From positions 1,760,001 through 1,824,000 of the forward strand of contig OY771506.1 of NCBI GenBank assembly GCA_963674705.1: a stretch of DNA of 64,000 nucleotides. The letters run 5' to 3'. Source of the stretch: Phycisphaeraceae bacterium (lineage in GTDB: Bacteria > Planctomycetota > Phycisphaerae > Phycisphaerales > Phycisphaeraceae). Positions 1 through 64,000 of this stretch are shown piece after piece. Made by a program: the position numbers and the translations under genes. The notes below the pieces were generated by a model. It was not told the origin of the DNA. It did not search any database and saw only the letters and a list, made by a program, of their open reading frames with translations. Each line of letters starts with the position of its first letter. Within the stretch, counting starts at the first letter, position 1.

Positions 1-1715
1 AAACGCAACTGGCTCCAACCGTTCAGCACAAGCCCTTTTACCTGCTCGGGATTGAACAGACCAACCTGCACCGGGTGATAGATCAGCACCATCGGTGATT
101 CCTTCACCAGGATCGATTCCGCCTGACGCAACAATTCCAGACGCTTCTGCGAGTCTGTTGCCACCGATGCTTCATCCATCAACCGGTCGTACTCGTCGTT
201 CTTCCACTTGGTGGTGTTGTTTTCATCATCACCGCGGCGGATATCAAGCCACGTCGTCGGGTCGGCGTAATCACCGTACCAGCCAGTTCGACGGATCGTG
301 TAATCCTGGCTGCGCGCCCGGGCCGCACTGATCTTGGATTCCACACCCTCCAGTGTGACATCCACACCAAGCTCTTCTTTCCACATCTTCTTAATCGCCT
401 GGGCGACGTTTTCGTGGCCCGCTCCCGTGTTGTACAGGATAGACAAACCGGAAATCCCTTCGCCGTCGGCGTGCCCCGCTTCGGCCAGCAACTCACGCGC
501 AGCTTCCGGATCAAACCTTGGCCCGTCTTCCACCGGCGGGTGATAGAAGTTCAATGCGGTTGGCGGTACGAAGCTGTAAGCGCTCGGCTCATTCAGCCGT
601 GTGATCGAGTGTGTGATCTCATCACGGTTCACCGCCATCGCCAAAGCTCGCCGAACGCGCGAGTCATAAAGCGGATTGTCCTCACCCGTCTTCAGCTTTG
701 GCAGACAGTTAAGGTTGTAGAAGTAAGTCCCCGCCATCGGCGTTATATGCACATCACTGCGATCCTGTCGGACCAGGTCGTACGCAATCTCCGGGATAAC
801 GCTGGGTACAAAATCGATCACGCCCGTTTCATAAAGCAGCAACTGCGACTGCTCGTTATTAACGATCAACTCCATCACGGAGCTGTTCTTAAGCGATTCC
901 TTATTCCAGTAATATTCGTTCGCTTCACAATAGTTGTATTGACGGTACTTCCGATCCTTCAACGTATAAGGCCCGTTGCAGATCAACCTATGTGGATCAT
1001 TCCAATAGGTCGCGTCATCAAGTATCTGACCCGACTCGGCATTGAACGCCACCGCCGCACTCACACTCTTTTCATGCACCGGCAGATACGTCGCGAACGC
1101 CAGCATGTCGATGAAGTACTCGGTCCGCTGTCTCAGGTGAATAATCAGCGTCTGATCGTCCGGTGCTTCTAAGCCGACCATCTCAACAAACTTCTTCTCT
1201 GCCTCCGCCCACATCACCTTGGCATCTTCTTCCGAACCGCCAGCGGTGCTGTACTTATCGGTGTAGGCTTTGAGTTGATCGCTGCGCCAGTGGAAGAAGT
1301 CTTCCGCCCCCTTGATGAAGAACATGAAGTGCCCGTAGCCCGCCGCGGTGTCCGGCAGCATCGCGCGTCGCCAGGCATAAACAAAGTCGTGTGACGTCAC
1401 AGGATCGCCGTTCGACCACTTCGCATCCTCGCGGATATGGAACGTGTACGTCAGCCCATCCTCGGATATCTCCCAGCTCTCGGCCATCCCCGGGTACGTT
1501 TCCATGTTGCTGAAGTCGAGGATCACCAACGGCTCAAACATCGCCCGCGTCAGTTGGATGTCCATCAGGTAGGTCATCCGCTGCGGATCACGGCTGTTGT
1601 GCTCGCTGGTGATGGAAAAAACAAAGTCCGCCTCCGGTCGCGGGCTCCCGAGGCCCCCGATCAGGATCGGGACGGTGAACATGATCAGAATCAGCGCAAC
1701 AATCCGCTTAACCAT
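1..1715 (-). CDS. Peptide/oligopeptide ABC transporter substrate-binding protein (SBP family 5), 3' end outside the window
   Basis: Not in the ORF track; manual translation from ATG at 1715 gives MVKRIVALILIMFTVPILIGG...GMAESWEISEDGLTYTFHIREDAKWSNGDPVTSHDFVYAWRR, the OppA/DppA family signature. Confidence 0.9.
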   Translation of the reverse strand, partial: MVKRIVALILIMFTVPILIGGLGSPRPEADFVFSITSEHNSRDPQRMTYLMDIQLTRAMFEPLVILDFSNMETYPGMAESWEISEDGLTYTFHIREDAKWSNGDPVTSHDFVYAWRRAMLPDTAAGYGHFMFFIKGAEDFFHWRSDQLKAYTDKYSTAGGSEEDAKVMWAEAEKKFVEMVGLEAPDDQTLIIHLRQRTEYFIDMLAFATYLPVHEKSVSAAVAFNAESGQILDDATYWNDPHRLICNGPYTLKDRKYRQYNYCEANEYYWNKESLKNSSVMELIVNNEQSQLLLYETGVIDFVPSVIPEIAYDLVRQDRSDVHITPMAGTYFYNLNCLPKLKTGEDNPLYDSRVRRALAMAVNRDEITHSITRLNEPSAYSFVPPTALNFYHPPVEDGPRFDPEAARELLAEAGHADGEGISGLSILYNTGAGHENVAQAIKKMWKEELGVDVTLEGVESKISAARARSQDYTIRRTGWYGDYADPTTWLDIRRGDDENNTTKWKNDEYDRLMDEASVATDSQKRLELLRQAESILVKESPMVLIYHPVQVGLFNPEQVKGLVLNGWSQLR

Positions 1716-1797
1716 GAGTCACAGTGTACTGTGACAGCGAATTCATCGCATGATGATTACAGAATATTATGCCGTTTCGGGTCCGTCACGGCATACT

Positions 1798-3018
1798 TCA
1801 GGGATTAACCGCCCTGTAATCGCGTGAGATCGCCACTTTCCGGGCCGTGCTGGTCTTCACACCGACCAGCTCCACCTCGTATCGCAGGCTCGCGCCGGGC
1901 GGGATCACCCCGCCAGCCGCTCCGCGTGAGCCATATGCCAAATAAGGCGGGATCTCGATCAGCCGTTTTTCGCCCTCCTGCATCCCCGCCACGCCCAGGT
2001 CCCAGCCGGCGATCACATCGCCCGTCCCGATCCGTAATTCCGTCGGCTCACCACGCTGGTACGTGTCGTCATACGTCTCCTGCTCCCGGCCGACATAGGC
2101 CCGATAATTCACCAGTACCGTGTCGCCTGGCTTGGCGATCTCACCCTCGCCCAGCGATTCCGTCGTCAGCCGAACGCCCGGCAAAATTCCCACCAGTTCG
2201 ATATCAAACTTCAATGTCCCGTCCGGCACGACCACGATCCCCGGGTAGGGCCCGCACACCAGCTCCGGGCTCAGGATCAATCGACGCTTCTCACCGACGC
2301 GCATCCCGACCAGCCCCTCGTCCCAGCCACGCGGCACCTCGCCCGACCAGACAATGAATCCCACCGGCTTGCCCGGCGCCGACCGATCAAATTCCTTGCC
2401 ATCAAACGTCGAGCCGACGTAGTTGATCAAGACATACCGGCCCGCGATGGCCGTATCCCCCGTGCCCGTCTTGAGAATCTTGTATCGCAAACCCGAGGAA
2501 GTCGAGATGTATCCCTCGGCGGTCAATCCCTGCTCGTAGTTAACCTGCTGAATCTCAACCGCATCATTTTTAAACAGGTGTTCAGCCGACGCATTTTCGT
2601 CAGCCGGCACTTCGTTTTCATCCGGCGTATCCTGTGGCGCGTTCGGCAACGGCCCATTTGAGTTATAGGACTTGAAGAAGTACCAACTCACCGCCGCGAT
2701 GATCCCCGCAAGGATCAACAACACGATCCACCGCATCGCGCCCGGGCCTTTGGCTTTACCGGTCGCATCATGCACCTGGGCTTCACTTCGTATCTTGCCG
2801 ACCTGGCGTGCCGTTTCCATCTTCTCGATCAGATCAAGATAGCGCTGCTCATCTTTATCAGACCCTTTACGCGTCAGCGCGCCGTAGTAGCCGCTGCCGT
2901 CGCTGCGTTTGACCGCATAAAAGATGCGGCCCTCGCTGTCGCGGATCGCTCTTTCCAGGTCCTGATCGCGTACTTTGACAGGCTGGCCGTCGTGTGGGCT
3001 GTGCACGATGATCGCCAT
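1798..3018 (-). CDS. Membrane-anchored FKBP-type peptidyl-prolyl isomerase with two FKBP domains
   Basis: Two FKBP motifs (GWDEGLVGMRVGEKRRL; VIAGWDLGVAGMQEGEKRLIEIPPYLAYG...IPPGASLRYEVEL); TM helix WIVLLILAGIIAAVSWYFF; unrecognised N-terminal domain. Confidence 0.9.
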   Translation of the reverse strand: MAIIVHSPHDGQPVKVRDQDLERAIRDSEGRIFYAVKRSDGSGYYGALTRKGSDKDEQRYLDLIEKMETARQVGKIRSEAQVHDATGKAKGPGAMRWIVLLILAGIIAAVSWYFFKSYNSNGPLPNAPQDTPDENEVPADENASAEHLFKNDAVEIQQVNYEQGLTAEGYISTSSGLRYKILKTGTGDTAIAGRYVLINYVGSTFDGKEFDRSAPGKPVGFIVWSGEVPRGWDEGLVGMRVGEKRRLILSPELVCGPYPGIVVVPDGTLKFDIELVGILPGVRLTTESLGEGEIAKPGDTVLVNYRAYVGREQETYDDTYQRGEPTELRIGTGDVIAGWDLGVAGMQEGEKRLIEIPPYLAYGSRGAAGGVIPPGASLRYEVELVGVKTSTARKVAISRDYRAVNP

Positions 3019-3215
3019 GAAAACTTGCTCCTTGCCACGAAACGAAAACAGCAGCTCAAAACCATGAGCTGATAATCCCTCACTTCATCGGCATGGCAGC
3101 ACGTTTATGGACACAACCAACAGAGATGACAACCAAATAACATCGGAACTTCTTTGCGTCCGCTGAAGTTACACCCTCAAGATGTTCTTAGGCCTTACCC
3201 GATCCAAGGCAGGCG

Positions 3216-3485
3216 ATGAACACACCTTCTCACGAGTCTTCCGTCAACGACACTCAAGCGCCGGCGTCTCTGCCCGTGGAGTCTGGAATGAGTAAGCAAC
3301 AGATGATCGAGATGATCCGTCAACGCAACCGTTCGGCCTCGAACGAATTCCTCATCAAGTTCGATGAAGAAGCACTGCGGAATTACCTGAGTCGCCTCAC
3401 CAAGCTCCAGGACCACCGCGGCCGCACCACCGTCTGGGTCCGCTCCGGCATCTCCCCCGCCTCCATCACACGCCAGTGCGCCTGA
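3216..3485 (+). CDS. Small hypothetical protein
   Basis: 89-aa ORF with AAGGCAGG upstream and host-like codon usage; no recognised motif. Confidence 0.6.
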   Translation: MNTPSHESSVNDTQAPASLPVESGMSKQQMIEMIRQRNRSASNEFLIKFDEEALRNYLSRLTKLQDHRGRTTVWVRSGISPASITRQCA

Positions 3486-3514
3486 CTTCACACAAACTTC
3501 CGCTTTGTCCGATC

Positions 3515-3550
3515 CCCTCTCCCCGCGGGAGAGGGCTAGGGTGAGGGCCG
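3515..3550. repeat. REP-like palindrome family A (CCCTCTCCC-loop-GGGAGAGGG with CCCTCACCC arm)
   Basis: Related copies near 41839-41876, 41923-41947 plus 42935-42947 (split by the IS), 60127-60162, 61872-61916 and 63246-63281. Confidence 0.8.
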
Positions 3551-3738
3551 GAATGATTGCGTGTCAGATAAAAACACAATCACGCAAGAAACCCGGGATT
3601 TCGTGTTGTTCGCGCACACCGAATCTTTCCCGCCAAGCCCTATAATCAACCGATACATAGTGTCTGACGACCTGATTTGCGTAATCAGCGTCAGCACTGG
3701 CCCCACCGCGGCGACCCAACAGTGAAGGTACTTCAGGC

Positions 3739-5271
3739 GTGAGACTTCAACCGCTCATTCAAGGGCTCGGGCTCCGGCACATATCCGGCTCGGCCGACGT
3801 TGAATGCTGCGATATCACCGACGACTCACGCCAGGTCACCCCCGGCTGCCTGTTCATCTCACGCGGATCAACCATACAAACACCCGCCTACATCCTGCAA
3901 GCCATCGACAGCGGCGCTGTTGCTGTTATCAGTGAACCGCTCGATACCGAGCCACTGCCCGATAATATCGCGCACTACGTCGCCGATGCCGTAGATCAAC
4001 GACTGGCAGGTAAACTCGCGGAGCGATTCTTCGGCGAACCCGCCAAGCGATTAACCCTCATCGGTATCACCGGGACCAACGGCAAGTCCACCATCGCCCT
4101 GCTCATCCAACACCTGCTCAAAGCAGCGAACATCCAAACGGGCGTCATCGGAACCATCTTCACCGATGACGGCACGCCCGACGGCCGAAAGCCCGCGAGC
4201 CTCACCACACCCGGCGCGATCGACTTCTCTCGTTCGTTAGCCCGCATGGCTGATGCCGGCTGCGACGCTGTGGCTGCGGAAGTTTCCAGCCACGCACTTG
4301 AGCAAGGCCGCGTCGATGTCGCCGCGTTCAAGGTAGGTTTGTTCACCAACCTCACGCAGGATCACCTCGACTACCACAAGACGATGCAGGCCTACGCCGA
4401 GGCAAAATCCATCCTCTTTGCGCACCTGCTCAAAGACGATGGTACCGCAGTCATCAATCTCGATGATGCATACGCCCAGGCCGTGCTCGCAGACTTCGCC
4501 GGTGACATCCGCTGGACTTCGCTCAAACAATCACAAACCGATCGGCCCGGCTCGCTTTGCTACGCCGACCAGGTCGAGCTGCGCGCCGATTCGAGCACCG
4601 CGCGATTTATCGGGCCTTGGGGCGAAATCAAAACCACCATCCCGCTGATCGGTGGCTACAACGTCTCCAACACGCTCCAGGCACTCGCCGCGGCACACGC
4701 GATGACTAACAGCAGCGACACCCTGCGAACCGCGCTGCAGACGCTGCCGCAAGTGCCCGGCCGACTCGAACGGGTCAGCCTCCCATCAGACAATGAAAAC
4801 CAGCCGGATATCCCCACCGTGCTGGTCGACTATGCACACACGCCCGATGCGCTCGAAAATGCGATGTCCGCACTGCGACCGTTAACGCCCGGCAAACTTA
4901 TTGTCATGTTCGGCTGCGGTGGCGATCGCGACCGCACCAAGCGCCCGCTCATGGCACAGGCCGCCTGCCGAAACGCCGACCTGATCTACCTCACCTCCGA
5001 CAACCCGCGCACCGAAGACCCCGACACCATCATCAAAGATGCGCTGGTTGGTATCCCCGAAGCGCGTAAGCCCGATCTCGTCGTCGACGCCGACCGCGCC
5101 AAAGCGATCCGTATGGCTGTGCTTGCAGGCAAGCCGGGCGATACCGTGTTGCTTGCCGGCAAGGGGCACGAAGACTACCAGACCATCGGCCGGGAGAACA
5201 TCCACTTCGACGACCGCGAACACGCTCAACAAGCCCTGATCCAATGGGCCTGCGAAAAGGCAGCCCAATGA
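3739..5271 (+). CDS. murE: UDP-N-acetylmuramoyl-tripeptide synthetase MurE
   Basis: GITGTNGKST, EVSSHAL, FTNLTQDHLDYH, VDYAHTPDAL, FGCGGDRD, SDNPR and AGKGHE motifs. Confidence 0.97.
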   Translation: MRLQPLIQGLGLRHISGSADVECCDITDDSRQVTPGCLFISRGSTIQTPAYILQAIDSGAVAVISEPLDTEPLPDNIAHYVADAVDQRLAGKLAERFFGEPAKRLTLIGITGTNGKSTIALLIQHLLKAANIQTGVIGTIFTDDGTPDGRKPASLTTPGAIDFSRSLARMADAGCDAVAAEVSSHALEQGRVDVAAFKVGLFTNLTQDHLDYHKTMQAYAEAKSILFAHLLKDDGTAVINLDDAYAQAVLADFAGDIRWTSLKQSQTDRPGSLCYADQVELRADSSTARFIGPWGEIKTTIPLIGGYNVSNTLQALAAAHAMTNSSDTLRTALQTLPQVPGRLERVSLPSDNENQPDIPTVLVDYAHTPDALENAMSALRPLTPGKLIVMFGCGGDRDRTKRPLMAQAACRNADLIYLTSDNPRTEDPDTIIKDALVGIPEARKPDLVVDADRAKAIRMAVLAGKPGDTVLLAGKGHEDYQTIGRENIHFDDREHAQQALIQWACEKAAQ

Positions 5272-6689
5272 CCATGATCGATGCCACGCCCGCAACATGT
5301 TGGACGCCTGACTGGGTGCAGCGCATCACCATCGGCCATTGGCTCACTGCCGAACCCGACGCCACAACCAAACTCACCGGCATCTGCATCGACTCGCGCG
5401 CCATCAAGCCCGGCCAGGTCTTTCTCGCCGTCAAAGGCGCTAACTTCGATGGGCATGACTATATAGATGCAGCATTCAAGCAAAACGCAGCACTCGTCAT
5501 TATCGATCGCAAAGAAGCCGCCTCTAATATAGATGCGCCCGGCGTCCTGCTTGTTGATGATACGATCGAAGCACTTCAACAGCTCGCCGCCGACTATCGA
5601 AAGCATCTGAAGCAAGCAGGCTGCACCGTCATTGCCGTCGCCGGGTCGAACGGCAAAACAACAACACGCCACCTCATTCACACCACCCTCGCTTCAACGC
5701 TCAAAGGCACGCAATCACCAAAGAGCTTCAATAACCACATCGGTGTCCCGCTTACGCTGCTCGGCGCATCATTAGATGATGACTACCTCGTTGCTGAAGT
5801 CGGCACGAACCATCCGGGTGAAATAGACAGCCTCGGCAAGATCCTGCTGCCTGACGCAGCGGTCATCACTTGCATCGGTAACGAACACATGGAGTATTTC
5901 ATCGATCTCGATGGCGTCGCCAAAGAAGAAGCCGCCATCACCCAGTATCTGCCTGACGGTGCGCCTCTGTTCATCGAGCAAAACGCACTTAATTGGGTAA
6001 GCAAAGCTCCGACCTTTAACAAGTCTGTGCAAGTATTACCTTATAAGGCAAACCTTGTCAGTGATGCCCCCCCCAGCCGCTTGCGGCTTAGCGCTTCTGC
6101 CACCATCAACCTCCCCCTGCCTGCCCCCCACGACGCCACCAACGCCTCCGCCGCGATCCAAATCGCACGCTGGATGAACGTCGACGACGACCACATCAAG
6201 CAGGCCCTCGAAAACGCCACGCCCATGCCCGGTAGGCTCGTCATCAAACGCTTCGGCCCGGCCACCGTTATCGACGACACATACAACGCCAACCCCGACT
6301 CCGTTGCTGCCGCACTCGATGTACTCAAAAACTATGCCGCAGACTCAGGCGCCCGCCGCGTCGCCATCCTCGGAGATATGCTCGAACTCGGTGCGATCTC
6401 GAAACAATCCCACGAAAATATCGGCAAGGCGCTCGTGCAGCTAGCTCAATCAGGCAAACTCCAGCAAGCCACGCTGATCGGCCCGCTCATGGCTGACGCA
6501 GCCGACACAATCGCACAAGCCGATACCAACCTGCACACAGTGCACTACCCCGACATCAATGAACAAACCTTCAAGGCCATCACCGATTCACTCGAATCCG
6601 GCGATATCATCCTATGCAAAGGATCACGCGGCCTGATGCTCGAACGACTGGTCAAGATGATAGAAACACGGTTCACACAACAACCATAA
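5268..6689 (+). CDS. murF: UDP-N-acetylmuramoyl-tripeptide--D-Ala-D-Ala ligase MurF
   Basis: AGSNGKTTT, SFNNHIGVPLT, EVGTNHPGEI, DDTYNANPDS, LGDMLELG, KGSRG; ATGA overlap with the murE stop. Confidence 0.96.
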   Translation: MTMIDATPATCWTPDWVQRITIGHWLTAEPDATTKLTGICIDSRAIKPGQVFLAVKGANFDGHDYIDAAFKQNAALVIIDRKEAASNIDAPGVLLVDDTIEALQQLAADYRKHLKQAGCTVIAVAGSNGKTTTRHLIHTTLASTLKGTQSPKSFNNHIGVPLTLLGASLDDDYLVAEVGTNHPGEIDSLGKILLPDAAVITCIGNEHMEYFIDLDGVAKEEAAITQYLPDGAPLFIEQNALNWVSKAPTFNKSVQVLPYKANLVSDAPPSRLRLSASATINLPLPAPHDATNASAAIQIARWMNVDDDHIKQALENATPMPGRLVIKRFGPATVIDDTYNANPDSVAAALDVLKNYAADSGARRVAILGDMLELGAISKQSHENIGKALVQLAQSGKLQQATLIGPLMADAADTIAQADTNLHTVHYPDINEQTFKAITDSLESGDIILCKGSRGLMLERLVKMIETRFTQQP

Positions 6690-6758
6690 AAAAACAATAC
6701 CGAAGCACCCCCGGCAGCGGTTGCGTCGGCGTATGATACACAGCAAACTGCCCCAAAC

Positions 6759-7967
6759 ATGATTTACTTACTCGTCAAACACTTTGAACAAGCGATCGAC
6801 AACAGCACCGTGCTGGGGCCGCTCGGTGTGTTCCGCTGGGTCGAGTTCCGCGCCGTCTTCGCCATCGTGATCAGCTTCCTCATCGTCGTGCTCTTCGGCA
6901 AACGTACCATCCGTTGGCTCGTCAAACAGAAAATCGGCGACAACCCGACGTTCGACCACAAAGACCTCGACCGCCTGATGAAGCAGAAGGCCAACACCCC
7001 CACCATGGGCGGCATCCTCATCGCCGGCTCGATCTACGCATCCATCCTCCTGCTGGCCAATGTCTACAACTTCTACGTCATCATGGCGCTGGTGTGCTTT
7101 ACCTGGCTGTTCGTTGTCGGGCTTGTCGACGACTGGCTCAAACTCACCACCGCCAGGCGAAAGCCCGGCTCTCGCCACGGACTATACTCCGGCGAAAAAC
7201 TGCTGCTGCAGATCGGGCTCGCTGTCATCCTCGGCCTATTCATCCATCATTGGGGCGATTCCAGTGTCCTCTTCCCCGACCCCGACGTGCAGAAGATGAG
7301 CCACAGCCTCACGCTGCCGTTGATGAAGACGTGGGTGTTCCAGGATGGGTCTTATGTCCCCTCGCCGAACCTCATCAAACTTGCGCCTTGGCCGTTCGTC
7401 CTGCTCACGATTTTTATCATCACGTATTCATCCAATGCCGTGAACCTCACCGACGGAATGGACGGCCTTGCAGGCGGGACGATGGTCATCGTCGCTTCCG
7501 CGTTCATGGTGCTCTGCTTCATCGCAGGCCACACCGCGGGTGACTTCGTATTAGCCAAACGCCTGCTCGTGCCGCACATCCCCTTCAGCGATGAACTGGC
7601 CGTCGTCGCCGGTGCGATGGTCGGCGCCTGTCTTGGTTTCCTGTGGTTTAACTGTTCGCCCGCGCAGGTCTTCATGGGCGATTCCGGTTCGCTGCCGCTC
7701 GGTGGTTTGCTTGGTTTCGTCGCCGTCGTGATCCGCCAGGAATTCCTGCTCATGGTCATCGGCGGAATCTTCTTCCTCGAAGCGTTCAGCGTTATATTGC
7801 AGGTCGGTTACTTCAAGCTCACCGGCGGTAAACGCATCTTCAAGTGCGCCCCCATCCACCACCACTTCCACCTCTCCGGCTGGACCGAACAGCAAGTCGT
7901 CGTCCGCTTCTGGCTCATCAGCGCACTACTGACCGCCATCGCGCTGGCAACCATCAAGCTGCGATAG
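6759..7967 (+). CDS. mraY: Phospho-N-acetylmuramoyl-pentapeptide transferase MraY
   Basis: KANTPTMGG, DDWLK, NAVNLTDGMDGL, VFMGDSGS, APIHHHF motifs; multiple TM helices. Confidence 0.97.
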   Translation: MIYLLVKHFEQAIDNSTVLGPLGVFRWVEFRAVFAIVISFLIVVLFGKRTIRWLVKQKIGDNPTFDHKDLDRLMKQKANTPTMGGILIAGSIYASILLLANVYNFYVIMALVCFTWLFVVGLVDDWLKLTTARRKPGSRHGLYSGEKLLLQIGLAVILGLFIHHWGDSSVLFPDPDVQKMSHSLTLPLMKTWVFQDGSYVPSPNLIKLAPWPFVLLTIFIITYSSNAVNLTDGMDGLAGGTMVIVASAFMVLCFIAGHTAGDFVLAKRLLVPHIPFSDELAVVAGAMVGACLGFLWFNCSPAQVFMGDSGSLPLGGLLGFVAVVIRQEFLLMVIGGIFFLEAFSVILQVGYFKLTGGKRIFKCAPIHHHFHLSGWTEQQVVVRFWLISALLTAIALATIKLR

Positions 7968-8060
7968 GTAAATGGTCAATGTTCAATGTGGAATCTTCAA
8001 TCGCAGAACTGCGATCGATGATCAATAGCCCTCAAGCCGCTCGCGGCTTAGCGCTCTTCC

Positions 8061-8516
8061 TCACGGCGCTGTATATTCCCCCGTCGTCTCGTCAAACCCA
8101 ACCCCGATCAGTACCGGCCGCTCGGTCACATCATATTCCCAACCGTCGCTTGATGTTCCTTCGCCGAACGTCGTTACACTGCTGCTGTTTGTAAATGGAT
8201 TAACCGGCACCATCTTCAGGTAAGGCCCGTAATCCCCCGTCGCGTTGAGCGTGCCATCCCGGTCGGACTTGCTTATTAGAGCGCCCCAAAGGTCGTCGAT
8301 GTCAGGGTACGTATCATCGTGATCAAACTTATAACGTTCCAGCGCCATGCGCGTCCCACGCATCGTGTCAAGCATGGCTGAAGACTTCGCTGTCGTCGTG
8401 GCATTGGTGAACTTCGGAACCACCAACGCCGCGAGGATCCCCAGCACGCTGATAACAATCATCAACTCGACCAGTGTAAAACCTGCATTCCGCCCGAGGT
8501 AACGTATCTGCATCAT
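8061..8516 (-). CDS. Prepilin/pseudopilin (GspG-like) protein
   Basis: N-terminal methylation motif GFTLVELMIVISVLGILAALVVPKF; GPYL...NPF core. Confidence 0.85.
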   Translation of the reverse strand: MMQIRYLGRNAGFTLVELMIVISVLGILAALVVPKFTNATTTAKSSAMLDTMRGTRMALERYKFDHDDTYPDIDDLWGALISKSDRDGTLNATGDYGPYLKMVPVNPFTNSSSVTTFGEGTSSDGWEYDVTERPVLIGVGFDETTGEYTAP

Positions 8517-8800
8517 CTAAAAAAACCTTCATGGAATCAATCTGTGGACTGCAACTGTTATCGTTCCATGACAATCAGATATCCAGTTCCAACCGCGCAG
8601 ATAATAGGTCCACCACGTTTATCAGCTATCACATCATGCGCACAGGGTTACTCGGTTTCCTTGCCTTCGAGCGCACAAATCCCGTACAGCTGTTATCCGT
8701 GTGATAACACGATCTTATCGGTCATGCCTTTCATCAACAGTGTTGCATGGATGCGCACAGACACGTCCATGCGCCTATGGGTAGTGAACCAGGTGATCGA

Positions 8801-9670
8801 TCACAGCCGCGAATACCGCCACACCGCGCGGTACAGCCCCGCTACCTGTTCCCGTGGATGCACAGCCGGTGCGAACTTCGGGTTCAAGGGTTGTAGCCGA
8901 ACCAACTCGCCGTCCTCATCAAAGTACACACGCTTAAAGGTTGTCTCATGATCCGGCTCAAGCCTGACAAAACAATCACACCCGTCCGTCACATCCGCCG
9001 CCGGGCTGAACACGACGATGTCGCCCTCCCGATACTCAGGCAACATCGACTCGCCGTTCACCACCGCGGCAAAGGCATCCGGATCATCCAACCCCGGGCA
9101 ACTCACGTAATCGTCCGCGGCGCGGGCCGGGTAATCCAGATCGGTAAACCCGCACGGGTAACCCGCAGCGACCTTGTTGATAAGCGGGACGCGAGGCATT
9201 TGGGCTACTTGGTACGACGTTTGATCGTCATGCTCAATCGCGACAGTCTCGTTATGCGATGCTGTCGCACCCTCAACCGTGCCAAGCGCATTATCAATCA
9301 TCTTTCGCAGTTGCCCGCTTTGATACAAACCGTCAAGGTCCTTACCGATGCCTTCTTTGCTCCGCGCGCTATCCCGGATAAACCGCGCCAGCGCCCGGCC
9401 TCGCTTCGCATCATCCGACAACCGCTGTACCTCATCGCGCACACCCGCCGGCGCCCGCTCCCAGTCGCCGGTGCGCTGCAGCGAACCATCCGTGACCTGA
9501 AGCGCCGCTTCCAAAGCACGCAACAATGCCGTCGAAGGCGGATTCGCCACCCGATGGTTTTCGATCATCGACAGATAGCTCTTGGTCGATCCGACCGCCT
9601 TGGCCAGGTCCTCCAGTGTTAGCCCGAGTTTGAGCCGTTGCTCGTGCAGTTGTTCGCCGAGCGTGTGCAT
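8801..9670 (-). CDS. XRE-HTH plus S24 autopeptidase repressor (CI/LexA-like)
   Basis: HTH LTLEDLAKAVGSTKSYLSMIEN; Ala-Gly cleavage site VAAGYP; catalytic Ser (GESM) and Lys (TFKR). Start moved to the ATG at 9670, which follows GGGAGG. Confidence 0.9.
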   Translation of the reverse strand: MHTLGEQLHEQRLKLGLTLEDLAKAVGSTKSYLSMIENHRVANPPSTALLRALEAALQVTDGSLQRTGDWERAPAGVRDEVQRLSDDAKRGRALARFIRDSARSKEGIGKDLDGLYQSGQLRKMIDNALGTVEGATASHNETVAIEHDDQTSYQVAQMPRVPLINKVAAGYPCGFTDLDYPARAADDYVSCPGLDDPDAFAAVVNGESMLPEYREGDIVVFSPAADVTDGCDCFVRLEPDHETTFKRVYFDEDGELVRLQPLNPKFAPAVHPREQVAGLYRAVWRYSRL

Positions 9671-9685
9671 CGTTGGCCTCCCGAA

Positions 9686-9738
9686 GTTCAAAATCCATTG
9701 AACATTTGCTTGACAGCAGACCCAACGTCCGCGATAAT
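9686..9738 (+). promoter_or_regulatory. Sigma70-type promoter (TTGACA-17-GATAAT) with an adjacent GTTCAA-N6-TTGAAC candidate operator
   Basis: TTGACA 9710-9715, GATAAT 9733-9738, inverted repeat 9686-9703, all between the divergent repressor and the 9779 gene. Confidence 0.65.
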
Positions 9739-9778
9739 ACCCTAACAAATACCATACAAGTAGGGGGATTTCAAGCCC

Positions 9779-10195
9779 ATGTCTCCGAATCTCAGCCAGA
9801 TTTCCACCACCGCACACGCCCAGCGTCAGCTCAAACGCAAGCAGGTACAGGAGTTATTGGCACTTGCAGATTATTTGCCGGATAAGGACCGTGTCTTGAT
9901 CGAGCACGTCCTGGGCAAGGGTATGCCCGTCGCTCGGGTCGCCAAGCTCTATCAGCGTCCACCCCGCCAGCTTCAACGGCAGGCGACAAACGTCATTAAA
10001 CGCATGTCAGATCAGCTATTTAAGTTCGTCGCCCTGCACATGAATACCCTCCCGGCCGAGACGCGCACCACCGCCCGATACGTCGTCCTGCAAGGTAAAA
10101 GCCTGCGCGAAACCGCCCGATCCACCAACACAAGCCTCCACTACGTCCGCAGACACATGGATATCGTCCACGCCACCGCACGCTTGCTCGCCTGA
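9779..10195 (+). CDS. Putative HTH DNA-binding protein (two sigma region 4-like units)
   Basis: LPDKDRVLIEHVLGKGMPVARVAKLY and LPAETRTTARYVVLQGKSLRETARST resemble duplicated sigma4/LuxR-like HTH patterns. Confidence 0.6.
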   Translation: MSPNLSQISTTAHAQRQLKRKQVQELLALADYLPDKDRVLIEHVLGKGMPVARVAKLYQRPPRQLQRQATNVIKRMSDQLFKFVALHMNTLPAETRTTARYVVLQGKSLRETARSTNTSLHYVRRHMDIVHATARLLA

Positions 10196-10266
10196 TCCAG
10201 CCCGCCGGGGCAAATCAATCACCCACCTGTTCAGGTTCAACCATCATTGAACATTGCGGAGCCGTC

Positions 10267-10941
10267 ATGCGCATCAATCTCGAACACGCCGTCGATTCTG
10301 CCGTCACCTGCTCGCCCAACGTCCTCGAAGTCGCCGCGATGTTCGGCCTGGGGATCGACCAGGATCGCACCATCCAGATCATCCCCCAAACCGAACTCAC
10401 CCTCTTGCCGGGCAAGATCGTCTTCATCACCGGCTCAAGCGGCGGCGGCAAGTCCACCCTCCTGCGCCTGATCCGCGAGCAACTGTCTAACGATGACGCC
10501 GCGCATGTCCTGTGCTTCGATCAACTCCCGCCTGTCGATGACCGCCCGTTGGTCGATTGCTTTCCAAACCGGCCGCTCGATCAGACGCTGCGACTGCTCT
10601 CGCTTGCCGGGCTCAACGACGCGTTCGTCATGCTCCGCAAACCCTCCCAGCTATCCGACGGCCAGCGCTACCGCCTGCGCCTCGCTCAAGCCATGGCCAT
10701 GACCGAAGAAGACGTCCTACCAAGCATCAAGAAGATCATCCTCGCCGATGAATTCTGCGCTACCCTCGACCGCGTCACCGCCAAAGTCATCGCACGCAAC
10801 GTCCGCAAATGGATCACAAACACCAGCGCCTGCTTCATCGCCGCGACCACACACGACGACCTGCTCGAATCCCTCGACCCCGACATCCTCATCGAAAAAC
10901 ACCTCGGCGAATTGCTTGACCTTCTCACAAAGACCGCCTGA
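10267..10941 (+). CDS. Stand-alone ABC-superfamily ATPase
   Basis: Walker A GSSGGGKST, signature LSDGQRYR, Walker B ILADEF, H-loop ATTHDD; no permease nearby. Confidence 0.85.
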   Translation: MRINLEHAVDSAVTCSPNVLEVAAMFGLGIDQDRTIQIIPQTELTLLPGKIVFITGSSGGGKSTLLRLIREQLSNDDAAHVLCFDQLPPVDDRPLVDCFPNRPLDQTLRLLSLAGLNDAFVMLRKPSQLSDGQRYRLRLAQAMAMTEEDVLPSIKKIILADEFCATLDRVTAKVIARNVRKWITNTSACFIAATTHDDLLESLDPDILIEKHLGELLDLLTKTA

Positions 10942-11741
10942 TGCGTAGCACACTTAAACAACGCTTCAACACGCATCGCCATGATCGGCCTGACGAGCAA
11001 CTCACACTCGTCGAGGGCACAATGGCCGATTACAACGCGCTTAAGCAATACCACTACCGTGCCAAACGCCCCGCCACCGCAACACGCATCCTGGCGCTGC
11101 GTCATTCCGCACCCACTGCTGCGACACGTTTCAAACATGAGCCGCCGGCACAACAAACCGTTGCTGTGCTCATCGAGTCGCTACCAAGCCTGGCATGCAG
11201 GATGCGCAATCTCGCACTTAGCGAACGTTACGGCAAAGGCCTGACAGCTAAGCAGCAGGCAACGCTACTCAATAAAGAAGTCCGCGTGATCAGCCGTGTC
11301 GTTGTGCATCCATGCTGGCGCGGATTGGGCCTGGCGGTCCGTCTCGTCCGCGCTGCGCTTAGTGCACCCACAACCATCTACACCGAAGCGATCGCTGCGA
11401 TGGGTAAGGTCAATCCGTTCTTTACACTCGCCGGCATGTCTGCTTATCCCCGCCCGCCGCACGCTTGCGACACACGTCTCATCGAAGCGATGCAGAGTAT
11501 CAACCTGAAGCCTCACAACCTCGCCTTAATCGAACAAACCCAACAAACCATCGATGCACTTGCATCACCCATGCGCACCTGGTTTCTCAAGGAACTACAC
11601 CGCTGGTACCGCCAGAACGCCGGCCGAAGCAGCACGCACAGCAAAGACCCACACGACCACCTCCTCGCCGCCCGCCAGCGCCTCCTATGCGAAACCATCT
11701 ACTACCTCAAAGACAACCGCGAAGTAGTGGTTGGTGATTAG
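10941..11741 (+). CDS. GNAT-like acetyltransferase, translationally coupled to the ATPase
   Basis: Acetyl-CoA-binding motif ISRVVVHPCWRGLGLAVRLV; YHY near the N-terminus; AAMGKVNPFF; TGATG overlap. Confidence 0.7.
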   Translation: MRSTLKQRFNTHRHDRPDEQLTLVEGTMADYNALKQYHYRAKRPATATRILALRHSAPTAATRFKHEPPAQQTVAVLIESLPSLACRMRNLALSERYGKGLTAKQQATLLNKEVRVISRVVVHPCWRGLGLAVRLVRAALSAPTTIYTEAIAAMGKVNPFFTLAGMSAYPRPPHACDTRLIEAMQSINLKPHNLALIEQTQQTIDALASPMRTWFLKELHRWYRQNAGRSSTHSKDPHDHLLAARQRLLCETIYYLKDNREVVVGD

Positions 11742-11845
11742 TGCTGAGTGATTAGCAAACCAATCTTCTGTGCTAACAGCTAAAGGCTAACGGCTAACGG
11801 CTCCTACCCTACACCCAACACCCTACACCCCACACCCTGCCACCC
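11740..11845. repeat. Degenerate 7-mer tandem repeats (GCTAACG-, CCCTACA-type)
   Basis: Period-7 units visible; similar tracts at 12420-12590 and 14555-14735. Confidence 0.7.
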
Positions 11846-11847
11846 CC

Positions 11848-12423
11848 ATGCAATCCCAAACACTCCCCTTAACCGAACTCCACCCCCACCCCGCCAACAG
11901 CAACGTCATGCCCGCGCACCTGCTGGGCAAGCTCGTCAAGCATATCGGTGCGACCGGCCAATATCCGCCGATCGTCGTGCGCAAGCACAACAACGCCTAC
12001 CAGATCCTCGACGGCCACCACCGCGTCAAGGCCTTGCAACAACTCGGACGCGCCAATGCCAACTGCATCGTCTGGCAAGCCAACGATGAAGAGGCCCTGT
12101 TACTACTCGCCACGCTCAACCGCCTGCAAGGCCAGGACGATCCGCTCAAACGCGCACACCTGCTTAAGACGCTTGCCAAACATCACGACCCCGGTCTACT
12201 AAGCAAACTCCTGCCCGAACGCATCGAGCAAGTGAAGAAGCTGCTATCACTGGATGCAAAACCACCAAAGCCAACCTCGCCGCCTAATCTTGATGACATG
12301 CCGATCGCGGTCCACTTCTTCCTGTTGCCCGCACAGAAGCGGAAGCTATCGCAGTGCCTTAAACAATTAGGTGGGACGAGAGAGCAGGCGCTGATGAGGT
12401 TGGTTGATGAGAGAAGCCATTAG
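11848..12423 (+). CDS. ParB/Srx N-terminal domain protein (phage-type)
   Basis: LHPHPANSNVM...PPIVVR...YQILDGHHRVKAL motif. Confidence 0.85.
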   Translation: MQSQTLPLTELHPHPANSNVMPAHLLGKLVKHIGATGQYPPIVVRKHNNAYQILDGHHRVKALQQLGRANANCIVWQANDEEALLLLATLNRLQGQDDPLKRAHLLKTLAKHHDPGLLSKLLPERIEQVKKLLSLDAKPPKPTSPPNLDDMPIAVHFFLLPAQKRKLSQCLKQLGGTREQALMRLVDERSH

Positions 12424-12593
12424 CCCTTAGCTATTAGCCATTAGCTAGACACAAATCACCAGCTACCAACTACCAAGATACCCGCCCCTTCGCTGCGCTC
12501 AGGACCGGCGTTGGGGGAGAGAAGCCGTTAGCCATTAGCGATTAGCAATACCATTTCCACCCCCCACCCCCCACCCCCCCACACCCTTCAAAT

Positions 12594-13055
12594 ATGCCCA
12601 ACAATATCGACAACACGAAACGCGCCGAATTGATCAACGACCTGATCCACGCCAAGCTCGATATCACAGAACTTGAAAGCCGTTACGGCATCACAGCCGA
12701 TCAGATTTCACAATGGGTCCGTGAGCCGGACAACTACAGCTGTCTTGCGGGCTTGAGCGTCGTTGCCGACATCCAGACGCAACTTTTGCTCAATCGCCTC
12801 CGCGCAAGCGCCGCCACGCAGTTGTTTGAGTTGGCGATGAAGCCTGTTGATGAAACAAAGGTGGCGCTGGATATCTCCCGACGGGCGTGCGTCGACCTGC
12901 TCAAGCTCGACCTGCCGCGTGCTGACACGAACAAGCAGTTTGCCAATAGCGACGATCAATCATCGTCCGCGCAGAGCCTGGACATGTTGCGTCAACTGAT
13001 CCAGCAGCCTGAAAACGACAACGTTGCACATGATACGGACGAGCGCGATGATTAA
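12594..13055 (+). CDS. Hypothetical protein, positionally a terminase small subunit
   Basis: N-terminal HTH-like stretch (ITELESRYGITADQISQW), helical remainder; overlaps the large terminase start. Confidence 0.5.
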   Translation: MPNNIDNTKRAELINDLIHAKLDITELESRYGITADQISQWVREPDNYSCLAGLSVVADIQTQLLLNRLRASAATQLFELAMKPVDETKVALDISRRACVDLLKLDLPRADTNKQFANSDDQSSSAQSLDMLRQLIQQPENDNVAHDTDERDD

Positions 13056-14553
13056 ATCAGCCAAACACCCGCCCGTAAAAACCATCACGCAATTGCAAGC
13101 ACTTGAGCCGACCAATGACAGCGAGCTGCACCGTTTTGTTCAGTATGCGTTTGGTTTGAACGTTCCGCGCAAGCCGATCATCGAAGGCAATACCGCGCCG
13201 TTCGATTACCTGTCCCATGCTTACTTCGAGCCGACGCCCACACTCGGACACAACCCGACGCGAGACGCGGTCGTCTGGGCGAACCGTGGCGGGGGCAAGA
13301 CCATGCTTGGTGCGGCCGCGACGCTGCTCGACATGCTATTCAAACCTGGCATCCAGATCAGCATCCTCGGCGGATCGTTCGAACAATCCTGCAAGATGCA
13401 CGATCACCTGCTCTCACTGGTCGATCGACCGTGGTTCCGACACCTGCTGCGCAGCGAACCCACGCAGCGCTACATCGAACTGTTCAACGGCAGCCGGGTG
13501 CGCATCCTCGCCGGCTCGCAACGATCGATCCGAGGCGTACGCGTCCATAAACTCCGCTGCGATGAGGTTGAAGAATTCCAACGCGATGCATGGGAGGCTG
13601 CGCAACTCGTTACACGTTCCGGTTTCTGCGGCGAAAAGTTCATCCACGGCTCCGTCGAAGCGCTCTCCACAATGCACCGCCCCTTCGGGCTCATGGCTGA
13701 GATCACACACGGCCGCAATGATGAGGAAGCCAACGAAAGAAAACTCTTCCGCTGGTCCGCCATCGATGTCATCGAAAACTGCTCCCCGTTTCGCTCATGC
13801 GAAAGCTGCGAGCTTTGGCAGGACTGTCAAGGCAAAGCCAAACACGCCCGGGGCTTTGTCGCAATCGACGACCTGATCCATCAGAAGCAGCGCACCAGCA
13901 TCCGCACGTGGGCGGCCGAGATGATGTGCCAGGAACCCGAGGTAAGCCACTGCGTTTATGCGGAGTTCGATAAAACACAGAACGTCTGTAGCAATGTTCC
14001 CGAGGTTGAAACCGGTGCATGGATCGGCGGGATGGACTTTGGCCTGCGCAACCCCACCGTCATGCTCTGGGCACGTGTCGGCCCGCCAGATCACGACCCG
14101 ACACAGCGCACGATCCAAATCATCGATGAATACATCAAAGGCGAATTGATCTTCGATAAACACCTCGAAGCGATCCACACACGCGCCGAGTTGCAAGGTT
14201 GGCCACGCGTTGACTGGTTGGGTGCGGACCCGGCAGGTAACCAGCGCAACAGCCATTCTGGCGTCAGCGATGTGCAGGTCCTGCGCACCTCGGGCTACAC
14301 CGTCCGCACGCGTCAATCACACATCAGCGACGGTATCGAACGCATCCGCCGACGACTCGACCACGGCACCCTCTTCATCCACCCGCGCTGCCAGCAACTG
14401 ATCAAAGCGATCCAGTCCTATCACTACGATGTGAAAAATCCCCACCGAGAAGAACCGATCAAGGACGGGCCGGACCACCTGTGCGACGCTCTTCGCTATA
14501 TGGTTGTTAATTTGGAATTAGGATCGGGGAAGGTAGTTGTTGAGAGGTATTGA
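13048..14553 (+). CDS. Phage terminase large subunit
   Basis: Walker A NRGGGKT, SIRG...LRCDEVEE Walker B, coupling motif STM, nuclease GMDFGLRNPT, ADPAG, KDGPDHLCDALRY. Confidence 0.9.
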   Translation: MIKSAKHPPVKTITQLQALEPTNDSELHRFVQYAFGLNVPRKPIIEGNTAPFDYLSHAYFEPTPTLGHNPTRDAVVWANRGGGKTMLGAAATLLDMLFKPGIQISILGGSFEQSCKMHDHLLSLVDRPWFRHLLRSEPTQRYIELFNGSRVRILAGSQRSIRGVRVHKLRCDEVEEFQRDAWEAAQLVTRSGFCGEKFIHGSVEALSTMHRPFGLMAEITHGRNDEEANERKLFRWSAIDVIENCSPFRSCESCELWQDCQGKAKHARGFVAIDDLIHQKQRTSIRTWAAEMMCQEPEVSHCVYAEFDKTQNVCSNVPEVETGAWIGGMDFGLRNPTVMLWARVGPPDHDPTQRTIQIIDEYIKGELIFDKHLEAIHTRAELQGWPRVDWLGADPAGNQRNSHSGVSDVQVLRTSGYTVRTRQSHISDGIERIRRRLDHGTLFIHPRCQQLIKAIQSYHYDVKNPHREEPIKDGPDHLCDALRYMVVNLELGSGKVVVERY

Positions 14554-14556
14554 GCA

Positions 14557-14730
14557 GGGTGTAGGGTGTTGGGTTTAGGGTGTAGGGTATTGAGAATGAG
14601 CGCGGTGCAACCCCTGCGGATCATGATCCACAGGGAATAAGGGCGATAAACAAGAATAGAAAGAAACGATGAATGGAGCTTAGCCGATAACTTCTTGACC
14701 CTACACCCAACACCCTAAACCCTACACCCC
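14557..14730. repeat. Inverted pair of 7-mer tracts (GGGTGTA.../...TACACCC) between convergent genes
   Basis: gggtgtagggtgttgggtttagggtgtagggt near 14557-14589 and a near reverse-complement at 14698-14730. Confidence 0.75.
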
Positions 14731-14733
14731 GCC

Positions 14734-15195
14734 CTACTTCCTCTTCTTCCCAAACGGCAGCAGCGCCCGCAGCATCATTGTTGCGCCGGAGTCGTGCTCT
14801 CGGCGTTCGTTTTCCGCTTCGTGCAGGTGGTCGATCTCAGCCTGGAACTTTTTCTCCGCGTTGCGCTGGTAACGCTTGGCCTGCAGGTCGTCGTCGAACT
14901 CGTCGAGCGTGAACGCCATGATCGTGTGGCCGATCTGGATGGCGTCACCCTCGTGCAGGATCTTGAACTTGATGACACGTTCGCCGTTGACGAATACGCC
15001 GTTGTGGCTGTCCATGTCGACGGCGTAGTAGCAGCCGTCGCTTGACTCGAGCCGAACCTCCATGTGGTTGCGTGAAACGCAAGCGTCCTTGATCTGAGCG
15101 AGCAGTTTGCTGTCTCGGCCGAACATGAACGCACGCTTGCCGATGGTGTACCACTCGCCCTTGTTATTGCCGTTGAGCACAACGATTGTCGCCAT
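14734..15195 (-). CDS. FHA domain protein
   Basis: FGRD...VSRNH...DMDSHNGVFVNG...LHEGDAIQIG; start set at the ATG after GGGAGG. Confidence 0.9.
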   Translation of the reverse strand: MATIVVLNGNNKGEWYTIGKRAFMFGRDSKLLAQIKDACVSRNHMEVRLESSDGCYYAVDMDSHNGVFVNGERVIKFKILHEGDAIQIGHTIMAFTLDEFDDDLQAKRYQRNAEKKFQAEIDHLHEAENERREHDSGATMMLRALLPFGKKRK

Positions 15196-15357
15196 ACGAA
15201 GATGCCTCCCATCGACATGAAAGCCGACATGCCCCTGACCGAAGGTCAATCAGTGCACCGCAGTATAACCGCCAACCGCATGGGTTGGTCAAGTCCACGG
15301 TATCAAGATTCGGATGAATGCCTGTGCCGATAAAGTGAATTGCAGTACAACCCGGCA

Positions 15358-16815
15358 TTATTCCCGCAAATTGCTGCGCTTGATCAGGCACATCCTCACA
15401 TCGCCCGGGCGTGTCGTCCAGATAAGATCAGAGACGACAACCGCATCGTCACCATCGTTCCAAGGCCGAACGAGCCAGGCCGCATCAGGATCACCCTCAT
15501 CACCGGGGATATGGTTGTATCCCAACAGCGGTTGGATCGGCGTGTAATCCGTATTTTCGAAACGGATCGGTTCACCTTGCGTGTGAGACTGCACATCTTT
15601 ACAGAACGCAACGACGTTATCGCCGAGTTGATCGACCGCTGCGGGTGAGAAGAACAATTCGTAAATGGTCAGCACGATCGCAAAAATCAAGCCGAGCGCC
15701 GCCGGCTGCCACGGACGCAAACGCAACAGCCGTTTGCCTTCAACGATCAACCAGAACGCAGCAAGCACACCCGCCGCGGGGTACGCCGGCGCGAGGTAAT
15801 CTGCGCGCTTGCCGCCGGACAGGCTGAAGAAAATGATCACTAACAGCACCCACCCCATTGCCGCTCCAAGCGGACCGCTGAACCAATCCCGCTTCTGCTT
15901 CGCCGCGAACACGTGCCAGATGCCCATGGCAGCGAAGATCGACCACGGGAAAAACTTCGCCACGAAGTAGGCCGGCATCTTATATAGTTCGAGCACAATC
16001 CCGACGGGCCCGCCACGACCGACGCGCTCGACCGTTTCGTAGCCGAGGAACACTTCCTTGAAGTGGGCGGGATTACTCATGTAGGCGCTGTACGCCCACA
16101 CACCAAACAGCATGATCGCCAAAGGCAAACCCCACAGAATCCCCGACCGCAGCATTGCTTTCCAGTTGCCTGCAAATAGCTTCCCGCCTAACACGACATA
16201 AATCACAAGCAACAGTGCCGGCGGCCCCTTCGTCAACGCCGCGCCCGCCACGCAAAGCCACAGCACAACCTGTGCAACTAAAACTAGAAGTTTCGTACCC
16301 GCATCATCTCGTTTCACTAACAACCATGACGCCATCGCCCACCCGACAGTAAGAAATCCTGACAGCACCATGTCGGGACGAGCGGTGTAGCACAGTTTCG
16401 CGATGCTGTAGTTGGTAAGTAAGGCGATGCAGGCGATCGCGGCAAACGCATCAGGTAATGAAGCGTTGTCGTTTTCAGAATCCGCAAGCAAACGTCTGGC
16501 TGTCCACTTTGCCATGATCCATGTTGCGACGATCATCACCAGCGTCGCCAGCGTTGAAGGCAGCTTTAATGCAAACTCGCTGTGCCACCCCGCCGCGACC
16601 GCCGGCACGCCGATCCAGTTATACATCGGCGGCTTCGTCGCCGGCCTGCCCAGCATATCCATCGGCAACAGCCACCGCCCGTTCTGCACGATGTCCACCG
16701 TGTACGCCACCGTCTTCGGCTGATCGTTGTCATACAGATCGCTAGGCCCGGCCCAACGCCCGACCAACACCACCGCTGCGACCAATAGCAATATCAGGAT
16801 CGGCCAGTGCTTCAT
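15358..16815 (-). CDS. ArnT/GT-C family polytopic glycosyltransferase
   Basis: TKPPMYNW, ARPDM, LTKGPP, KRADYLAPAYP and many TM helices. The track's start at 16920 lies inside a repeat, so the start was moved. Confidence 0.85.
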   Translation of the reverse strand: MKHWPILILLLVAAVVLVGRWAGPSDLYDNDQPKTVAYTVDIVQNGRWLLPMDMLGRPATKPPMYNWIGVPAVAAGWHSEFALKLPSTLATLVMIVATWIMAKWTARRLLADSENDNASLPDAFAAIACIALLTNYSIAKLCYTARPDMVLSGFLTVGWAMASWLLVKRDDAGTKLLVLVAQVVLWLCVAGAALTKGPPALLLVIYVVLGGKLFAGNWKAMLRSGILWGLPLAIMLFGVWAYSAYMSNPAHFKEVFLGYETVERVGRGGPVGIVLELYKMPAYFVAKFFPWSIFAAMGIWHVFAAKQKRDWFSGPLGAAMGWVLLVIIFFSLSGGKRADYLAPAYPAAGVLAAFWLIVEGKRLLRLRPWQPAALGLIFAIVLTIYELFFSPAAVDQLGDNVVAFCKDVQSHTQGEPIRFENTDYTPIQPLLGYNHIPGDEGDPDAAWLVRPWNDGDDAVVVSDLIWTTRPGDVRMCLIKRSNLRE

Positions 16816-16869
16816 CACGGCAACAGCATAACGCATCACGCGCAATGACGGATCAACCCACGGTGTAAC

Positions 16870-16951
16870 GGGTGCCACATCTTGATCGCGTAGCGACAAG
16901 GTGTGCTGCTGCCGACACACTTTGCTCCTGCGGAGTCAAAGTGTGGCACCC
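16870..16951. repeat. ~80-bp composite palindrome family E (GGGTGCCACACTTTG...CAAAGTGTGGCACCC)
   Basis: Full copies at 16870-16951, 45708-45787 (inside a CDS) and 54635-54714; half copy near 41693-41727. Confidence 0.85.
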
Positions 16952-17063
16952 ACCCCACTACGCGCCAAGTAGATCTGCTCTAACCAGGCATGAACAAACC
17001 ACACTTGTTTAGCAGGCGATCGAAGATCGCCGTGTTCCCACCGCATACATCAAAATGTCCCAA

Positions 17064-17789
17064 TCAATCTTCCTCATACACCGGCATCGGGATCATGTCC
17101 GTCGGCCCGCCTTCCAGGGGTTCGCCCAGGTCGATCTGCGGTTGTTTGCCTTCGCGCACCTGATGGACCCAGTTCACGAAGCTGCCATCTTCTAGATAGC
17201 GATAGAAGTCAACGCCCGGGCAGTCGGTTTGCGCCAAGTCCTTGTGGCCGCGGATCATGTCATCGGATACGCCATACTCCTGCGCGAGCCACGCCACGAG
17301 CTTCGCCGCCGACTCCGCCTGCTGCGGGCTGACGCGCTGCTCCATGAAGTTGCCCATCACCAGTACACCGATGTGGCCGTTGACGTCATATGTCGTGTTC
17401 GTCTCCGGTTCATACATCACCGGCCGACCCTCGAAGATCTTCCCGTCCGGCGCGATCAGAAAATGGTAAGGCAAGTCCGGCCAACCCTTGCCGCCGTCCT
17501 CCACCGACTTCTTGCCCCACGATTGCAGGTTCTTGATCTTCCGATACGGATCGCTGTCTTCCTGCCACGTCACGCCCGAATGATGCAGCGTGATAAACCG
17601 CGGCTCATGAATCCGATCCTCCGGCATCGGTAAGGGCTCCGACCCCCACTGCTCGGCAGTGACCATCGCCGGCTTCTTCACCTCAACCTGCGCCTGATCG
17701 TTTGCCGTCGCGCATGAAACAAGCGATAGCAGACTGATAAGCAAACAAAAAGACACGGGGAATGTAGATAGTTTCAGTTTGTTATGCAT
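17064..17789 (-). CDS. PGRP/Amidase_2-type N-acetylmuramoyl-L-alanine amidase, probable lipoprotein
   Basis: ITLHHS, WPDLPYHFLIAPDGKIFEGR, GHKDLAQTDCPG; lipobox LVSC. Confidence 0.88.
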   Translation of the reverse strand: MHNKLKLSTFPVSFCLLISLLSLVSCATANDQAQVEVKKPAMVTAEQWGSEPLPMPEDRIHEPRFITLHHSGVTWQEDSDPYRKIKNLQSWGKKSVEDGGKGWPDLPYHFLIAPDGKIFEGRPVMYEPETNTTYDVNGHIGVLVMGNFMEQRVSPQQAESAAKLVAWLAQEYGVSDDMIRGHKDLAQTDCPGVDFYRYLEDGSFVNWVHQVREGKQPQIDLGEPLEGGPTDMIPMPVYEED

Positions 17790-17829
17790 GGTCGTTTCTC
17801 GATCAATTAAAGTACAAACAAGAAGATTA

Positions 17830-18000
17830 TTAGCCACAGATGAACACGGATAAACAAGGATGGAAGAGTTATCCGAAGATTACGCAGATTTGCGCCGATT
17901 TACGAATACGAAAAGTGATTGAATCTTGAATCTGCGTCATCTGCGGACACTTCCTGTCTTCTTCATTATCTTATTCTTATCCGTGTTAATCCGTGGCTAA
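17830..18000. repeat. Intergenic repeat family B (TTAGCCACAGATGAACACGGAT and reverse complement), often with GCAGAT-type companion units
   Basis: Inward-facing pair here; further copies near 22077, 22822, 33903, 34094, 34244, 35436, 36930, 38874, 41745, 43028 and 61730. Confidence 0.85.
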
Positions 18001-18015
18001 ATACAATCCCAACAA

Positions 18016-18924
18016 TCACCCCGGATCGATAAAGTCAATCTCACCACAATCCGGCACGATCCCTGCGTCCGAGGCTTCTTTTAATAAGCGTCGTACCGCT
18101 TCGCGGCCTTTCTCGCCGTAATCCAGCGTCCAATCGTTGACGTACATGCCGACGAACTCGTCCGCCAGGTCCTGGCCCATGTTGCGAGCCCAGTTCAGCG
18201 AGAACTTTACCGCCTCGTCGCGGTTCTTCAGTGCGTACTCGATCGAGTCGAGCAGCACACGGCATATCTCCGGCATGGCGTCGCCCATATCGCGACGGAT
18301 CGCGTTACCGCCTAACGGCAAAGGCAGCTTCCGCGAATCGGTCCACCACTTGCCCAGGTCGATCACACAGTGCAAACCCTCATCGCCATACGTGAGCTGG
18401 CCCTCGTGAATGATCAGGCCCGCATCATATTCGCCGGCCACGACCTTCGGGATGATTTCGTCGAACATCACGAACGATTCGTTGACATCGTCCTTGCTCA
18501 TCGCGTTTTCACTGAGCATCAGTTGCGCCGACAGCCAGGCGGACGTGCGGTAGCCGGGGATAGCCAGGTTTGCGCCCTTGAGGTCTTTGATGGTCATCGG
18601 CTTGGAAGACACGATCATCGGGCCGTACCCATCGCCCATGGATGAGCCGCAGCTTGTCAGTGCGTACTTGTCCGCGATGAACGGGTACTGGTGGATCGAC
18701 AGCGCGGTGATTTCCAACTCACCCTTGGCGCTGCGTTCGTTCAACGACTGGATATCTTCCAGCACATGCACGAAGTCGTACCGCCCTGTGTTGATCTTCG
18801 GCGTCAGCTTCGTGCCGTCCGGCATCACAAAGTTCGCCAACGGGTACCACATGAACGCATCATCCGGGTCCGGGCTGTGCCCGATGTGAAGTGTCTTCCG
18901 TCCTGTATCTGTCGAAGTATTCAT
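18016..18924 (-). CDS. mqnD: 1,4-dihydroxy-6-naphthoate synthase (futalosine menaquinone pathway)
   Basis: HSPDPDDAFM, SMGDGYGP, GLIIHEGQLTY, DLGKWW, PLPLGGN, MYVNDWT motifs. Confidence 0.88.
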   Translation of the reverse strand: MNTSTDTGRKTLHIGHSPDPDDAFMWYPLANFVMPDGTKLTPKINTGRYDFVHVLEDIQSLNERSAKGELEITALSIHQYPFIADKYALTSCGSSMGDGYGPMIVSSKPMTIKDLKGANLAIPGYRTSAWLSAQLMLSENAMSKDDVNESFVMFDEIIPKVVAGEYDAGLIIHEGQLTYGDEGLHCVIDLGKWWTDSRKLPLPLGGNAIRRDMGDAMPEICRVLLDSIEYALKNRDEAVKFSLNWARNMGQDLADEFVGMYVNDWTLDYGEKGREAVRRLLKEASDAGIVPDCGEIDFIDPG

Positions 18925-19148
18925 GCCCGGCAGTTTAGCGGTATCGGCCGGGGATGGCGAAATGGGCGCGACCGCCGGAATATAAGCCTATTTATGCGCT
19001 TTTGCCCTCCCGAACAGCCAACCGGGCCGACCACGTGTATGCCGGCTCGGATCACCTTAGAATAGATGCTGATGCGCGATCGCCCATTTATCTGCGCATC
19101 CACGCGTTGCAAACAGGCACCCTGACCGAAGCCAATCTGGAACTGTTC

Positions 19149-20411
19149 ATGATCGACTTCCTGAGATTCCGCTGGAACCGTATCCGAGAAAAACTGTGGG
19201 TCCGACCGCTGCTGATGTGTATCATCTCGCTCGCCGCTGTCTTGCTGGCGAAAACGATCGAGTTCACCCCGCTCTCTGAGCACCTGCCGGTGATTTCGAT
19301 CGATGCCATCGAAGCGCTGCTGACGATACTCACCGCGGGCATGCTCGTGATCGCCACCTTCGCGGTGGGATCGATGGTCGCCGCTTATACCAGTGCGGGC
19401 AACACCGCCACGCCGCGCACGTTCCCCCTCATGATCTCTGACGACGTCTCGCAGAACGCGCTGTCGACTTTCATCGGCGCGTTCATCTTCAGTGTCGTTG
19501 CGGTCGTCTTTCAGAAGCACGGATACTACGGCCAGGGCGGGCGCTTCGTCCTGTTTGTCCTGACCTGTTTTGTCTTCGTGATCGTCATCATGACTTTCGT
19601 CTATTGGGTCGACCGCATCGCTCGGCTCGGTAGACTCAGCCAGACCATCGACAAGGTCGAAGCCGTGACGTCCAGGGCCCTGCGCCGCCGACGCAACGCC
19701 CCGACGATGGGCGGACAACTCTTCGATACACTGCCAACCGATGCCCTGCCCGTTTACAGCCAAAGGTTCGGCTACGTGCAGCGGATCAACATCGACAGCC
19801 TGCAAAAACTCGCCAAGGATGCCGACGCCACCATCTATGTCGCCGCCCAGCCCGGCGCGTTTATCGTCCCGGGAAGGCCTATCGCGCATGTGCTGCACAA
19901 CCCATCAGATCCCGACAAACTCGACATCAACTGCCTCCAGCAGGCGTTCCTGATCGATGATGATCGAACCTTCGACAACGACCCGCGGTTCGGCCTGATC
20001 GTACTCTCCGAAATCGCAGGCAAAGCGCTGTCGCCCGCGGTCAACGACCCCGGCACCGCGATCGATGTGGTCGGCTCGTTTGTCCGCCTCTTTGCCGAGT
20101 GGGCTAAGCCCGCGAAAAACGGCAAACCACCCGCCTGTCATTACGACCGTGTTTTCATCCCCGCGATATCCGTCCACGATATGTTCGATGATGCGTTCTG
20201 GTCGCTTGCCCGCGACGGCGCCGGCTCAGTCGAAGTCATGAGCCGGTTGCTTAAGGCACTCGCTTCGTTCACGACGCTTGACGACCCGCATATGAAAGAG
20301 GCCGCGATCAGACACACACAACTTGTGCGCCAGCGTGCGGAACGGGCCATGTCTCAGGACGAAGACCTTGCGATCATCCGTGAGTTGTCGCGCTTCACGG
20401 AATCGGGATAG
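19149..20411 (+). CDS. DUF2254-family membrane protein
   Basis: ATPR, LSTFIGAF, RTFDNDPRFGLIVLSEIAGKALSPAVNDPGTA, ARDGAG; start moved to the ATG at 19149. Confidence 0.85.
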   Translation: MIDFLRFRWNRIREKLWVRPLLMCIISLAAVLLAKTIEFTPLSEHLPVISIDAIEALLTILTAGMLVIATFAVGSMVAAYTSAGNTATPRTFPLMISDDVSQNALSTFIGAFIFSVVAVVFQKHGYYGQGGRFVLFVLTCFVFVIVIMTFVYWVDRIARLGRLSQTIDKVEAVTSRALRRRRNAPTMGGQLFDTLPTDALPVYSQRFGYVQRINIDSLQKLAKDADATIYVAAQPGAFIVPGRPIAHVLHNPSDPDKLDINCLQQAFLIDDDRTFDNDPRFGLIVLSEIAGKALSPAVNDPGTAIDVVGSFVRLFAEWAKPAKNGKPPACHYDRVFIPAISVHDMFDDAFWSLARDGAGSVEVMSRLLKALASFTTLDDPHMKEAAIRHTQLVRQRAERAMSQDEDLAIIRELSRFTESG

Positions 20412-20431
20412 CTTCCTTGTTCCGCTGACGC

Positions 20432-21904
20432 TCAGTGCGAGTTCTCACTCTTCTTAACCTGATACAGCGGGTTCGGCACAGGCATCTGCACATCCGCATC
20501 ATGCAGCCATGACGTGAGGCGCTTGTGTAGCTGCTCAACTATTTCCGGATACTTCGCCGCTACGTTCTGCGACTCGCTGATGTCTTCAGCGAGGTTGTAC
20601 AGCTCGATACGGTTGTCTTCGTAAAACTGGATCAGCTTCCAGTCGCCTGATCGGATCACGCTGCAGGGTGTCGCCGGATCGGGGTGACCCGCGCCGATGT
20701 AGTTCGGGAAGTGCCAGAACAGTGCATCGCGATCGATGCTTGCCGTCTGAGTCAGCAGCGGCATCAGGTCGACGCCGTCCACATGCTGCGTCGGCATCGC
20801 GGGCAGATCAACCGCATCCAGCAGCGTGGGATAGAAGTCCGTGCTGGTCACGGGTGTATCACACGTGCTGCCTGCTTCGATCACACCCGGCCAGCGCACG
20901 ATCAAAGGCACACGGATGCCGCCCTCATAGAAGTTCCCCTTGTTGCCTCGCAACGGCTGCGCCGATGTGTACTTGCCATGCCCGCCGTTGTCGGAATAGA
21001 AAACGACGATCGTGTTGTCCGCGAGGTCCAGATCTTCCAACGTCTGCAAGACACGCCCGACGTTCTGATCGACGTTATCCACCATCGCGGCGTACTTCGC
21101 GTTGTTTTGATGCTCACCCTTGGGTCGATCTTCATACTTGGCAAGGTCTTCATCCTTCACCTGGATCGGCGTGTGCACCGCGTAATGCGACAGGTAAATA
21201 AAGAAAGGACGATCCCTGTTCATCTTGATGAACTTGATCGTCTCGTCCGTCAGTCGATCCGTCAGGTATTCGCCTTCGTGGCCATCCTTAAAAAGCTGCC
21301 AGTTGATCCATGGATGATCCTTCGTCATCCGCCACTTGCCTTTGTAAGGATAGAAGTACGTGCCGGGGTTGCCCATGTTGTTGCCGGCGATGTTCATATC
21401 GAAGCCCTGCGCCTCGGGGTAGTACGCCTCATCCCAACAGACGTGCCACTTACCGATGCTCGCGCAGACGTAGCCCTGCTCCTTCAAAGCTTCCGCGATC
21501 GTCACCTCTTCCAACGGCAGGTTCTTGACGTAGTTGGCCGGGATCAAAGGCAAGGGCCCTTCCATCCGCAGGTTGCCCTGGATCGGGATCGCATGCGTGA
21601 TGCGCAGCCGGCCGGGATACTTGCCCGTCAAGATCGCCGCACGCGTCGGCGAACACACCGAACAGGCCGCATACGCCTGAGTGAACTTCATCCCCTCACC
21701 GGCCAACCGATCGATATTAGGCGTGTCATAAAAATCGCTGCCGAAACAACCCACATCCGTCCAGCCCAGGTCGTCGATCAATATGAAAACAATATTCGGC
21801 AGCCGATCAGGTTCAACAACCTCCGGCGGCTCCGCTTGAACGCGCACGATCGTAGCCAGTCCAATCAACAACACTGACATCAAAAGCAATCGAGACATGG
21901 TCAT
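20432..21904 (-). CDS. Formylglycine-dependent sulfatase, exported
   Basis: PNIVFILIDDLG, CSPTRAAILTG, GKWH, SDNGG, YEGGIRVP; signal peptide. Confidence 0.95.
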   Translation of the reverse strand: MTMSRLLLMSVLLIGLATIVRVQAEPPEVVEPDRLPNIVFILIDDLGWTDVGCFGSDFYDTPNIDRLAGEGMKFTQAYAACSVCSPTRAAILTGKYPGRLRITHAIPIQGNLRMEGPLPLIPANYVKNLPLEEVTIAEALKEQGYVCASIGKWHVCWDEAYYPEAQGFDMNIAGNNMGNPGTYFYPYKGKWRMTKDHPWINWQLFKDGHEGEYLTDRLTDETIKFIKMNRDRPFFIYLSHYAVHTPIQVKDEDLAKYEDRPKGEHQNNAKYAAMVDNVDQNVGRVLQTLEDLDLADNTIVVFYSDNGGHGKYTSAQPLRGNKGNFYEGGIRVPLIVRWPGVIEAGSTCDTPVTSTDFYPTLLDAVDLPAMPTQHVDGVDLMPLLTQTASIDRDALFWHFPNYIGAGHPDPATPCSVIRSGDWKLIQFYEDNRIELYNLAEDISESQNVAAKYPEIVEQLHKRLTSWLHDADVQMPVPNPLYQVKKSENSH

Positions 21905-22155
21905 CTAAACTCCGACAAGATCTCTCCAAGTATCACAACAACCATATTACATCCAACGCACGTTGACAATGAAAACTTCAACACAAAAGTATCACACAAG
22001 AAAGATGGAATATGTGCGCTTGGCGGATAAATATTTCTTAAAAAATGCTTCGGATATGCGTGGGAAGATATGAAGTTTAGCCACCGATGAACACGGATAA
22101 GAGAAACATAGCCGGGCTGGAAGTGAATTCGAGTGGTCGTGCCTAAAAGCTTTAT

Positions 22156-22713
22156 CTAAGGTTGAGACTGTTCTGTTTCTGTCACCACTTGCAGGTGAGA
22201 TTCATCGGGCGGCACAAGCATCATTAATTCAAAGAACGGGGTTCTACGACTCCATTTAGATATATAACCTTCTTCCACCTTGCCCGGCTTTACCTCTCGA
22301 TAGACGTACCAACCTTCAAACATCGTTATCAGCTGATTCCCGGATTCGGTATCGTGTTGAACTAGGATAGCGGTTTGTGTTGTAGGCTTCTTCTTCCATG
22401 CTTCAAATGAGAATGACGCAGGAGCCTCTTCGCTTGTCGCGGGTGTTGCATTAATTCCACCGAGCCAATCGTATAAGCCCCCAAACCGAACACTAGAAGG
22501 GTCAAGTACAATCACTCGTATCTGGCTTGGATCGTCTGACTCACTCAGATAAACGTAGATGGGATATTGGGGCATGTAACCTATATCAACGTACTCCGGT
22601 TCTTCATCCGACCAATAGTGGATCCACGCCAACACCACGCACGTCAGAATCGCACCGATAATCGCGCCAATGACGAGTGACGGGTGGTGAGTTTTTGTCT
22701 GTGTTAGACTCAT
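22156..22713 (-). CDS. Hypothetical membrane-anchored protein, visibly lower GC
   Basis: 185-aa ORF with an N-terminal TM helix, A/T-ending codons and AT-rich flanks. Confidence 0.65.
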   Translation of the reverse strand: MSLTQTKTHHPSLVIGAIIGAILTCVVLAWIHYWSDEEPEYVDIGYMPQYPIYVYLSESDDPSQIRVIVLDPSSVRFGGLYDWLGGINATPATSEEAPASFSFEAWKKKPTTQTAILVQHDTESGNQLITMFEGWYVYREVKPGKVEEGYISKWSRRTPFFELMMLVPPDESHLQVVTETEQSQP

Positions 22714-22848
22714 ATCCGGATACCTTTAAGGAGTCTTCAACCCTAAAGGTATCGACATAAATCAGGAAATTATTCAACGGTGTTTATATAAACATAGACC
22801 TATAGGTATTGATTAATATGAATCCGTGTTCATCTGTGGCTAAAACTG

Positions 22849-23424
22849 CTACTCAGCTTCCGCCACGCGCTCACGGATCATCTTCATCAGGCGCGCTTCC
22901 ATGTAGGGGTCCCGGCCGATCGGTTCCCAGTACGTGCCGATGACGCCCTGCTCGCTCAGCGCTCTTGGGGTTGCGGCCAGGTCGGTGAAGACGGTTCGCC
23001 GGGCTGATCCGGCCATGCGGCGCGTGGGGACTTCCATGCGCTCGCGGATCACTTCAACCTCAAACGTGTAGCCATCGTCCGTGCTTGACGCTTCGTCCTT
23101 TGCAAACTGCACGTTCACGCGCCGCTGTTCATTGGAAAGCGTTGAGCTGATCGTCTGGTCGGTCGTCGTGTTCTGATCGTTCCAGACCTCGAAGATATTC
23201 GGCGAGCCCTGGCCCAACGTCGTGATCGTTCCGAACCGGTAGTCCCGCCGATCGATCACGTACCCCTTCTCTCGCAGCACGTCGATCGTTGTCTCGAAGT
23301 AGTCTTTATATTGTTCGCTGCTGATCGCGACCGGGTTATCGGCTTCAACAAGCTGCCGGGAGCAGCCTGCGCCTAAAAAACAGATCACGATAAGCAGTAT
23401 CAGGCATCGGTGTCGGCTGGTCAT
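22849..23424 (-). CDS. Hypothetical lipoprotein
   Basis: Signal peptide with lipobox GAGC; GYVIDRRDYRFGTITT. Confidence 0.75.
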   Translation of the reverse strand: MTSRHRCLILLIVICFLGAGCSRQLVEADNPVAISSEQYKDYFETTIDVLREKGYVIDRRDYRFGTITTLGQGSPNIFEVWNDQNTTTDQTISSTLSNEQRRVNVQFAKDEASSTDDGYTFEVEVIRERMEVPTRRMAGSARRTVFTDLAATPRALSEQGVIGTYWEPIGRDPYMEARLMKMIRERVAEAE

Positions 23425-23536
23425 GGTGCTATCAGTCTACCCGAGACCGGAAAAACCCGCTACGCCTCGATTAGCTGGGGTTTTTGCTAGTTATTGAAGC
23501 AAACGGTTCAACGTCTGACCGTCTTATCGAACCCAC

Positions 23537-23645
23537 TAACGGCTAGCCCATCCCAACCCGATAAGTCGATAACCCTTCCCGCCAGACCCATATCCTGCGG
23601 AAACATTTGCACAACACTAAAGCACATCACTACCTGCACCGATCC
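23537..23645 (+). promoter_or_regulatory. Candidate sigma28 (FliA)-type promoters upstream of cheW
   Basis: TAAC-N16-CCCGATAA near 23537-23564 and TAAA-N16-ACCGATCC at 23618-23645; both are imperfect matches. Confidence 0.35.
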
Positions 23646-23740
23646 TGAGATAGTCCGATGCGATGGTCCAGGGATCATCTTATCCGGGCCTTGGAGGCAA
23701 GGCCTCAAACCAGCGACAGCCTTTGAGCGGAGAAAGACTC

Positions 23741-24271
23741 ATGGCAACCGAAACGCAGACACAGTATACGCAAGACATCAGTGCCTCCGGCGGCCAGTCA
23801 TCATCCGATGGCGAACTGCTGCAGCTCGTGAGTTTCGAGGTCGGCGATGAAGAATACGCCGTCCCGATCCTCAGCGTCCAGGAAATCAACCGGATGATGC
23901 AGATCACCCGTGTGCCTCAGAGCCCCGAGTTCGTCGAGGGCGTCATCAATCTGCGCGGCAAGATCATACCCGTGATCGACCTGCGCAAACGCTTCGGCCT
24001 CACCGAGCTGGAGAACTCCGACGACGTGCGCATCATCGTCGTCGAAGTCGCCAACCGTGTGATCGGCTTTACCGTCGACCGCGTCAACGAGGTGCTGCGT
24101 ATCAGCTCCAGCATCGTCGAGCCCCCGCCGTCGATGGTTTGCGGCATCGATACCGACTACGTGCAAGGGGTCGGCAAGCTTGATGATCGCCTCTTGATCC
24201 TGCTTCACCTTGAGAAGCTGTTCTCGGCCGCGGAAATCGCGGAAATCGACCAGGGCCTCAAGGCCGCGTAA
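23741..24271 (+). CDS. cheW: Chemotaxis coupling protein CheW
   Basis: VQEINRM..ITRVP...VEGVINLRGKIIPVIDLRKRF. Confidence 0.96.
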   Translation: MATETQTQYTQDISASGGQSSSDGELLQLVSFEVGDEEYAVPILSVQEINRMMQITRVPQSPEFVEGVINLRGKIIPVIDLRKRFGLTELENSDDVRIIVVEVANRVIGFTVDRVNEVLRISSSIVEPPPSMVCGIDTDYVQGVGKLDDRLLILLHLEKLFSAAEIAEIDQGLKAA

Positions 24272-24361
24272 ATCTTTGTTCCCGGGTCCGCTGTCACAGG
24301 CGGGCCCGGAAAACTTTGATAGGGGCTGTTTCATCTCGGGGTAATAAGGGCAGGTAAACCA

Positions 24362-25207
24362 ATGGCACTCAAAAGCATCACACTGAGTCCCGCTCAGTTC
24401 GAGAAACTGCGTAAGGTCGTTTACGAACGTTCGGGCATCTACTTCCAGGATTCCAAGAAGTATGTTCTGGAAAGCAGGCTCTCGCGACGCCTGGAAGAAC
24501 TTGAGTTTGACGACTTCGACCAATACATCATGTTCCTGACCGCCGGCCCGTACCAGTCCGACGAGTTCCAGGAAATGTTCAACCGCATCACCATCAACGA
24601 GACCAGCTTCTTCCGCAACGAGCCACAACTGGAAGTTTTCGAACGCGAGGTTCTGCCTCAACTTCTCGAAAAACGCAGCAGCACCAAAACCCTGCGCATC
24701 TGGTCCGCGGCGTGTTCAAGTGGGGAAGAACCTTACACCCTCGCGATCCAGGTCCACCGCTCCCTCGGCGTCCGACTGGCGGACTGGCGCATCGAGATCC
24801 TCGGCACGGACATCAGCGAAAAGGTCCTCATGACCGCGCAGTCCGGCAAGTACCCCCACTACTCGATCCGCTCCGTCAACCCGATGGTGCTCAACCGCTA
24901 CTTCAAAGAAGAGGGCAGCCTCTTCGTGCTCGATCCGACGATCCAGAGCATGGTCAGCTTCCAGAAGCTGAACCTCAAGGACAAGCTGGCCGCCAAACGC
25001 TTCGGCAAGTGGGACGTCATCTTCTGCCGAAACGTCATGATCTACTTCGATGATGAAATGAAGAACCTGTGCGCCAACATGTTCCACGAACAGCTCCAGG
25101 ATGATGGGACATTGTTCATCGGCCACAGCGAAACACTACGCAATCTGAACGCTAAATTTGAGGCGCTGCCCTTCCCCCAGGGATTCGCATACAAGAAGGG
25201 CGCTTAA
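24362..25207 (+). CDS. cheR: Chemotaxis methyltransferase CheR
   Basis: TINETSFFR, IWSAACSSGEEPY, DVIFCRNVMIYF, GHSE. Confidence 0.97.
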   Translation: MALKSITLSPAQFEKLRKVVYERSGIYFQDSKKYVLESRLSRRLEELEFDDFDQYIMFLTAGPYQSDEFQEMFNRITINETSFFRNEPQLEVFEREVLPQLLEKRSSTKTLRIWSAACSSGEEPYTLAIQVHRSLGVRLADWRIEILGTDISEKVLMTAQSGKYPHYSIRSVNPMVLNRYFKEEGSLFVLDPTIQSMVSFQKLNLKDKLAAKRFGKWDVIFCRNVMIYFDDEMKNLCANMFHEQLQDDGTLFIGHSETLRNLNAKFEALPFPQGFAYKKGA

Positions 25208-25222
25208 GAGAGGTAAACGAAC

Positions 25223-27598
25223 GTGTCTGACGCCATGGACCCAAGTCTGTTGCAGGACTTCCTGACCGAGTCGGGCGAGCTGATCGAACAGCTCGACGCC
25301 GACCTTGTCAAGCTTGAATCTGCAGATAGCGATGACGAAGCACAGGAACTGTGCAACGGCTGTTTCCGCGCTTTGCACACCATCAAAGGCGCCGCCAGTT
25401 TCCTAGGCCTCACCGCCGTCACCACCTTCGCCCACGCCGCAGAAGATGCGCTGAACCGTCTCCGTAAAGGTGAAGTCGGCGTGACCGAAGAGGTCATGGA
25501 TGCGCTGCTGCAAAGCGCCGACGTCGTCAAGGGTATGATCGAACAGCTCTCGGCCGGCGAAGACGCTCATGATGGCCCGGCAGGCCTGATCGCCACGTTG
25601 CACGCTATCGCCGAAGGGCCCGCGCAAACGGACGCCCCCGCCGACAGCGCCCCGGCTGCCGATAACGCCGCCGCTGCTTCCGATCAAGCACCCGCCAACG
25701 ATGATAAGCCCGGCGAACCGCTGCACCTGGGGCCGCAGAAGATCGACCTGCTCGAGTTCATGATCATCGACCTGCAGGACGCATCCAAGCAGATCGGTGA
25801 AGCCGTGCAAGGCCTGGGTAATGACGCCACCCTCGAAGAATCCGCGAACCATCTGCATGAAGTCTGTCAGGAGATGGAAAAGACCGCCGAGTTCTTCGAG
25901 CTCGATCAACTGACATCGCTTATCAAGGTCCTGACCTCGGTTTCTTCGAAGGTCGCCGAAACGCCACGCGAGATCATTGACGAAATCGCGGTGCGTATCA
26001 AAGCGGCTTTGAAGCTCATCGATCAGCAGACCGTGGCGCTCAACGATCAGCGCGCCTTGAGTTGGCCGTTGGATACCCTCTGCGAACGTCTGACGACACT
26101 GGCGGATGGCAAACCTCTTGACGATGATGTCAAAGGCAAACACGAGGGCGATCCGGACAAGCTGCTGCTTCTCGACGGTGTGATTACCGAAGTACCGGCT
26201 AAAGTCGAATCCGAGCCTGCACCACAAGTCGAATCTGCGACGCAAGCAGAACCTATGGCGGCAGTTGCACAACCCGAAGCCCCGGCAAGTGCTTCAGCTC
26301 AGCCCGCATCCGAACCCGACAAGAGCGCCGAGAAGCCGGAAGAAAAAGCCGCCGCCGCATCGCAGGCAGCAGCCAAGCCCGTCGCCGAGCAGACCATCCG
26401 CGTCGAAGTCAGTCGGCTCGAGTCGTTGCTCAACCTCGTCGGCCAGCTGGTCCTCAACAAGAACCGCATCCTCGCGCTGACACGCAACGTGAAGGATTAC
26501 GACGTCCCACAGGAAGTCGAGGAAGACTTCGCCAGCGCCGCCGGCGACCTGGATCACCTGATGAGCGAGTTGCAGGTCAGTGTCATGCGGACACGCATGC
26601 AGCCGCTGGCCAAGCTCTTCGATCGCTACCCGCGCGTGATCCGTGATATGGCGAGGATGACGCACAAGAAGATCAACCTCGACATCGTCGGCAAGGATAC
26701 CGAGGTCGACAAGACCGTTCTCGAACAGTTGGCCGACCCGCTGGTACATATCCTGCGCAACTCGGCCGACCACGGCGTGGAACTGCCCGAAGACCGTACC
26801 GCCTCGGGCAAGTCTGAGACCGGCACGATCAAACTCGAAGCCGAACACCAGGGCAGCCACGTCCGCGTCGCCATCACCGACGACGGCAAGGGACTCGACC
26901 GCGAAGTCCTTGGCGCCAAGGCTGTCGAGAAAGGCCTGACCACGCCCGAAAAACTCGAACAGCTCTCCGACGAAGACGTCTTCGGATTCATCTTCGCCGC
27001 CGGCTTCTCCACCGCCAAGCAGGTCAGCGACCTGTCCGGCCGGGGCGTCGGGATGGACGTGGTCCGCACCAACATCAACAAGCTCAATGGCACCATCAAC
27101 GTCATGAGCAAGAAGGGTAAAGGCACCACGATCGAGATACTGATCCCGCTGACCGTTGCGATCATGCCTGCCATGGTCGTCGGCGTCGGGTCACACCTGT
27201 ACTCGATCCCGCTTCAGAGCATCGTCGAAATCGTCAGGCCCGAACCCCAAGAAGTGAAGAGCGTTTCAGGACATCCGGTGATGCAGTTGCGCGATACCGT
27301 GCTGCCGCTGCTGGACATGCGTAAGCGTCTGAGTGAAACCCAGGTCGAGGACGGTGGACGCTTTGCCGTGGTCGTCGGTGTCGGCGGTCAACGTGTCGGT
27401 CTGTGTGTCGACAAGCTGGTCGGCCAACAGGAAATCGTGATTAAACCCCTGGACGATACGTACACACAGGGTGGTCCGTTCAGCGGCGCCACCATCCGGG
27501 AAGACGGCGACGTGTGCCTGATCCTGGACGTCGTACAGTTAATTCGTAGCAACAACAACACCAAGCAGGTCAACAGTGAATTGAAGGCGGCCGCCTGA
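25223..27598 (+). CDS. cheA: Chemotaxis histidine kinase CheA
   Basis: Hpt FRALHTIKG, HILRNSADHG, DDGKG, GFSTA...SGRGVGMDVV, C-terminal CheW-like domain. Confidence 0.97.
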   Translation: MSDAMDPSLLQDFLTESGELIEQLDADLVKLESADSDDEAQELCNGCFRALHTIKGAASFLGLTAVTTFAHAAEDALNRLRKGEVGVTEEVMDALLQSADVVKGMIEQLSAGEDAHDGPAGLIATLHAIAEGPAQTDAPADSAPAADNAAAASDQAPANDDKPGEPLHLGPQKIDLLEFMIIDLQDASKQIGEAVQGLGNDATLEESANHLHEVCQEMEKTAEFFELDQLTSLIKVLTSVSSKVAETPREIIDEIAVRIKAALKLIDQQTVALNDQRALSWPLDTLCERLTTLADGKPLDDDVKGKHEGDPDKLLLLDGVITEVPAKVESEPAPQVESATQAEPMAAVAQPEAPASASAQPASEPDKSAEKPEEKAAAASQAAAKPVAEQTIRVEVSRLESLLNLVGQLVLNKNRILALTRNVKDYDVPQEVEEDFASAAGDLDHLMSELQVSVMRTRMQPLAKLFDRYPRVIRDMARMTHKKINLDIVGKDTEVDKTVLEQLADPLVHILRNSADHGVELPEDRTASGKSETGTIKLEAEHQGSHVRVAITDDGKGLDREVLGAKAVEKGLTTPEKLEQLSDEDVFGFIFAAGFSTAKQVSDLSGRGVGMDVVRTNINKLNGTINVMSKKGKGTTIEILIPLTVAIMPAMVVGVGSHLYSIPLQSIVEIVRPEPQEVKSVSGHPVMQLRDTVLPLLDMRKRLSETQVEDGGRFAVVVGVGGQRVGLCVDKLVGQQEIVIKPLDDTYTQGGPFSGATIREDGDVCLILDVVQLIRSNNNTKQVNSELKAAA

Positions 27599-27618
27599 TA
27601 CTCAAGGAGAACAAAGCC

Positions 27619-28098
27619 GTGGATCAGTCCTACATCATCCCGTTCATCAAATCGGTACAGAACGTATACGAAACGATGCTGCAACTGCCCGTGCAGATGG
27701 GCCAGCCCGAGCTCAAGCAGCCCGGCGAAGCAGGTCACGACGTCTCAGCGATTATCGGCATGTCCGGTGACGTCGAGGGGTCCGTCGTGCTCAGCTTCCC
27801 CACCGCGACTGCCGAACGTGTCGTCGCCATCTTCACCGGCATGGAGCTCAAATCCGACCATGAAGATTTTGCCGACGCCGTGGGCGAACTGGTGAACATG
27901 GTCTCCGGCGGCGCCAAGGCGCAGTTCGGCGGCAAAGAGGTCACCATCAGCTGCCCCTCCGTCGTTATCGGCGAGAAGCACCAGGTGTACGGCCGCAAGG
28001 ACGTCGTCGCCATCTGCATCCCATGCGAGTGCGACTGCGGCGAGTTTAATGTGGAAGTATCGATCCGTCAGGGTGCCGGTGCTCCGGCCGCGGGTTGA
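27619..28098 (+). CDS. cheX: Chemotaxis phosphatase CheX
   Basis: DVSAIIGMSG, DAVGELVNMVSGGA (ExxN motif). Confidence 0.92.
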   Translation: MDQSYIIPFIKSVQNVYETMLQLPVQMGQPELKQPGEAGHDVSAIIGMSGDVEGSVVLSFPTATAERVVAIFTGMELKSDHEDFADAVGELVNMVSGGAKAQFGGKEVTISCPSVVIGEKHQVYGRKDVVAICIPCECDCGEFNVEVSIRQGAGAPAAG

Positions 28099-28181
28099 TA
28101 AAGGCATCTAGGTGGTTACCCGAATATATATAAACATAACCAGTGGCCCCTTCATGCCACAACGGACAGGAGCGAATTACG

Positions 28182-28550
28182 ATGAAAGTCATGCTAGTAG
28201 ATGACTCTAAGACGATGCGGAATATCCAGAAGGGTATCCTCACCCAGCTCGGGTACACCGAACTGGAAGAAGCATGCGACGGCCTGGATGCGCTGTCCAA
28301 GGTCGGCGCCTTCCAGCCCGAACTGCTGCTCGTCGACTGGAACATGCCCAACATGGACGGCCTCACCTTCGTCAAGAAGTACCGTGAGCAGGGACACAAG
28401 TCCCCCATCATCATGGTCACGACCGAAGCTGAAAAGTCCCGCGTCGTCGAGGCGATCAAGGCCGGCGTCCAGAACTACGTCGTCAAGCCCTTTACCCCCG
28501 ACCTGTTGGGTGAACGGATTAAAGAGACTCTCGAGCGTGTCGCGGCCTGA
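28182..28550 (+). CDS. cheY: Chemotaxis response regulator CheY
   Basis: VDDSKTMR, DWNMPNMDG, MVTTE, YVVKPF; start at the ATG after AGGAG. Confidence 0.93.
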   Translation: MKVMLVDDSKTMRNIQKGILTQLGYTELEEACDGLDALSKVGAFQPELLLVDWNMPNMDGLTFVKKYREQGHKSPIIMVTTEAEKSRVVEAIKAGVQNYVVKPFTPDLLGERIKETLERVAA

Positions 28551-28588
28551 TCCACTTGGGTCTACCACGGCGTGGATGGAGCTATCCT

Positions 28589-30064
28589 ATGGCCGCCGAG
28601 CAACACAAAACGCCGTCGGTCATCATCGCACCCGATAAGGCCACGGCCACCCTCCAGATTCCGCCCGGATGCGAACGGGCCCTGCTTACCGAGCAACTGC
28701 TCATCGGACAGATCACCGGCGCGGGTGTCGAAGTGACCGAACACACCACGCGGGTGATCCGTTCTTTTATTGCTCAGCCGCCTGACGATCAGGACAAGAC
28801 CATATCACTGGATATCGCGCACGCCACGCCTCCCGTGCACGGCATTGATGGCAAGGTCGTCTGGAACGATAAGGATAAAGATAAAGCAACCGCAGAAGAT
28901 CACGCCCAAACTTCTGACAAAGAGCCGGTCTCGTACTACGACCAGAGCGCGTTCCTCATGGTTGATACCGGCGATGAGATCGGTCGCGTGATCCCTCCCG
29001 AGCCGGGAGAGGACGGCCGGGATGTCACCGGCAAAACCATCTCCGCCAAGTCCGGAAAAGAAGCTCAACTTCAGATCGACGAGTCGATCATGCGCCGCTC
29101 AAACGGCACGCTCATCGCCCAACAGGACGGCGTGCTCTACCGTGAGCTCGGCAAGGCCATGATCCGAAAACTCATCCAGGTCAACGAATTCGTCGACTTC
29201 TCCACCGGTAACATCAACTTCGACGGTGACATTATCATCGGCAAGGGCGTCCGCGACTGCTTCGAAGTCACCGCCACCGGCAACATCGAAGTCAACGGCA
29301 TGATCGAGGCCGCAACCATCAACGCCGGCAAAGACCTCAACGCCAAGGGCGGCTTCGCCGGTCGTGAACGCGGACACGTATTCACCGGCGGCTGCCTGCT
29401 CGGCAAGTACCTCGACAACGTCGCCGGGCATGTCAAGCAGGACCTCAAGATCGATCGCGAAGTCATTAATTGCGAACTCAAGATCGATGGCCAGATATTC
29501 TCCCCGCAAGGTTCGATTATCGGCGGACGCATTATCCCCACCGGTGAAGTGCATATCGGAACGCTCGGCAGCGATGCCGGCGTCTTGACCGAACTGGTCA
29601 TCGGCTCCGTCCCCACCCTCGAGCCGTTCGCTTTCAAACTCGAAGACATCGCCGGACAGCTTTCCCAAGATGTTCAGAAACTCACAGACGAAAAAGATAC
29701 CATCGACAAGAACTCCACCAAGGGTCGTATGACCGCGATGGACAAAGAACGCGAAACCGAAATCATCTTCGAGTTGTCTATCCTGGGAAGCCTGCTCGAT
29801 AAAGCACAGCGGACCCTCGACCTGGTCCGCACGGAAATCAATAAACGGCGGCGTGTCGATGTTAAAGTCGAACGCAGTGTTTTCTACGGCGTGAAGTTCG
29901 AGCTCGACGGCCGGTCTTACAAGATGAATCAGACTATTTCCGGGCCCGTACGTTTTGTCATGGACGGCAAAGCGTTTGTCTACAAAAAATCGGACGGCTC
30001 GGTTCAACCCATCGGACAGGTGGCCGACGTCCACGCGATCATCCCCGGTAAGTCGGCCGCTTGA
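28589..30064 (+). CDS. DUF342/FapA-family protein
   Basis: PPVHGIDG, GEDGRDVTG, VDFSTGNINFDGDI, IIGG. Confidence 0.85.
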   Translation: MAAEQHKTPSVIIAPDKATATLQIPPGCERALLTEQLLIGQITGAGVEVTEHTTRVIRSFIAQPPDDQDKTISLDIAHATPPVHGIDGKVVWNDKDKDKATAEDHAQTSDKEPVSYYDQSAFLMVDTGDEIGRVIPPEPGEDGRDVTGKTISAKSGKEAQLQIDESIMRRSNGTLIAQQDGVLYRELGKAMIRKLIQVNEFVDFSTGNINFDGDIIIGKGVRDCFEVTATGNIEVNGMIEAATINAGKDLNAKGGFAGRERGHVFTGGCLLGKYLDNVAGHVKQDLKIDREVINCELKIDGQIFSPQGSIIGGRIIPTGEVHIGTLGSDAGVLTELVIGSVPTLEPFAFKLEDIAGQLSQDVQKLTDEKDTIDKNSTKGRMTAMDKERETEIIFELSILGSLLDKAQRTLDLVRTEINKRRRVDVKVERSVFYGVKFELDGRSYKMNQTISGPVRFVMDGKAFVYKKSDGSVQPIGQVADVHAIIPGKSAA

Positions 30065-30114
30065 ATAGTCGATACAGAAGTATTCAAACTGTAATGGTTT
30101 GTTGGAGATAAATA

Positions 30115-31164
30115 ATGCGAGTATTAGTTACCGATGACTCTGCCTTTATGCGACGTGCCGTCAGCACGATGCTCAACGCCGATCCCGAAATCGAAGTGGT
30201 CGGGTTGGCGCAGAACGGCAGGGAAGCGGTCGACCTGGCTAAGAGCCTCAAGCCCGACGTCATCACTCTCGACATCGAAATGCCCGAGATGGACGGGCTA
30301 ACCGCCCTGCGCCACATCATGCGCAGTGCGCCGACGCAGGTCCTCATGCTCAGCTCGCTGACAACCGAAGGCTCCACCGCTTCGCTTCAGGCGCTCAAGC
30401 TCGGCGCCGCCGATGTGCTCGCCAAGGACCAGTCAAACTTCTCCATGAACATGAGCCACATCCAGGAAGACCTGATCCGGCTCGTGAAAGCACTGGCAAA
30501 ATCCAATCCGCACAAAAAACCGGCTGTCGTCAAATCCGCTTCCGCAAGGATCGAACTGCCTCGATACCGTTCGTCACAGTTCGACCTCGTCTGCATCGGC
30601 TCATCGACCGGCGGACCGCCCGTCCTCGAAACTATCCTCGGCGAATTGCCCGCCACCACCAAACCACCCATCGTCGTCGCGCAGCACATGCCCGAAATCT
30701 TCACGCGTTCCATGGCTGATCGACTTAACAAGCTATGCCACCTCAACGTCAAACACATCGAGGAACGTGAACTGTTGCAGTCCGGCAACATATACATCGC
30801 ACGCGGCGGTATGCACGTGCATATCCGAAAGTCGCCCTCCGGCAAGTTCGAAGCACGTATGGATAACGAACCAACCTCCGCTATCTACAGACCAAGCGTC
30901 GATAATCTCTTCGATACCGCGGCGGATGCATCAGGCTCTCGCACACTCGCTATCGTCTTGACAGGCATCGGCTCAGACGGCCTGGAAGGCGGTAAAAAAC
31001 TTCATGCCGTCGGCGGAGAGATACTCGCACAAGACGAACAGTCCTGCGTCGTCTATGGTATGCCCAAGTCCGTCGCGCAAGCCGGCATCATCAAAGCCGC
31101 CCTTTCACCGACCGATATCGGCAAATCACTCATCAGCCTCTCGCAATCTTCCATCGCCGCGTAA
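30115..31164 (+). CDS. cheB: Chemotaxis methylesterase CheB
   Basis: Receiver domain plus GSSTGGP, AQHMP, RPSVD, LTGIGSDG, VVYGMP. Confidence 0.97.
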   Translation: MRVLVTDDSAFMRRAVSTMLNADPEIEVVGLAQNGREAVDLAKSLKPDVITLDIEMPEMDGLTALRHIMRSAPTQVLMLSSLTTEGSTASLQALKLGAADVLAKDQSNFSMNMSHIQEDLIRLVKALAKSNPHKKPAVVKSASARIELPRYRSSQFDLVCIGSSTGGPPVLETILGELPATTKPPIVVAQHMPEIFTRSMADRLNKLCHLNVKHIEERELLQSGNIYIARGGMHVHIRKSPSGKFEARMDNEPTSAIYRPSVDNLFDTAADASGSRTLAIVLTGIGSDGLEGGKKLHAVGGEILAQDEQSCVVYGMPKSVAQAGIIKAALSPTDIGKSLISLSQSSIAA

Positions 31165-31173
31165 ACTCGATTC

Positions 31174-31215
31174 GGGTATCGGGTATCGGGTATCGGGTAT
31201 CGGGTATCGGGTATC
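31174..31215 (+). repeat. Tandem 7-mer (GGGTATC)x6
   Basis: Six perfect copies counted. Confidence 0.95.
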
Positions 31216-31309
31216 GAAATGCACACGCATGCTTGGTGTAATCGCGCACAATAAACCAGGCGTGATCACTTCATCGATCCACGCGCAGCTCATTGACTCA
31301 ACACGATCA

Positions 31310-32152
31310 TCAACTGTTCGGCGGCTGCGTTGCGTTCCACAACGCGTGCCACTTCAACGACCACAAATCTAAAATCGGAACGCGCCGCGCCGATCCATCC
31401 AGGAACGTTACGTTGATCGATTCACTGTGCCGATCCACGCACATCCGCTGAAGGTAATAAGGCGGGTATGCGTGCGGGTTCTGAAAATTATCAGGCAACG
31501 GTGTTTCCTCAAACGCCCAACCCATGTCCGCCCACGTGCTGTCACCAAACAGCGGCGTCTCCGTCGTCGCTACCAACTCATCAATCCCACGATCCAGCTT
31601 GCACTCTTCCGGGTCACGGCCGCTTGCAGTGATTCGACCTTTGATCGAATTCGGCACCACCTCTTCCAGCCAGTTGTTGTAACCAAACCCGCCGTAGTTC
31701 TGTGGAACAGAGTACTGACCCGATTCATACCACGCGTACTCCGCATCACCGGGGATCAACGAACCGGCAGGCATGTTGTCGTATTGCGGATCGGGTATCG
31801 GCGCGATCGGACACTCCAGAATCGAAATGTTCGTTGCGTAGTAAGGATACAGATCCACGTACCAGTGCTTGGGTGACAAACGCTTAACGAAGTAACCCTG
31901 ATAACTCCCCACCGCGCGTCCATCATGATCCGTCGCGTACATGAACCAGGCGGTGCCCATCTGTTTCTGATTGGATGCACACTTCATCGCCTTGGCCGAA
32001 CGCCGTGCCGCACCCAACGCCGGCAACAGGATCCCCACCAGTAGCGCAATGATCGAAATCACCACCAGCAACTCGATCAATGTGAAACCACAAACACGAG
32101 AATCCGAATCCGCTGCCCGTAACCTGGTATGACTCGACATGAAACTCACCAC
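31310..32152 (-). CDS. Prepilin-type cleavage/methylation protein with H-X9-DG motif (DUF1559-like)
   Basis: [29 protein letters not shown]...CASNQKQ; C-terminal [13 protein letters not shown]. Confidence 0.9.
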
Positions 32153-32378
32153 TCACTTCCAAGAGGTTTTAGAAAAACCACGTGAAACCAACGTCCGGCA
32201 CAAAGACAAGCTCAAGCACGCAAACCGAGTTGCAGCACACATCTTTTCTCCATCTATTATTGACGACGGCCGTTAAAATTACAATCAATAAATGAATAAA
32301 ATACCGTCAGACCTTCTACGATGCTCGATACTCGCATCATCCTTCCCGATGACAACAGCCCATGTTCCACACGATGTT

Positions 32379-32442
32379 TTATCCCGAAGCCAGCAGTCAG
32401 TAATTATCCCGAAGCCCGCAGTCAGTAATTATTCCGAAGCCC
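32379..32442 (+). repeat. 25-bp tandem repeat, about 2.5 copies, running into a hairpin
   Basis: ttatcccgaagcc(a/c)gcagtcagtaa twice plus a partial third copy, then gcccacgttcgccgaacgtgggc. Confidence 0.75.
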
Positions 32443-32610
32443 ACGTTCGCCGAACGTGGGCAGCCATCAGATCCGCATCGCAATAATCATAGATGTGCAT
32501 ATCCAGCAATCTCTACTCGCGACACTCAAAACCCACAAAAGTACATCAAATAAAAAGGCTGACGCTCACACGCCAGCCTTACCGCTTGTATGTATTGCTA
32601 GCAGAAATAG

Positions 32611-33777
32611 TTAGTCCATCCTCACGCCCAGTTTCTGCGCCAGCGCATCGAACTGGTCCAGGTCGTAGAAGTCGATGATCAGGCTGCCGGTGCCCTTCTT
32701 TCGGCCGGGCTTGATCGCGACCTTTGTCCCAAGCTGTTCGGTCATCTGCTTCTCAAGGTCGACCAAGTACGCAGCCTTGCCGGACGGCGTCTTGCTGCCG
32801 CTACTCGTTGCAGGATCGCTCGGTGAGGTCAGCTTCCGCACCGCCGCCTCGACCTCACGCACGCTCAATCCCTTGCGGACCGCGCGCTCAGCCAACATTA
32901 TTTGCTGGCCAACGTCCGATAATCCCGCAATTGCACGGGCCTGACCCATGGAAAGCAAATTTTCGATAATTAATTGTTTGACCGGTCCCGCCAGCGTCAG
33001 CAGGCGCAGATGGTTCGTGATGCTCGAGCGATCCATCCCCACACGCTTGCCCGCCTCCTCGTGGCTAAGCCCGAACTGATCGATCAGACGCGAGAAAGCC
33101 TCTGCCCTTTCGATCGGGTTCAGGTCTTCACGCTGGAGGTTCTCGATCAACGCCCACTCTGCGATCTGCCGATCGTTCAGCTTCCGCACGATCACCGGCA
33201 CCTTGTCCAGGCCGGCGATCTGGGCGGCACGCCAGCGACGCTCGCCTGCGACCACCTCATATCGTCCAGCACCCGAAACGCTTGGCCTGGCGATGATCGG
33301 CTGCATCACACCTTCCGAGGCGATCGAGTCCGCCAGCCGTTTCAAGCCCGCCTGGTCAAAATGCGTTCGCGGCTGATGACGGTTCGGCTCCAAAACAGCC
33401 ACCGACAAGAAAACAAGCCCATCCCCGGCCGGCTTAGCCTCAGCAGGGCGGTTAACCAGGTTGTTCGGCTGATACCCCCTGTCGCGTACCGGCATAATCG
33501 TCGGCTTGGCGAGCGACTCCGGCTTAGATGCTGTATTAACCTCAGAATGCACCGATTTATCAGGCTCAGCAACCGCAACAGGGGCCTCTTTAGAAGACAC
33601 TTCCGATGCTACCGCAGTAGACGCCGCTTCAGAGGTCGCCTTCTGGGACACTTCCGAAACTGCTTCTCGACCTGCTTCCTGGGGTTCCGCCACGGGCGGA
33701 AGAATCTGCACCGGCTTGGACATCAGACTGCTCAAACCCCGCCCCAGACGAGGAGACTTCTTCTTTTGATTCGTCAC
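32611..33777 (-). CDS. parB: Chromosome partitioning protein ParB/Spo0J
   Basis: RLGRGLSSL, PNRHQPR, VAGERRWRAA, ALIENLQREDLNPIERA, HTH; GTG start after GGAGG. Confidence 0.95.
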   Translation of the reverse strand: MTNQKKKSPRLGRGLSSLMSKPVQILPPVAEPQEAGREAVSEVSQKATSEAASTAVASEVSSKEAPVAVAEPDKSVHSEVNTASKPESLAKPTIMPVRDRGYQPNNLVNRPAEAKPAGDGLVFLSVAVLEPNRHQPRTHFDQAGLKRLADSIASEGVMQPIIARPSVSGAGRYEVVAGERRWRAAQIAGLDKVPVIVRKLNDRQIAEWALIENLQREDLNPIERAEAFSRLIDQFGLSHEEAGKRVGMDRSSITNHLRLLTLAGPVKQLIIENLLSMGQARAIAGLSDVGQQIMLAERAVRKGLSVREVEAAVRKLTSPSDPATSSGSKTPSGKAAYLVDLEKQMTEQLGTKVAIKPGRKKGTGSLIIDFYDLDQFDALAQKLGVRMD

Positions 33778-33863
33778 AACGACCTCCGTGTCACAAAGGA
33801 TATGAAAACACCATTCAGCCAACAGTTTAGCGTTCTGCCCCGCTGAAGCCAAATCTGAACACG

Positions 33864-33879
33864 TGTTCCACGTGGAACA
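33864..33879. promoter_or_regulatory. parS site (TGTTCCACGTGGAACA)
   Basis: Perfect 16-bp palindrome matching the widespread chromosomal parS consensus, just upstream of parB. Confidence 0.92.
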
Positions 33880-34054
33880 TGGGACAAACAGGATAGGAAG
33901 AATTAGCCACAGATGAACACGGATGAAGACAGATGAAGAAGTATCAACAGATTCCAGCGATTTCACGGATCTCCCATGGCAAATATCCCACACCCGACAC
34001 CCTCATCACCTACGGATACATCCCTGAATCCTCATTTTTATCTATGCCTACCTG

Positions 34055-34070
34055 TGTTCCACGTGGAACA
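34055..34070. promoter_or_regulatory. parS site (TGTTCCACGTGGAACA)
   Basis: Second identical palindrome. Confidence 0.92.
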
Positions 34071-34393
34071 TGGGCCGAGCAGGGGAGGGTGGAATTAGCC
34101 ACGGATGAACACGGATAAACACAGATGCAGAACCATCGCAGATTCCAGTGATTGCGCAGATCAACAAAGCCTAATAAAATACACCCCGCACCCCACACCC
34201 GACGCCCTAATTCTACAGATCACCTTCACTCCCCCTTACTCTTATCCGTGTTAATCTGTGTTCATCCTTGGCTGAATAAACTCACAAATTCTTATTTCAT
34301 AATTACTTATACACAATTATTGCGTCGCGCTATTATTATCGGACCTTAAATATCGCTCCCAGTTTCAATACCTCCCTAGCCGATATTCACGAT

Positions 34394-35215
34394 ATGGCAG
34401 ACCCTCCCGCCAACGATCAGCCGGGCACATTCAGGCCCCCGACACCCACTCAGCAGTTGCTCGATGAGTTCGCGCGGGTTGAAGGGCAGTTCAGCCAAAT
34501 CAAGGAAGGGCTCTCCCAGCTCCAACGCCTCTCCACCATGGGCACACTCACCGCCACCGTCATCCATGAGGTCAACAACCTCCTCACCCCCGTCATCAGC
34601 TACGCCCAGCTTGCCCTGACCAAACCCGATGACAAAGCCCTTTCAGACAAGGCCCACCGCAAAGCCATCGAAGCCACTGAACGTGTTTCACAGCTTTGCT
34701 CCACGCTCCTGGGCTACGCCCGCGATGATGAAGATGGCATCACCAGTGATCTGCGTTCAGTCATCGAATCCGCCATCGCCTGTCTGGGCAGGGGGTTAGA
34801 AAAAGACGGCATCGAGCTGATCCTCGATGTTCCACCCATCGAAGTCGCCATGGCAGCGTCCAGCCTGGAACAGGTGCTGGTGAACATCGTTCTCAACGCC
34901 CGCAAGGCCATGGCCGAGCAGGGGGGTACTCTGACCATCCGCGCCCACGTGAACAATGATCACATCGACCTGGACATCTCCGACACCGGCCCGGGCATCC
35001 CGCCCGAAGTCGCCGACCGTTTGTTCGAGCCGTTCGTCACCTACAGCACCAACCCGCAGCTCGACGAACACAAAGGCACCGGCCTGGGCCTGAGCGTCTG
35101 CCGCGACCTCATCACCGCCGCCGGCGGCCGGATCACCGCCGACAGCCAACCCAACCAGGGCGCCACCTTCCACCTCACACTTCCCCGCCCGATCCCCCTG
35201 CGCCAAAGCGCATAA
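34394..35215 (+). CDS. Cytoplasmic histidine kinase without an evident sensor domain
   Basis: H-box IHEVNNLL, N-box NIVLNARKA, DTGPGI, LFEPF, GTGLGL. Confidence 0.92.
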   Translation: MADPPANDQPGTFRPPTPTQQLLDEFARVEGQFSQIKEGLSQLQRLSTMGTLTATVIHEVNNLLTPVISYAQLALTKPDDKALSDKAHRKAIEATERVSQLCSTLLGYARDDEDGITSDLRSVIESAIACLGRGLEKDGIELILDVPPIEVAMAASSLEQVLVNIVLNARKAMAEQGGTLTIRAHVNNDHIDLDISDTGPGIPPEVADRLFEPFVTYSTNPQLDEHKGTGLGLSVCRDLITAAGGRITADSQPNQGATFHLTLPRPIPLRQSA

Positions 35216-35524
35216 CACAACGAACCCGACAATCTGATTTATATAGTCAGTCCCCGCGCGCCCACACCGATCGGTCATGACATTCATCGCACCCGCAACA
35301 ACCCTACCCGTTGAGCGCTACGGTATCTAAACACATACCACAAATCCCCACCTGTTTAGCGTGCGAACTTGTTCGCACCTGCATCTGTCCGAGATGCAGT
35401 TAACAACAAACATCACTACCAAACACAAACAATGATTAGCCACGGATAAACACAGATGAACACGGATGAAAGAAGTATCCGCAGATGACGCAGATGGCGC
35501 AAATTTCTAAGACCAAAATAAAAT

Positions 35525-35594
35525 CCCCACACCCCACACCCCACACCCCACACCCCACACCCCACACCCCACACCCCACACCCCACACCCCACA
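35525..35594 (+). repeat. Tandem 7-mer (CCCCACA)x10
   Basis: Ten perfect copies counted. Confidence 0.95.
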
Positions 35595-35818
35595 CCCCCA
35601 ATCTCCAAATCCGCGACATCTGCTCAATCTACGGATCACCTCTGTTACTTCATCCTCATCCATCTCCATCCATCTTCATCTCTGGCTTGATACCCCGCAG
35701 GATTATCAGCCGTACGTGCCTGAGTAACTTCATCGTGATTTCATCAAACAACCGATAGGGGTGCCACGCGACACATCGGTTTGCGGATCGCGGGGCCTTC
35801 AACCAAGAGGAATGCACG

Positions 35819-36754
35819 ATGAACAGATTAACCCACGCTCTGGCATGCTTCGTCGCCGTTCTGGCCACCGCAACGTCACACGCCGCCGTGACGCTCAACC
35901 TCGTGCCGGTTGACAATTCAAGTCAACTGACAGGCTATAACACGCTCGACCTGGAATTCGTTACCCCGAAACGCGACTGGCAGATTACCGTACTGTTTCT
36001 ACAACTCACCTCCGGCACGATCTACCAGGACCCGATGGGCAGTGACAGCCCACCGATTTCAGAAGTGGTCAACCTCGCACCAAGTGTGCAGTTCGATACC
36101 TACGTCGGCTTGCCCAACGGTTTTGTCGCAGGCGGCGCGGGCGATATAGAAAAAAAGCACGGCTACGAGTTCTCAACGACTTGCTTGAGCACAACCTTCT
36201 TCAACACAGACAAAAACGATATCGGCAACATTCCGATAGGACGCATCACGCTCTCCGATGATGCCGTCGGCACATGGGCAATGTATTCTTCGACATATGA
36301 TCTCATATACTTTTCTCATACAGGCTCCATCACGCAAGGCCTCATGGCAATCGATAGCGAAACGATCTTCGCCCAGACATACGCATATGCAGGGATCAAA
36401 GCGGCAGACAGCAGGACGGTGCTATTAACCCAATATGTCACCGACGAAGTGCGCGAGCAGGCCGGCAACGGATACCCGGGCAACGCTGCATATGAACATG
36501 CAGTGTTACATATTCTGTTAGACATGCTGGAAGAACAAGCGGCTGATCCCGACACGCCCGGATACGAACAGCTTCAAGATGGTGAATATTTTTGGCGTCA
36601 GCAAGACTACATCTACACCGAAGCCGAGTACCTCGAATACCTCGATTACCTCGACACCATCTCACTCGAATCCAACACCCCCTCGAATCCCGAGCCCGGC
36701 GCCTTATCACTACTGGCCCTCGGCAGCCTGGCACTGTTGCGTCGACGCGGTTGA
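35819..36754 (+). CDS. PEP-CTERM sorting-domain protein
   Basis: Signal peptide; C-terminus NPEPGALSLLALGSLALLRRRG. Confidence 0.88.
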   Translation: MNRLTHALACFVAVLATATSHAAVTLNLVPVDNSSQLTGYNTLDLEFVTPKRDWQITVLFLQLTSGTIYQDPMGSDSPPISEVVNLAPSVQFDTYVGLPNGFVAGGAGDIEKKHGYEFSTTCLSTTFFNTDKNDIGNIPIGRITLSDDAVGTWAMYSSTYDLIYFSHTGSITQGLMAIDSETIFAQTYAYAGIKAADSRTVLLTQYVTDEVREQAGNGYPGNAAYEHAVLHILLDMLEEQAADPDTPGYEQLQDGEYFWRQQDYIYTEAEYLEYLDYLDTISLESNTPSNPEPGALSLLALGSLALLRRRG

Positions 36755-36813
36755 GTTCAGCATAGATCCATGTCTGTTGCTGCATGCAAGCCCATACAAC
36801 CGAATCGAAAATC

Positions 36814-36834
36814 AGCCCCCGGCTTGCCGGGGGT
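36814..36834. repeat. REP-like palindrome AGCCCCCGGCTTGCCGGGGG
   Basis: Further copies near 38606 and, inverted, near 38764-38783. Confidence 0.75.
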
Positions 36835-37018
36835 GACCACACCATCCCACCAGAACCAAACAACACCACCCCCTCATCAGCCGCGACCATCGGTCTCGCT
36901 GCGGATGTGTGGCCATCCATCCCTTACTCAGCCACAGATGAACACAGATAAACACGGATAGAAAAGAAGTATCCGCAGATGAAACAGATTGCGCAGATTT
37001 CTAAGACCAAATAAAATT

Positions 37019-37060
37019 CCCCAATCCCCAATCCCCAATCCCCAATCCCCAATCCCCAAC
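37019..37060 (+). repeat. Tandem 7-mer (CCCCAAT)x5 plus one variant
   Basis: Counted directly. Confidence 0.9.
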
Positions 37061-37212
37061 AAATACCCCGGAAACTTGCACGAAATAAACTGGGATCACC
37101 CGATTAATTTAGTACAATGCGGTCTGCTGATTTGATGGTCCGGGTCGCCACCTCCGTCCGATCTATCGGAGGCATCCGCCGGGGCCGGGGTCTTATTGGA
37201 AAAGGGAACGAG

Positions 37213-38544
37213 ATGATCAAAACGACTTCCTCGCTGGCCTGTCTTGTCAGCGCATTGCTGTTTGCGCCCGTCACGCAAGCCGCTGTGTTAGTAGAACAGC
37301 CGTACGCAATCGAATGGTCCGCGCAGATCGGCACGTCCGCAGTCGACCAAAGTGTTTCAGTCGCGGTGGATAGCTCGGGTAATACTTACATCAGTGGTGT
37401 TACCGGCGGTGACCTCGACGGCACCAACGCGGGGTCTGCAGACGCCTTCCTGACCAAGTTCGATGCGTCCGGCAATGTGCTCTGGACCCGGCAGATCGGC
37501 ACGGCGAAGTTCGATGGCTGCAGAGCCGTGGCGGTTGACAGCGCAGGCTACATCTACATCAGTGGGGGAACGAGTGGCAGTCTCGGTGGTACCTACGCTG
37601 GTGCAGGCGACACCTACCTCACGAAGTTTGATCCTTCGGGTAATGTGCTGTGGTCCCGGCAGATCGGTACAACGAAAAGCGATGAAAGCTTTGGCGTGGC
37701 CGTGGACGGATCGAGTAACGTTTACATCACAGGCACAACCAGCGGTAGCCTCGGTGGAGCCAATGAAGGTGAGGACGATATCTACCTGACCAAGTTCGAT
37801 TCATCGGGTAATGTCGTGTGGACGCAACAGATCGGAACAGAAGACGACGACTTTGCACAGTCCGTGACAGTGGACAGTTCGGGCAACATCTACATCAGCG
37901 GCGGGACATACGGCAGCCTCGACGGGACTAACGCGGGATCTGTCGACGCCTTCCTGACGAAGTTTGATACCTCCGGCAATGAACTATGGACCGAGCAACT
38001 CGGTACAGCATACACCGATGGCAGTAATGCCGTAGCGACGGATAGTGCGGGCAACGTTTACATCAGCGGTATCACCGCAGGCGATCTTGGCGGAACCAAC
38101 GCAGGTGCAAATGACGCCTTTCTGACAAAGTACGATGCCTCCGGCAACCTCCAATGGAGCCGTCAGATCGGCACAATATCCGACGACCGTAGCTACAGCG
38201 TAGCTGTGGACAGCTCCGGCAACATCTTCATCAGCGGCTTTACAAGGGGGGACCTTAATGGGGGAACGAACGCGGGTAATTATGACGCCTTCGTGGCAAA
38301 ATACGACGCCTCCGGCAGCCTGCTCTGGACCCAACTATTCGGCACGACGGACGTTGATGAGAGCCATGCATTGGCAGTTGACAGCGAGGGCAACGTGTAC
38401 AGCAGCGGTTACACATACGGCGACCTCGGCGGAACCAACGCGGGAGACTTCGATGCCTTTCTCGTCAAGTTCACCGTCCCCGAACCCACAAGCCTCAGCC
38501 TCCTCGCATTAGGCGCGTTGGCGCTGCTGCGACGACGCGGTTGA
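37213..38544 (+). CDS. SBBP beta-propeller repeat protein with PEP-CTERM anchor
   Basis: Seven repeats of AVDSSGNxYISGxTxGxLGGTNAGxxDAFLTKFD; VPEPTSLSLLALGALALLRRRG; signal peptide from the ATG at 37213. Confidence 0.92.
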   Translation: MIKTTSSLACLVSALLFAPVTQAAVLVEQPYAIEWSAQIGTSAVDQSVSVAVDSSGNTYISGVTGGDLDGTNAGSADAFLTKFDASGNVLWTRQIGTAKFDGCRAVAVDSAGYIYISGGTSGSLGGTYAGAGDTYLTKFDPSGNVLWSRQIGTTKSDESFGVAVDGSSNVYITGTTSGSLGGANEGEDDIYLTKFDSSGNVVWTQQIGTEDDDFAQSVTVDSSGNIYISGGTYGSLDGTNAGSVDAFLTKFDTSGNELWTEQLGTAYTDGSNAVATDSAGNVYISGITAGDLGGTNAGANDAFLTKYDASGNLQWSRQIGTISDDRSYSVAVDSSGNIFISGFTRGDLNGGTNAGNYDAFVAKYDASGSLLWTQLFGTTDVDESHALAVDSEGNVYSSGYTYGDLGGTNAGDFDAFLVKFTVPEPTSLSLLALGALALLRRRG

Positions 38545-39154
38545 AGCAAACGCAGGCCAGAGTCTGATCATGCATCCGATCCAACCGTACGACCGGATCG
38601 TCATTAGCCCCCGGCTTGCCGGGGGTGGCTGCACAGAGCTACACGAACCAAACAATCCCGCTCACACCTTCATCAGCCGCGAACCGCCGGCTCGCGCGCC
38701 CCATTCGTCCAACACACGTCACGCACCAGACACACCTCACATCCAACACCCCATTCACCACCACCCCCGGCAAGCCGGGGGCTAACTAGATTCAATCCGA
38801 ATTCATCCGACACAATCTCCGAATCTGCGTCATCTGCGCAATCTGCGGATCACTCTCTTCTTGCCTTCCCTCTTATCTGTGTTCATCCGTGTTCATCGGT
38901 GGCTAAATCTTCTTCACTAACAAGCGACCCATCCCCACCCTCGCCGCAAACCTATAACCACATCTACGTCAGCCAGTTGCCCGCAGCACAACCGGCGGGG
39001 CGGCCGGGTGAGATCCGTTTTCCAACAAGTAATCCACAATCCACATCAGCCCAAGTGGATATCTTGTCGGCAACTTTTGCGCTGCAACGTCCGATAGTGC
39101 CGATACACATACCAGGGGGCCAGAAACGCTGTTTGGTGGAGAATTTTTAAAGAA

Positions 39155-39204
39155 ATGTGAAGCATGGAGGCAAATAGTGTTGAGCAGAGGGGCAAAGTGG
39201 GGTA
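39155..39204 (+). promoter_or_regulatory. Candidate MraZ-binding repeats (degenerate GTGGG at 10-bp spacing)
   Basis: atGTGAAg, GGAGG, aGTGTT, aGAGGGG, aGTGGGG at about 10-nt periodicity directly upstream of mraZ. Confidence 0.55.
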
Positions 39205-39234
39205 TATTCCCCTCGTCCTGAAGCGAGTAACACC

Positions 39235-39735
39235 TTGGTTTTTACCGGAACCTATGACCACACGATCGACACAAAGAATCGCCTGGCCATACCGGCCGAA
39301 GTCAGAGCGCAAATCAAGCGCTCGACCAAGGCCAAGGCGGGCGACCCGGTATACCTCTATGTGACACTCGGGACGGACGGGACGCTTTGCCTCTATACGG
39401 AGCAAGGCTACGAGCAGCGGGCCGATGAGCTGGACAACTCGGAAATGGATGCCGAGCAGCTTCTGGAGTATGAACGGATGTTCTACTCCTTGTCCAAACT
39501 CGTCGAGCTCGACAAGCAGGGACGCGTGACTTTGCCCGCCGACCTGTTGACCCGCTCGGGACTGGGCAGCGACGTCGTGCTCATCGGTGTGAAGGACCAC
39601 ATCGAGATCCGCGACAGGCAGGCCTGGAACGAGCACTTGCAGCGGATGTTGGCCGAAAGGCCTGACATCCTCATGAACCCGCGACTCGCGATGCGCAGAC
39701 GAAGGACCGACAGTCAAGGCCAGGATGGCCCGTAA
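39235..39735 (+). CDS. mraZ: Transcriptional regulator MraZ
   Basis: FTGTYDHTIDTKNRLAIPA and ELDKQGRVTLP...VLIGVKDHIEI (two SpoVT/AbrB-like repeats). Confidence 0.93.
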   Translation: MVFTGTYDHTIDTKNRLAIPAEVRAQIKRSTKAKAGDPVYLYVTLGTDGTLCLYTEQGYEQRADELDNSEMDAEQLLEYERMFYSLSKLVELDKQGRVTLPADLLTRSGLGSDVVLIGVKDHIEIRDRQAWNEHLQRMLAERPDILMNPRLAMRRRRTDSQGQDGP

Positions 39736-39759
39736 GATCAGGAACACTTAACCAAACGA

Positions 39760-40331
39760 TCAAGGGGTACACCAGCACAACAAACACAAGCCCGAACGCA
39801 CGCGAGCCAAGGCCGGCCCGCAACGTGAAAAGGGCGACAAACATCGGCAAATTCCGCACTTTTTTTATGAATTTGCCCCAGCACCAGCGGAGGTCATGGA
39901 ACGGACTCCAGCCTGTTCGACGTGACCGCATACCAGCCCGCCTGACCAAGGACGGATCGGCGGATAACTGGGCCAAACGCCAGAGCATCAGTGATCGGGT
40001 GCCTTGCAACCGTAATCGATCTGGCGTACGCGGACACGACCGACGGCACCTCTGCTGTTTGTTTGGATTGCACCACGCAAGTCGGCGCCTGTGAAAACGC
40101 GCCCGGTTTGCCCAACCGGTGCAGCATGACTTCCGCCTGTTGTCCGCCAACATTCAAGCAGGTTTTTCTATCCGCGGTCGAACCTTTCTCGACCTGATTG
40201 CGTAGTAAAGATAGGTAAAACAACGGTCGGGCTGAAAAGCCCGTGTACGGTCCCACAACGACTCAAGCACCGTATCCTTCTCCTCCTAAGCCACGCCCGC
40301 CGGTCACCCTCCCGCTGAGCGTGGTTTTTTT
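39760..40331 (+). ncRNA. Candidate large structured RNA downstream of mraZ
   Basis: No credible ORF; an almost continuous chain of stem-loops, including GAAA-capped ones, ending in an intrinsic terminator. Boundaries approximate. Confidence 0.6.
40288..40331 (+). terminator. Rho-independent terminator
   Basis: aagccacgc...gcgtggtt stem followed by a T run. Confidence 0.75.
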
Positions 40332-40481
40332 ACGTCCTGCTCACATGCAACCACATCTTTTTATAAAACAGCTACTTACAAGCACATTATTTGCCCATCC
40401 GTCGAATAAATGCTCGACAGCCCAGCAATCGCACGATAGTATTAAAGACGTGTTGAACTTTATTCCGTGAGGTGAACGACC

Positions 40482-41672
40482 ATGCGACTGACTCGGCTGA
40501 TGCTGCTGGCCTTGTTCATCGTTCTGGCGACGCCGGTCTTCTGGGAGGCGCAGCACTGCGCGTTCGGCTGAGGCGGTGGGTCGGGAGGATCGATCCGCCG
40601 TAGCGGTTCATCGATCCGTCTCACCTCTTCCGGTCGGAAGAGCTCCTCGAAACCAGAGTTGTCACAGGACCGGCGCGATAAGTGCGAACGTATGCTCGAC
40701 CTTGCCGAGCGCATGCTGTCCAATGACCGCCTGCCCGATGCGTATCGCTACGTCATGATCGCAGAGTCCATCGGCAAGTCCGACAGCAGTCTGCTCAGCA
40801 AAGTCAAGCAAACAGCGAACAACGTCAAGACCGCTGCCGAAAAGAAACTCGATGCGGCCGAACAATTCTACGAAAACGAGCAATACACCGAAGCGATCGA
40901 AGCCTACTCAAGCATCTCCGGCCTGCGCAAGCTCGATGTCGCGCGAGATGCGCGGATGAAACTTGCAGAGATACAGCGCAACCCCGCTGTCCGCGCAAGC
41001 ATGCGTGAGATCAGGGCCTGCCAACGGCTTGAAGATGTGCTCGAGATGATCGATATCACCAACATGGATATCGAAGTTGTCGACGACAGCGAACTGGAAA
41101 CCTGCAGCAGCGATGAAACGCTGCCAAGTCTTGCGATAGGGGACCAGGGCAACGACAGCCACGAATACGCGATCTTCGGCTCCGCACCCGCACAATTGGG
41201 CGACACGCAAACCGGCGCAAGCAACACGCAAAGCGGGTCATCGCACGACTACGCCGCATTCCCGTCGGCAGCCGCGTTCGCCGCGGCAAGCCCGCTGCCC
41301 GCTGAATCCGTCGAAGAAATGGAAGAGCTTGGCCTGTCTGAAGTAGAAGTTGCGCTGCTCTTGATTATTTGCGATCGCATCAAGTTCCTCGACAAACTCG
41401 AAGCCGTCGCCGACAACTACAGCGACACCAAGTCAGGCCAACGCGCACGCGACCTGGCGAACGACCTGCGTGCCTGCGATGCGTTTATGGACGGCCTGGA
41501 ATACCACCGCACCGAAGAACATGCCATGGAATACATCTCCATGGCCAAGCAATATGAACAGATCGGCAAGACCGACCTCGCGATCAAGTTCTACAAAGAT
41601 GCCATCCTCACCTGCCCGGATAGCGAATGGAGCAAAGCCGCCCAGGACGGGATCGATCAACTGAATAACTGA
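40482..41672 (+). CDS. Exported helical/TPR-like protein, predicted selenoprotein (UGA at 40569-40571, codon 30)
   Basis: GAGGTG SD and ATG at 40482, signal peptide MRLTRLMLLALFIVLATPVFWEAQHCAFG, TGA, then an open frame continuing into the track's 40659 ORF; strong hairpin after the UGA. Confidence 0.75.
40572..40626 (+). promoter_or_regulatory. SECIS-like hairpin
   Basis: GGATCGAT(40587-94)/ATCGATCC(40610-17) stem, CCGC/GCGG upper stem, CGTA loop 27 nt after the UGA. Confidence 0.65.
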
Positions 41673-41947
41673 TCAACAGTCACAAGCAATACCGGGTGTC
41701 GCACCTTGTTCGGTAGAACAAGGTGTGTTTTATATGAAGATGATTTAGCCACAGATGAACACAGATAAACACGGATGAAGGCGCCTGTATTACGTAGCTA
41801 TACAGTTATGTTGTGTGTTAATAGCACATTTGATTTCACTCCCTCTCCCCGCGGGAGAGGGCCGGGGTGAGGGCCGTATGTCATGTTGTGAACAATCGAG
41901 CAAATAACGCTTAATCAATCCAGCCCTCATCCTTGCCTTCTCCCGAG

Positions 41948-42934
41948 GCAACAAATTCGATCTACGCCCAAAAGTCTTGCCAAATAAACAGTTCGCCCTC
42001 ATGCTGGCGGTTTTGATCACGTTCCTTTGGCAAGGAGGCCAGCGATGGAAGGCGAACTGTGGGATCAACTGTATCACTGGGTGAAGACGGAGGCCAGCCG
42101 GTGGCCGCGCAGGCGGCGGGTGTGGTTCAGCGACGCGTGGATATTGCTCGTGTATCTCTGGTCGGTGCTGCACGATCGGCCTCAAGGCTGGGCCTGTCAA
42201 TCGCGGCACTGGCAGGCGTCGTTGTTGCGGGCCCGGCCGCTACCCAGCGTCTCGCGTTTGAGTGAACGGCTGCGTCAACCGTCACTGCGTCTGTTGTTTG
42301 AAGCGGTGATGCGTGAAGCACGCACGCATCTGCCGACGCGGTTGATCAAGTGCATCGACGCCAAGCCGCTGCCGGTCGGCGGTTACAGCAAAGACCGCGA
42401 CGCGAAGTGGGGCCAGGCCGCACGCACGAAAGCCCGAGGATACAAGCTGTTTGCGATCTACGAAGGCGCAGCGGTCGACAGCTGGCGGATCGGACCGATG
42501 AACGCATCGGAAACCTTGGTCGGCCGACAACTGCTACGCGAAGCGGCGCGTTACGGCGGCGGTTACCTGTTGGGCGACGGCTTGTATGACGCTAACCCTT
42601 TGCACGCTGTTTGTCATCAACACGAATTACAACTGGTTGCGCCCCGCAAACGACCGGGCACCGGGTTAGGTCATCAACCGCATGAGCCGCCGCGTCTGCG
42701 TTCGATCGAACTGCTGGAAGGTGGCGGTGTGTTTGGCCAAGCGTTGTTCGCTTGTCGCATCGGTATCGAACAACGCCTGGCCCAGGCCGGCAACCTCGGC
42801 TGCGGCTTAAGCCCGTTACCCAACTGGGTCCGCCGCCCCCACCGCGTCGCCGCTTGGATCGCAGCGAAGCTGCTGATCCTTACCGGCTGGAACTATAAGA
42901 AACAGACACTTACAGCGTAGATCGAATTTGTTGC
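41948..42934 (+). mobile_element. Complete insertion sequence, 987 bp, 20-bp perfect TIRs, 3-bp TSD (GAG)
   Basis: GCAACAAATTCGATCTACGC at 41948-41967 and its reverse complement at 42915-42934; GAG at 41945-41947 and 42935-42937. Confidence 0.93.
42045..42920 (+). CDS. DDE transposase (IS4/IS5-like superfamily)
   Basis: IDAKPL, DRDAKWG, GYKL, LLGDGLYD, RIGIEQ; AAGGAGG SD; stop codon lies inside the right TIR. Confidence 0.9.
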   Translation: MEGELWDQLYHWVKTEASRWPRRRRVWFSDAWILLVYLWSVLHDRPQGWACQSRHWQASLLRARPLPSVSRLSERLRQPSLRLLFEAVMREARTHLPTRLIKCIDAKPLPVGGYSKDRDAKWGQAARTKARGYKLFAIYEGAAVDSWRIGPMNASETLVGRQLLREAARYGGGYLLGDGLYDANPLHAVCHQHELQLVAPRKRPGTGLGHQPHEPPRLRSIELLEGGGVFGQALFACRIGIEQRLAQAGNLGCGLSPLPNWVRRPHRVAAWIAAKLLILTGWNYKKQTLTA

Positions 42935-43057
42935 GAGGGGAGAAGGGAGGAAGTTAATCCGATATGTGCATATATATGTACAAATGAAGCATCTGATTTG
43001 CAGCAGCATCTTTGATCATCTGTCTTTATCTGTGTTCATCTATGGCTAAATAACAAT

Positions 43058-43852
43058 TCAAAAAACCCGCTCCACCGCACCCGCCGCGATCAGCGCCGCA
43101 CCCAGCGCACCTGTGATCTGTGGCGTCTTGGGCATCACGATCTGCTTTTCAATCGCGTCGCTTAGCATCTTGTCCATCCTGTTGACGCGCGCTACGCCGC
43201 CGGTGAAAACGACGGGCTCTTTCAAGCGGTGTCCGCCCATGCCGGCGATGCGTCTTGAGATCGCGATCTGCACGCCTGCCGCGATATCACTTGGCTCATG
43301 ACCCGACGATAACAGGCCGATGATTTCCGTCTCCGCGAACACCGCACACATGCTCGATATCGTCGAGGGTTCTTTGCTTTGCGATGCGAGTTTGCCCAGC
43401 TCTTCAAGGTCTACATCCAAACGCTTGGCGACCATTTCAAGAAAGCATCCCGTCCCCGCGGCGCAGCGGTCGTTCATCGTAAAGTCTTCAACGCGCCCGC
43501 TTTCATCCAGGTGAATGACTTTCGAGTCCTGCCCGCCGATCTCGATGATCGATCTTGCATCGGGCAAAAGCATGCGTACGCCGCGCGCGTGGCAGGTGAT
43601 CTCGGTTACAGCTTTATCCGCAAAATCCAGCAGGTGGCGTGCGTATCCGGTCGCGACAACCGCTTCAATATCATCCAGAGACCTGTCGGCATCTTTGACC
43701 ACACGCTCGTACAACGCGCGCGACCGTTGTGCCTGGTTCGTCTGCGAATCATCAACGCCGCTTGCCAGAATCTCCGGCCCCTGGCCGTTCACCTCCAGCA
43801 ACACCACCTTGATGCTGCGCGAACCCGCATCGATACCCGCAAATAACATCAC
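43058..43852 (-). CDS. Acyl-CoA dehydratase activase (ASKHA ATPase, HgdC/BadF-like)
   Basis: GIDAGSRSIK, ATGYAR, EITCHARG, EIGGQDSK, NDRCAAGTG, SMCAVFAETE, FTGGVA. Confidence 0.93.
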   Translation of the reverse strand: MMLFAGIDAGSRSIKVVLLEVNGQGPEILASGVDDSQTNQAQRSRALYERVVKDADRSLDDIEAVVATGYARHLLDFADKAVTEITCHARGVRMLLPDARSIIEIGGQDSKVIHLDESGRVEDFTMNDRCAAGTGCFLEMVAKRLDVDLEELGKLASQSKEPSTISSMCAVFAETEIIGLLSSGHEPSDIAAGVQIAISRRIAGMGGHRLKEPVVFTGGVARVNRMDKMLSDAIEKQIVMPKTPQITGALGAALIAAGAVERVF

Positions 43853-45246
43853 TGCCTCCGCCCTCGCGCGGTTTCCATCAACGCCTCCAACCGCGTCCTC
43901 AGTGCCGGACGAACCGCATCAATCACAGTCGGCACCTCTACTTCAACAACAGGCAATCCCAAACCGTCACGCACCATCTTACCAATCACCTCGCCTTCAA
44001 ACGCACAGTGACTTGCGCCGGGGATTCGGCTGACGATCACCGCCTCGCAGCCGAACTTCTGAATCTCACGACAGATCATCCGCGCTCGATCGGCGGTCGG
44101 CCCAACCATCGGATCGCCCAGCGCCGTTCTCGCCAAGGCTTCAAAGGGTTCGACATCATCGGGGATCTGAGAAAGCGCGTGACAGAACATGTAATCCGTC
44201 CCGCTGATCCGCCCGCCGACTTCCTCAAGCAGGTTCATCACCTGAAGGTCCGCAACAGGATTCACCCAGAACACCCTGACCGCATCACCATCCAACACGC
44301 TGACATTCTGGTCAACGCGTCGCCTCGCCTCGGTTAGCAGTTCATCCAGCACCTCTACAGTCTGCTCGTAGTCGGAACAGTAATGTAGCGCAAGCATCTC
44401 CACTATGAGCATCTCAAGAGCGGGTAGCGGACACGGGTCGGAGGTATAAACCAGTTGCCGAAGCGAGCTGATCTTCTCGCGAACGGTGTTGGCTTTTCTT
44501 ATGCCCTCGGATAACTTGGCGCCGGTTAACGTTTGGCCCGTTGCTTTCTCGATTTCACCGGCAACACGCCTTAATTCATTACGCACCAAGTCGACTTGCG
44601 ATGATGCCGCGGTGAATCCGCTTGGTAATCGAACAGATGTTTCGTTAGCGCCCGCCAGTCGGCGCGGCGGCACTTCCCACCACAAGACCGGGTGTCCCAT
44701 CGCCTCGACGCGCTGCGCGATCGCGGAAAAATCATCGCACACCGCGCCGACGCTGCAGATAAGCAGGTCGGGTGTCGGGAAGTGGTTGCCCGTTTCAAAC
44801 GCGCCGACCATCGCACGCACCGGGCAGAACGATTCATCAATGCCCAGTTTATCCGCGACGCGCAGCAACCCCGCGCTGTGCTGCATCACGCACGGTATCC
44901 ACCACGCGCCGTCCGGATAGAACGTGGCCACGTTATCCAACGCGTACGCCATCACCGGCACCGTGCCCAGGTCCTTCATCGCGCCGATGATCGTCCGCCC
45001 GGCCTCGCGATCGGCCTGCAAACGATCTTCTTCACTCAATAGCAGATTCCACAATCGAAGCGCTGCCGGCGAATTGTCAAAACGCAACGACGCAAGACGC
45101 AGATCGCCATCCTCAAAGTGCCTGCCTAACGGGCCGTTGTAATCCGGGCCTGGCATCCCGGCTTTATATAAGCATTCGTAGCGTTCATCCCACTGCTGAA
45201 GCGTGATTGATTTAGGCTCATCCGAGATGTTGTGTTTCTCGTTCAT
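43849..45246 (-). CDS. 2-hydroxyacyl-CoA dehydratase family Fe-S protein
   Basis: FCPVRA, VCDDF, SHCAFE, LRTRLEALME; ATGA/TGATG coupling at both ends. Confidence 0.8.
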   Translation of the reverse strand: MNEKHNISDEPKSITLQQWDERYECLYKAGMPGPDYNGPLGRHFEDGDLRLASLRFDNSPAALRLWNLLLSEEDRLQADREAGRTIIGAMKDLGTVPVMAYALDNVATFYPDGAWWIPCVMQHSAGLLRVADKLGIDESFCPVRAMVGAFETGNHFPTPDLLICSVGAVCDDFSAIAQRVEAMGHPVLWWEVPPRRLAGANETSVRLPSGFTAASSQVDLVRNELRRVAGEIEKATGQTLTGAKLSEGIRKANTVREKISSLRQLVYTSDPCPLPALEMLIVEMLALHYCSDYEQTVEVLDELLTEARRRVDQNVSVLDGDAVRVFWVNPVADLQVMNLLEEVGGRISGTDYMFCHALSQIPDDVEPFEALARTALGDPMVGPTADRARMICREIQKFGCEAVIVSRIPGASHCAFEGEVIGKMVRDGLGLPVVEVEVPTVIDAVRPALRTRLEALMETARGRRQ

Positions 45247-46328
45247 CGCAACATCTCCAGGAATGCCGCGATGCGTCCCTCTGCGCGTTCGCATGTGGTG
45301 GCATCGACATCAAGGTCGATATCAATCACGGGGATCGGCGACAGTTGCTTGATGCGGTGCACCTCCGCGTGCCAGAGATCGCACCACAGACTTCTGCGCA
45401 GGATGATGCCTTTTACGTTGGTTTGTTTGATCGCATTAAGCAGCCAGTCGAAGAAGCGATCGTTCGGCCGTTGACGGATGTGCGGGATCTGCTGATAGGC
45501 GCTTGCCATCGCCTCGAACGGATCGTTATCGATCAGCGATTGGTCGATCGGTTCGGGCAGGCCGCGCTGGCCGTAGTCCGTTGCATCAAGCGCGACGTGG
45601 CCGCCGTGCTGCTTGATTGTGTCGAACAGCCACCACTGATAGCGAGGCAGCTCGGAACCAAGCAGGGCGATGGGGGTAGCAGATGAGTCCCGTGACTCCG
45701 TGGCGCGGGGTGCCACACTTTGACCCGAAGGGCAAAGTGTGTCTTCATGAGCACACTTTGCTGCTGCGCAGTCAAAGTGTGGCACCCGAGGCGCGCGATG
45801 CGCGTGTTCGGGTTTACCGTTGGTGTCACCATGCATTGCAGCTAAAGCCGTAGCGCGTTCCCGGCCGGTCATCGTTTGAAGTTGCATGCGGACGTCTTCT
45901 CGCTTGACTTCGTAAGCGATCAAGATGCTTTTCAAACGACCGGGCGTCGGTGATGTGCCGCCGATGGATTCGAGAAAGTTCCCGAGTCGATGCAGTTCAT
46001 CGCGATAACAACGCTGCGCTGATTCGCTCTGCCAGGTGGCCGGGATGTGCAGGAGCATTGTTGGTGTGTGATGCCTGCCGGGTGTATTCAATGCTTCACT
46101 GGAGCGTCGCAGTTGATCGCATATCGAAGCGACGATCACCGCTGCGACATTCTCGTGCATGGTTGCCTGTGTGATATACACCTGCGACCATGTGCAGCAC
46201 CCATCAACCGATATGGGTGCGCGGTTCTCATTGAATGGTTTGTGGTTGCACGGGCGGAACGGTTGAAAACCATGCGCCTCGATCCACTCGGGAGGGATGT
46301 ACGCCGAGTTGTAGCAGATTCGCTTCAT
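45243..46328 (-). CDS. 2-hydroxyacyl-CoA dehydratase family subunit carrying an in-frame repeat insertion
   Basis: YIPPEWIEAHG, SICDQLRR, WCDLW, GRIAAFLEML. Confidence 0.8.
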   Translation of the reverse strand: MKRICYNSAYIPPEWIEAHGFQPFRPCNHKPFNENRAPISVDGCCTWSQVYITQATMHENVAAVIVASICDQLRRSSEALNTPGRHHTPTMLLHIPATWQSESAQRCYRDELHRLGNFLESIGGTSPTPGRLKSILIAYEVKREDVRMQLQTMTGRERATALAAMHGDTNGKPEHAHRAPRVPHFDCAAAKCAHEDTLCPSGQSVAPRATESRDSSATPIALLGSELPRYQWWLFDTIKQHGGHVALDATDYGQRGLPEPIDQSLIDNDPFEAMASAYQQIPHIRQRPNDRFFDWLLNAIKQTNVKGIILRRSLWCDLWHAEVHRIKQLSPIPVIDIDLDVDATTCERAEGRIAAFLEMLR

Positions 46329-46349
46329 GGTTTGTCTGAAGTCGGGACG

Positions 46350-47591
46350 CTATGTTGGCTGTGCTGTCGGTCTTGTATTCACCATTTCGAACAATGCTTC
46401 AAGCCGTACCGCGATGCGCTGGCTGTCCGCCGGGGCGTAGTCTGTGACGATCTTCATGTAGGGCAAGCCGAAACGTTCTTCGCTCTGCTGCTTGAGTAGC
46501 GCCGCTTCGACTTCATAGGTCAGGCAGCCCTGCCAGATCAGTTCGACGATGCAGTCGGGTTTGTAGTCGTCAATCAACTTCTCGATCATGTCGAATCGCA
46601 ACGTGTTCGGCGTCATGACAGAACAGGGCAGGTGGAAGTACTTCTCAGCGAGCGCTTCCATCGGATCGGCGTCTTCACGCACATCATCAAGGATGGGTTT
46701 AAGCCCGGTGCAGTTTTCCATCGCAACGATGCGCCCACCGTTATCTTCGATCAGGTCGACGACGCGCTCCGCGCCGTGCGCGATGGGCACACCCGTGACG
46801 AGTACGCGCACTTCCCGGTTCTTGCTAGAAGTTTCGCCGCAGCATTCGGCGCTACCGAGCTTATCAAGGATGGTTTGATACTCGGCAAGGTCTTCGCATA
46901 TCCCGCTGATACTGCTCTTGAGATTAAGTAACTGTCGGCCGGTTAATGGCGGATTATCACGTTTCATCAATGCAGCAAGTTCGCGACGCAGGCGGCGCTC
47001 CTTGTTCATCAGCTCGATCGCGTCGCGGATCTTTTCATCCGTGATCTTGGTGTTGAACTGCTGTTCGAGTTTGGTTTTCAGTTTGTTCAGTTCGATGCGC
47101 CAAAGCGCAAGCGAATCGGGGTCGTCCGGCTTCTGTGGCAATTCAAGGATGTAGACCGGGCGAGATTCGGCCATCAGTTCGTACATCTTCTTCTTGCCGT
47201 CGCAGGTTGTTTCGGCAACGATGAGGTCCGCCATCTCGAGGAACGGATTGTTCTTCTGCATGTGATAGCCGAACGTGCTCTTGATAAGCGGGCACAACCC
47301 GGCGGGCAGAACGGACTCGGCGGCGAGCGCGGTTGTGTGTGATCCGCCACACAAACAGACGGGCACGGCTCCGGCGGCGAGGATCAATTCGCGTGGCGTG
47401 AACTCGCAGAGGATGCCGACGATCGGTTTACCATCGGCCTTGGCTCGCTCGGTGTAGGCCAAGCAGTTTTGGATCATATGGTCAAATCGGCAGGCGTTGG
47501 CGGCCGGGTTATCCACCACTGTTTGGGCGCACGCGTCTGTCGCGTTTGAGGTGCATGCGCACGGATTTGAACTCGGGCAGCAGTCGCTCAT
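46350..47591 (-). CDS. 2-hydroxyacyl-CoA dehydratase family protein, double-cubane-cluster reductase-like
   Basis: LCEFTPRELILAAGAVPVCLCG, LCPLIKS, ETTCDGKKKMYE, MENCTG, LPCSVMTPN, RLEALFEM; Cys-rich N-terminus. Confidence 0.85.
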   Translation of the reverse strand: MSDCCPSSNPCACTSNATDACAQTVVDNPAANACRFDHMIQNCLAYTERAKADGKPIVGILCEFTPRELILAAGAVPVCLCGGSHTTALAAESVLPAGLCPLIKSTFGYHMQKNNPFLEMADLIVAETTCDGKKKMYELMAESRPVYILELPQKPDDPDSLALWRIELNKLKTKLEQQFNTKITDEKIRDAIELMNKERRLRRELAALMKRDNPPLTGRQLLNLKSSISGICEDLAEYQTILDKLGSAECCGETSSKNREVRVLVTGVPIAHGAERVVDLIEDNGGRIVAMENCTGLKPILDDVREDADPMEALAEKYFHLPCSVMTPNTLRFDMIEKLIDDYKPDCIVELIWQGCLTYEVEAALLKQQSEERFGLPYMKIVTDYAPADSQRIAVRLEALFEMVNTRPTAQPT

Positions 47592-47593
47592 GA

Positions 47594-48403
47594 TCAGGCC
47601 TCCCGTTTGTGCGCGATGAAGCGCGCCTGGATGATCCGCTTCTCGTGCGCCAAGGTGCGCACAAACCCAAGCTCGCCGGCGATCTGCTGTAGCAGCGATT
47701 GATCGAAGCCGATGATCTTCAGCGCATCGTACGTCAGTTGTTTACTGACCATATCTATATAAAGATCGACATGCGGCGGGAACTGGCCGGTGTCGTCGGC
47801 TTCGAGGACGTCGCAGTTGTTGGCTTCAAGCAGATGCCGATAGTCATCGCATGTGGCGAAGGAGGGGAACTTCATGAAGGCGAGGAAACGCTGGGCCTGC
47901 TCATCAGACAAGCCGGCGGGGCCCTCGCACCAGTCGGTGAAGGCGATGGTGCCCCCGGGCTTGATAAGGCGAGTGGCTTCTTTTATAAGCGATGGTTTAT
48001 CATCAACATAGCACCACGCGTCCTCGCCCCAGACAAAGTCGAATTGCCCGTCGGGCAGGCCGGTATCGATCGCCTTGGCGAGTATGAACGTGGCCCGATC
48101 GGCGTAGCCCTCGTCGGCGCAGCGTTGCTTGCCGAGGTCGATCATGGCCGAGGTCATGTCGACGCCATGCATCCTGTCGACATCGCGGAATCGAAGCAGG
48201 AACCGCATGCCCGCGCCGCTGCAGCAGCAGAGGTCGACGCCGGTGGTTTGGGGCTTGATTTGGGCCTTTTCAGCGAGATGCATGGAGGAAGTCAGCCCGC
48301 CGATGTGGATCTGCTCGCCCATAAGCAGTTCCCAGAGCTTGCCTTCGGCCCCGCTGTAGACAGTTTGGATGTCGGATGATTGGATCGAGTCAAGTGAACG
48401 CAT
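47594..48403 (-). CDS. Class I SAM-dependent methyltransferase
   Basis: IHIGG, motif I VDLCCCSGAG, GVDMT, FDFVWGEDAWCY, IKPGGTIAFTDW. Confidence 0.9.
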   Translation of the reverse strand: MRSLDSIQSSDIQTVYSGAEGKLWELLMGEQIHIGGLTSSMHLAEKAQIKPQTTGVDLCCCSGAGMRFLLRFRDVDRMHGVDMTSAMIDLGKQRCADEGYADRATFILAKAIDTGLPDGQFDFVWGEDAWCYVDDKPSLIKEATRLIKPGGTIAFTDWCEGPAGLSDEQAQRFLAFMKFPSFATCDDYRHLLEANNCDVLEADDTGQFPPHVDLYIDMVSKQLTYDALKIIGFDQSLLQQIAGELGFVRTLAHEKRIIQARFIAHKREA

Positions 48404-48563
48404 GCTGGCTCCCGGGATTGATGCATGGTCGGAGTCGGTCCCGCCTCGGGGGATTGTACCAAGCTGCCGGCTATAAAGATATTGCTATCTGCAATAGGCG
48501 AGGCTATATTGGCGGGCATCTGAGACAGAGTCACGCATCAGTAAAACGAAAGGGGGCCGCAAC

Positions 48564-49967
48564 ATGCAACGTTTGATATGGTCATGCCTTACGGTGACGG
48601 CGGCGATTGTTGTATCCGCTGTGCCATCACCTGGTGGAGGCTCGGTAAGCGCAGCGGACGAAGCGCAGGGCGCGACGTGGCTGAGCTACTACCACAGCCA
48701 GGATGCCCGCAAGCGCCTAGGTTACGCGATCGGCGCGCGTGGGATGGAGATGACCGAGCAAAAGCCGGACGGTTTGAAACTGCCGGCGGACATCGGCGAG
48801 GACGTTCGGTACGGCAAGTGGGACACGCCGATGGATGAAGCGGGCTTCCGGTATGTGGCGCTTGCGCGCAGCGCGTACGGGCAGCTTTGCGATCAACTTG
48901 TCATCGATTCCGATGGTGACGGGCAACTCGATGATGAAACGATCTACGGCACGTACAACCTGCGTGTGTACGGCAGCGCGCGAGGTCGTGTGTACTTCGA
49001 TCCGGTTGCGATCGAACTTCAAACCGAAGACGGCCCGACGCTGTATCACTTGAACGTGAATGTGTATTGCGGCGGTCCCGGTTCGTACAACGTGACATAC
49101 AATGCGGGCGGCTGGTACCAGGGCACGGTGATGCTCAACGGCGAGCCGTTCGATTGCCAGCTATTGGACAACAACGCCAACGGCACGTTCAACGATACGT
49201 GCGAAGGTGATGAAGGATATGGCGACACCGATCGCGTTCGTTTCGGCGCTGCGAATACCGAAGCGATGATGACCGGGCATTACGTGAAGAACGCGGACAA
49301 ATTTTACGCGTTCAGTGCGGCGAAAGATGGCGCGTATGTTACGGTGAAAGATGCGGACGGTTTAGCGGTCGGCAAGATCATTGTGCCGGAGGACTTTGCG
49401 TTCGTGAAAGTGTTCGGACCGGAGGGTTCGTTCAACATCAAGGCCGACAGCGATCAGGAAGTGCCTTGCGGCGACTATCATCTTGTCGCCTGGCAGCGCG
49501 AGGTGAAAGATGTGGCCGGCAAAGACTGGCGCTTCAACGGCGGCGGTTTCCCGGAACATGAAGCGATTGAAGTTGGGACGGATGAGCCGGTCACGCTGGC
49601 GCTGAGCGATCCGTGGAACGCAAAGATTACGGATTATGAACGGCCCGGCCGACACACGTTCAACCAACAGATCACCGGACGCTACGGCGAACAGATCAGT
49701 GCGTCTTATTCCAACGGCGGCCGACCCCCGGCGCCGAGGATGCACATCGTCAGCGAGGATCAGCAGTACGAGCGGACGTTCAAGTTCGAGTATGGGTGAG
49801 GCGGGACCTGTTCGCTCTCATGGCGAGAGCCTTACAACCAGGTCGGCCCCTACACCGCAACCCTTCTGCTGGACTATCCGGTCCAGATCGAATGCGAAGA
49901 TCTGATCATCGGCAAAGCTGCTGAGGATGCTTCCGAAGCAGACAATGCTGTCACGTTGAATGAATAA
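48564..49967 (+). CDS. Exported protein, predicted selenoprotein (UGA at 49797-49799; FEYG-U-GGTC)
   Basis: Signal peptide; the frame continues 55 codons past the TGA to TAA at 49965-49967; motif and hairpin shared with the 56751 gene. Confidence 0.85.
49805..49844 (+). promoter_or_regulatory. SECIS-like hairpin
   Basis: GCTCTC(49814-19)-ATGGC-GAGAGC(49825-30) on a lower stem GACCTG/CAGGTC; loop starts 20 nt after the UGA. Confidence 0.8.
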
Positions 49968-50047
49968 CAGCGTGGCGGCTGTGCTGTGGTGTGTGCGGTG
50001 TGTTTGAACTTTGTCTGAATCTATCTATTCAAACGAAAGGGGGCGTT

Positions 50048-52450
50048 ATGCGGATGCCTCATCTGATACTGTTCGGATTGGTTTTGTTGTTGAGCGCGGG
50101 GATCGCGCGTGCGGCTGAGTCGGAAGCTGTTACGTTCAAGGGGCGGGTAGTCGACGTCGATGGTAAAGCGATCGGGGGCGCGGATGTTGTCGTGCTTGGT
50201 GCTGATATTGATTTGTTTGTTGGGCCGCAGACCAAGCTTATTGCGCAGACGAAGGCTGATGATGAAGGTGCGTTTAATGTGGCTTCTGAGTCGGTCGGTA
50301 ACTGCGAGCGGATTTTAGTCGCGGCACGACACGACGGGCTTGCGCTTGGTTCGTGGAACGGCGCGTTAAGTGAATTGCCCGAAGCGCTGACGTTGAAACT
50401 TGGCAGCGCGCAGACGATCGCTGGCACGGTCGTGGATGAATCGGAGCAGCCTGTCGCCGGGGCGACGATCAAGGCGATGCTGCGTTGGAACGATGGTGAT
50501 CACGTCAATTCGTTGATCGCACATGAAGCGATCCCCGAGCTGATTGTGAAGACGGATGATGCGGGGCGGTTTGAGTTTCAAGCGGTGCCTGAGGGGGCGG
50601 GCGCGATCATGGCTGTACAGGCCAAAGGTTATGCGACGCAGTTGAAGCCCGAGTCTACTTTGCAAGGCATACCCGCGGGGACGGCAGATACAAAGATCGT
50701 CATGCTAAAAGGCTCGACGATCAACGGCCGGGTAACAGCCAACGTTGAGGACGCGACGCTAAAAGGCCTTACAGTGGTTGGACAGTTCAACAGGTATCCT
50801 TACCTGACAGACGAACGTGCGGTGACGGATGCGGACGGCAAGTTCACGTTGACGGACCTGCCTGCCGGTGAAGTGAAGCTGATCGTTGTGCCCGGGAAGG
50901 TTGATCTGTCACAGGAACTAAGCGAAGCCGACCTGCCGTTTGCGTGTGTCGATGAGGTGAAGGTGGCCGGGCCTGGCAGCGAGCAGGATGTGACGCTGGC
51001 GCTTCAGCGCATGGCGATACTCGAAACGACCGTGATGAATCGTATGTCACAGGAGCCGGTTGCGGATGCGACGTTCCACTATGAGCATCGGCAGGACAAG
51101 CTGAAAAGCACGGTGCAGACGGATGAAAAAGGGAACGGTCGGGCGTTGGTGTTGCCCGGGCCTTACCTGGTTTATGCGGAGCATCCGGACTTTACGCGCA
51201 ACGGCGTTCGTCGGATCGTGACACTCGGTGAAGGTCAGACGATGCAGGTGCCGGTCGGCCTGGTGCAGGCGCAGATGTTGACCGGCACGGTGAAGGATGC
51301 GCAGGGCAACCCGATCAAGGACGCGAAGGTGGAGGCTATGCCTTCAAGTCAATATCCATCGGTCAAGACTGATGCGGATGGCAGGTTCAAGATGCAGTGG
51401 GAGCCCGCGAACTGGGGGCAGGACATCACATCACTACTGATCGTGCGTGATATGAAGAATGATCGGGCGATCGCGGTCCCGATCGACGATACGTTCAAAT
51501 CGTTCGACCTGACGCTACAAAAGGGTGCGTCGTTTACCGGGCGCGTTCTGACGGAAGAGGGCGAACCTTTAGAAAACGCGACTGTTTCAATTACCCTCTT
51601 CGGCGGTAATTGGGGCAGCAGTCTTTCCGGAGAGAACACGGTCCGTTCGGATGCGGACGGGCGATTCAAGGTTGTCGGCCTGCCGGCACAGGCTGGTTAT
51701 CACCTCTCGGCTACCGCGGATGGGTACGGCCAATTCACCTGGCGGTTCGACAACGTCGAGTCGACCGAGAATGTCCTGGATGATGCGAAGCTGCTCAAGG
51801 CCGATCAGACACTGACGGGCACGGTCGTGGATTCCAATGGCAAACCCGTCGCCAAGGCGCGCGTGCAGGTGTATGGAGACGACCAAGTCAACAAGAACGT
51901 TGAAGCCGATGACGAAGGTAAGTTCAAGATCGAAGGTTTGTGCAAGGGGTATGCGAACCTGTTCGTGCAGTCTCAGGGCGCGCCGCACATGTACGGCCAG
52001 TACTATGCGAAGGTGGATCAGAAAGAAGTGAAGATCGTGATTTCCGAGCAGGGGATGAACCAGGAGCCTGCGGCGGAAGTGATACCCGAATCGATTGAGG
52101 GACAGCAGGCGCCTGACTTGAGCACGTTGGGTCTTGAAACGGCGCCGGAAGGCAAGCCGGTGTTGGTGCTTTTTATAGATGCGAAGCAGAGATCCTCACG
52201 GCATGCGTTGTCTGATCTGCTCAAGAAGATGGGTGGCAGCAATAGCGCGCATGTCGTCGTTGTGCAGGTCGGTGAGGCGGATGATGCGTTGATCAAGGCG
52301 CAGAACATCAAGCTGCCGGTGGCGCGCGTGACGGAAGATGTGGAAGATGTATGTGTGAAGTGGGGCGTTCCGGCGGTGCCGTGGTACGTGCTGGCCGATC
52401 CGAAGGGGAACGTCGTGCACAGCGGCGCAACACTTTCAGCGGCGCAGTAA
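50048..52450 (+). CDS. Exported protein with repeated carboxypeptidase-regulatory-like beta domains and a C-terminal thioredoxin-like domain lacking CxxC
   Basis: Repeated GxVVDxxGxPVAGA...TDxxGRF units; C-terminal GKPVLVLFIDAKQRSS...WGVPAVPWYVLADPKGNV. Confidence 0.8.
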   Translation: MRMPHLILFGLVLLLSAGIARAAESEAVTFKGRVVDVDGKAIGGADVVVLGADIDLFVGPQTKLIAQTKADDEGAFNVASESVGNCERILVAARHDGLALGSWNGALSELPEALTLKLGSAQTIAGTVVDESEQPVAGATIKAMLRWNDGDHVNSLIAHEAIPELIVKTDDAGRFEFQAVPEGAGAIMAVQAKGYATQLKPESTLQGIPAGTADTKIVMLKGSTINGRVTANVEDATLKGLTVVGQFNRYPYLTDERAVTDADGKFTLTDLPAGEVKLIVVPGKVDLSQELSEADLPFACVDEVKVAGPGSEQDVTLALQRMAILETTVMNRMSQEPVADATFHYEHRQDKLKSTVQTDEKGNGRALVLPGPYLVYAEHPDFTRNGVRRIVTLGEGQTMQVPVGLVQAQMLTGTVKDAQGNPIKDAKVEAMPSSQYPSVKTDADGRFKMQWEPANWGQDITSLLIVRDMKNDRAIAVPIDDTFKSFDLTLQKGASFTGRVLTEEGEPLENATVSITLFGGNWGSSLSGENTVRSDADGRFKVVGLPAQAGYHLSATADGYGQFTWRFDNVESTENVLDDAKLLKADQTLTGTVVDSNGKPVAKARVQVYGDDQVNKNVEADDEGKFKIEGLCKGYANLFVQSQGAPHMYGQYYAKVDQKEVKIVISEQGMNQEPAAEVIPESIEGQQAPDLSTLGLETAPEGKPVLVLFIDAKQRSSRHALSDLLKKMGGSNSAHVVVVQVGEADDALIKAQNIKLPVARVTEDVEDVCVKWGVPAVPWYVLADPKGNVVHSGATLSAAQ

Positions 52451-52510
52451 CCACGAAAAGGTAATAAGTGTTTTTAAGCAGCCCCATGCGGGAGCGTGGG
52501 GTTGTTTTTA

Positions 52511-52652
52511 TTTAGCCACGAAAAGGCACAGAAGACACAAAAAGAGCTGGGTATTGGAATCTTTGGAAGCAGGGATATTCAGGCGGGTTTTCTGCGATAT
52601 AAAGATTATGAGATGGGGCTCGTTTTGTGTCTTCTGTGCTTTTTTGTGGCTG
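52511..52652. repeat. Inverted pair of repeat family D (TTAGCCACGAAAAGGCACAGAAGACACAAAA)
   Basis: Forward copy at ~52512, reverse copy at ~52623-52652; other copies near 59763 and 61788. Confidence 0.75.
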
Positions 52653-52789
52653 AAGTTCTGCTCTGCTTTTTGCCAGAAAAATGCACAAGAATCACAAAAG
52701 GGCGGGTGTTTGGAATCCGCGGAGCTTGGATTCATCAAGAGTACAAGTCTGTGTGTTCAACTTGGTATTGATTGAACTGTATGAAGATC

Positions 52790-52995
52790 GCCCCATAGGG
52801 GCGTCGGGTTGTAGCCACGGGTCTAGCGAAGCGTAACCCGTGGAAGTTAGTGTTATACATTTTACGTCGCCCCGGAAGGGGTGAAGGCGGTGTTCCTGCC
52901 ATCCCTGTCGGGGCGGAGCGGATTTATCACTATCTCATATCCACGGGTTACGCTGCGCTGCACCCGTGGCTACATGCTGTAACCCCTTCGGGGTA
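52790..52995. repeat. Composite inverted REP-like element
   Basis: tagccacgggt...cgtaacccgtgga near 52812 and tccacgggttacg...cacccgtggcta near 52940, with CGCCCC..GGGG hairpins. Confidence 0.65.
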
Positions 52996-53188
52996 TGCCT
53001 TGCTCTGTATCTGGGATAGTCTCAGGTTTTCTGAGATACAAGTCTTAGATTGCCGGCTACATTTTGTGTTTTCTACACTATTTTGTGGCTGAACTCCTGT
53101 TTCAAAGACTGACTTTTATGGCATACTCAGTACTGTATCCGTAGATACCGATAGGGTATGATGGTCAGACTTTCTGTGGAGGTTCGTC

Positions 53189-54604
53189 GTGACATCAGCG
53201 ATACATCGTGATCTGCTTCGACAGTTGCCTTCGGTTAATGATCTGCTGGCTGATGCGCGGACGGTCGCGTGGCTGGCGGAGCATCCAAGGGAGCTGGTGA
53301 CGGACTGCCTGCGTACGGCGGTGGATACGCTGCGCGAGCAGATCCTTTCCGACCAGGCTGGGCGGTGCGGGGTTCAGCATGTCAATATGGAATCGGTGCT
53401 CGACCGTGCGGAGGCCGAAGTCGCGAAGCGCACTTCGCCGAACATGCACGCGGCGATCAACGCGACGGGGATCATCCTGCATACGGGGTTAGGCAGAGCG
53501 GTGTTGCCAGCCCGCGCGGTCGAAGCGATCGGGCAGGAGTTGAAAGGTTACGTCACGCTTGCGGTCGACCGCGAGACGGGCGAGCGGATCAACCGCGACC
53601 AGATGGTCGAATCACTGCTATGCGAACTGACCGGCGCGGAGGCGGCGACGGTCGTGAACAACAACGCGGCGGGGACGATGCTCGTGCTTGCGGCGCTTGG
53701 CGCGGGGCGTGAAGTGATCGTTTCGCGTGGTGAGCTTATTGAGATCGGCGGCGCGTTCCGCCTGCCTGACGTGATGGCGCAGAGCCAGTCGAAGATGGTG
53801 GAGGTCGGCACGACAAACCGCACGCACCTGCGCGATTACGAAAACGCGATGACGGAAGACACGTCGCTTTTGTTTAGAGCGCATCCGAGTAATTACCGGA
53901 TCGTCGGATTTACGAGCGCGGTACCGATCGAATCGCTGGCGGAGCTGGCGCATGGGCGCGGGCTTGCGGTGGTGGATGATCTTGGCGCGGGGGCGTTGGT
54001 GGGGTTGGAGAAGTTTGGATTGCCGCACGAGCCGACGATGCGTGAATCGATCGAAGCCGGTGCGGATATCGTGCTGGCGAGTACGGATAAACTGATCGGT
54101 GCGGGGCAGGGGGGCGTGATCGTCGGCAAGAAAGAACTGATAAAGAAGATTAGAAAACATCCTCTAGCGCGTGCGATGCGTGTAGATAAGACCTGTTTGA
54201 TGGCGCTTGAGCGTACGCTGCCGCTATTCAGGGATATCAAGCTATTGAAGCGCGAGCATCCGACGTACATGATGCTGTCGTCGCCGATGGAAACATTGAC
54301 CGAGCGTGCGGAAGCGCTGGCGGCCGCGATCCGAAAGGTGTTGGCGACTGCTGAGGTCGAGGTTTGCGAGGATGTGGGATATCTGGGGTCGGGTTCGCTG
54401 CCGAGCGAGGCGCTACCTTCGATGGCGGTGCGTTTGCGCGTGGCTTCGATGAAGGTTGCGCATCTAGCCAAGGCGCTTCGGCTTGATGATGCGTGTGTGT
54501 TTACGCGTGTGACGGATCAGACAGTGGTGATGGATACACGCACGATCACGGATGAACAGGTGGAATTGATCGCCGCCGCGGTGAAGCGGTGCGTGGGATC
54601 GTGA
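53189..54604 (+). CDS. selA: L-seryl-tRNA(Sec) selenium transferase
   Basis: INATGIILHTGLGRA, VVNNNAAG, SRGELIEIGGAFRLPDVM, EVGTTNRTH, HPSNY, DLGAG, STDKLIG. Confidence 0.96.
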   Translation: MTSAIHRDLLRQLPSVNDLLADARTVAWLAEHPRELVTDCLRTAVDTLREQILSDQAGRCGVQHVNMESVLDRAEAEVAKRTSPNMHAAINATGIILHTGLGRAVLPARAVEAIGQELKGYVTLAVDRETGERINRDQMVESLLCELTGAEAATVVNNNAAGTMLVLAALGAGREVIVSRGELIEIGGAFRLPDVMAQSQSKMVEVGTTNRTHLRDYENAMTEDTSLLFRAHPSNYRIVGFTSAVPIESLAELAHGRGLAVVDDLGAGALVGLEKFGLPHEPTMRESIEAGADIVLASTDKLIGAGQGGVIVGKKELIKKIRKHPLARAMRVDKTCLMALERTLPLFRDIKLLKREHPTYMMLSSPMETLTERAEALAAAIRKVLATAEVEVCEDVGYLGSGSLPSEALPSMAVRLRVASMKVAHLAKALRLDDACVFTRVTDQTVVMDTRTITDEQVELIAAAVKRCVGS

Positions 54605-54763
54605 AGTGTTATACAAGTTTAATCCTCCGGATATGGGTGCCACACTTTGACCGCGCAGCGGCAAAGTGTGTGGTACGAAGCGCACTTTGCCCTTCGAGAT
54701 AAAGTGTGGCACCCGAAGGTGTACAAAACAGTTTGATGTATTAGTAACTTCCGGGGTGCGATT

Positions 54764-56707
54764 ATGCCTGATAAACATAAGAACATCATGCTTGGTACGG
54801 CCGGTCACGTCGATCACGGCAAGACGTCGCTGGTGAAGCTGCTGACCGGTTGTGATACGGATCGATTAGCTGAAGAAAAACGGCGCGGCTTGACGATCGA
54901 GCTCGGCTTTGCGCCATGCAAGATGACGGACGATCGGATCGTCGGCATCGTGGATGTGCCGGGGCATGTTTCTTTTATCCGGCACATGGTCGCGGGGGCG
55001 CATGGGGTTGATGTGATCATTCTTGTGGTTGCTGCGGACGACGGTGTGATGCCTCAGACGCGCGAGCATCTGGATGTGATGACGTTGATGGGGGCGCGTC
55101 GTGGGTTGGTTGCGCTGACGAAGATCGATCTTGTTGATGAAGAAATGCGCGAGCTTGCGATAGAGGATGTACGCGGCGCGTTGGCGGAGACGTTTTTAGC
55201 TGATGCGCCGATCTGCCCGGTATCGAACGTGACGGGCGAAGGGTTTGAAGGATTTTTCAAGGCACTGGATGAGCAGGTCGCGGCGTGCGAGCCGCGCGTT
55301 TCGTTTGGGCCTTACCGGCAGTGGGTGGAGCGGTCGTTTATCGCGCATGGTTTTGGCGTGGTCGCGTCGGGGATACCGACGACGGGGGAATTGAAGGTTG
55401 GGGAGTATGTGCGTGTTTTGCCGGGCGATCTGAAGCTTCGCGTACGGGGGCTGCAGGTGTATGGCGATGATGCGCAGGTCGCGCGGTTGGGCGAATGCGC
55501 TGCGGTGAACCTGGCGGATGTGGACCTGGAACGTTTGCCGCGCGGCGTGGTGTTGACGACCTCGACGACGCTTGGCACGGTATCGCAGTGCGCGGCACGT
55601 TTGCGGACGCTTGGGCGCTCGAAGCGAGCGCTTCGTGACGGGACAGAGGTGCATCTGCATGTAGGGACGGAGTATGTGCAAGCGAAAGTGATTGCGCTGG
55701 AAGGGGGTCCGATCGAACCGAGCGATGAAGCGCTGGTGCAGTTGCGATTTGAACGGGAGTTACCGGTTTCGCCGGGCGATCGGTTTGTTGTAAGGACGCA
55801 TGTTGAAGAAGCCGGCGGCTTGACGACGATCGGCGGGGGCGTGGTGCTGGACACGACGGATAAACGTATGCGGCGGAAGCGCGTGGAGGTATTGGAGCCT
55901 TTAAAGAAGCGTGAGGCGGCGCTGGGTGATCCGGCGGCATGGTGTTTGGCGCTGCTTGAGGAGGTGGAAGAGTCGATGACGGTGGAAGCGCTAGTGGAGC
56001 GCGCGGTGTTGCTTGAATGCGAGGTTGAGCCGGCGCTTGATGCATTGAAGCAGCGAGAGGATGTGGTGGCGCTGGATGATCGGCGCGTGTTGGCGAAGCG
56101 CGTGATCGAACGCGCGGGCGAGAAGATTGTTGAGCGGTTGCGTGAAGAGCATGCGGCGAATCCTGATAAGTTCGGCTTGACGACAGCGATATTGGTTAAC
56201 GCGCTTGAAATGGATGGGGATGTTGCTGCGAATGCGGTGGCGGGGTTGTGCGATAGCGGCACCATGACGCGGCAGGGGGAGTTGCTTGCGCTGGCGGAGC
56301 ATCGGCCTGCGATCAGCGCGGCGGATCAGAAGTTGCTTGATGCGATAGTTGATCTATATAAGAAGGATCACTTCGCGGCGAAGCGGCCGAGCGAGGCGGC
56401 GGAGGCGCTGGGCGAGCCGATGAAGCGCGTGCAGCCGATGGTGAAGATGCTGATCGAGCGTGGGGATCTGGTGAAGCTGACAGACCAGATCGTGATGCAT
56501 CGTGACGCGGTCACGGCGGCGGTGGGCGTGGTGCGGGATTTGTTTGAGAAGTCAGAGCGCTTTTCTACGGCCGAATTCCGCGATGCGCTGGGCGCAAGCC
56601 GTAAGTATGTAATCCCCTTGCTTGACTATTTTGACCACGAACGTCTGACGATCCGCCACGGCAGCGAGCGAAAGCCCGGGGCAAAGTTGCGGGAAGAGGT
56701 CGGCTGA
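54764..56707 (+). CDS. selB: Selenocysteine-specific elongation factor
   Basis: GTAGHVDHGKT, EEKRRGLTIELGFA, DVPGH, MPQTREH, TKID; C-terminal winged helix FRDALGASRKYVIPLLDYFD. Confidence 0.97.
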   Translation: MPDKHKNIMLGTAGHVDHGKTSLVKLLTGCDTDRLAEEKRRGLTIELGFAPCKMTDDRIVGIVDVPGHVSFIRHMVAGAHGVDVIILVVAADDGVMPQTREHLDVMTLMGARRGLVALTKIDLVDEEMRELAIEDVRGALAETFLADAPICPVSNVTGEGFEGFFKALDEQVAACEPRVSFGPYRQWVERSFIAHGFGVVASGIPTTGELKVGEYVRVLPGDLKLRVRGLQVYGDDAQVARLGECAAVNLADVDLERLPRGVVLTTSTTLGTVSQCAARLRTLGRSKRALRDGTEVHLHVGTEYVQAKVIALEGGPIEPSDEALVQLRFERELPVSPGDRFVVRTHVEEAGGLTTIGGGVVLDTTDKRMRRKRVEVLEPLKKREAALGDPAAWCLALLEEVEESMTVEALVERAVLLECEVEPALDALKQREDVVALDDRRVLAKRVIERAGEKIVERLREEHAANPDKFGLTTAILVNALEMDGDVAANAVAGLCDSGTMTRQGELLALAEHRPAISAADQKLLDAIVDLYKKDHFAAKRPSEAAEALGEPMKRVQPMVKMLIERGDLVKLTDQIVMHRDAVTAAVGVVRDLFEKSERFSTAEFRDALGASRKYVIPLLDYFDHERLTIRHGSERKPGAKLREEVG

Positions 56708-56750
56708 AAAGACATGAGATTTTATTGTATTATGTGGGTAAGCAACTACA

Positions 56751-58073
56751 ATGGTGGACAGTTGCCGCGGCGGTTTTGCCGTGATTCCGAAAGGGTTTTT
56801 TGTGATTGTATTACGCCGATTAGCCGCTGCGATGTTGCTGGCCGGCGGTGTAATTGTGTGTGCGGATGTGCAGGCGGAAATCAGTTTCCGTGCTGCTGAC
56901 CCGAGGGCGACGTTATGCCACGCGCCGCGTGTGGTGGATACGTTCACAGCATCATCGGCGGGGAGGCTGAGCAGTTCGGCGGTGGTGGGGACATTGAATA
57001 CACATTACGGGCCTATCCATGTCGCGATCGATCCGCGCGGCACGAGTGAGCCTTACAACGTGACGTTTGATTTCACCGGCACGGGCAGGTTTGAAGACCC
57101 GACCGAGGTGCGCGTCATCGCACGCAAGCATGGCGACTACTTCTGGGGTGAGTTGACGCCGACGGTCGTGGAACTTTCACGTGGCGGGCATAAGATCAGC
57201 GTCGGCATCATGGGGATGGTGTATCGCTCAAGCGACAGCCAATCGGTCGATGTGATGTTCGGCGCCATGATGGAAACGTCGTGTGCGTTCGGCTCGCAGA
57301 CGCTTGATGTCGACATTATGGACGGCGATCAGAACTTCTACTTTGGTGATAAGTCAGCAAAGCGCGGGTTCAAGGTCGAGGTCGGCGACACACTGGTTGT
57401 GCATAAGGACAATCAACGGTACATGGTTTTGGTCGGCCAGCCGGTGCAGATCGATGGTGCGTGGTACGACATCGTCGTGCATGAAGATTATTCACTTGAA
57501 GCGAAGCCTGTGAATATCACGGTGGGCAAGTTACAGATCGATAAGGGCGACTGGTCCGCGATCTTTGTCGGCAGGCGGTATGTCTGCGGCGCAAAGGGTG
57601 GGACGGAGGCGGTCACGCTGCCGGCTGATTCTTACACCATCGTGCGCTACGATGAACGCAGCGGCACCGCGATGGTGTCGTGTCAGAGTGATAACGGCCC
57701 GAGCGCGTCGGTGCAGGCTGGACAGACGGCGCAGGTGAGTATCGGCACGCCGATCGCGGGCATCCCGGTCATGTTCCAGCAGGGCGATACCGTCAGCATC
57801 CGCGCGAAGATGATCGATTCAAGCGGGATGAACGTGACGGAACTTCGGCTTGAAAGTGGATTGCGTCCGGAGCCGCCTGTCGTGGCGGTGTTTGATAGTA
57901 GCGGTCACGTGCTGCATCAGGCCGCACTGGAATATGGGTGAGGTGGCATATGTTCGCACTCATGGCGGGTGCCATCCAATGCAGGCCGGGGCGGATCGCT
58001 GACAGCGGTCATGAAGTACGAGGCGAAGCCGTTCACGGTCAAGCTCGGACGGACGGACTTCAACGTGCGCTGA
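56751..58073 (+). CDS. Exported protein, predicted selenoprotein (UGA at 57939-57941; LEYG-U-GGIC)
   Basis: Lies between selB and selD; signal-peptide-like N-terminus (true start may be ~56802); frame continues 43 codons past the TGA; motif and hairpin shared with the 48564 gene. Confidence 0.85.
57956..57972 (+). promoter_or_regulatory. SECIS-like hairpin (apical part)
   Basis: GCACTC(57956-61)-ATGGC-GGGTGC(57967-72); same loop and same 20-nt distance from the UGA as at 49814. Confidence 0.8.
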
Positions 58074-58167
58074 ATTATTTTGTGATTCACACGCGCGGCA
58101 GCGCGCAGGCGCAGGCACAATCGCAATCCTGTTTACTTTTCCTTTCCTCTTTCCCCCTTAAAACAAC

Positions 58168-59748
58168 ATGAAAATTGACTACACCAAGCGACGCCAGGTG
58201 ATGGCCCGATCGCGCAAGCTCGGGCATTGTATTTGTGATCCACGCAGGCCTTGCCCGTGCGATGTGTTTACCGAGCAGGGCATCTGCCCCTGTGCCGGGG
58301 AAAGGCCGGACCCGATCCCCGCCGATCAGGTGAAGCTGACGGACCTGGTGCGCAACGCAGGTTGTGCATCGAAGATTGCGCCGGGCGATCTGGATACGGT
58401 GTTGTCGCGCTTGCCGGAGATCACGGACCCGCGCGTGTTGTGCGGCGTCGCGGCGGGGGACGATGCGGGTGTGTATCAACTCGATGGCGAGTGCCTGGTG
58501 CAGACGGTTGATGTGATGACGCCTTGCGTAGACGATGCGCGGATGTTCGGGCGGATATGCGCCGCCAATTGCGTGTCGGATATTTATGCGATGGGCGGGA
58601 CACCACGTTCCGCGCTGAGCGTTCTTGCTTTCCCGACAGAAACGCTTTCCGGGCAGATCATGTACGAGATGATGAGCGGCGCGATGGAAGTGCTGGCAGA
58701 AGCAGGTGTCGCGCTGATCGGCGGGCACAGTATCAAGGACGAGCAGATCATGCTCGGCTTTGCGATCACCGGCACGATCGACCCGAAGCGCGTCACACAG
58801 CGCGGCACCGCGCGCGTCGGCGATGTCCTGGTACTGACCAAACCGCTAGGCACGGGCGTATTGAACTTTGCACGCCAGATCGGTAGAGCGCCGCAGGAAG
58901 GTTTAGCACAAGCGGAAACCTCAATGGCGACGCTTAACCGTGCGGCCGCGGAAGCCATGGTGCAATGCGATGCCTCTGCATGCACGGACGTCACCGGTTT
59001 TGGTTTGTTCGGCCACCTCGCGGGCATGGTCCGTCACTCCAAAGTCACCGCCGAGATCGACCTGGATACGCTTCCTTCTTTCGATGGCGCACTCGATCTG
59101 TTGGCAAGCGGCATGATCCCCGGCGCGGTCGAGCGTAATAAAGAATACGTCGGCGATGATATTATTTTTGCCGAAGATGTGGATGAACCACGCCTGCACC
59201 TCGGATTCGATGCGCAGACGTCGGGTGGTTTGCTGATCGCGGTCGAGCCGAAGCACGTGGATGAATTGCTAAAAATGCTATCCGCTGATGGCGTGACGGG
59301 ATACGCTGTCGGGCGAATCACCGAAAAGTCGGACGGCCGGATTGTGGCTCAATCCATGGGGGCGACGGTCACAACGCCGGCGGCAAACGAAGCCGAAGAA
59401 GTTGTCGCTTCGCACGCTGCCGTGCAAACACACGAAGCTGTGCCCGTCGGCATCGGTGAATCCCGCCGCGCGTTCGGCGCATTGATGCGCTCGACATCGC
59501 AGGCCGGCACGATCGATGAGAAGACCAAGACACTGATCAACATCTCCCTCGTGACATTGCAGCGCTGCGGCCCCTGTTTGAAGTCACACCTCGGCAAGGC
59601 ACAAAAACTGGGCATCGATGAGAACCGCATCGATGAAGCCATCTGGTGCGCGATAGCGATGGGCGGCGCGTGCGTGAAGGTGTTTTATGATGAGTTTAAG
59701 CAGAATGAATCCGGCGGGGGTGATGGTGGAGTGTATTCGTGTTGTTGA
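58168..59748 (+). CDS. selD: Selenophosphate synthetase (Cys form) with a Cys-rich N-terminal extension and a C-terminal CMD/AhpD-like domain
   Basis: AGCASK, DDAGVY, QTVD, ANCVSDIYAMGG, GGHS, LTKPLGTG, TDVTGFGLFGH, DAQTSGGLL; extra terminal domains read from the translation. Confidence 0.95.
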   Translation: MKIDYTKRRQVMARSRKLGHCICDPRRPCPCDVFTEQGICPCAGERPDPIPADQVKLTDLVRNAGCASKIAPGDLDTVLSRLPEITDPRVLCGVAAGDDAGVYQLDGECLVQTVDVMTPCVDDARMFGRICAANCVSDIYAMGGTPRSALSVLAFPTETLSGQIMYEMMSGAMEVLAEAGVALIGGHSIKDEQIMLGFAITGTIDPKRVTQRGTARVGDVLVLTKPLGTGVLNFARQIGRAPQEGLAQAETSMATLNRAAAEAMVQCDASACTDVTGFGLFGHLAGMVRHSKVTAEIDLDTLPSFDGALDLLASGMIPGAVERNKEYVGDDIIFAEDVDEPRLHLGFDAQTSGGLLIAVEPKHVDELLKMLSADGVTGYAVGRITEKSDGRIVAQSMGATVTTPAANEAEEVVASHAAVQTHEAVPVGIGESRRAFGALMRSTSQAGTIDEKTKTLINISLVTLQRCGPCLKSHLGKAQKLGIDENRIDEAIWCAIAMGGACVKVFYDEFKQNESGGGDGGVYSCC

Positions 59749-60253
59749 ATGGGTGAAAAGAATTAGCCACGAAAAGACACAGAATACACAAAAAGGGCTG
59801 GGATTTGTGTCTTTGATAGCCGCATTGCGATGCTATGCGGCGGTAACAGAAGTTGTTGAGCATTTGGGATAACGTCGCGGCGATCTGCGAACGTACGCTA
59901 CTCGGGAGGGTATAGCCGCGACCAGTGGTCGCGCAGGTATTGTGTTTGTTGAATGTGAAGAGCGCGACCGATGGTCGCGGCTATACAGGCGGTTGGAAAT
60001 GGCGAATGCACGAATGTCGAATGACGGATTACAAATGACGAGTGTGTGAGTAGGTCATTTGGCATTTGTCATTTGAGCATTCTTTCGTTATTCGACATTC
60101 TTTAATCGTGCATTTCAAGCACTCAGGCCCTCACCCCGGCCCTCTCCCGAGGGGAGAGGGGGTAGATGCATATAACATTGTGTGAACAGCCCCACGCGGG
60201 AGCGTGGTGTTAATTACCCGACCAGGATGGTCGGGCTATATCTAATGCAGTTG

Positions 60254-61114
60254 TTATTTGCCGGGCACGGGTTGGGGTGGGTTTGCTTCTGGGGTCTTCG
60301 GGGTTTTGCCGGCGACAGTCAGTGTGATGGCGGGGCAGTTGGTGCATTCCATGCAGCGGATGCAGGATGCGTTGTTGATGGATTGATCGAGTTTGACATC
60401 GTACTTGCATCGGCTGCGGCAGAGGTTGCATTCGGTGCACTTGGGGGCGTTGTAGTGCAGGTAGAGGAGGCTGAATCGGTTGAAGATCGCGAAGATGCCG
60501 CCGAGCGGGCAGAAGATTCGGCACCACGGGCGGTAGGTGAAGAAAGCTAAGAAGAGGACGACGCCGGTGACGATGAGTTTGATCGTGTTGGGGATGAACA
60601 GTTGTCCGCGATAGATTGATTGGCCAAGCGCGGCTTCGAGCGCGCCGGCGGGGCAGACGTTACAGAAGAAAAGCGGGTGTTCGTCGCCGAAGAAGAAGGG
60701 GATGAGCAGGACGAGTCCGATGAGCGTGACGAATCGGCCGTAGCCTAGCCAGCTTGGGATGGAGTATTTGGGTGTGGGGATTTTCCCGAGCAGGTCCTGG
60801 AAGAAGCCGAAGGGGCATGCCCAACCGCAGACGGCTGTGCCGAAGATCCCGCCGACGGTGATCAGCACGCCGAGGATCATCAGCGGCCACATGTGCATCG
60901 CGGCGAACTGCGACATGAGCCCAATCGGGCAAGCGACTGTTGCGAGCGGGCATGCGTAGCAGTGGAAGACGCAGCCGGGCACGGAATGCCAACGCAGTAG
61001 AAGTGGGTCGAGCCAGACAGCGAGAAAAGCGGTCTGCACCCAGGGGCGTAGTTTGCCGAGGTTCAGTCGGCGACGGGGGATGTTTGGTTTGGATGATTCG
61101 GCCATGGCACGCAT
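60254..61114 (-). CDS. Membrane 4Fe-4S binding protein (NapH/MauN/CcoG-like)
   Basis: CYACP, CGWACPFG, FCNVCPAG, WCRIFCPLG, CTECNLCRSRC, CIRCMECTNCP; TM helices. Confidence 0.9.
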   Translation of the reverse strand: MRAMAESSKPNIPRRRLNLGKLRPWVQTAFLAVWLDPLLLRWHSVPGCVFHCYACPLATVACPIGLMSQFAAMHMWPLMILGVLITVGGIFGTAVCGWACPFGFFQDLLGKIPTPKYSIPSWLGYGRFVTLIGLVLLIPFFFGDEHPLFFCNVCPAGALEAALGQSIYRGQLFIPNTIKLIVTGVVLFLAFFTYRPWCRIFCPLGGIFAIFNRFSLLYLHYNAPKCTECNLCRSRCKYDVKLDQSINNASCIRCMECTNCPAITLTVAGKTPKTPEANPPQPVPGK

Positions 61115-61136
61115 GACCCGGCGGGGGTCACTTCAC

Positions 61137-61511
61137 TCACGTCGGGCAAAAATCGTTCGGGGTCGTTTCGCCAGACTTCTTCGCGTCTTGCGGGCCCTGA
61201 TCCGTAAGCGCGTCGGCCTGATCACCCAGGAATTGTTGGATCGCCAGATCGAGTTCTGATTTTGGTGGTGGCGGCGGCGGTGGTTTGCGTGGTCCGCCGA
61301 CGGTGACGGCTTGAATGAGCTGCCCTTCCGAGAGGACGACCTTGCCGTCGTTGAAGATATCGTGCTTGCGGGTGGTGGCGAAGCCCGCCAGCGCGATGCC
61401 GATGATGACAAGCATTGCGGCGACCCACCACGAGCGTGTGCCCGAGGGATGGCCCCACTTGTCGATGGGCGGCTGTGGCTTGATCCGCATTTTTTTCTTT
61501 TTGCGTGCCAC
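61137..61511 (-). CDS. Small single-TM protein ending CPT-TGA (possible CxxU; readthrough would end at 61128)
   Basis: GTG start after GAAAGG; basic N-terminus, TM helix, Pro-rich linker; lies between tRNA-Sec and the 4Fe-4S gene. Confidence 0.75.
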   Translation of the reverse strand: MARKKKKMRIKPQPPIDKWGHPSGTRSWWVAAMLVIIGIALAGFATTRKHDIFNDGKVVLSEGQLIQAVTVGGPRKPPPPPPPKSELDLAIQQFLGDQADALTDQGPQDAKKSGETTPNDFCPT

Positions 61512-61571
61512 CGGTAAAACGCCTTTCAATGCACGGCTGCAACGTGTCAATACACGCGCGGCCTGCGGGAA

Positions 61572-61664
61572 CGGAGGTGCATGGGAATCGAACCCACCCG
61601 GGACCGTTAAAGCCCCACACTGGTTTTGAAGACCAGGAGCGTCACCAGACCGCCGATCACCTCC
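61572..61664 (-). tRNA. selC: tRNA-Sec (anticodon UCA)
   Basis: GGAGGTGA TC GGCGGTCTGGTGACGCTC CTGGT CTTCAAA ACCAG, long variable arm, GTGGG TTCGATT CCCAT GCACCTCC G; CCA not encoded. Confidence 0.96.
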
Positions 61665-62207
61665 CGCGGCTGGTGCATTTTATCAGGTATCGGCATGTGG
61701 GGATATGTTGGGGTTTTTATTTTTTGGTATTAGCCACAGATCAACACAGATTAAGCGGAAGCCTGGCGAACTTGCGTGGCATCATTTTTAGCCACGAAAA
61801 GGCACAAAATACACAGAAGGTTTTGAGAAGGGCGTTTGATATTGATGGGTGTTGAACCCATAAGGAACCCGGCCCTCACCCGGGCCATATTCCGGGGGCT
61901 CCCGCGGGGAGAGGGAGCTCATCTATATAGATACGGGATTAGATCGGTGCGATACATCGGGTTGATCTGGCGATCAGTTTGTGTGATGAAGTGCATTGAT
62001 TGAGTGTAAGCCTGTGAACTAAAGAAGTTATTTATATCTTGGGGGGGTTTGTTAGAATAGGGTGAGTCATATTGCTACGGGCGGTCGGTAAATCAGGAGA
62101 AAGCAGTGCGGGGCCGTTGGCCGGGCGGGCGGTGTTTCGTGGCATGTCTGTAAAAAGTAAACGGGAAGGGGAGCAAGGCAATCTCGCGGGCGGTAGAACA
62201 ATCCGAA

Positions 62208-63191
62208 GTGACCCAACTGGCTGGGGGCGGTATCACTGCGCCGCCAATGGTCGGCCAGGCGCCGGCGATGTGCGAGTTGCGCAAGCGTGTGGCGGCGGTG
62301 GCGGGCCGGCGGTGCACGGTATTGATCCGGGGGCAAACGGGGACGGGCAAGGAACTGGTTGCTAGGCATATCCATGCGGGCAGTTCAAAGCGGGGTGGGC
62401 CTTTCATCCCGATCGATTGTTCGACGCTGCCGCAGTCGCTGTTTGAATCGCAGATGTTCGGGCATGTGAAAGGTTCTTTCACGGGGGCGCAGCAGAGCAC
62501 GCTTGGGTTTATCCGGTCGGCGGACGGGGGGACTTTGTTTCTGGATGAGGTGGGTGAGTTACCTTTGGCGGCGCAGGCGAAGTTGTTACGTTGCATCCAG
62601 GAGCGGGCGGTCGTGCCTGTTGGTGGGGTGAAGCCGATCGGCGTGGATGTGCGGATCATCGCAGCGACGCACCGTGACTTGCGTGCGATGGTGGAGGGGG
62701 GGACTTTCAGGCAGGATTTGTATTACAGACTTGATGTGGCGCAGATCAACACGCCGACGCTGTATGAGCGACGGGAAGATATTGGGTTGCTTGTAAGGCA
62801 CTTCATTGAAGAGTTGGCCCGGTTGTATGAAGAGCCGGCGAAGTGTGCGGGGGATGGATTGATCGAGACGCTTGAGGCGCATGAGTGGCAGGGTAATATC
62901 CGGGAGTTGAGTAACGCGGTGGAGCACGCGTTTATTTTCTGCGGGACGGATGTGATTCGGTCTGAGGATCTTCCGGAGTCTGTGAGACGTGTTGAAGTGA
63001 AGGAAGCACGGCAGCGTGTTGAAGGCTTGATGACTTTAGAGCAGGCGGAGCGCGCGTTGATTGAGCATGCGCTGCGCGTAGCGGAGGGGAACCAGAGCAG
63101 GGCCGCGGAGCTGATCGATGTGGAACGGCATCGGCTGCGAAGAAAGATCGTGCGCTACGGGTTGGAAGGGATGACGCAGAACGGGAAGTGA
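62208..63191 (+). CDS. Sigma54-dependent activator (AAA+ plus Fis-type HTH) without an N-terminal sensor domain
   Basis: GQTGTGKE, ESQMFGHVKGSFTGA, LFLDEVGE, FRQDLYYRL, WQGNIREL, GNQSRAAELI. Confidence 0.93.
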   Translation: MTQLAGGGITAPPMVGQAPAMCELRKRVAAVAGRRCTVLIRGQTGTGKELVARHIHAGSSKRGGPFIPIDCSTLPQSLFESQMFGHVKGSFTGAQQSTLGFIRSADGGTLFLDEVGELPLAAQAKLLRCIQERAVVPVGGVKPIGVDVRIIAATHRDLRAMVEGGTFRQDLYYRLDVAQINTPTLYERREDIGLLVRHFIEELARLYEEPAKCAGDGLIETLEAHEWQGNIRELSNAVEHAFIFCGTDVIRSEDLPESVRRVEVKEARQRVEGLMTLEQAERALIEHALRVAEGNQSRAAELIDVERHRLRRKIVRYGLEGMTQNGK

Positions 63192-63547
63192 CCGAGTTTG
63201 TATTGTCTGAACTGATAATGTGATTCCGGGTACATGTTTAATACGGCCCTCACCCTTGCCCTCTGCCGGGGGGAGAGGGGATAGGTGGTGTTTCATATCG
63301 ATATGCAAGGTATACGAGGTTTGTTTTTTTGTGATATTGATTGGAAGGTTTTGTACCGGCTGGTGTATTTTGCATCAGGTGTAGATAAATGGTTTGCTGT
63401 GATGAGTTTGTTTCAGGATTAGGTTTGAAGTGGTTTGTTTTGTGCCGATGAGCTTGAAGTTCGGATTTGGTTGATCATTTTTTTTGTTTTGTTGCAAATC
63501 ATCTCTGTTAACGGGGTTTATAAAAACTTTGGGATGAAGTGCGTGCA

Positions 63548-63563
63548 CGGCACGGGCTTCGCT
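63548..63563 (+). promoter_or_regulatory. Sigma54 -24/-12 promoter
   Basis: cGGCACgggcttcGCt with GG at 63549-50 and GC at 63561-62 (GG-N10-GC), preceded by an AT-rich region. Confidence 0.65.
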
Positions 63564-63606
63564 ATATATCAGGTGCAAACGCATCGAAGACGAAACGGAG
63601 GGCGAC

Positions 63607-64000
63607 ATGATCTGCATACAACTCAACTCCGTGCTCCTGATCACGCCGAGAGACGAATCGAATCAGGGCCAGCCAGAACAAACGGGCGATACATCATGGA
63701 TGCGGATCGAAACACAGACCGTCGGCGATGCACTTCGGCAAGTGAGGTTTTACAAACCCAGCGTGCTGGTTTTCGACCTGACCGGGGAAGAAGTCGCAAC
63801 CGAAGACCTTCATCGCATGTTGCGCGTCATGTCCTCGGTGAGGACACGGGTTCCGAGCACATCGATCGTCGTGCTGGGCACGGGGGAGGATGAGAAGCTG
63901 GAGCAGGCGGCGCGGCGGAACGGCGCAGCGGTGTACCTGCCGATCTCATCGGAAGGCGGGCGCGGCGAAGTCAGCGAGATCATCCAATCGCTTTATGCAC
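63607..64000 (+). CDS. Atypical receiver-like protein, 3' end outside the window
   Basis: Manual translation after GGAGG: MICIQLNSVLLI...YKPSVLVFDL...SIVVLG...LEQAARRNGAAVYLP; open to the window end. Confidence 0.65.
   Translation, partial: MICIQLNSVLLITPRDESNQGQPEQTGDTSWMRIETQTVGDALRQVRFYKPSVLVFDLTGEEVATEDLHRMLRVMSSVRTRVPSTSIVVLGTGEDEKLEQAARRNGAAVYLPISSEGGRGEVSEIIQSLYA

Follow-up and report, generated by a model that had tools for sequence, protein, structure and literature searches.

A co-inherited selenium gene cluster of Phycisphaerae with predicted cell-surface selenoproteins and a possible replaceable selenium-supply module

The 64,000-nucleotide stretch of Phycisphaeraceae DNA analysed here (the window) encodes selenocysteine (Sec) machinery next to four selenoprotein candidates and a divergent five-gene reductase operon. 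With a probability of roughly 45%, we read these parts as a single selenium system whose genes are inherited together: the Sec machinery works for the four predicted surface selenoproteins, and the operon is a replaceable module that delivers selenium to SelD. The locus apparently encodes three families of predicted cell-surface selenoproteins that are undescribed.

The clustering of selA, selB, selD and selC, as given in a preliminary description of this DNA, is borne out by TIGR models over their cut-offs and, for tRNA-Sec, by ARAGORN together with Rfam:

53189..54604, plus strand: selA (TIGR00474, 518 bits, over cut-off)
54764..56707, plus strand: selB (TIGR00475, 306 bits, over cut-off)
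58168..59748, plus strand: extended selD, Cys form (TIGR00476, 339 bits, over cut-off; TIGR00778)
61572..61664, minus strand: selC, tRNA-Sec (ARAGORN; Rfam RF01852, 71.5 bits)
41936..42946, plus strand: insertion sequence (IS; DDE transposase at 42027-42920, PF01609; 32-nt terminal inverted repeats)

The insertion sequence, positioned between gene A and the activase gene and missing at the syntenic locus L001, is outside the selenium system. Formate dehydrogenase, previously reported absent from the window, is absent from the whole genome; neither it, SelU nor YqeB scored over cut-off in any of five carriers tested, and SenB did not in genome G000. SelD comprises an N-terminal CxC-x5-CxC-x8-CxC domain, whose six Cys are invariant in 23/23 sequences, the SelD core, and a C-terminal AhpD/CMD domain with CxxC, in which C467 and C470 are present in 14/14. 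Ferredoxin-thioredoxin reductase (FTR) gave no profile match to the three-CxC domain, a further search was empty, and Foldseek placed FTR 2pvd last of 7 rows (E 9.9). A TGA following the C-terminal CC of SelD, considered as a read-through site, is not conserved and is read as a stop.

Three to four UGA-recoded candidates had been proposed, and four hold up, with TGAs at 40569 (A), 49797 (B), 57939 (D) and, on the minus strand, 61139:

40482..41672, plus strand: gene A, predicted exported TPR protein with Q-H-C-A-x-G-U-G-G (CxxxU), TGA 40569-40571
48564..49967, plus strand: gene B, predicted exported all-beta selenoprotein with E-Y-G-U-G-G-T-C, TGA 49797-49799
49814..49830, plus strand: SECIS hairpin of gene B, 6-bp stem with ATGGC loop
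56751..58073, plus strand: gene D, second YG-U-GGxC family member, TGA 57939-57941, SECIS 57956-57972
61128..61550, minus strand: small single-pass membrane protein ending C-P-T-U-V-K (CxxU), TGA 61137-61139, start codon uncertain

None of the four has a Pfam or NCBIfam match at its Sec site, and judged by their behaviour in comparison the four UGA sites are likely selenocysteine codons. Contigs from two runs of a single sample, from which this DNA probably came, show no differing letters across the TGAs at 40569, 49797 and 57939, a comparison that is not independent.

Genes B and D are predicted to be bacterial selenoproteins on the combined evidence of a conserved UGA, Cys homologues and a SECIS element. 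Gene B has no match in Pfam or NCBIfam searches; its Sec site lies inside a C-terminal Ig/FnIII-like domain, and the predicted model (pLDDT 91) resembles that fold (Z 8.9, rmsd 2.6, 90 aligned). The TGA motif is present in 28/31 loci of the gene B family. Eleven of its 14 database homologues end at xYG, and one (P0007) has Cys and runs on. Among the matches listed for the Sec-domain profile, with 24 weaker ones unlisted, all but 2 have one TGA, and 8 Cys forms occur in 150 representatives; distant homologues occur without Sec or Cys. W69 and P72 are conserved 3' of the UGA in the B/D family, so homology extends past the codon. Gene D is similar to B through the UGA, matches the profile at E 2.7e-21 and has the same SECIS hairpin. 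Across 29 chosen family members the hairpin is 99.4% paired, with 27 cells changed on both sides, a pairing score reached by 0/500 shuffles and a covariation of 0.52 against 0.15 when shuffled, a test that is partly circular because the structure came from the same sequences.

Gene A combines a hydrophobic N-terminus, an N-terminal CxxxU motif and weak TPR matches. Among 151 genomes searched, the UGA and motif are present in 3/3 with an N-terminal match; both others (G431, G413) have the identical TGA and motif, and each homologue there adjoins the operon or selA. Gene A is likely a selenoprotein and is the weakest of the four candidates, since it is found in just three genomes and no Cys homologue was found among those searched. 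The small CPT-U protein, with one TM segment and no NCBIfam match, is likely a selenoprotein too: C-[PA]-[TS]-TGA, followed by at most 3 residues and a stop, precedes the 4Fe-4S gene in 33/34 distinct loci. Its homologues show hairpins 3' of the UGA that overlap the next start, whereas the lowest-energy fold of the window copy picked another hairpin; no Cys homologue was seen.

Two further genes bear on what the exported proteins may do:

50048..52450, plus strand: gene C, predicted exported CarboxypepD_reg-repeat protein (PF13620) with a C-terminal ResA/TlpA-like domain
60254..61105, minus strand: polytopic NapH/CcoG-like 4Fe-4S membrane protein (PF12801, Fer4_5) with extra CxxC motifs

The large exported protein was indeed found to carry the Cys-less thioredoxin-like domain described before, with Q-R-P-S aligned to C-K-P-C. 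The fold is supported by AhpC-TSA matches in 21/28 homologous domains and by ResA 4nmu (E 6.7e-5). CxxC is absent from all aligned homologues, which have Q-R-[PS]-[SC] at the active site, and D42, Q45, R46, R49 and W116 are invariant. A gene C homologue adjoins a B homologue in 23/31 loci. The polytopic 4Fe-4S protein, likewise present as first described, has four to five hydrophobic segments and 15 Cys that are conserved across 35 homologues, and reaches 40 bits against NapH/MauN models with cut-offs of 213-234. Its gene occurs in 38/61 core genomes (not found in the other 23) against 1/50 selA-only genomes, independently of both the double-cubane cluster protein (DCCP) and the importer described below (Fisher p 0.4-1.0).

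DsbD/CcdA passes reducing equivalents through the membrane to ResA/TlpA, which has a thioredoxin fold and lies on the outside. By analogy with these and with NapH/CcoG-type proteins, a transmembrane reductant path may be predicted here too; unlike ResA/TlpA, the thioredoxin-fold domain lacks both Cys, and the redox sites would be the CxxU and UxxxC motifs elsewhere. Electrons at the ferredoxin level would cross the membrane by way of the 4Fe-4S protein and its CxxU partner and would maintain the UGGxC hairpins of B and D in reduced form, the relay working like DsbD/CcdA with ResA and the Cys-less protein C acting as binding partner. Genome G000 contains two 2-oxoacid:ferredoxin oxidoreductase-type genes, possible electron sources. 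Surface redox chemistry is predicted as the best reading of the exported selenoproteins. A most improbable alternative is that the Ig-domain Sec is no redox catalyst and instead binds a partner covalently (selenoester or metal bridge), for example at the invariant Gln of protein C, or that the UGA is a selenium-dependent switch for C-terminal anchor or lectin parts. It would suit the modular Ig sandwich, present in up to 13 copies per genome and followed by lectin domains or membrane anchors, the invariant QR that protein C retains at the CxxC site, and the YG-C-G motif, which may resemble the alpha-2-macroglobulin thioester motif; but the second Cys of UGGxC is retained in >90% of family members and Cys homologues retain CxxxC, as for a dithiol.

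The minus-strand operon starts 160 bp from gene B, divergently, and comprises a methyltransferase, three PF06050 genes and a PF01869 activase:

43058..43852, minus strand: ATP-dependent activase of the HadI/HgdC/DCCP-reductase type (TIGR00241, 255 bits, cut-off 125)
43849..45249, minus strand: dh1, HgdA/B-family Fe-S subunit with a divergent Cys/His-rich site (PF06050)
45243..46328, minus strand: dh2, HgdA/B-family Fe-S subunit (PF06050; C45, C70 and C316 invariant)
46350..47591, minus strand: DCCP (NF040772, 418 bits, cut-off 350)
47594..48403, minus strand: SAM-dependent methyltransferase with D-L-C-C-C in the SAM-binding loop (Methyltransf_11)

Three dehydratase-family genes had been recognised, and three PF06050 genes are there; one of them, however, encodes a DCCP (NF040772, as above). 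It aligns to 6eno/7yyl (E 1e-59) and conserves the seven-Cys motif (C62, C81, C100, C130, C294, C323, C356). The activase matches HadI 4eht at E 1.8e-58, with C130 and C169 in 30/30 orthologues. In dh1, which is far under the NF040772 cut-off, C135, C157, C180, C186, H304, C306, H429 and C430 are near-invariant (35 sequences), and 2724 clusters at E<=1e-40 were found among 8000 candidates. dh2 adjoins dh1 in 32/32 genomes and is likely its partner. As in HadBC/HadI, HgdAB/C and BcrABCD, a PF06050 pair with three predicted Cys ligands per subunit stands with a PF01869 activase, a feature that dh1/dh2 share with 2-hydroxyacyl-CoA dehydratases and class I benzoyl-CoA reductases; yet no HadBC, BcrBC or BzdNO model comes near its cut-off (best 17-24 bits against 450-750), dh1 has extra conserved Cys/His, and the recurring neighbours lack a CoA transferase or ligase. 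The methyltransferase reaches no NCBIfam equivalog, and its nearest solved relatives are phosphoethanolamine N-methyltransferases (E 5.7e-19). Most of the 122 distinct homologues have CCC, and H33, C131 and C197 are conserved. An assignment as the arsenite methyltransferase ArsM was rejected (40 bits, cut-off 263). Methyltransferase loci also stand alone, at L118, L159 and L171.

Our survey covered 300 Phycisphaerae genomes, mostly fragmented MAGs related to one another, with modules searched by single queries. The components co-occur and co-localise elsewhere, in at least 8 Phycisphaerae families and in Verrucomicrobiota-labelled genomes. The Sec domain was found in 58/300 genomes and the extended SelD in 54/300 (both in 51), and dh1 in 32/300, 30 of them with the Sec domain, 31 with the extended SelD and 30 with selA. 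dh1 is present in 2/58 selA-positive genomes without the Sec domain, and in only 28 of the 51 with it. Core genomes without DCCP usually have a thiol-rich ABC importer: among 61, DCCP occurs in 37, this Cys/His-rich importer in 20, both in 4 and neither in 8; among the 54 with selA, neither occurs in 3 (Fisher p 1.6e-7). Permuted within families, the two are together in 4 genomes against 11.3 expected (p<1e-4), with the same direction in families f6, f7, f10 and f23. The importer is absent from all 55 selA-only genomes. As these 55 lack both importer and dh1 (DCCP lay outside that search), SelD has no general need of the modules. The importer binding protein has invariant HVGHDH and HPCCC, and no TGA was found in 15 importer permeases or binding proteins. 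Where genomes or loci have both modules (G089, G168, L202), they form one shared run of genes.

The proposal of one linked system stands as to linkage, in co-inheritance and co-localisation, but there is no support for electrons passing directly from the operon to the exported proteins. A single obligate chain from cytoplasmic reduction and methylation to outside selenol chemistry proved too strong a claim. The incomplete distribution of dh1, the importer where DCCP is missing and the independence of the 4Fe-4S gene together indicate that the operon behaves as a replaceable supply module rather than as the electron source of the exported proteins; since other bacteria swap it for a Cys-rich importer, both are likely alternative supply routes, with selenium the most probable cargo. 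A selenium compound would cross the outer membrane through a barrel protein (DUF3034, alginate-export or O/P-type porin in related loci). Either the ABC system would then import it, or it would undergo cytoplasmic reduction on DCCP by activase-energised electrons, the CCC methyltransferase and the dh1/dh2 pair perhaps extending the route to a harder, probably organic, substrate. Within SelD, the Cys-rich N-terminal domain and the AhpD-like CxxC may take up the selenium, reduce it and hand it on to Cys66 to be made into selenophosphate, after which SelA/B/C would produce the selenoproteins. The G000 porin matches the selenite/tellurite porin ExtI weakly (E 1.7e-6, 27 bits, cut-off 150). Further points count against this reading. 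SAM-dependent methylation of selenium usually removes rather than supplies it. Additionally, G000 is not a strict anaerobe, because it encodes two heme-copper oxidases, and activases are oxygen-labile.

The alternation fits any shared product, made or imported, beyond selenium. That both modules provide something other than selenium (an organosulfur compound, a soft metal or metalloid species, or a cofactor), which the operon makes or activates, the ABC system imports and the exported selenoproteins use or capture, is unlikely. Make-or-import alternation is typical of cofactors, a methyltransferase with three Fe-S subunits looks biosynthetic, and vicinal Cys, as in HPCCC of the binding protein and CCC of the methyltransferase, would fit soft ions such as As, Sb or Hg. 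However, CoA ligase, CoA transferase, efflux pump and further tailoring enzymes are missing from the recurring neighbours, DCCP and activase alone fill the slot in G029, G070 and G286, and the modules, which often immediately precede selD or selA in the same orientation, are tied to these rather than to the exported genes.

Known systems share some of these parts. According to the SAO preprint (Haft and Gwadz, bioRxiv 10.1101/2022.07.06.499078), 955/970 strong DCCPs lie in SelD genomes; a second source ties DCCP provisionally to selenium metabolism (Kountz and Balskus, bioRxiv 10.1101/2023.07.31.551370), and a review (PMC7317905) lists its physiological function as unknown. The Carboxydothermus DCCP and DCCP-R (6eno, 7yyl; PMC7317905) share the seven-Cys motif, the over-cut-off score and the adjacent ASKHA activase, whereas the DCCP here has its one activase in common with another HgdAB-like pair, next to a methyltransferase. 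Type I mlp clusters (bioRxiv 10.1101/2023.07.31.551370), with methyltransferase, DCCP and selABCD and a proposed role in selenium salvage, use corrinoid-dependent methyltransferases, whereas ours is SAM-dependent class I with no corrinoid protein among recurring neighbours.

SAO is alike in the selenoprotein neighbourhood in anaerobe-rich lineages, DCCP and activase close by, a thioredoxin-fold member and an SsuA/TauA-type ABC importer with vicinal Cys in its binding protein. A single SAO-like pathway is nevertheless improbable; in it, exported selenols would act on a metal, metalloid or sulfur compound by capture or reduction, and the cytoplasmic operon would reduce and methylate that compound for energy metabolism or detoxification. 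In its favour, the methyltransferase gene often has a co-oriented YG-U-GG gene immediately before it (L109, L110, L114, L138, L145, L160, L162, L165, L166), the C-terminal domain of SelD resembles AhpD domains fused to ArsM and MduS, and the near matches of the ABC subunits are SaoA (242 bits, cut-off 360), SaoP (111, 295) and SaoX (28-35, 300), all under cut-off. On the other hand, SaoL, SaoE, SaoC, SaoT, SaoD and SaoB have no match among the window proteins or recurring neighbours scanned, ArsM's cut-off is unreached, and dh1 is missing from 23/51 selA-positive Sec-domain genomes. Importer and reductase are mutually exclusive here rather than in series, whereas DCCP and a related Cys-rich ABC importer co-occur without alternation in the described SAO genomes. 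SAO differs further in having Sec in the transporter, whereas the Sec sites here belong to an Ig domain, a TPR protein and a CxxU membrane protein; no MerB-like lyase or efflux pump was seen, the Sec machinery is within the cluster, and methyltransferase and dh1/dh2 are extra.

It is very unlikely that the clustering reflects only a shared selenium-dependent regulon or joint travel of mechanistically separate parts. Pieces are scattered over the genome in several carriers, the G000 importer is 160 kb distant and flanked by two identical IS copies, and the methyltransferase has its lone loci; but dh1, importer and 4Fe-4S gene are near-exclusive to core genomes in two phyla, and mutual exclusion requires a common function.

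Taken together, the selenium-supply reading tentatively suggests, at strength well short of even odds, that DCCPs may mobilise selenium for SelD and that the HPCCC importer may be a dedicated high-affinity selenium importer, both of which would feed undescribed Ig-fold surface selenoenzymes, reduced by the CxxU/4Fe-4S pair, that may be the sole reason for these bacteria to keep selenocysteine.

All genes named in the preliminary description are present in the window where it placed them, with selA, selB and selD exceeding NCBIfam cut-offs and tRNA-Sec passing Rfam. On the minus strand, an operon runs in the order methyltransferase, DCCP (double-cubane protein), dh2, dh1 and activase; it begins 160 bp away from gene B, which lies on the opposite strand and encodes one of the exported predicted selenoproteins (A, B and D). 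The three dehydratase-family genes described there are indeed three PF06050 genes, but one of them is the DCCP, an NF040772 member (418 bits against a cut-off of 350) that keeps all seven motif Cys. Gene A is separated from the activase gene by an IS; in a Phycisphaeraceae record, L001, the gene order is identical except that the IS and D are both missing. The genome containing the window, G000, is a single contig (C1) of 5.54 Mb, 96.6% complete, with relatives labelled Phycisphaerae. Further features are as follows.

Window 35819-38544, 39235-39735 and 62208-63191: flanks, with two PEP-CTERM-type proteins, mraZ and a sigma-54 activator just past selC
Window 41743-41778, 43016-43051, 52511-52654, 52791-52993 and 59910-60116: long intergenic inverted repeats, REP/MITE-like, of high contig depth
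Near window 45700-45790: a further REP/MITE-like inverted repeat, within dh2
Window 46350-47591, minus strand: DCCP, whose orthologues often have a variable Cys-rich N-terminal leader (CC, C-x-C) preceding the core
G000 C1:about 622000-635000: about 30 tRNA genes clustered on one strand

B and D share the motif Y-G-UGA-G-G-x-C-S-x-S-W-R-x-P. Among 14 database homologues of B, 11 end at xYG, one has Cys and reads on, and two diverge earlier, while the TGA motif is present in 28 of 31 related loci (the other three being L011, L016 and L024). Of 300 genomes sampled from the class, 58 match a 96-position profile of the Sec domain, with one TGA in all matches listed except two. A 6-bp SECIS stem at 18-34 nt from the UGA shows 99.4% pairing and 27 double changes, a level that 0 of 500 shuffles reach, in a test biased in favour because its 29 members were hand-picked for diversity and the stem was read from the same sequences. 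Counting against the Sec-site reading, 150 distant representatives divide as follows: 58 stop at UGA, eight carry Cys, in about 15 the Sec position holds Gly, Arg, Leu, Ser or Trp (each one base from TGA), and many lack the motif; a member from a genome without selA has lost it. In the predicted all-beta model of B (pLDDT 91), the C-terminal part forms an Ig/FnIII-like sandwich, with Sec in one of its hairpins. This domain compares with Ig/FnIII-like folds at Z 8.9 and rmsd 2.6 over 90 residues, a level that indicates a common fold only, and a Foldseek search with the whole B model gave no clear match. That Sec has a non-redox role in such a domain appears hardly tenable. Family members either stop after the Sec domain or extend into a membrane anchor or into lectin domains of the LamG and F5/8 types. 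A membrane-anchored subfamily, with about 280 hydrophobic residues past the Sec domain, is seen in L017:7892-9955, L008:8351-9730 and about 20 other loci, and was not found in G000. Four genomes (G177, G196, G154 and G028) have 9 to 13 Sec-domain matches each, an expansion unusual for a bacterial selenoprotein.

Additionally, a small gene for a membrane protein terminates in C-P-T-UGA-V-K-stop. The same terminus is found upstream of the 4Fe-4S gene at 33 of the 34 distinct loci that remained once two of 36 hits had been removed as contig edge or duplicate. Gene A reads Q-H-C-A-x-x-UGA-G-G in all three genomes with an N-terminal match (151 searched), each time beside the selenium cluster. Pfam and NCBIfam scans gave no model match at any of the Sec sites. 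On sequence grounds, A, the YG-U-GGxC proteins and the small CPT-U proteins are candidates for three new selenoprotein families, all of which standard annotation cuts at UGA. A CC-TGA at the SelD C-terminus was rejected as a Sec site because its TGA is not conserved, and a second ARAGORN tRNA-Sec (G000 C1:708446-708537), with no Rfam match at E<=1, is taken to be spurious. In scans of G000 for further Sec genes, the hairpin scan was noisy and the coding-score scan recovered only B among the known sites, so G000 may well encode additional selenoproteins.

The earlier remark that the window holds no formate dehydrogenase is borne out and extends to the whole of G000. Formate dehydrogenase, SelU and YqeB gave no hit over cut-off in G000 and four near-complete carriers (controls positive), and the simplest reading is therefore that the new selenoprotein families are what Sec is kept for in these genomes. 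The sole PF00384 protein of G000 is NuoG-like rather than a formate dehydrogenase, and no SenB over cut-off was found in this genome. A search for GrdB gave no hit, and neither did its control.

In a single sample of 300 genomes, related and therefore non-independent and mostly fragmented, selA occurs in 109, the Sec domain in 58, an extended SelD in 54 (together with the Sec domain in 51) and dh1 in 32. The dh1 genomes carry the Sec domain in 30 cases and the extended SelD in 31, whereas of the 58 selA genomes that lack the Sec domain only 2 have dh1. dh2 adjoins dh1 in all 32, the five operon genes stand together in 22 (most others stop at a contig edge), and 16 have sel genes within the same fetched stretch. 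In addition, 37 of 80 methyltransferase-seeded metagenome loci are at least 7 kb long, and contain DCCP (30), dh2 (30), dh1 (25), activase (22), the Sec motif (19) and selA (12). Among 31 genomes chosen for the B family, dh1 is present in 23, including 8 of 9 labelled Verrucomicrobiota, and the operon abuts selA-selB in five genomes with that label. The proposal that these components belong together thus withstands comparison with other genomes, given the recurrent co-inheritance of operon, Sec domain, extended SelD and sel genes; the selenium system is real and conserved, in two phyla, and mere clustering of genes is highly improbable. A DUF3034 outer-membrane barrel repeatedly adjoins the methyltransferase (L165:9063-9986 and 17 other loci), and was not found in G000. 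In four loci (L090:3340-4386 and three others) a URO-D/MtaA-like gene lies near the operon or methyltransferase, recalling mlp clusters.

The preliminary description joined all components into a single pathway. Co-inheritance accords with this, but the operon is replaceable, with dh1 missing from 23 of the 51 genomes that have both selA and the Sec domain, which makes one pathway distinctly unlikely. At the loci of the dh1-less genomes there is often a porin together with an ABC importer of SsuA type, rich in Cys and His, whose binding protein has invariant HVGHDH and HPCCC (15 homologues) and no solved relative at E<=0.001. The nearest models of its subunits are SaoX, SaoP and SaoA, every one below cut-off. 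Among 61 core genomes, which have the Sec domain and/or extended SelD, the binding protein occurs in 20 (0 of 55 selA-only genomes) and DCCP in 37; both occur in four and neither in eight, five of these without selA. For the 54 selA-positive core genomes the counts are 4/31/16/3 (both, DCCP only, importer only, neither; Fisher p 1.6e-7), and within-family shuffling expects 11.3 co-occurrences against the 4 observed (p<1e-4). dh1 is nested within DCCP (31 of 32), which stands without dh1 in six genomes, and the 4Fe-4S gene, in 38 of 61 core and 1 of 50 selA-only genomes, is independent of both DCCP and importer. This either-or of a double-cubane reductase and a thiol-rich importer is unexpected. 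G000 carries both modules. Its importer (C1:1984883-1989305) lies, with the porin and one further gene, in C1:1983214-1992797 (L207:5215-14798) between two identical 1270-nt IS in inverted, composite-transposon-like orientation, a position that suggests recent arrival. A small pyridoxamine 5'-phosphate oxidase-like protein is repeatedly encoded upstream of selD in importer-type loci (L221:12817-13218, L218 and L220).

Because the modules replace each other and often directly precede selD or selA, they appear to serve one shared need, which we read as selenium supply since it is common to all core genomes. We therefore propose, at a probability of roughly 0.45, that operon and importer are alternative supply modules, most likely of selenium to SelD, and that the exported selenoproteins are redox-active. 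The extended SelD has six invariant N-terminal Cys and an AhpD-like CxxC, which would suit it to receiving and reducing selenium, and the porin of the G000 importer weakly matches ExtI. Compared with ferredoxin:thioredoxin reductase, the N-terminal part of SelD gave no profile hit, and 2pvd came last of seven Foldseek rows, at E 9.9. In the accessible part of bioRxiv 10.1101/2022.07.06.499078, 955 of 970 strong DCCPs occur in SelD genomes and selenium-compound processing is suggested; DCCP and importer occur together in its SAO selenoprotein neighbourhood, a weakness of the supply reading. Further weaknesses are the direction of the methyltransferase, which fits selenium supply poorly, and the two heme-copper oxidases of G000. 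That the modules supply a product other than selenium is doubtful. At the membrane, the 4Fe-4S protein, with two ferredoxin motifs, two CxxxCP motifs and extra CxxC motifs, may together with its CxxU partner pass electrons outward to the UGGxC hairpins, in the way that DsbD/CcdA serve ResA. Protein C, a ResA-like protein that reads QRPS where CxxC would be expected, is encoded next to B in 23 of 31 loci and is a putative binding partner of B.

The cluster resembles the SAO neighbourhood in working, yet is not a member, with no Sao model over cut-off; dh1/dh2 are built like HadBC/BcrBC without being orthologues, and the methyltransferase is nearest to phosphoethanolamine N-methyltransferases, its identity as ArsM being rejected. 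Selenoprotein neighbourhoods with DCCP are already known; the candidate families appear to be new, and so does the either-or. Literature searches found no published account of the cluster, although Haft and Tolstoy 2025 (mSystems) may describe related neighbourhoods. Their families, mostly NCBIfam models, appear in a table of PMC13188914, as far as that source was accessible, and the window proteins match none of its 119 families in NCBIfam/Pfam scans (those with a model in the scanned library).

In its accessible text, PMC7317905 lists the physiological role of double-cubane proteins as unknown, and section 4 of PMC13188914 states that a dedicated prokaryotic selenium transporter has not been identified; the alternation makes both testable questions. 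The exported Ig-fold Sec domain reaches 58 of 300 Phycisphaerae genomes, with up to 13 copies. Judging by record titles, its hosts are often found in anoxic sediments, in peat and in digesters, so the system may matter for the cycling of selenium or metalloids.

Follow-up and report, generated by a model that had tools for sequence, protein, structure and literature searches.

Selenocysteine (Sec) recoding of the E. coli fdhF type is based upon an in-frame UGA, a hairpin located directly downstream and selABCD genes in the genome. The locus described here has all three, and differs in that Sec is predicted at the junction of a signal peptide, on a disordered arm rather than in a folded active site. 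In the SAO system, as presented in bioRxiv 10.1101/2022.07.06.499078, the selenoproteins SaoB, SaoX and SaoC bear signal peptides and are often encoded beside NF040772 double-cubane enzymes and an activase; however they have no sequence match to the present protein, their Sec is C-terminal or part of a binding pocket, Cys versions are common, and SaoX and SaoC are ordinary Cys lipoproteins. Only NF040772 is shared with SAO, and the NCBIfam matches of the scanned island proteins included no Sao family model. Sec recoding in exported proteins is already known from these examples. The variant seen here appears to be new, because Sec would lie at the signal-peptide junction and no Cys homologs occur in our sample. 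All known selenoproteins are said to have homologs with Cys at the Sec position (PMC12013277). Sec-less members of the same Phycisphaerae family are homologous over the whole helical body (E values to 1e-91) and exported, but have neither UGA nor Cys at the Sec position and mostly lie in housekeeping neighbourhoods (pantoate ligase, lgt, aldolase).

The gene occupies positions 40482–41672 on the forward strand of the window, the whole stretch of 64,000 nt that was analysed. Starting from the ATG at 40482 the frame opens MRLTRLMLLALFIVLATPVFWEAQHCAFG, reaches a TGA at codon 30 (40569–40571, +), and then continues through 366 open codons to the TGA at 41670–41672. Read through the UGA this gives a 396-aa preprotein, with frame and UGA common to 11 other genomes. 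A Shine-Dalgarno-like GAGGTG (40469–40474, +) is located 7 nt 5′ of the ATG. Among seven in-frame starts as far as 40755 this ATG has the best match (5/7); the remaining six, TTG 40659 among them, match at 3/7. The initial annotation had preferred this ATG to the TTG, noted as having no Shine-Dalgarno sequence, and had described the signal peptide, the TGA at codon 30 and the open frame beyond; each of these points was borne out. Public gene calls cut the gene in two, giving proteins of 29 aa (P0036) and 326 aa (P0116).

The segment 40482–40568 (+) resembles a signal peptide, with a basic n-region, a hydrophobic h-region and a polar c-region ending in C-A-F-G, of which the Cys is residue 26 (40557–40559, +). 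It can be aligned with those of 9 other genera. After the UGA comes a Gly/Ser/Arg-rich arm (40572–40664, +) that is predicted to be disordered, with pLDDT < 50 at residues 24–43. A sigma-70-like promoter match (TCGACA-17-TAGTAT; 40414–40442, +) has a match count at chance level, and both hexamers are retained in the relative G173. A terminator-like hairpin of 12 bp with a T-rich tail (41700–41727, +) lies 3′ of the gene.

From its conservation and the evidence below, the UGA at codon 30 is very likely decoded as Sec. Six-frame searches of genomes found an in-frame UGA at codons 27–32 in 12 genomes from 10 genera and three families of one class. Within the bacterium's own family the full-length gene is present in 7 of 144 genomes, all seven having the in-frame TGA at the same place, and five further UGA forms come from two families in other orders of the class. 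Body identity is mostly 18–45%, and even where identity to the window protein drops to 18–25% the position of the codon is held. Neither TAA nor TAG replaces it in any of the 12. The contexts are CAFG-U-GG in the window genome (G000) and G173, CAGA-U-GG in G143 and G237, CGGA-U-GR in G164, CAAG-U-GG in G125, TTAG-U-RP in G277, QGRA-U-GG in G335, CGAG-U-GG in G328, CEGG-U-GS in G472, CEAG-U-GP in G634 and CEAG-U-GG in G659.

The gene ends in TAA in G173 in place of its terminal TGA, so that UGA serves these genomes as an ordinary stop. A contig assembled in a second study also spans the site (assembled sequence, not raw reads) and retains the UGA; it has 121 differences in 40300–41678, with none listed in 40480–40651. 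The initial annotation had called for sequencing error to be excluded and homologs to be aligned at codon 30: the UGA of 12 genomes and the second contig dispose of the former, and the alignment gave TGA in 12 genomes and a clear Cys in none of 89 Sec-less rows. A nonsense mutation, an error and genetic code 4 were all rejected, because the same codon is kept across genomes and UGA is an ordinary stop. The phylum was sampled with 400 genomes, among which no full-length member was found outside the class; word-index protein searches returned a single match, a relative with 90% identity.

The hairpin following the UGA is of the SECIS type (40583–40622, +), with an apical loop CGUA (40599–40602) 27 nt after the UGA and stems of 8 bp (GGATCGAT/ATCGATCC) and 4 bp (CCGC/GCGG), just as had been noted from the sequence. 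The consensus bacterial model in section 5 of PMC13188914 has a G in the first two loop positions and lies 16–37 nt downstream of the UGA; the window hairpin agrees with it (G second in the loop, 27 nt, −20.2 kcal/mol), as do those of 7 of the 12 members, while 5 depart from it. A 62-nt fold has a free energy of −30.9 kcal/mol (z = −3.2), reached in 1 of 200 dinucleotide shuffles; against resampling of synonymous codons the same hairpin gives z = −0.9 (p = 0.19). A stricter test requires five contiguous pairs at the loop, a feature of 5 of 11 Sec sites; in-frame windows elsewhere in these genes show it in 73 of 1015 cases. The window hairpin has only four. The loop is GUGGC in G328, G472 and G659, resembling the AUGGC/GUGGC loops of the neighbouring Ig-like selenoproteins discussed below. 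In both close pairs (G000/G173 and G143/G237) the 20 codons after the UGA contain no synonymous change, compared with 0.17–0.18 per codon elsewhere (p = 0.026 and 0.018).

The whole of the Sec machinery, selA, selB, selC and selD, is encoded within the 64-kb window. selA (53189–54604, +; TIGR00474, E = 2e-155) is followed by an open reading frame for a selB-like elongation factor (54764–56707, +), as in related islands, then by selD (58168–59748, +), with a C-terminal CMD/AhpD-like domain, and by tRNA-Sec(UCA) on the reverse strand (61572–61664; RF01852, 71.5 bits). The encoded SelD has an active-site motif with Cys, an N-terminal extension rich in Cys and a Cys-Cys end before a TGA. A second tRNA-Sec called by ARAGORN at 708446–708537 of the genome, outside the window, has no RF01852 match and is probably false.

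The gene follows selA in its distribution. Of its 12 carriers 11 have selA, and the twelfth (G277, 87% complete) gave no match for selA, selB or selD, although a tRNA-Sec(UCA) was found 97 bp from a contig end. In the bacterium's own family selA occurs in 16 of 144 genomes but in 6 of the 7 carriers (Fisher p = 5e-6, a value that is overstated since related genomes do not count as independent). Of the 10 other genomes of the genus, G173 is the sole one with selA and likewise the sole one with the full gene. In 6 of the 12 members no more than 13 kb separate the gene from selA; in G125 it is 0.2 kb before selA, directly 5′ of selA-selB, in G472 it directly follows tRNA-Sec, and in G173 it is the first of a co-directional run reaching selA. 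No link to the sel island is visible in G335, G328, G634, G659 and G277. The order at the G125 locus (L096, 8820–10470, −) is an Rrf2 regulator, the Sec gene, selA, selB, two Ig-like selenoproteins, selD and tRNA-Sec, an arrangement that is possibly a selenium- or Fe-S-responsive operon. Taken together, conservation, the SECIS-type hairpin and the sel genes give good support to the initial proposal of Sec recoding with selenium-dependent translation of an exported protein.

Cut sites for signal peptidase I follow the −3,−1 rule, with small residues at both positions. A cut just before Sec has G or A at −1 in all 12 members, 9 of which also have a small residue at −3. The three relatives with Glu at −3 do not allow it, and fit C-E-[AG]↓G-U (the arrow marking the cut) with Sec at +2. 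Cutting one residue earlier, so that Sec is at +2, has G or A at −1 in 9 of the 12, with Cys or Thr at −3, but this fails in the window protein, G173 and G335. Near the UGA of the window protein the rule is obeyed only by A-F-G↓U, which parallels the A-x-G↓Q of Sec-less homologs. By this rule Sec is probably at position +1 or +2 of the mature protein. It had been suggested that Sec would be residue +1; that placement fits the window protein and 9 of the 12 members, with the three Glu relatives fitting +2 instead.

A Cys four residues upstream of the UGA, giving the CxxxU of the initial annotation, is indeed present here, and in 10 of the 12 members altogether (Thr in G277, Gln in G335). Of 46 Sec-less homologs a single one has Cys at −3, and in 223 signal-like proteins of the bacterium's own genome 1.5% of residues 20–30 are Cys. 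The difference suggests that Cys and Sec are under joint selection, and that the Cys may not be lost. Yet with Sec at either +1 or +2 it leaves with the signal peptide. Conservation of the Cys would thus be accounted for in one of two ways: either CxxxU is retained by cutting upstream or not at all, or the Cys acts transiently during export. The first of these would require a cut further upstream (E-A↓Q-H-C here) or an uncleaved anchor, leaving a Cys-Sec redox or metal pair at the membrane. The enrichment of the Cys points that way, Q-H-C is kept in five genomes, and CxxU-type motifs are common among selenoproteins in Table 1 of PMC13188914. We nevertheless regard retention as unlikely: the upstream site of the window protein has Trp at −3, two members have another residue in place of the Cys, and Sec-less P0007 keeps P-C-P-G-G-T while G444 has P-C-K-A-Q, so that Cys can be a plain c-region residue. 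The motif does not seem to be a portable tag on other proteins. A search of the DNA of 48 genomes for C-x-x-x-U-G gave about 190 matches, and in the 50 loci that were read a signal peptide was present only at two known genes of the family; in the bacterium's own genome 10 candidates with a signal peptide and a UGA passed the filter, of which only this gene looks real.

In the main rival to our reading of its function, Sec would be inserted so that the exported TPR-like scaffold is made only when selenium is available, the residue itself being chemically minor, with polarity extending the control to downstream sel genes. All 12 members have the UGA close to the 5′ end, the search turned up no Cys version, the Sec-less homologs having Gln, Thr or Ala there, and the position of the gene between the Rrf2 regulator and selA-selB in G125, and at the head of the run to selA in G173, would suit such control. 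In the window, however, a terminator-like hairpin of its own and then a convergent cluster follow the gene, and polarity therefore cannot reach selA. Moreover a pure switch needs neither placement at a cleavage site, nor a G/A-U-G context, nor a Cys at −4, and we think it improbable.

The more speculative suggestion of the initial annotation, that Sec takes the place of the +1 Cys of a lipoprotein, is not supported by the sequences. A lipobox has the form [LVI][ASTVI][GAS]C and directly follows the h-region. None of the 12 members has L, V or I three residues before Sec, where A, G, T or E is found in all 12, and a polar or charged c-region of 6–10 residues separates the h-region from Sec. Lgt would have to place diacylglycerol on Sec, with signal peptidase II then cutting before it. 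A selenol is a strong nucleophile, Sec directly follows the signal peptide and is always preceded by G or A; yet without a lipobox, and with no Cys-lipoprotein homolog in 89 Sec-less rows, this is very improbable. Least probable of all is that the UGA is a true stop (in a pseudogene, or between a peptide and a downstream cytoplasmic ORF), an error or a Trp codon of another code, for although public gene calls give 29 + 326 residues and one carrier lacks detected selA, selB and selD, the same codon stands at the same place at about 20% identity, never as TAA or TAG, the downstream starts have no Shine-Dalgarno sequence, the terminal TGA has become TAA in G173, where UGA is an ordinary stop, and the gene goes with selA.

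The wider family was collected with phmmer against 1.84 billion representatives, giving 114 matches. The tree was built from 91 database proteins and 46 genome loci, leaving out 23 matches that were copies of Sec genes, fusions to other domains or fragments. Seven UGA genes and 17 database proteins form one clade (SH-like support 98). By a crude hydrophobicity rule, with contig ends included, a signal-like N-terminus is missing from all 17 of these database proteins compared with 19 of 74 elsewhere. The 17 have the appearance that a gene caller would give to a gene split by UGA, and would then carry the codon upstream. Contig DNA was searched for their genes, giving no relative in metagenome contigs and only a same-genus record in genome contigs.

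The Sec-less homologs with a signal peptide have, in 46 of 55 cases, A or G and then Gln where the signal region ends, and the residue at the Sec position is mostly Gln, sometimes Thr or Ala. The Sec-less rows number 89, comprising 55 signal-bearing database proteins and 34 genome loci with some duplicates. In this limited sample no clear Cys occupies the Sec position; V-G-C-G-Q in a G328 paralog is the one ambiguous Cys. A single origin of Sec was rejected by an AU test against one clade for the Sec forms (p = 0.005), made with 10 Sec and 24 Sec-less rows after leaving out 12 near-copies or long branches. Gain or loss of Sec has therefore occurred repeatedly, or else the N-terminus has been exchanged. 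Both G328 and G659 have a Sec and a Sec-less copy in tandem.

An AlphaFold2 model calculated from a 43-row alignment has a mean pLDDT of 80.5. It predicts two helical TPR-like modules: the first (residues 62–190; 40665–41051, +) is also indicated by structure matches and the ESM Atlas, and the second (residues 275–395; 41304–41666, +) follows an acidic low-confidence linker and has TPR matches below cut-off. Sec lies inside the predicted disordered stretch of residues 24–43. TPR_14 scores 21.8 bits against a gathering cut-off of 23.5, so the body is best described as having a TPR-like predicted fold and not as a TPR repeat protein by the Pfam cut-off. The ESM Atlas gives a score of 0.93 to a Planctomycetota TPR_14 cluster. 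Foldseek found no match in the PDB at E ≤ 0.001, and the best VIA-align matches (Z about 10) are short generic helical pieces. Envelope adaptors of TPR-like fold (BamD/YfiO, CpoB/YbgF, NlpI and FimV TPR3) are weak HMM matches below cut-off, again short and generic, and establish neither orthology nor an N-terminal Sec. Within the body only Ala, Leu, Pro and Tyr occur as invariant residues, and no catalytic site is therefore evident there. Around Sec only Gly is conserved, apart from the Cys at U-4; together with the lack of Cys homologs this seems unlike a catalytic site. The Sec form in G277 (L097, 9287–11017, +) continues into a fused, C-terminal thioredoxin-like domain containing WCVPC and has no Cys at U-4, and several distant homolog matches are TlpA-TPR fusions.

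Decoding of the UGA as Sec, with export and cleavage beside it, would proceed as follows. SelB bound to the hairpin would very probably deliver Sec at the UGA, only the 29-residue signal peptide being made when selenium is lacking. Signal peptidase I would then, quite likely, cut the window protein at A-F-G↓U and several relatives at C-x-[AG]↓[GA]-U, the Cys being lost with the signal peptide. We put at even chances that the free amino-selenol at the tip of a flexible basic arm would serve as a mobile nucleophile, a reductant or a soft-metal ligand in the periplasm. Ni-superoxide dismutase has a His-Cys hook in which an N-terminal Cys binds the metal. By analogy only, the Sec protein would likewise have a chalcogen at position 1–2 freed by proteolysis, with chelation involving the free amine possible; there is no homology to the hook, and no second conserved ligand is present. 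The TPR-like body would bind a partner protein. The Sec protein would act with the exported Ig-like selenoproteins, whose motif is U-G-G-x-C, and with a NapH-like membrane ferredoxin of the same island. As a whole, an exported TPR-like scaffold whose disordered arm bears Sec at +1 or +2, for which we infer a function from these features, is rather more plausible than not. Extended to a class-wide family, the proposal becomes tentative: cleavage would leave a swinging arm with a free Sec at its N-terminus (U or G-U), for which there is no Cys counterpart, Sec having been gained or lost several times in replacement of an N-terminal Gln; a transient bond between Cys(−4) and Sec might protect the selenol while the protein is exported, or gate cleavage; and together with the Ig-like family this would constitute an extracytoplasmic selenium chemistry taking up most of the Sec machinery of the genome.

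The initial annotation had pointed to a G-UGA-GG context at two other candidates, and both are real. The genes at 48564–49964 (+; TGA 49797) and 56751–58070 (+; TGA 57939) encode Ig-like selenoproteins with the motif Y/F-G-U-G-G-x-C-x-x-x-W-x-V-P near the C-terminus. All 15 related loci found have the UGA, with SECIS loops of AUGGC/GUGGC. This exported, uncatalogued family has no NCBIfam match, and is predicted to fold as a multi-domain Ig-like β-sandwich (pLDDT 86.6). It lies in or near the sel operon of many Phycisphaerae, including some where the TPR-like Sec gene is absent. Two home-made scans of the selenoproteome each recovered one of the three island sites; they are insensitive, and we therefore make no claim that the island holds all selenoproteins. 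No stop was found within 17 AhpC/TSA matches or two weak molybdopterin matches, and there was no Rdx match.

Several further genes share the island. An exported protein of transthyretin-like (CarboxypepD_reg) repeats is encoded at 49991–52450 (+); its C-terminal part looks by eye redoxin-like without CxxC, and the gene directly precedes selA in G173, G143, G237 and G164. At 60254–61550 (−), directly downstream of tRNA-Sec, are genes for two membrane proteins, one NapH-like with 4Fe-4S and the other small, and the NapH-like gene is near selD or tRNA-Sec in G143, G164, G335, G451, G349 and G315. The cluster at 43058–48403 (−) encodes a double-cubane reductase (NF040772 above cut-off) with two further dehydratase-like subunits, an activase and a methyltransferase, and is present in single copy in the genome. 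It adjoins sel genes in G143, G164, G634 and G451, and is absent from this spot in G173. The double-cubane family has been tied to selenium (bioRxiv 10.1101/2022.07.06.499078). In G143, G237 and G164 the Sec gene and this cluster adjoin, and in the window they are separated by a DDE transposase gene (42027–42920, +). With its Ig-like, transthyretin-repeat, NapH-like and double-cubane genes, the island supports an extracytoplasmic redox setting.

NCBIfam 20.0 selenoprotein models gave no match at E ≤ 0.01 to the window protein or to eight other Sec forms, and the 119-family table of PMC13188914 (Table 1) has no TPR-like entry. In the literature searched we found no account of this family, nor any bacterial case of Sec placed N-terminally behind a signal peptide. 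A UGA directly after a signal peptide creates a blind spot in annotation, making exported proteins look like cytoplasmic fragments; in the UGA clade all the database copies seen are without their N-terminus. If cleavage exposes Sec, this would be a natural N-terminal selenol outside the cytoplasm. The gene allows the action of signal peptidase or Lgt at Sec to be tested directly, and bears on the use of Sec in Phycisphaerae where a Sec formate dehydrogenase was not found.

Loci L146–L154 of G164, with eight identical pattern matches, belong to an intergenic multicopy repeat whose reading as C-E-A-G-U-G is fortuitous. Repeats of this type, which can mislead motif searches, also occur at about 41840–41875 of the window. 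Outside the window, positions 622407–634804 of the genome contain 30 tRNA genes arrayed on one strand.

Follow-up and report, generated by a model that had tools for sequence, protein, structure and literature searches.

ORF A and ORF B, two genes in the 64,000-nucleotide stretch of DNA analysed here (the window), belong to a real and large family of likely exported selenoproteins which, judging from sequence comparison, is apparently undescribed. The family occurs, according to the same comparisons, mostly in Planctomycetota and Verrucomicrobiota. In our preferred reading, which we regard as moderately probable, both proteins are exported and carry Sec on an exposed loop within a predicted Ig-like domain, where it would form a selenol-thiol redox site with a nearby Cys. 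The features of the locus are compiled in Table 1.

Table 1. Features of the locus (positions within the window)
Feature	Position	Strand	Remarks and basis
ATP-dependent activase	43058..43852	-	TIGR00241
Two more HGD-D family genes	45243-46328 and 43849-45294	-	score below NF040772 cut-off
Double-cubane-cluster reductase	46350..47591	-	NF040772, 418 bits vs cut-off 350
SAM-dependent methyltransferase	47594..48403	-	divergent from ORF A; profile matches
ORF A	48564..49967	+	467 aa with UGA read through; Sec412-Gly-Gly-Thr-Cys416 (Sec putative)
ORF A in-frame TGA, putative Sec412	49797..49799	+	reading-frame analysis and homolog codons
ORF A SECIS-like hairpin	49814..49830	+	GCTCTC-ATGGC-GAGAGC; covariation and geometry
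CarboxypepD_reg protein	50048..52450	+	800 aa, seven CarboxypepD_reg repeats; Pfam
selA	53189..54604	+	TIGR00474, 518.6 bits vs cut-off 267.9
selB	54764..56707	+	TIGR00475, 305.6 bits vs cut-off 242.25
ORF B, paralog of ORF A	56802..58073	+	423 aa from likely GTG; Sec380-Gly-Gly-Ile-Cys384 (Sec putative)
ORF B in-frame TGA, putative Sec380	57939..57941	+	reading frame
ORF B SECIS-like hairpin	57956..57972	+	GCACTC-ATGGC-GGGTGC; covariation and geometry
selD, Cys form (NAGCASK)	58168..59748	+	score above NCBIfam cut-off
NapH/MauN-like membrane 4Fe-4S protein (Fer4_5)	60254..61114	-	profile matches
Hairpin of CxxU gene	61100..61118	-	7 bp, GGTCATG-CGTGC-CATGGCC; overlaps start of NapH-like gene
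Small membrane-anchored CxxU protein	61128..61490	-	ends Cys-Pro-Thr-TGA-Val-Lys-stop; TGA at 61137-61139
selC, tRNA-Sec(TCA)	61572..61664	-	tRNA search

A preliminary description of this DNA had claimed that both ORFs seem to stop at EYG-TGA while their frames continue, and the same positions and continuations were recovered: ORF A proceeds with GGTCSLSWREP for 55 aa up to a TAA (49965-67), ORF B with GGICSHSWRVP for 43 aa up to a TGA (58071-73). The start of ORF B is likely the GTG at 56802 and not the ATG at 56751, because AAAGGG lies upstream of the GTG and a signal-peptide-like stretch follows. The 6-bp stems that open 14 nt past each UGA around an ATGGC loop were found as well, including the two claimed differences between them (a compensatory change from T-A to A-T and a change from T-A to T-G), and so were the neighbouring selA, selB, selD and selC, with NCBIfam scores above the cut-offs and a tRNA-Sec; selD is extended at its N-terminus by a Cys-rich stretch and has a CMD/AhpD-like domain at its C-terminus. 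In the whole 5.54-Mb genome, the motif YG[UC]GGxC occurs at two places only, namely in ORF A and ORF B, and the exact hairpin geometry accompanies 3 of 197,757 genomic TGA triplets, two of which are those of ORF A and ORF B. The claim that the similarity of A and B crosses the stop holds. That they are otherwise very divergent is true at the level of BLASTP, which detects similarity only near the UGA (E 9e-8); in the family alignment they are paralogous over their full length, with about 17% identity. The family profile, which itself contains both sequences, matches A and B at E 2.6e-158 and 5e-118. The GC content is flat along the locus, which thus gives no compositional sign of recent transfer, and none of 15 genomes of the same family and order contained selA or the family of ORFs A and B. 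A UGA-joined double-cubane fusion is absent from the 64-kb window.

One alternative is genuine termination at the UGA, or its decoding as Cys or Trp, with the conservation beyond it due to some separate element. The state of the databases agrees with a stop, as the proteins of 126 of the best 150 matching clusters end in YG (116) or FG (10). Among 14 homologs of ORF A, 11 end at YG, one ends at PDQ, one is a fragment and one, P0009, reads YGCGGTCSLSWREP; an off-frame query of viral origin (locus L001) was set aside. The family profile matched 3,006, 1,761 and 415 clusters at E 1e-3, 1e-10 and 1e-30, respectively, so that hundreds (E<=1e-30) to thousands (E<=1e-3) of database clusters seem to be cut at the active-site codon. 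The codon was then read in nucleotide sequences. For metagenomes, ten database proteins that end at YG were aligned and used as query, and the best 80 of 213 loci were fetched. All 77 loci that were readable past the codon (69 distinct) have TGA at this site and none has TAA or TAG; a Cys follows in each of the 77, at +4 except for one at +5, and the 6-bp hairpin is present in all of them. For genomes, a profile spanning the UGA site was compared with 401 genomes of the phylum and matched in 113. There were at least 150 matches, with 50 further ones outside the 150 counted; these 150, counted by eye, comprise 127 with one TGA, five with two and 18 with none, and TAA or TAG does not occur. The 18 consist of five Cys forms, ten copies lacking both U and C, and three partial matches. 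A pattern in which the codon was left free gave at least 139 distinct matches; since it fixes part of the hairpin, it is biased towards SECIS-bearing genes. Among the matches listed, TGA stands in 129 of 129 family members and in none of the 10 chance matches to non-members.

The preliminary description had expected TGA or Cys in homologs, and Cys at the aligned site was indeed found, although rarely (P0009, L014, L017, L215, L218, L219). The conservation past the codon is strong, and of the three homologs P0009, L014 and L017 each aligns across the site. Furthermore, a stop would remove the last strands of the predicted sandwich, and decoding as Cys or Trp conflicts with the fact that TGA terminates ordinary genes of the window, including selA, selB and ORF B. 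With TAA and TAG never occupying the position in the matches counted, we consider both a true stop and such a decoding barely credible. The carriers named among the matches listed are Phycisphaerae, Sedimentisphaerales and Pirellulales (all Planctomycetota) as well as Verrucomicrobiota; Kiritimatiellia, BRC1, Hydrogenedentota, Riflebacteria and Acidobacteriota are each represented there by a single record.

A covariance alignment of 16 hairpins supports the proposed structure: all 96 of 96 cells are paired, and two-sided changes occur in four of the six pairs. None of 500 shuffles reached the pairing or the covariation score, a test that is inflated by the relatedness of the 16 sequences, and slid positions pair to 26-68%. 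In 125 of 128 scorable pattern matches all six pairs are formed, with 24 stem/loop variants among the 128. The stem is preserved where the encoded residues differ (LRWPE, LTWRE, LSRRE) and has decayed in the Cys forms L014 (2/6 pairs) and L017 (3/6 pairs), which suggests that SWR is largely an RNA footprint. SWR is retained without Sec in P0009, P0050 and P0124, and the Cys forms L215 and L219, which belong to the vicinal subfamily, keep the stem of that subfamily. Folding of single sequences of 54 nt gave z-scores of -1.40 (A) and +0.95 (B), i.e. the stability is not unusual, a point that would suit a true stop, and the minimum-energy fold of ORF B pairs differently from the proposed hairpin. 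The case for the hairpin thus rests on sequence covariation. With regard to SECIS geometry (4-16-bp stem, 3-9-nt loop, 16-37 nt from the UGA, MFE <= -7.5), both hairpins lie within the ranges, having 6 bp, a loop of 5 nt and a distance of 20 nt from the UGA; the MFE values over 41 nt are -11.2 (A) and -14.7 kcal/mol (B). The published loop consensus, as given in PMC13188914, places a G within the first two loop positions. The loop GUGGC, present in 100 of 128 family members, agrees with this rule, whereas AUGGC (28 of 128, including ORFs A and B) has its G in third position and departs from it.

The distribution of the Sec machinery agrees with that of the family. Gene selA is common in the phylum (288 of 401 sampled genomes), a use of Sec which the family would explain; the reviews searched do not mention this phylum. 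It was found in 108 of 113 family-positive and 180 of 288 family-negative genomes, kin among these not being independent. The listed TGA matches fall in 82 genomes; 81 of these have selA, and the exception (G063) has a selB above the cut-off; the occurrence of TGA forms without the machinery, which would have spoken against Sec, was thus not observed. The genomes G072 and G225, which carry Cys forms, have neither selA nor selB; Cys forms also occur in the selA-positive genomes G262, G345 and G363. The survey of tRNA-Sec in the phylum did not discriminate it from other tRNAs.

The genome studied here has the complete set of selA, selB, selC and selD. FdhA and MvhD were not found in it as Sec clients, and its 17 AhpC/TSA matches are all free of in-frame stops. 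Of three coding scans of the genome, one was swamped by antisense frames, another recovered ORF A and missed ORF B, and the third gave 200 loose candidates including ORFs A and B and the CxxU gene, among which inspection by eye recognised no further known motif. Tentatively, these three genes are the sole Sec clients detectable in the genome sequence, and they may be the only reason why it keeps the machinery. The 120-aa CxxU protein, whose gene lies between selC and the NapH-like gene, is itself likely a selenoprotein, as judged from its homologs, and represents a second candidate family of the locus. All 18 distinct homologs that reach the C-terminal end read C-x-T-TGA (four weaker matches stop short of the motif and are not among them), followed by one or two residues and a variable stop (TAA, TAG or TGA). 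In 14 of the 18, a hairpin with a 5-nt loop lies 19-25 nt downstream of the TGA; in the window, the loop lies 25 nt past it. A Cys form was not seen among the homologs, and neither Pfam nor NCBIfam gave a match. The protein occurs in 12 of the 401 genomes, compared with 113 for the family of ORFs A and B.

ORF A is predicted to consist of a signal-peptide-like N-terminus, an all-beta region of about 300 aa and a C-terminal Ig/FN3-like domain. That the family is secreted, as had been proposed, is supported by an N-terminal hydrophobic segment in 129 of 138 single-unit homologs, called by a hydropathy heuristic and not by a signal-peptide predictor; one further homolog has a later segment. The predicted models are all-beta, with pLDDT values of 95.1 (full length) and 92.5 (last 112 residues). 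The domain model has no helix and places U in a two-residue turn, in a loop before a strand that starts at or near the Cys; the Cys lies three rungs down the hairpin, a spacing that in the model may be too large for a bond without movement. Fold neighbours of the last domain are, among the listed rows, of the FN3/MG type (Z 7-8.2). The full-length model has no match in the PDB by fold (TM <= 0.17), where the VIA rows of the search cover almost only the C-terminal domain and barely test the N-terminal 300 aa; the PDB sequence search gave nothing at E below 0.06, and none of the known oxidoreductase folds gave a match. From the ESM Atlas came clusters without names, in one of which 38% of the members have GEVED, and, for the domain alone, one lead at 0.85.

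The Sec domain is mobile. The N-terminal parts that precede it measure about 50-700 aa, M56 peptidases (P0021, P0050) or CarboxypepD_reg repeats (P0059, P0112, P0154) are fused to it, and its tails consist of F5/8 and LamG domains or of five to eight membrane helices (18 cases). Frames read through the UGA reach 577 aa in length and encode F5/8 and LamG domains beyond the codon; in the databases, such long downstream parts stand as genes of their own. In the membrane tail a single Cys is semi-conserved, and a DsbD-like Cys pair was not found there. This architecture would also suit a structural or adhesin function at the surface, with Sec locked in a permanent Se-S bond or cross-linking the module to partner proteins: the build is all-beta and multi-domain, the motif DxNxNGxFxD occurs in 107 of 138 homologs, the fusion partners include LamG, F5/8 and CarboxypepD_reg, and there are tandem paralogs and U-less copies. 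A purely structural bond, however, would not explain why Cys so seldom substitutes for Sec (five Cys forms among the 150 matches listed), and we regard this possibility as very improbable.

The variation of the motif indicates what is kept in the Sec domain. The preliminary description had proposed UxxxC and a conserved GGxC..SW. The former is joined, in distant members, by vicinal C-U, U-U or C-C; of the latter, the Cys stands, while GG and SWR fail as constants, since in the subfamily PDQ-U-GPDC-xLSRRE nothing but U, the +4 Cys and the stem is retained. The arrangements of U and the second chalcogen comprise U-GGT-C, U-GPD-C (25 of 77, by eye), U-GGYW-C and vicinal C-U, C-C and U-U; U-U is encoded by TGA-TGA at five loci in three genomes, and homology continues beyond both codons. 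From the aligned sequences, the chemical constant is a U with a second chalcogen nearby. Three U-bearing members lack a downstream Cys (L007, L024, L049) and ten paralogs lack both residues, which points to a non-catalytic role of the domain as well.

An in-frame UGA, a conserved hairpin and a complete selABCD set alongside are observed. SelB almost certainly recognises the hairpin and inserts Sec, and export by the N-terminal signal peptide is very probable, members with a tail of five to eight helices being tethered to the membrane. The predicted Ig/FN3/MG-like fold would carry Sec in a hairpin loop. There, a selenylsulfide or diselenide would form reversibly between U and the nearby C, or a second U, and would act on an S-S, Se-S or oxidised selenium substrate outside the cytoplasm, by reduction or by exchange; this redox step we hold to be moderately likely. 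A reversible selenol-thiol redox site fits best because the two-chalcogen site has variable spacing and lies in an exposed loop, and because Sec is rarely replaced. It is also possible that Sec is inserted but that the U/C pair, at the cell surface, acts as a ligand of soft metals or metalloids (Cu, Hg, As) and does not cycle electrons, the protein being a chaperone or the sensor of the fused M56/BlaR1 proteases. Vicinal C-C, C-U and U-U resemble the CU/CC motifs which, in 10.1101/2022.07.06.499078, are proposed as Sao metal ligands; metal-binding Ig folds (CrdA, FtrA/P19, superoxide reductase) are among the fold neighbours, with generic scores, and P0021 and P0050 are fusions to M56 peptidases. 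The near-invariant columns, however, contain no conserved His, Met or third Cys, P0050 lacks both residues in spite of its fusion, and no metal transporter recurs near family genes, which leaves metal binding an unlikely function.

Gene neighbourhoods were surveyed within 6 kb of family genes on 68 contigs; as many contigs are short, all counts are lower bounds. A sel gene is found on at least 25 contigs, a double-cubane cluster on at least 13 (nine of these with a methyltransferase), a methyltransferase homolog on at least nine and always alongside the double-cubane cluster, and a NapH-like homolog as well as an adjoining homolog of the CarboxypepD_reg protein on at least 11 each. Metal transporters, ABC transporters and MerB-like lyases are not among the recurring neighbours. 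A Gly-flanked U might also be a covalent carrier arm for Se/S species, destined for import to the double-cubane/methyltransferase cluster. In SoxY, a GGCGG arm serves as covalent carrier. The contexts YG-U-GG and GGC-U-GGG, the tight linkage to selABCD and double-cubane genes and, tentatively, the lack of a further Sec client found in this genome are in line with such an arm. On the other hand, the PDQ-U-GPDC subfamily has no glycines and yet has the Cys, the motif is internal and no C-terminal arm, and most family loci are without a double-cubane cluster; a carrier is, in our view, improbable.

Returning to the selenol-thiol redox site, its re-reduction from the membrane via the NapH-like ferredoxin and the small C-x-T-U protein is speculative, though conceivable. 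Still somewhat more speculative is the idea that, at loci like this one, a selenium-compound product would be handed to the cytoplasmic methyltransferase and the double-cubane reductase. Both links are weakened by the fact that NapH-like and double-cubane genes are found at a minority of loci. According to Haft and Gwadz (10.1101/2022.07.06.499078), 955 of 970 high-scoring NF040772 proteins are from SelD-containing assemblies, and the double-cubane cluster has been linked to selenium by genomics (10.1101/2022.07.06.499078, PMC10418091), which hints at a selenium substrate. It is doubtful that all these elements make up one selenium system, undescribed so far, in PVC anaerobes, with an exported family of very large size that has an Ig and not a thioredoxin fold, tandem Sec-Sec from UGA-UGA, and membrane wiring via a second new selenoprotein (C-x-T-U) and a NapH-like ferredoxin, and with selenium compounds fed to double-cubane reductases. 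With the family, selenium redox chemistry would gain a new scaffold, and the connection of double-cubane enzymes with selenium a starting point. Its natural series C-C/C-U/U-U asks what Sec adds over Cys, and tandem UGA decoding from one hairpin would be a test of SelB.

Among known families, neither Pfam nor NCBIfam 20.0 (June 2026) has an entry for A, B, the Sec domain or the membrane tail, so the family remains as unrecognised as the preliminary description had found it. The literature searched, with partial coverage, contains no description of it, and the 119-family selenoprotein table (PMC13188914) shows no counterpart by name or motif. The best match of a selenoprotein model among 92 members, OS_HP2 at E 0.059, was rejected; this model finds nothing in the genome studied here. 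With the thiol-disulfide oxidoreductase selenoproteins (Trx, DsbA-like, DsbG-like, TlpA, Prx-like) of PMC13188914, the family shares the in-frame UGA with an adjacent coding hairpin, a Sec near a Cys, and rare Cys homologs. It differs from them in fold, as the modelled domain is all-beta and has no helix at whose start U/CxxC could stand, and in spacing, which is UxxxC, CU or UU instead of UxxC/CxxU. Table 1 of PMC13188914 lists UxxC/CxxU types and neither UxxxC nor UU, the nearest being LULAxC (TsoA) and UxxxxU (TsoB). The SAO system, according to 10.1101/2022.07.06.499078, likewise comprises exported selenoproteins, has CU/CC motifs, is truncated in databases and is often encoded near double-cubane reductases and their activase. 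In contrast to it, A and B have no match to a Sao family, their neighbours include no ABC transporter or MerB-like lyase, and the hosts are PVC phyla.

With regard to fold, the domain is close to MG2/MG1 of bacterial alpha-2-macroglobulin and to FN3: a seven-stranded sandwich is predicted, with Z 7.3 for 4zjg and 4u48. The best match among the listed rows is 4eq3 (Z 8.2, rmsd 3.3, 95 residues aligned), scores which are generic. MG2 (PF01835) matches weakly in 14 of 92 members (best E 0.00078) and stays below its gathering score (ORF B 17 bits vs 32.8). In the N-terminal domain of DsbD, which has an Ig fold, two redox Cys sit in a hairpin. The family resembles it in its Ig-like domain, which is predicted to lie outside the cytoplasm and to hold two chalcogens in a hairpin loop, and in that some members (the 18 cases above) are joined to a multi-helix membrane domain. 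It differs in that none of the 92 members matches the DsbD domain in Pfam at E 0.1, that this domain is absent from the fold neighbours among the listed rows, at most 50 per list, and that the membrane tail has a single semi-conserved Cys and no pair. By these tests the two are unrelated, and the DsbD domain is best seen as an analogy for how the Sec domain might work.

The small membrane-anchored protein encoded in the window (see the table) is not unique: its C-terminal ending was found in 18 of 18 homologs, the loci being L008, L063, L065, L073, L080, L082, L093, L101, L121, L197-L203, L205, and the window itself. Often, a NapH-like gene lies directly downstream. These proteins are candidates for a second selenoprotein family. 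The N-terminal extension of the window's SelD was also found in L095; its C-terminal domain ends with SCC-TGA, and no hairpin was seen 3' of this end.

Features of the window
Feature	Position	Strand	Remarks
Two PEP-CTERM-type surface proteins	35819-38544		one is an SBBP beta-propeller
DDE transposase	42027-42920		one flank of the cluster
selD, Cys form	58168-59748		N-terminal Cys-rich extension; C-terminal CMD/AhpD-like domain
Small membrane-anchored protein, candidate selenoprotein	61128-61490	(-)	C-terminal end C-x-T-TGA-(1-2 aa)-stop
selC	61572-61664		other flank of the cluster, opposite the transposase
Sigma-54 activator	62208-63191		no N-terminal sensor domain; divergent from selC

With respect to the cluster containing the sel genes and ORFs A and B, neither selA nor homologs of these ORFs occurred in the sampled genomes of the same taxonomic family or order (0 of 15); despite this, GC content is flat. 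The sigma-54 activator was not found in 68 related contigs. An identical stretch, AAACGAAAGGGGGC, precedes the starts of ORF A (48543-48556) and of the CarboxypepD_reg gene (50031-50044) and is probably a ribosome-binding leader. A DUF3034 protein adjoins homologs of ORFs A and B in four contigs, L067 (3384-4427), L071, L127, and L137; contig G063:C294 carries two selB-like genes scoring above the cut-off.

In 18 loci (L063, L064, L072, L073, L075, L076, L080, L082, L084, L087, L106, L121, L123, L124, L138, L141, L062, and L097), an unannotated membrane domain of 5-8 helices and about 220-280 residues is fused C-terminally to the predicted Sec domain. The one member searched gave no Pfam match; in L062 and L097 the domain is of a separate kind, which carries a DVCC motif. 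Tandem TGA-TGA codons (S-U-U-G) occur at L031, L211, L212, L213, and L214 (genomes G122, G287, and G345), and at all five loci homology runs on beyond them. These loci have a bulged hairpin, and its arms (CGC/GCG and CAC/GTG) covary across the C-U subfamily, the distant members with vicinal Cys-Sec.
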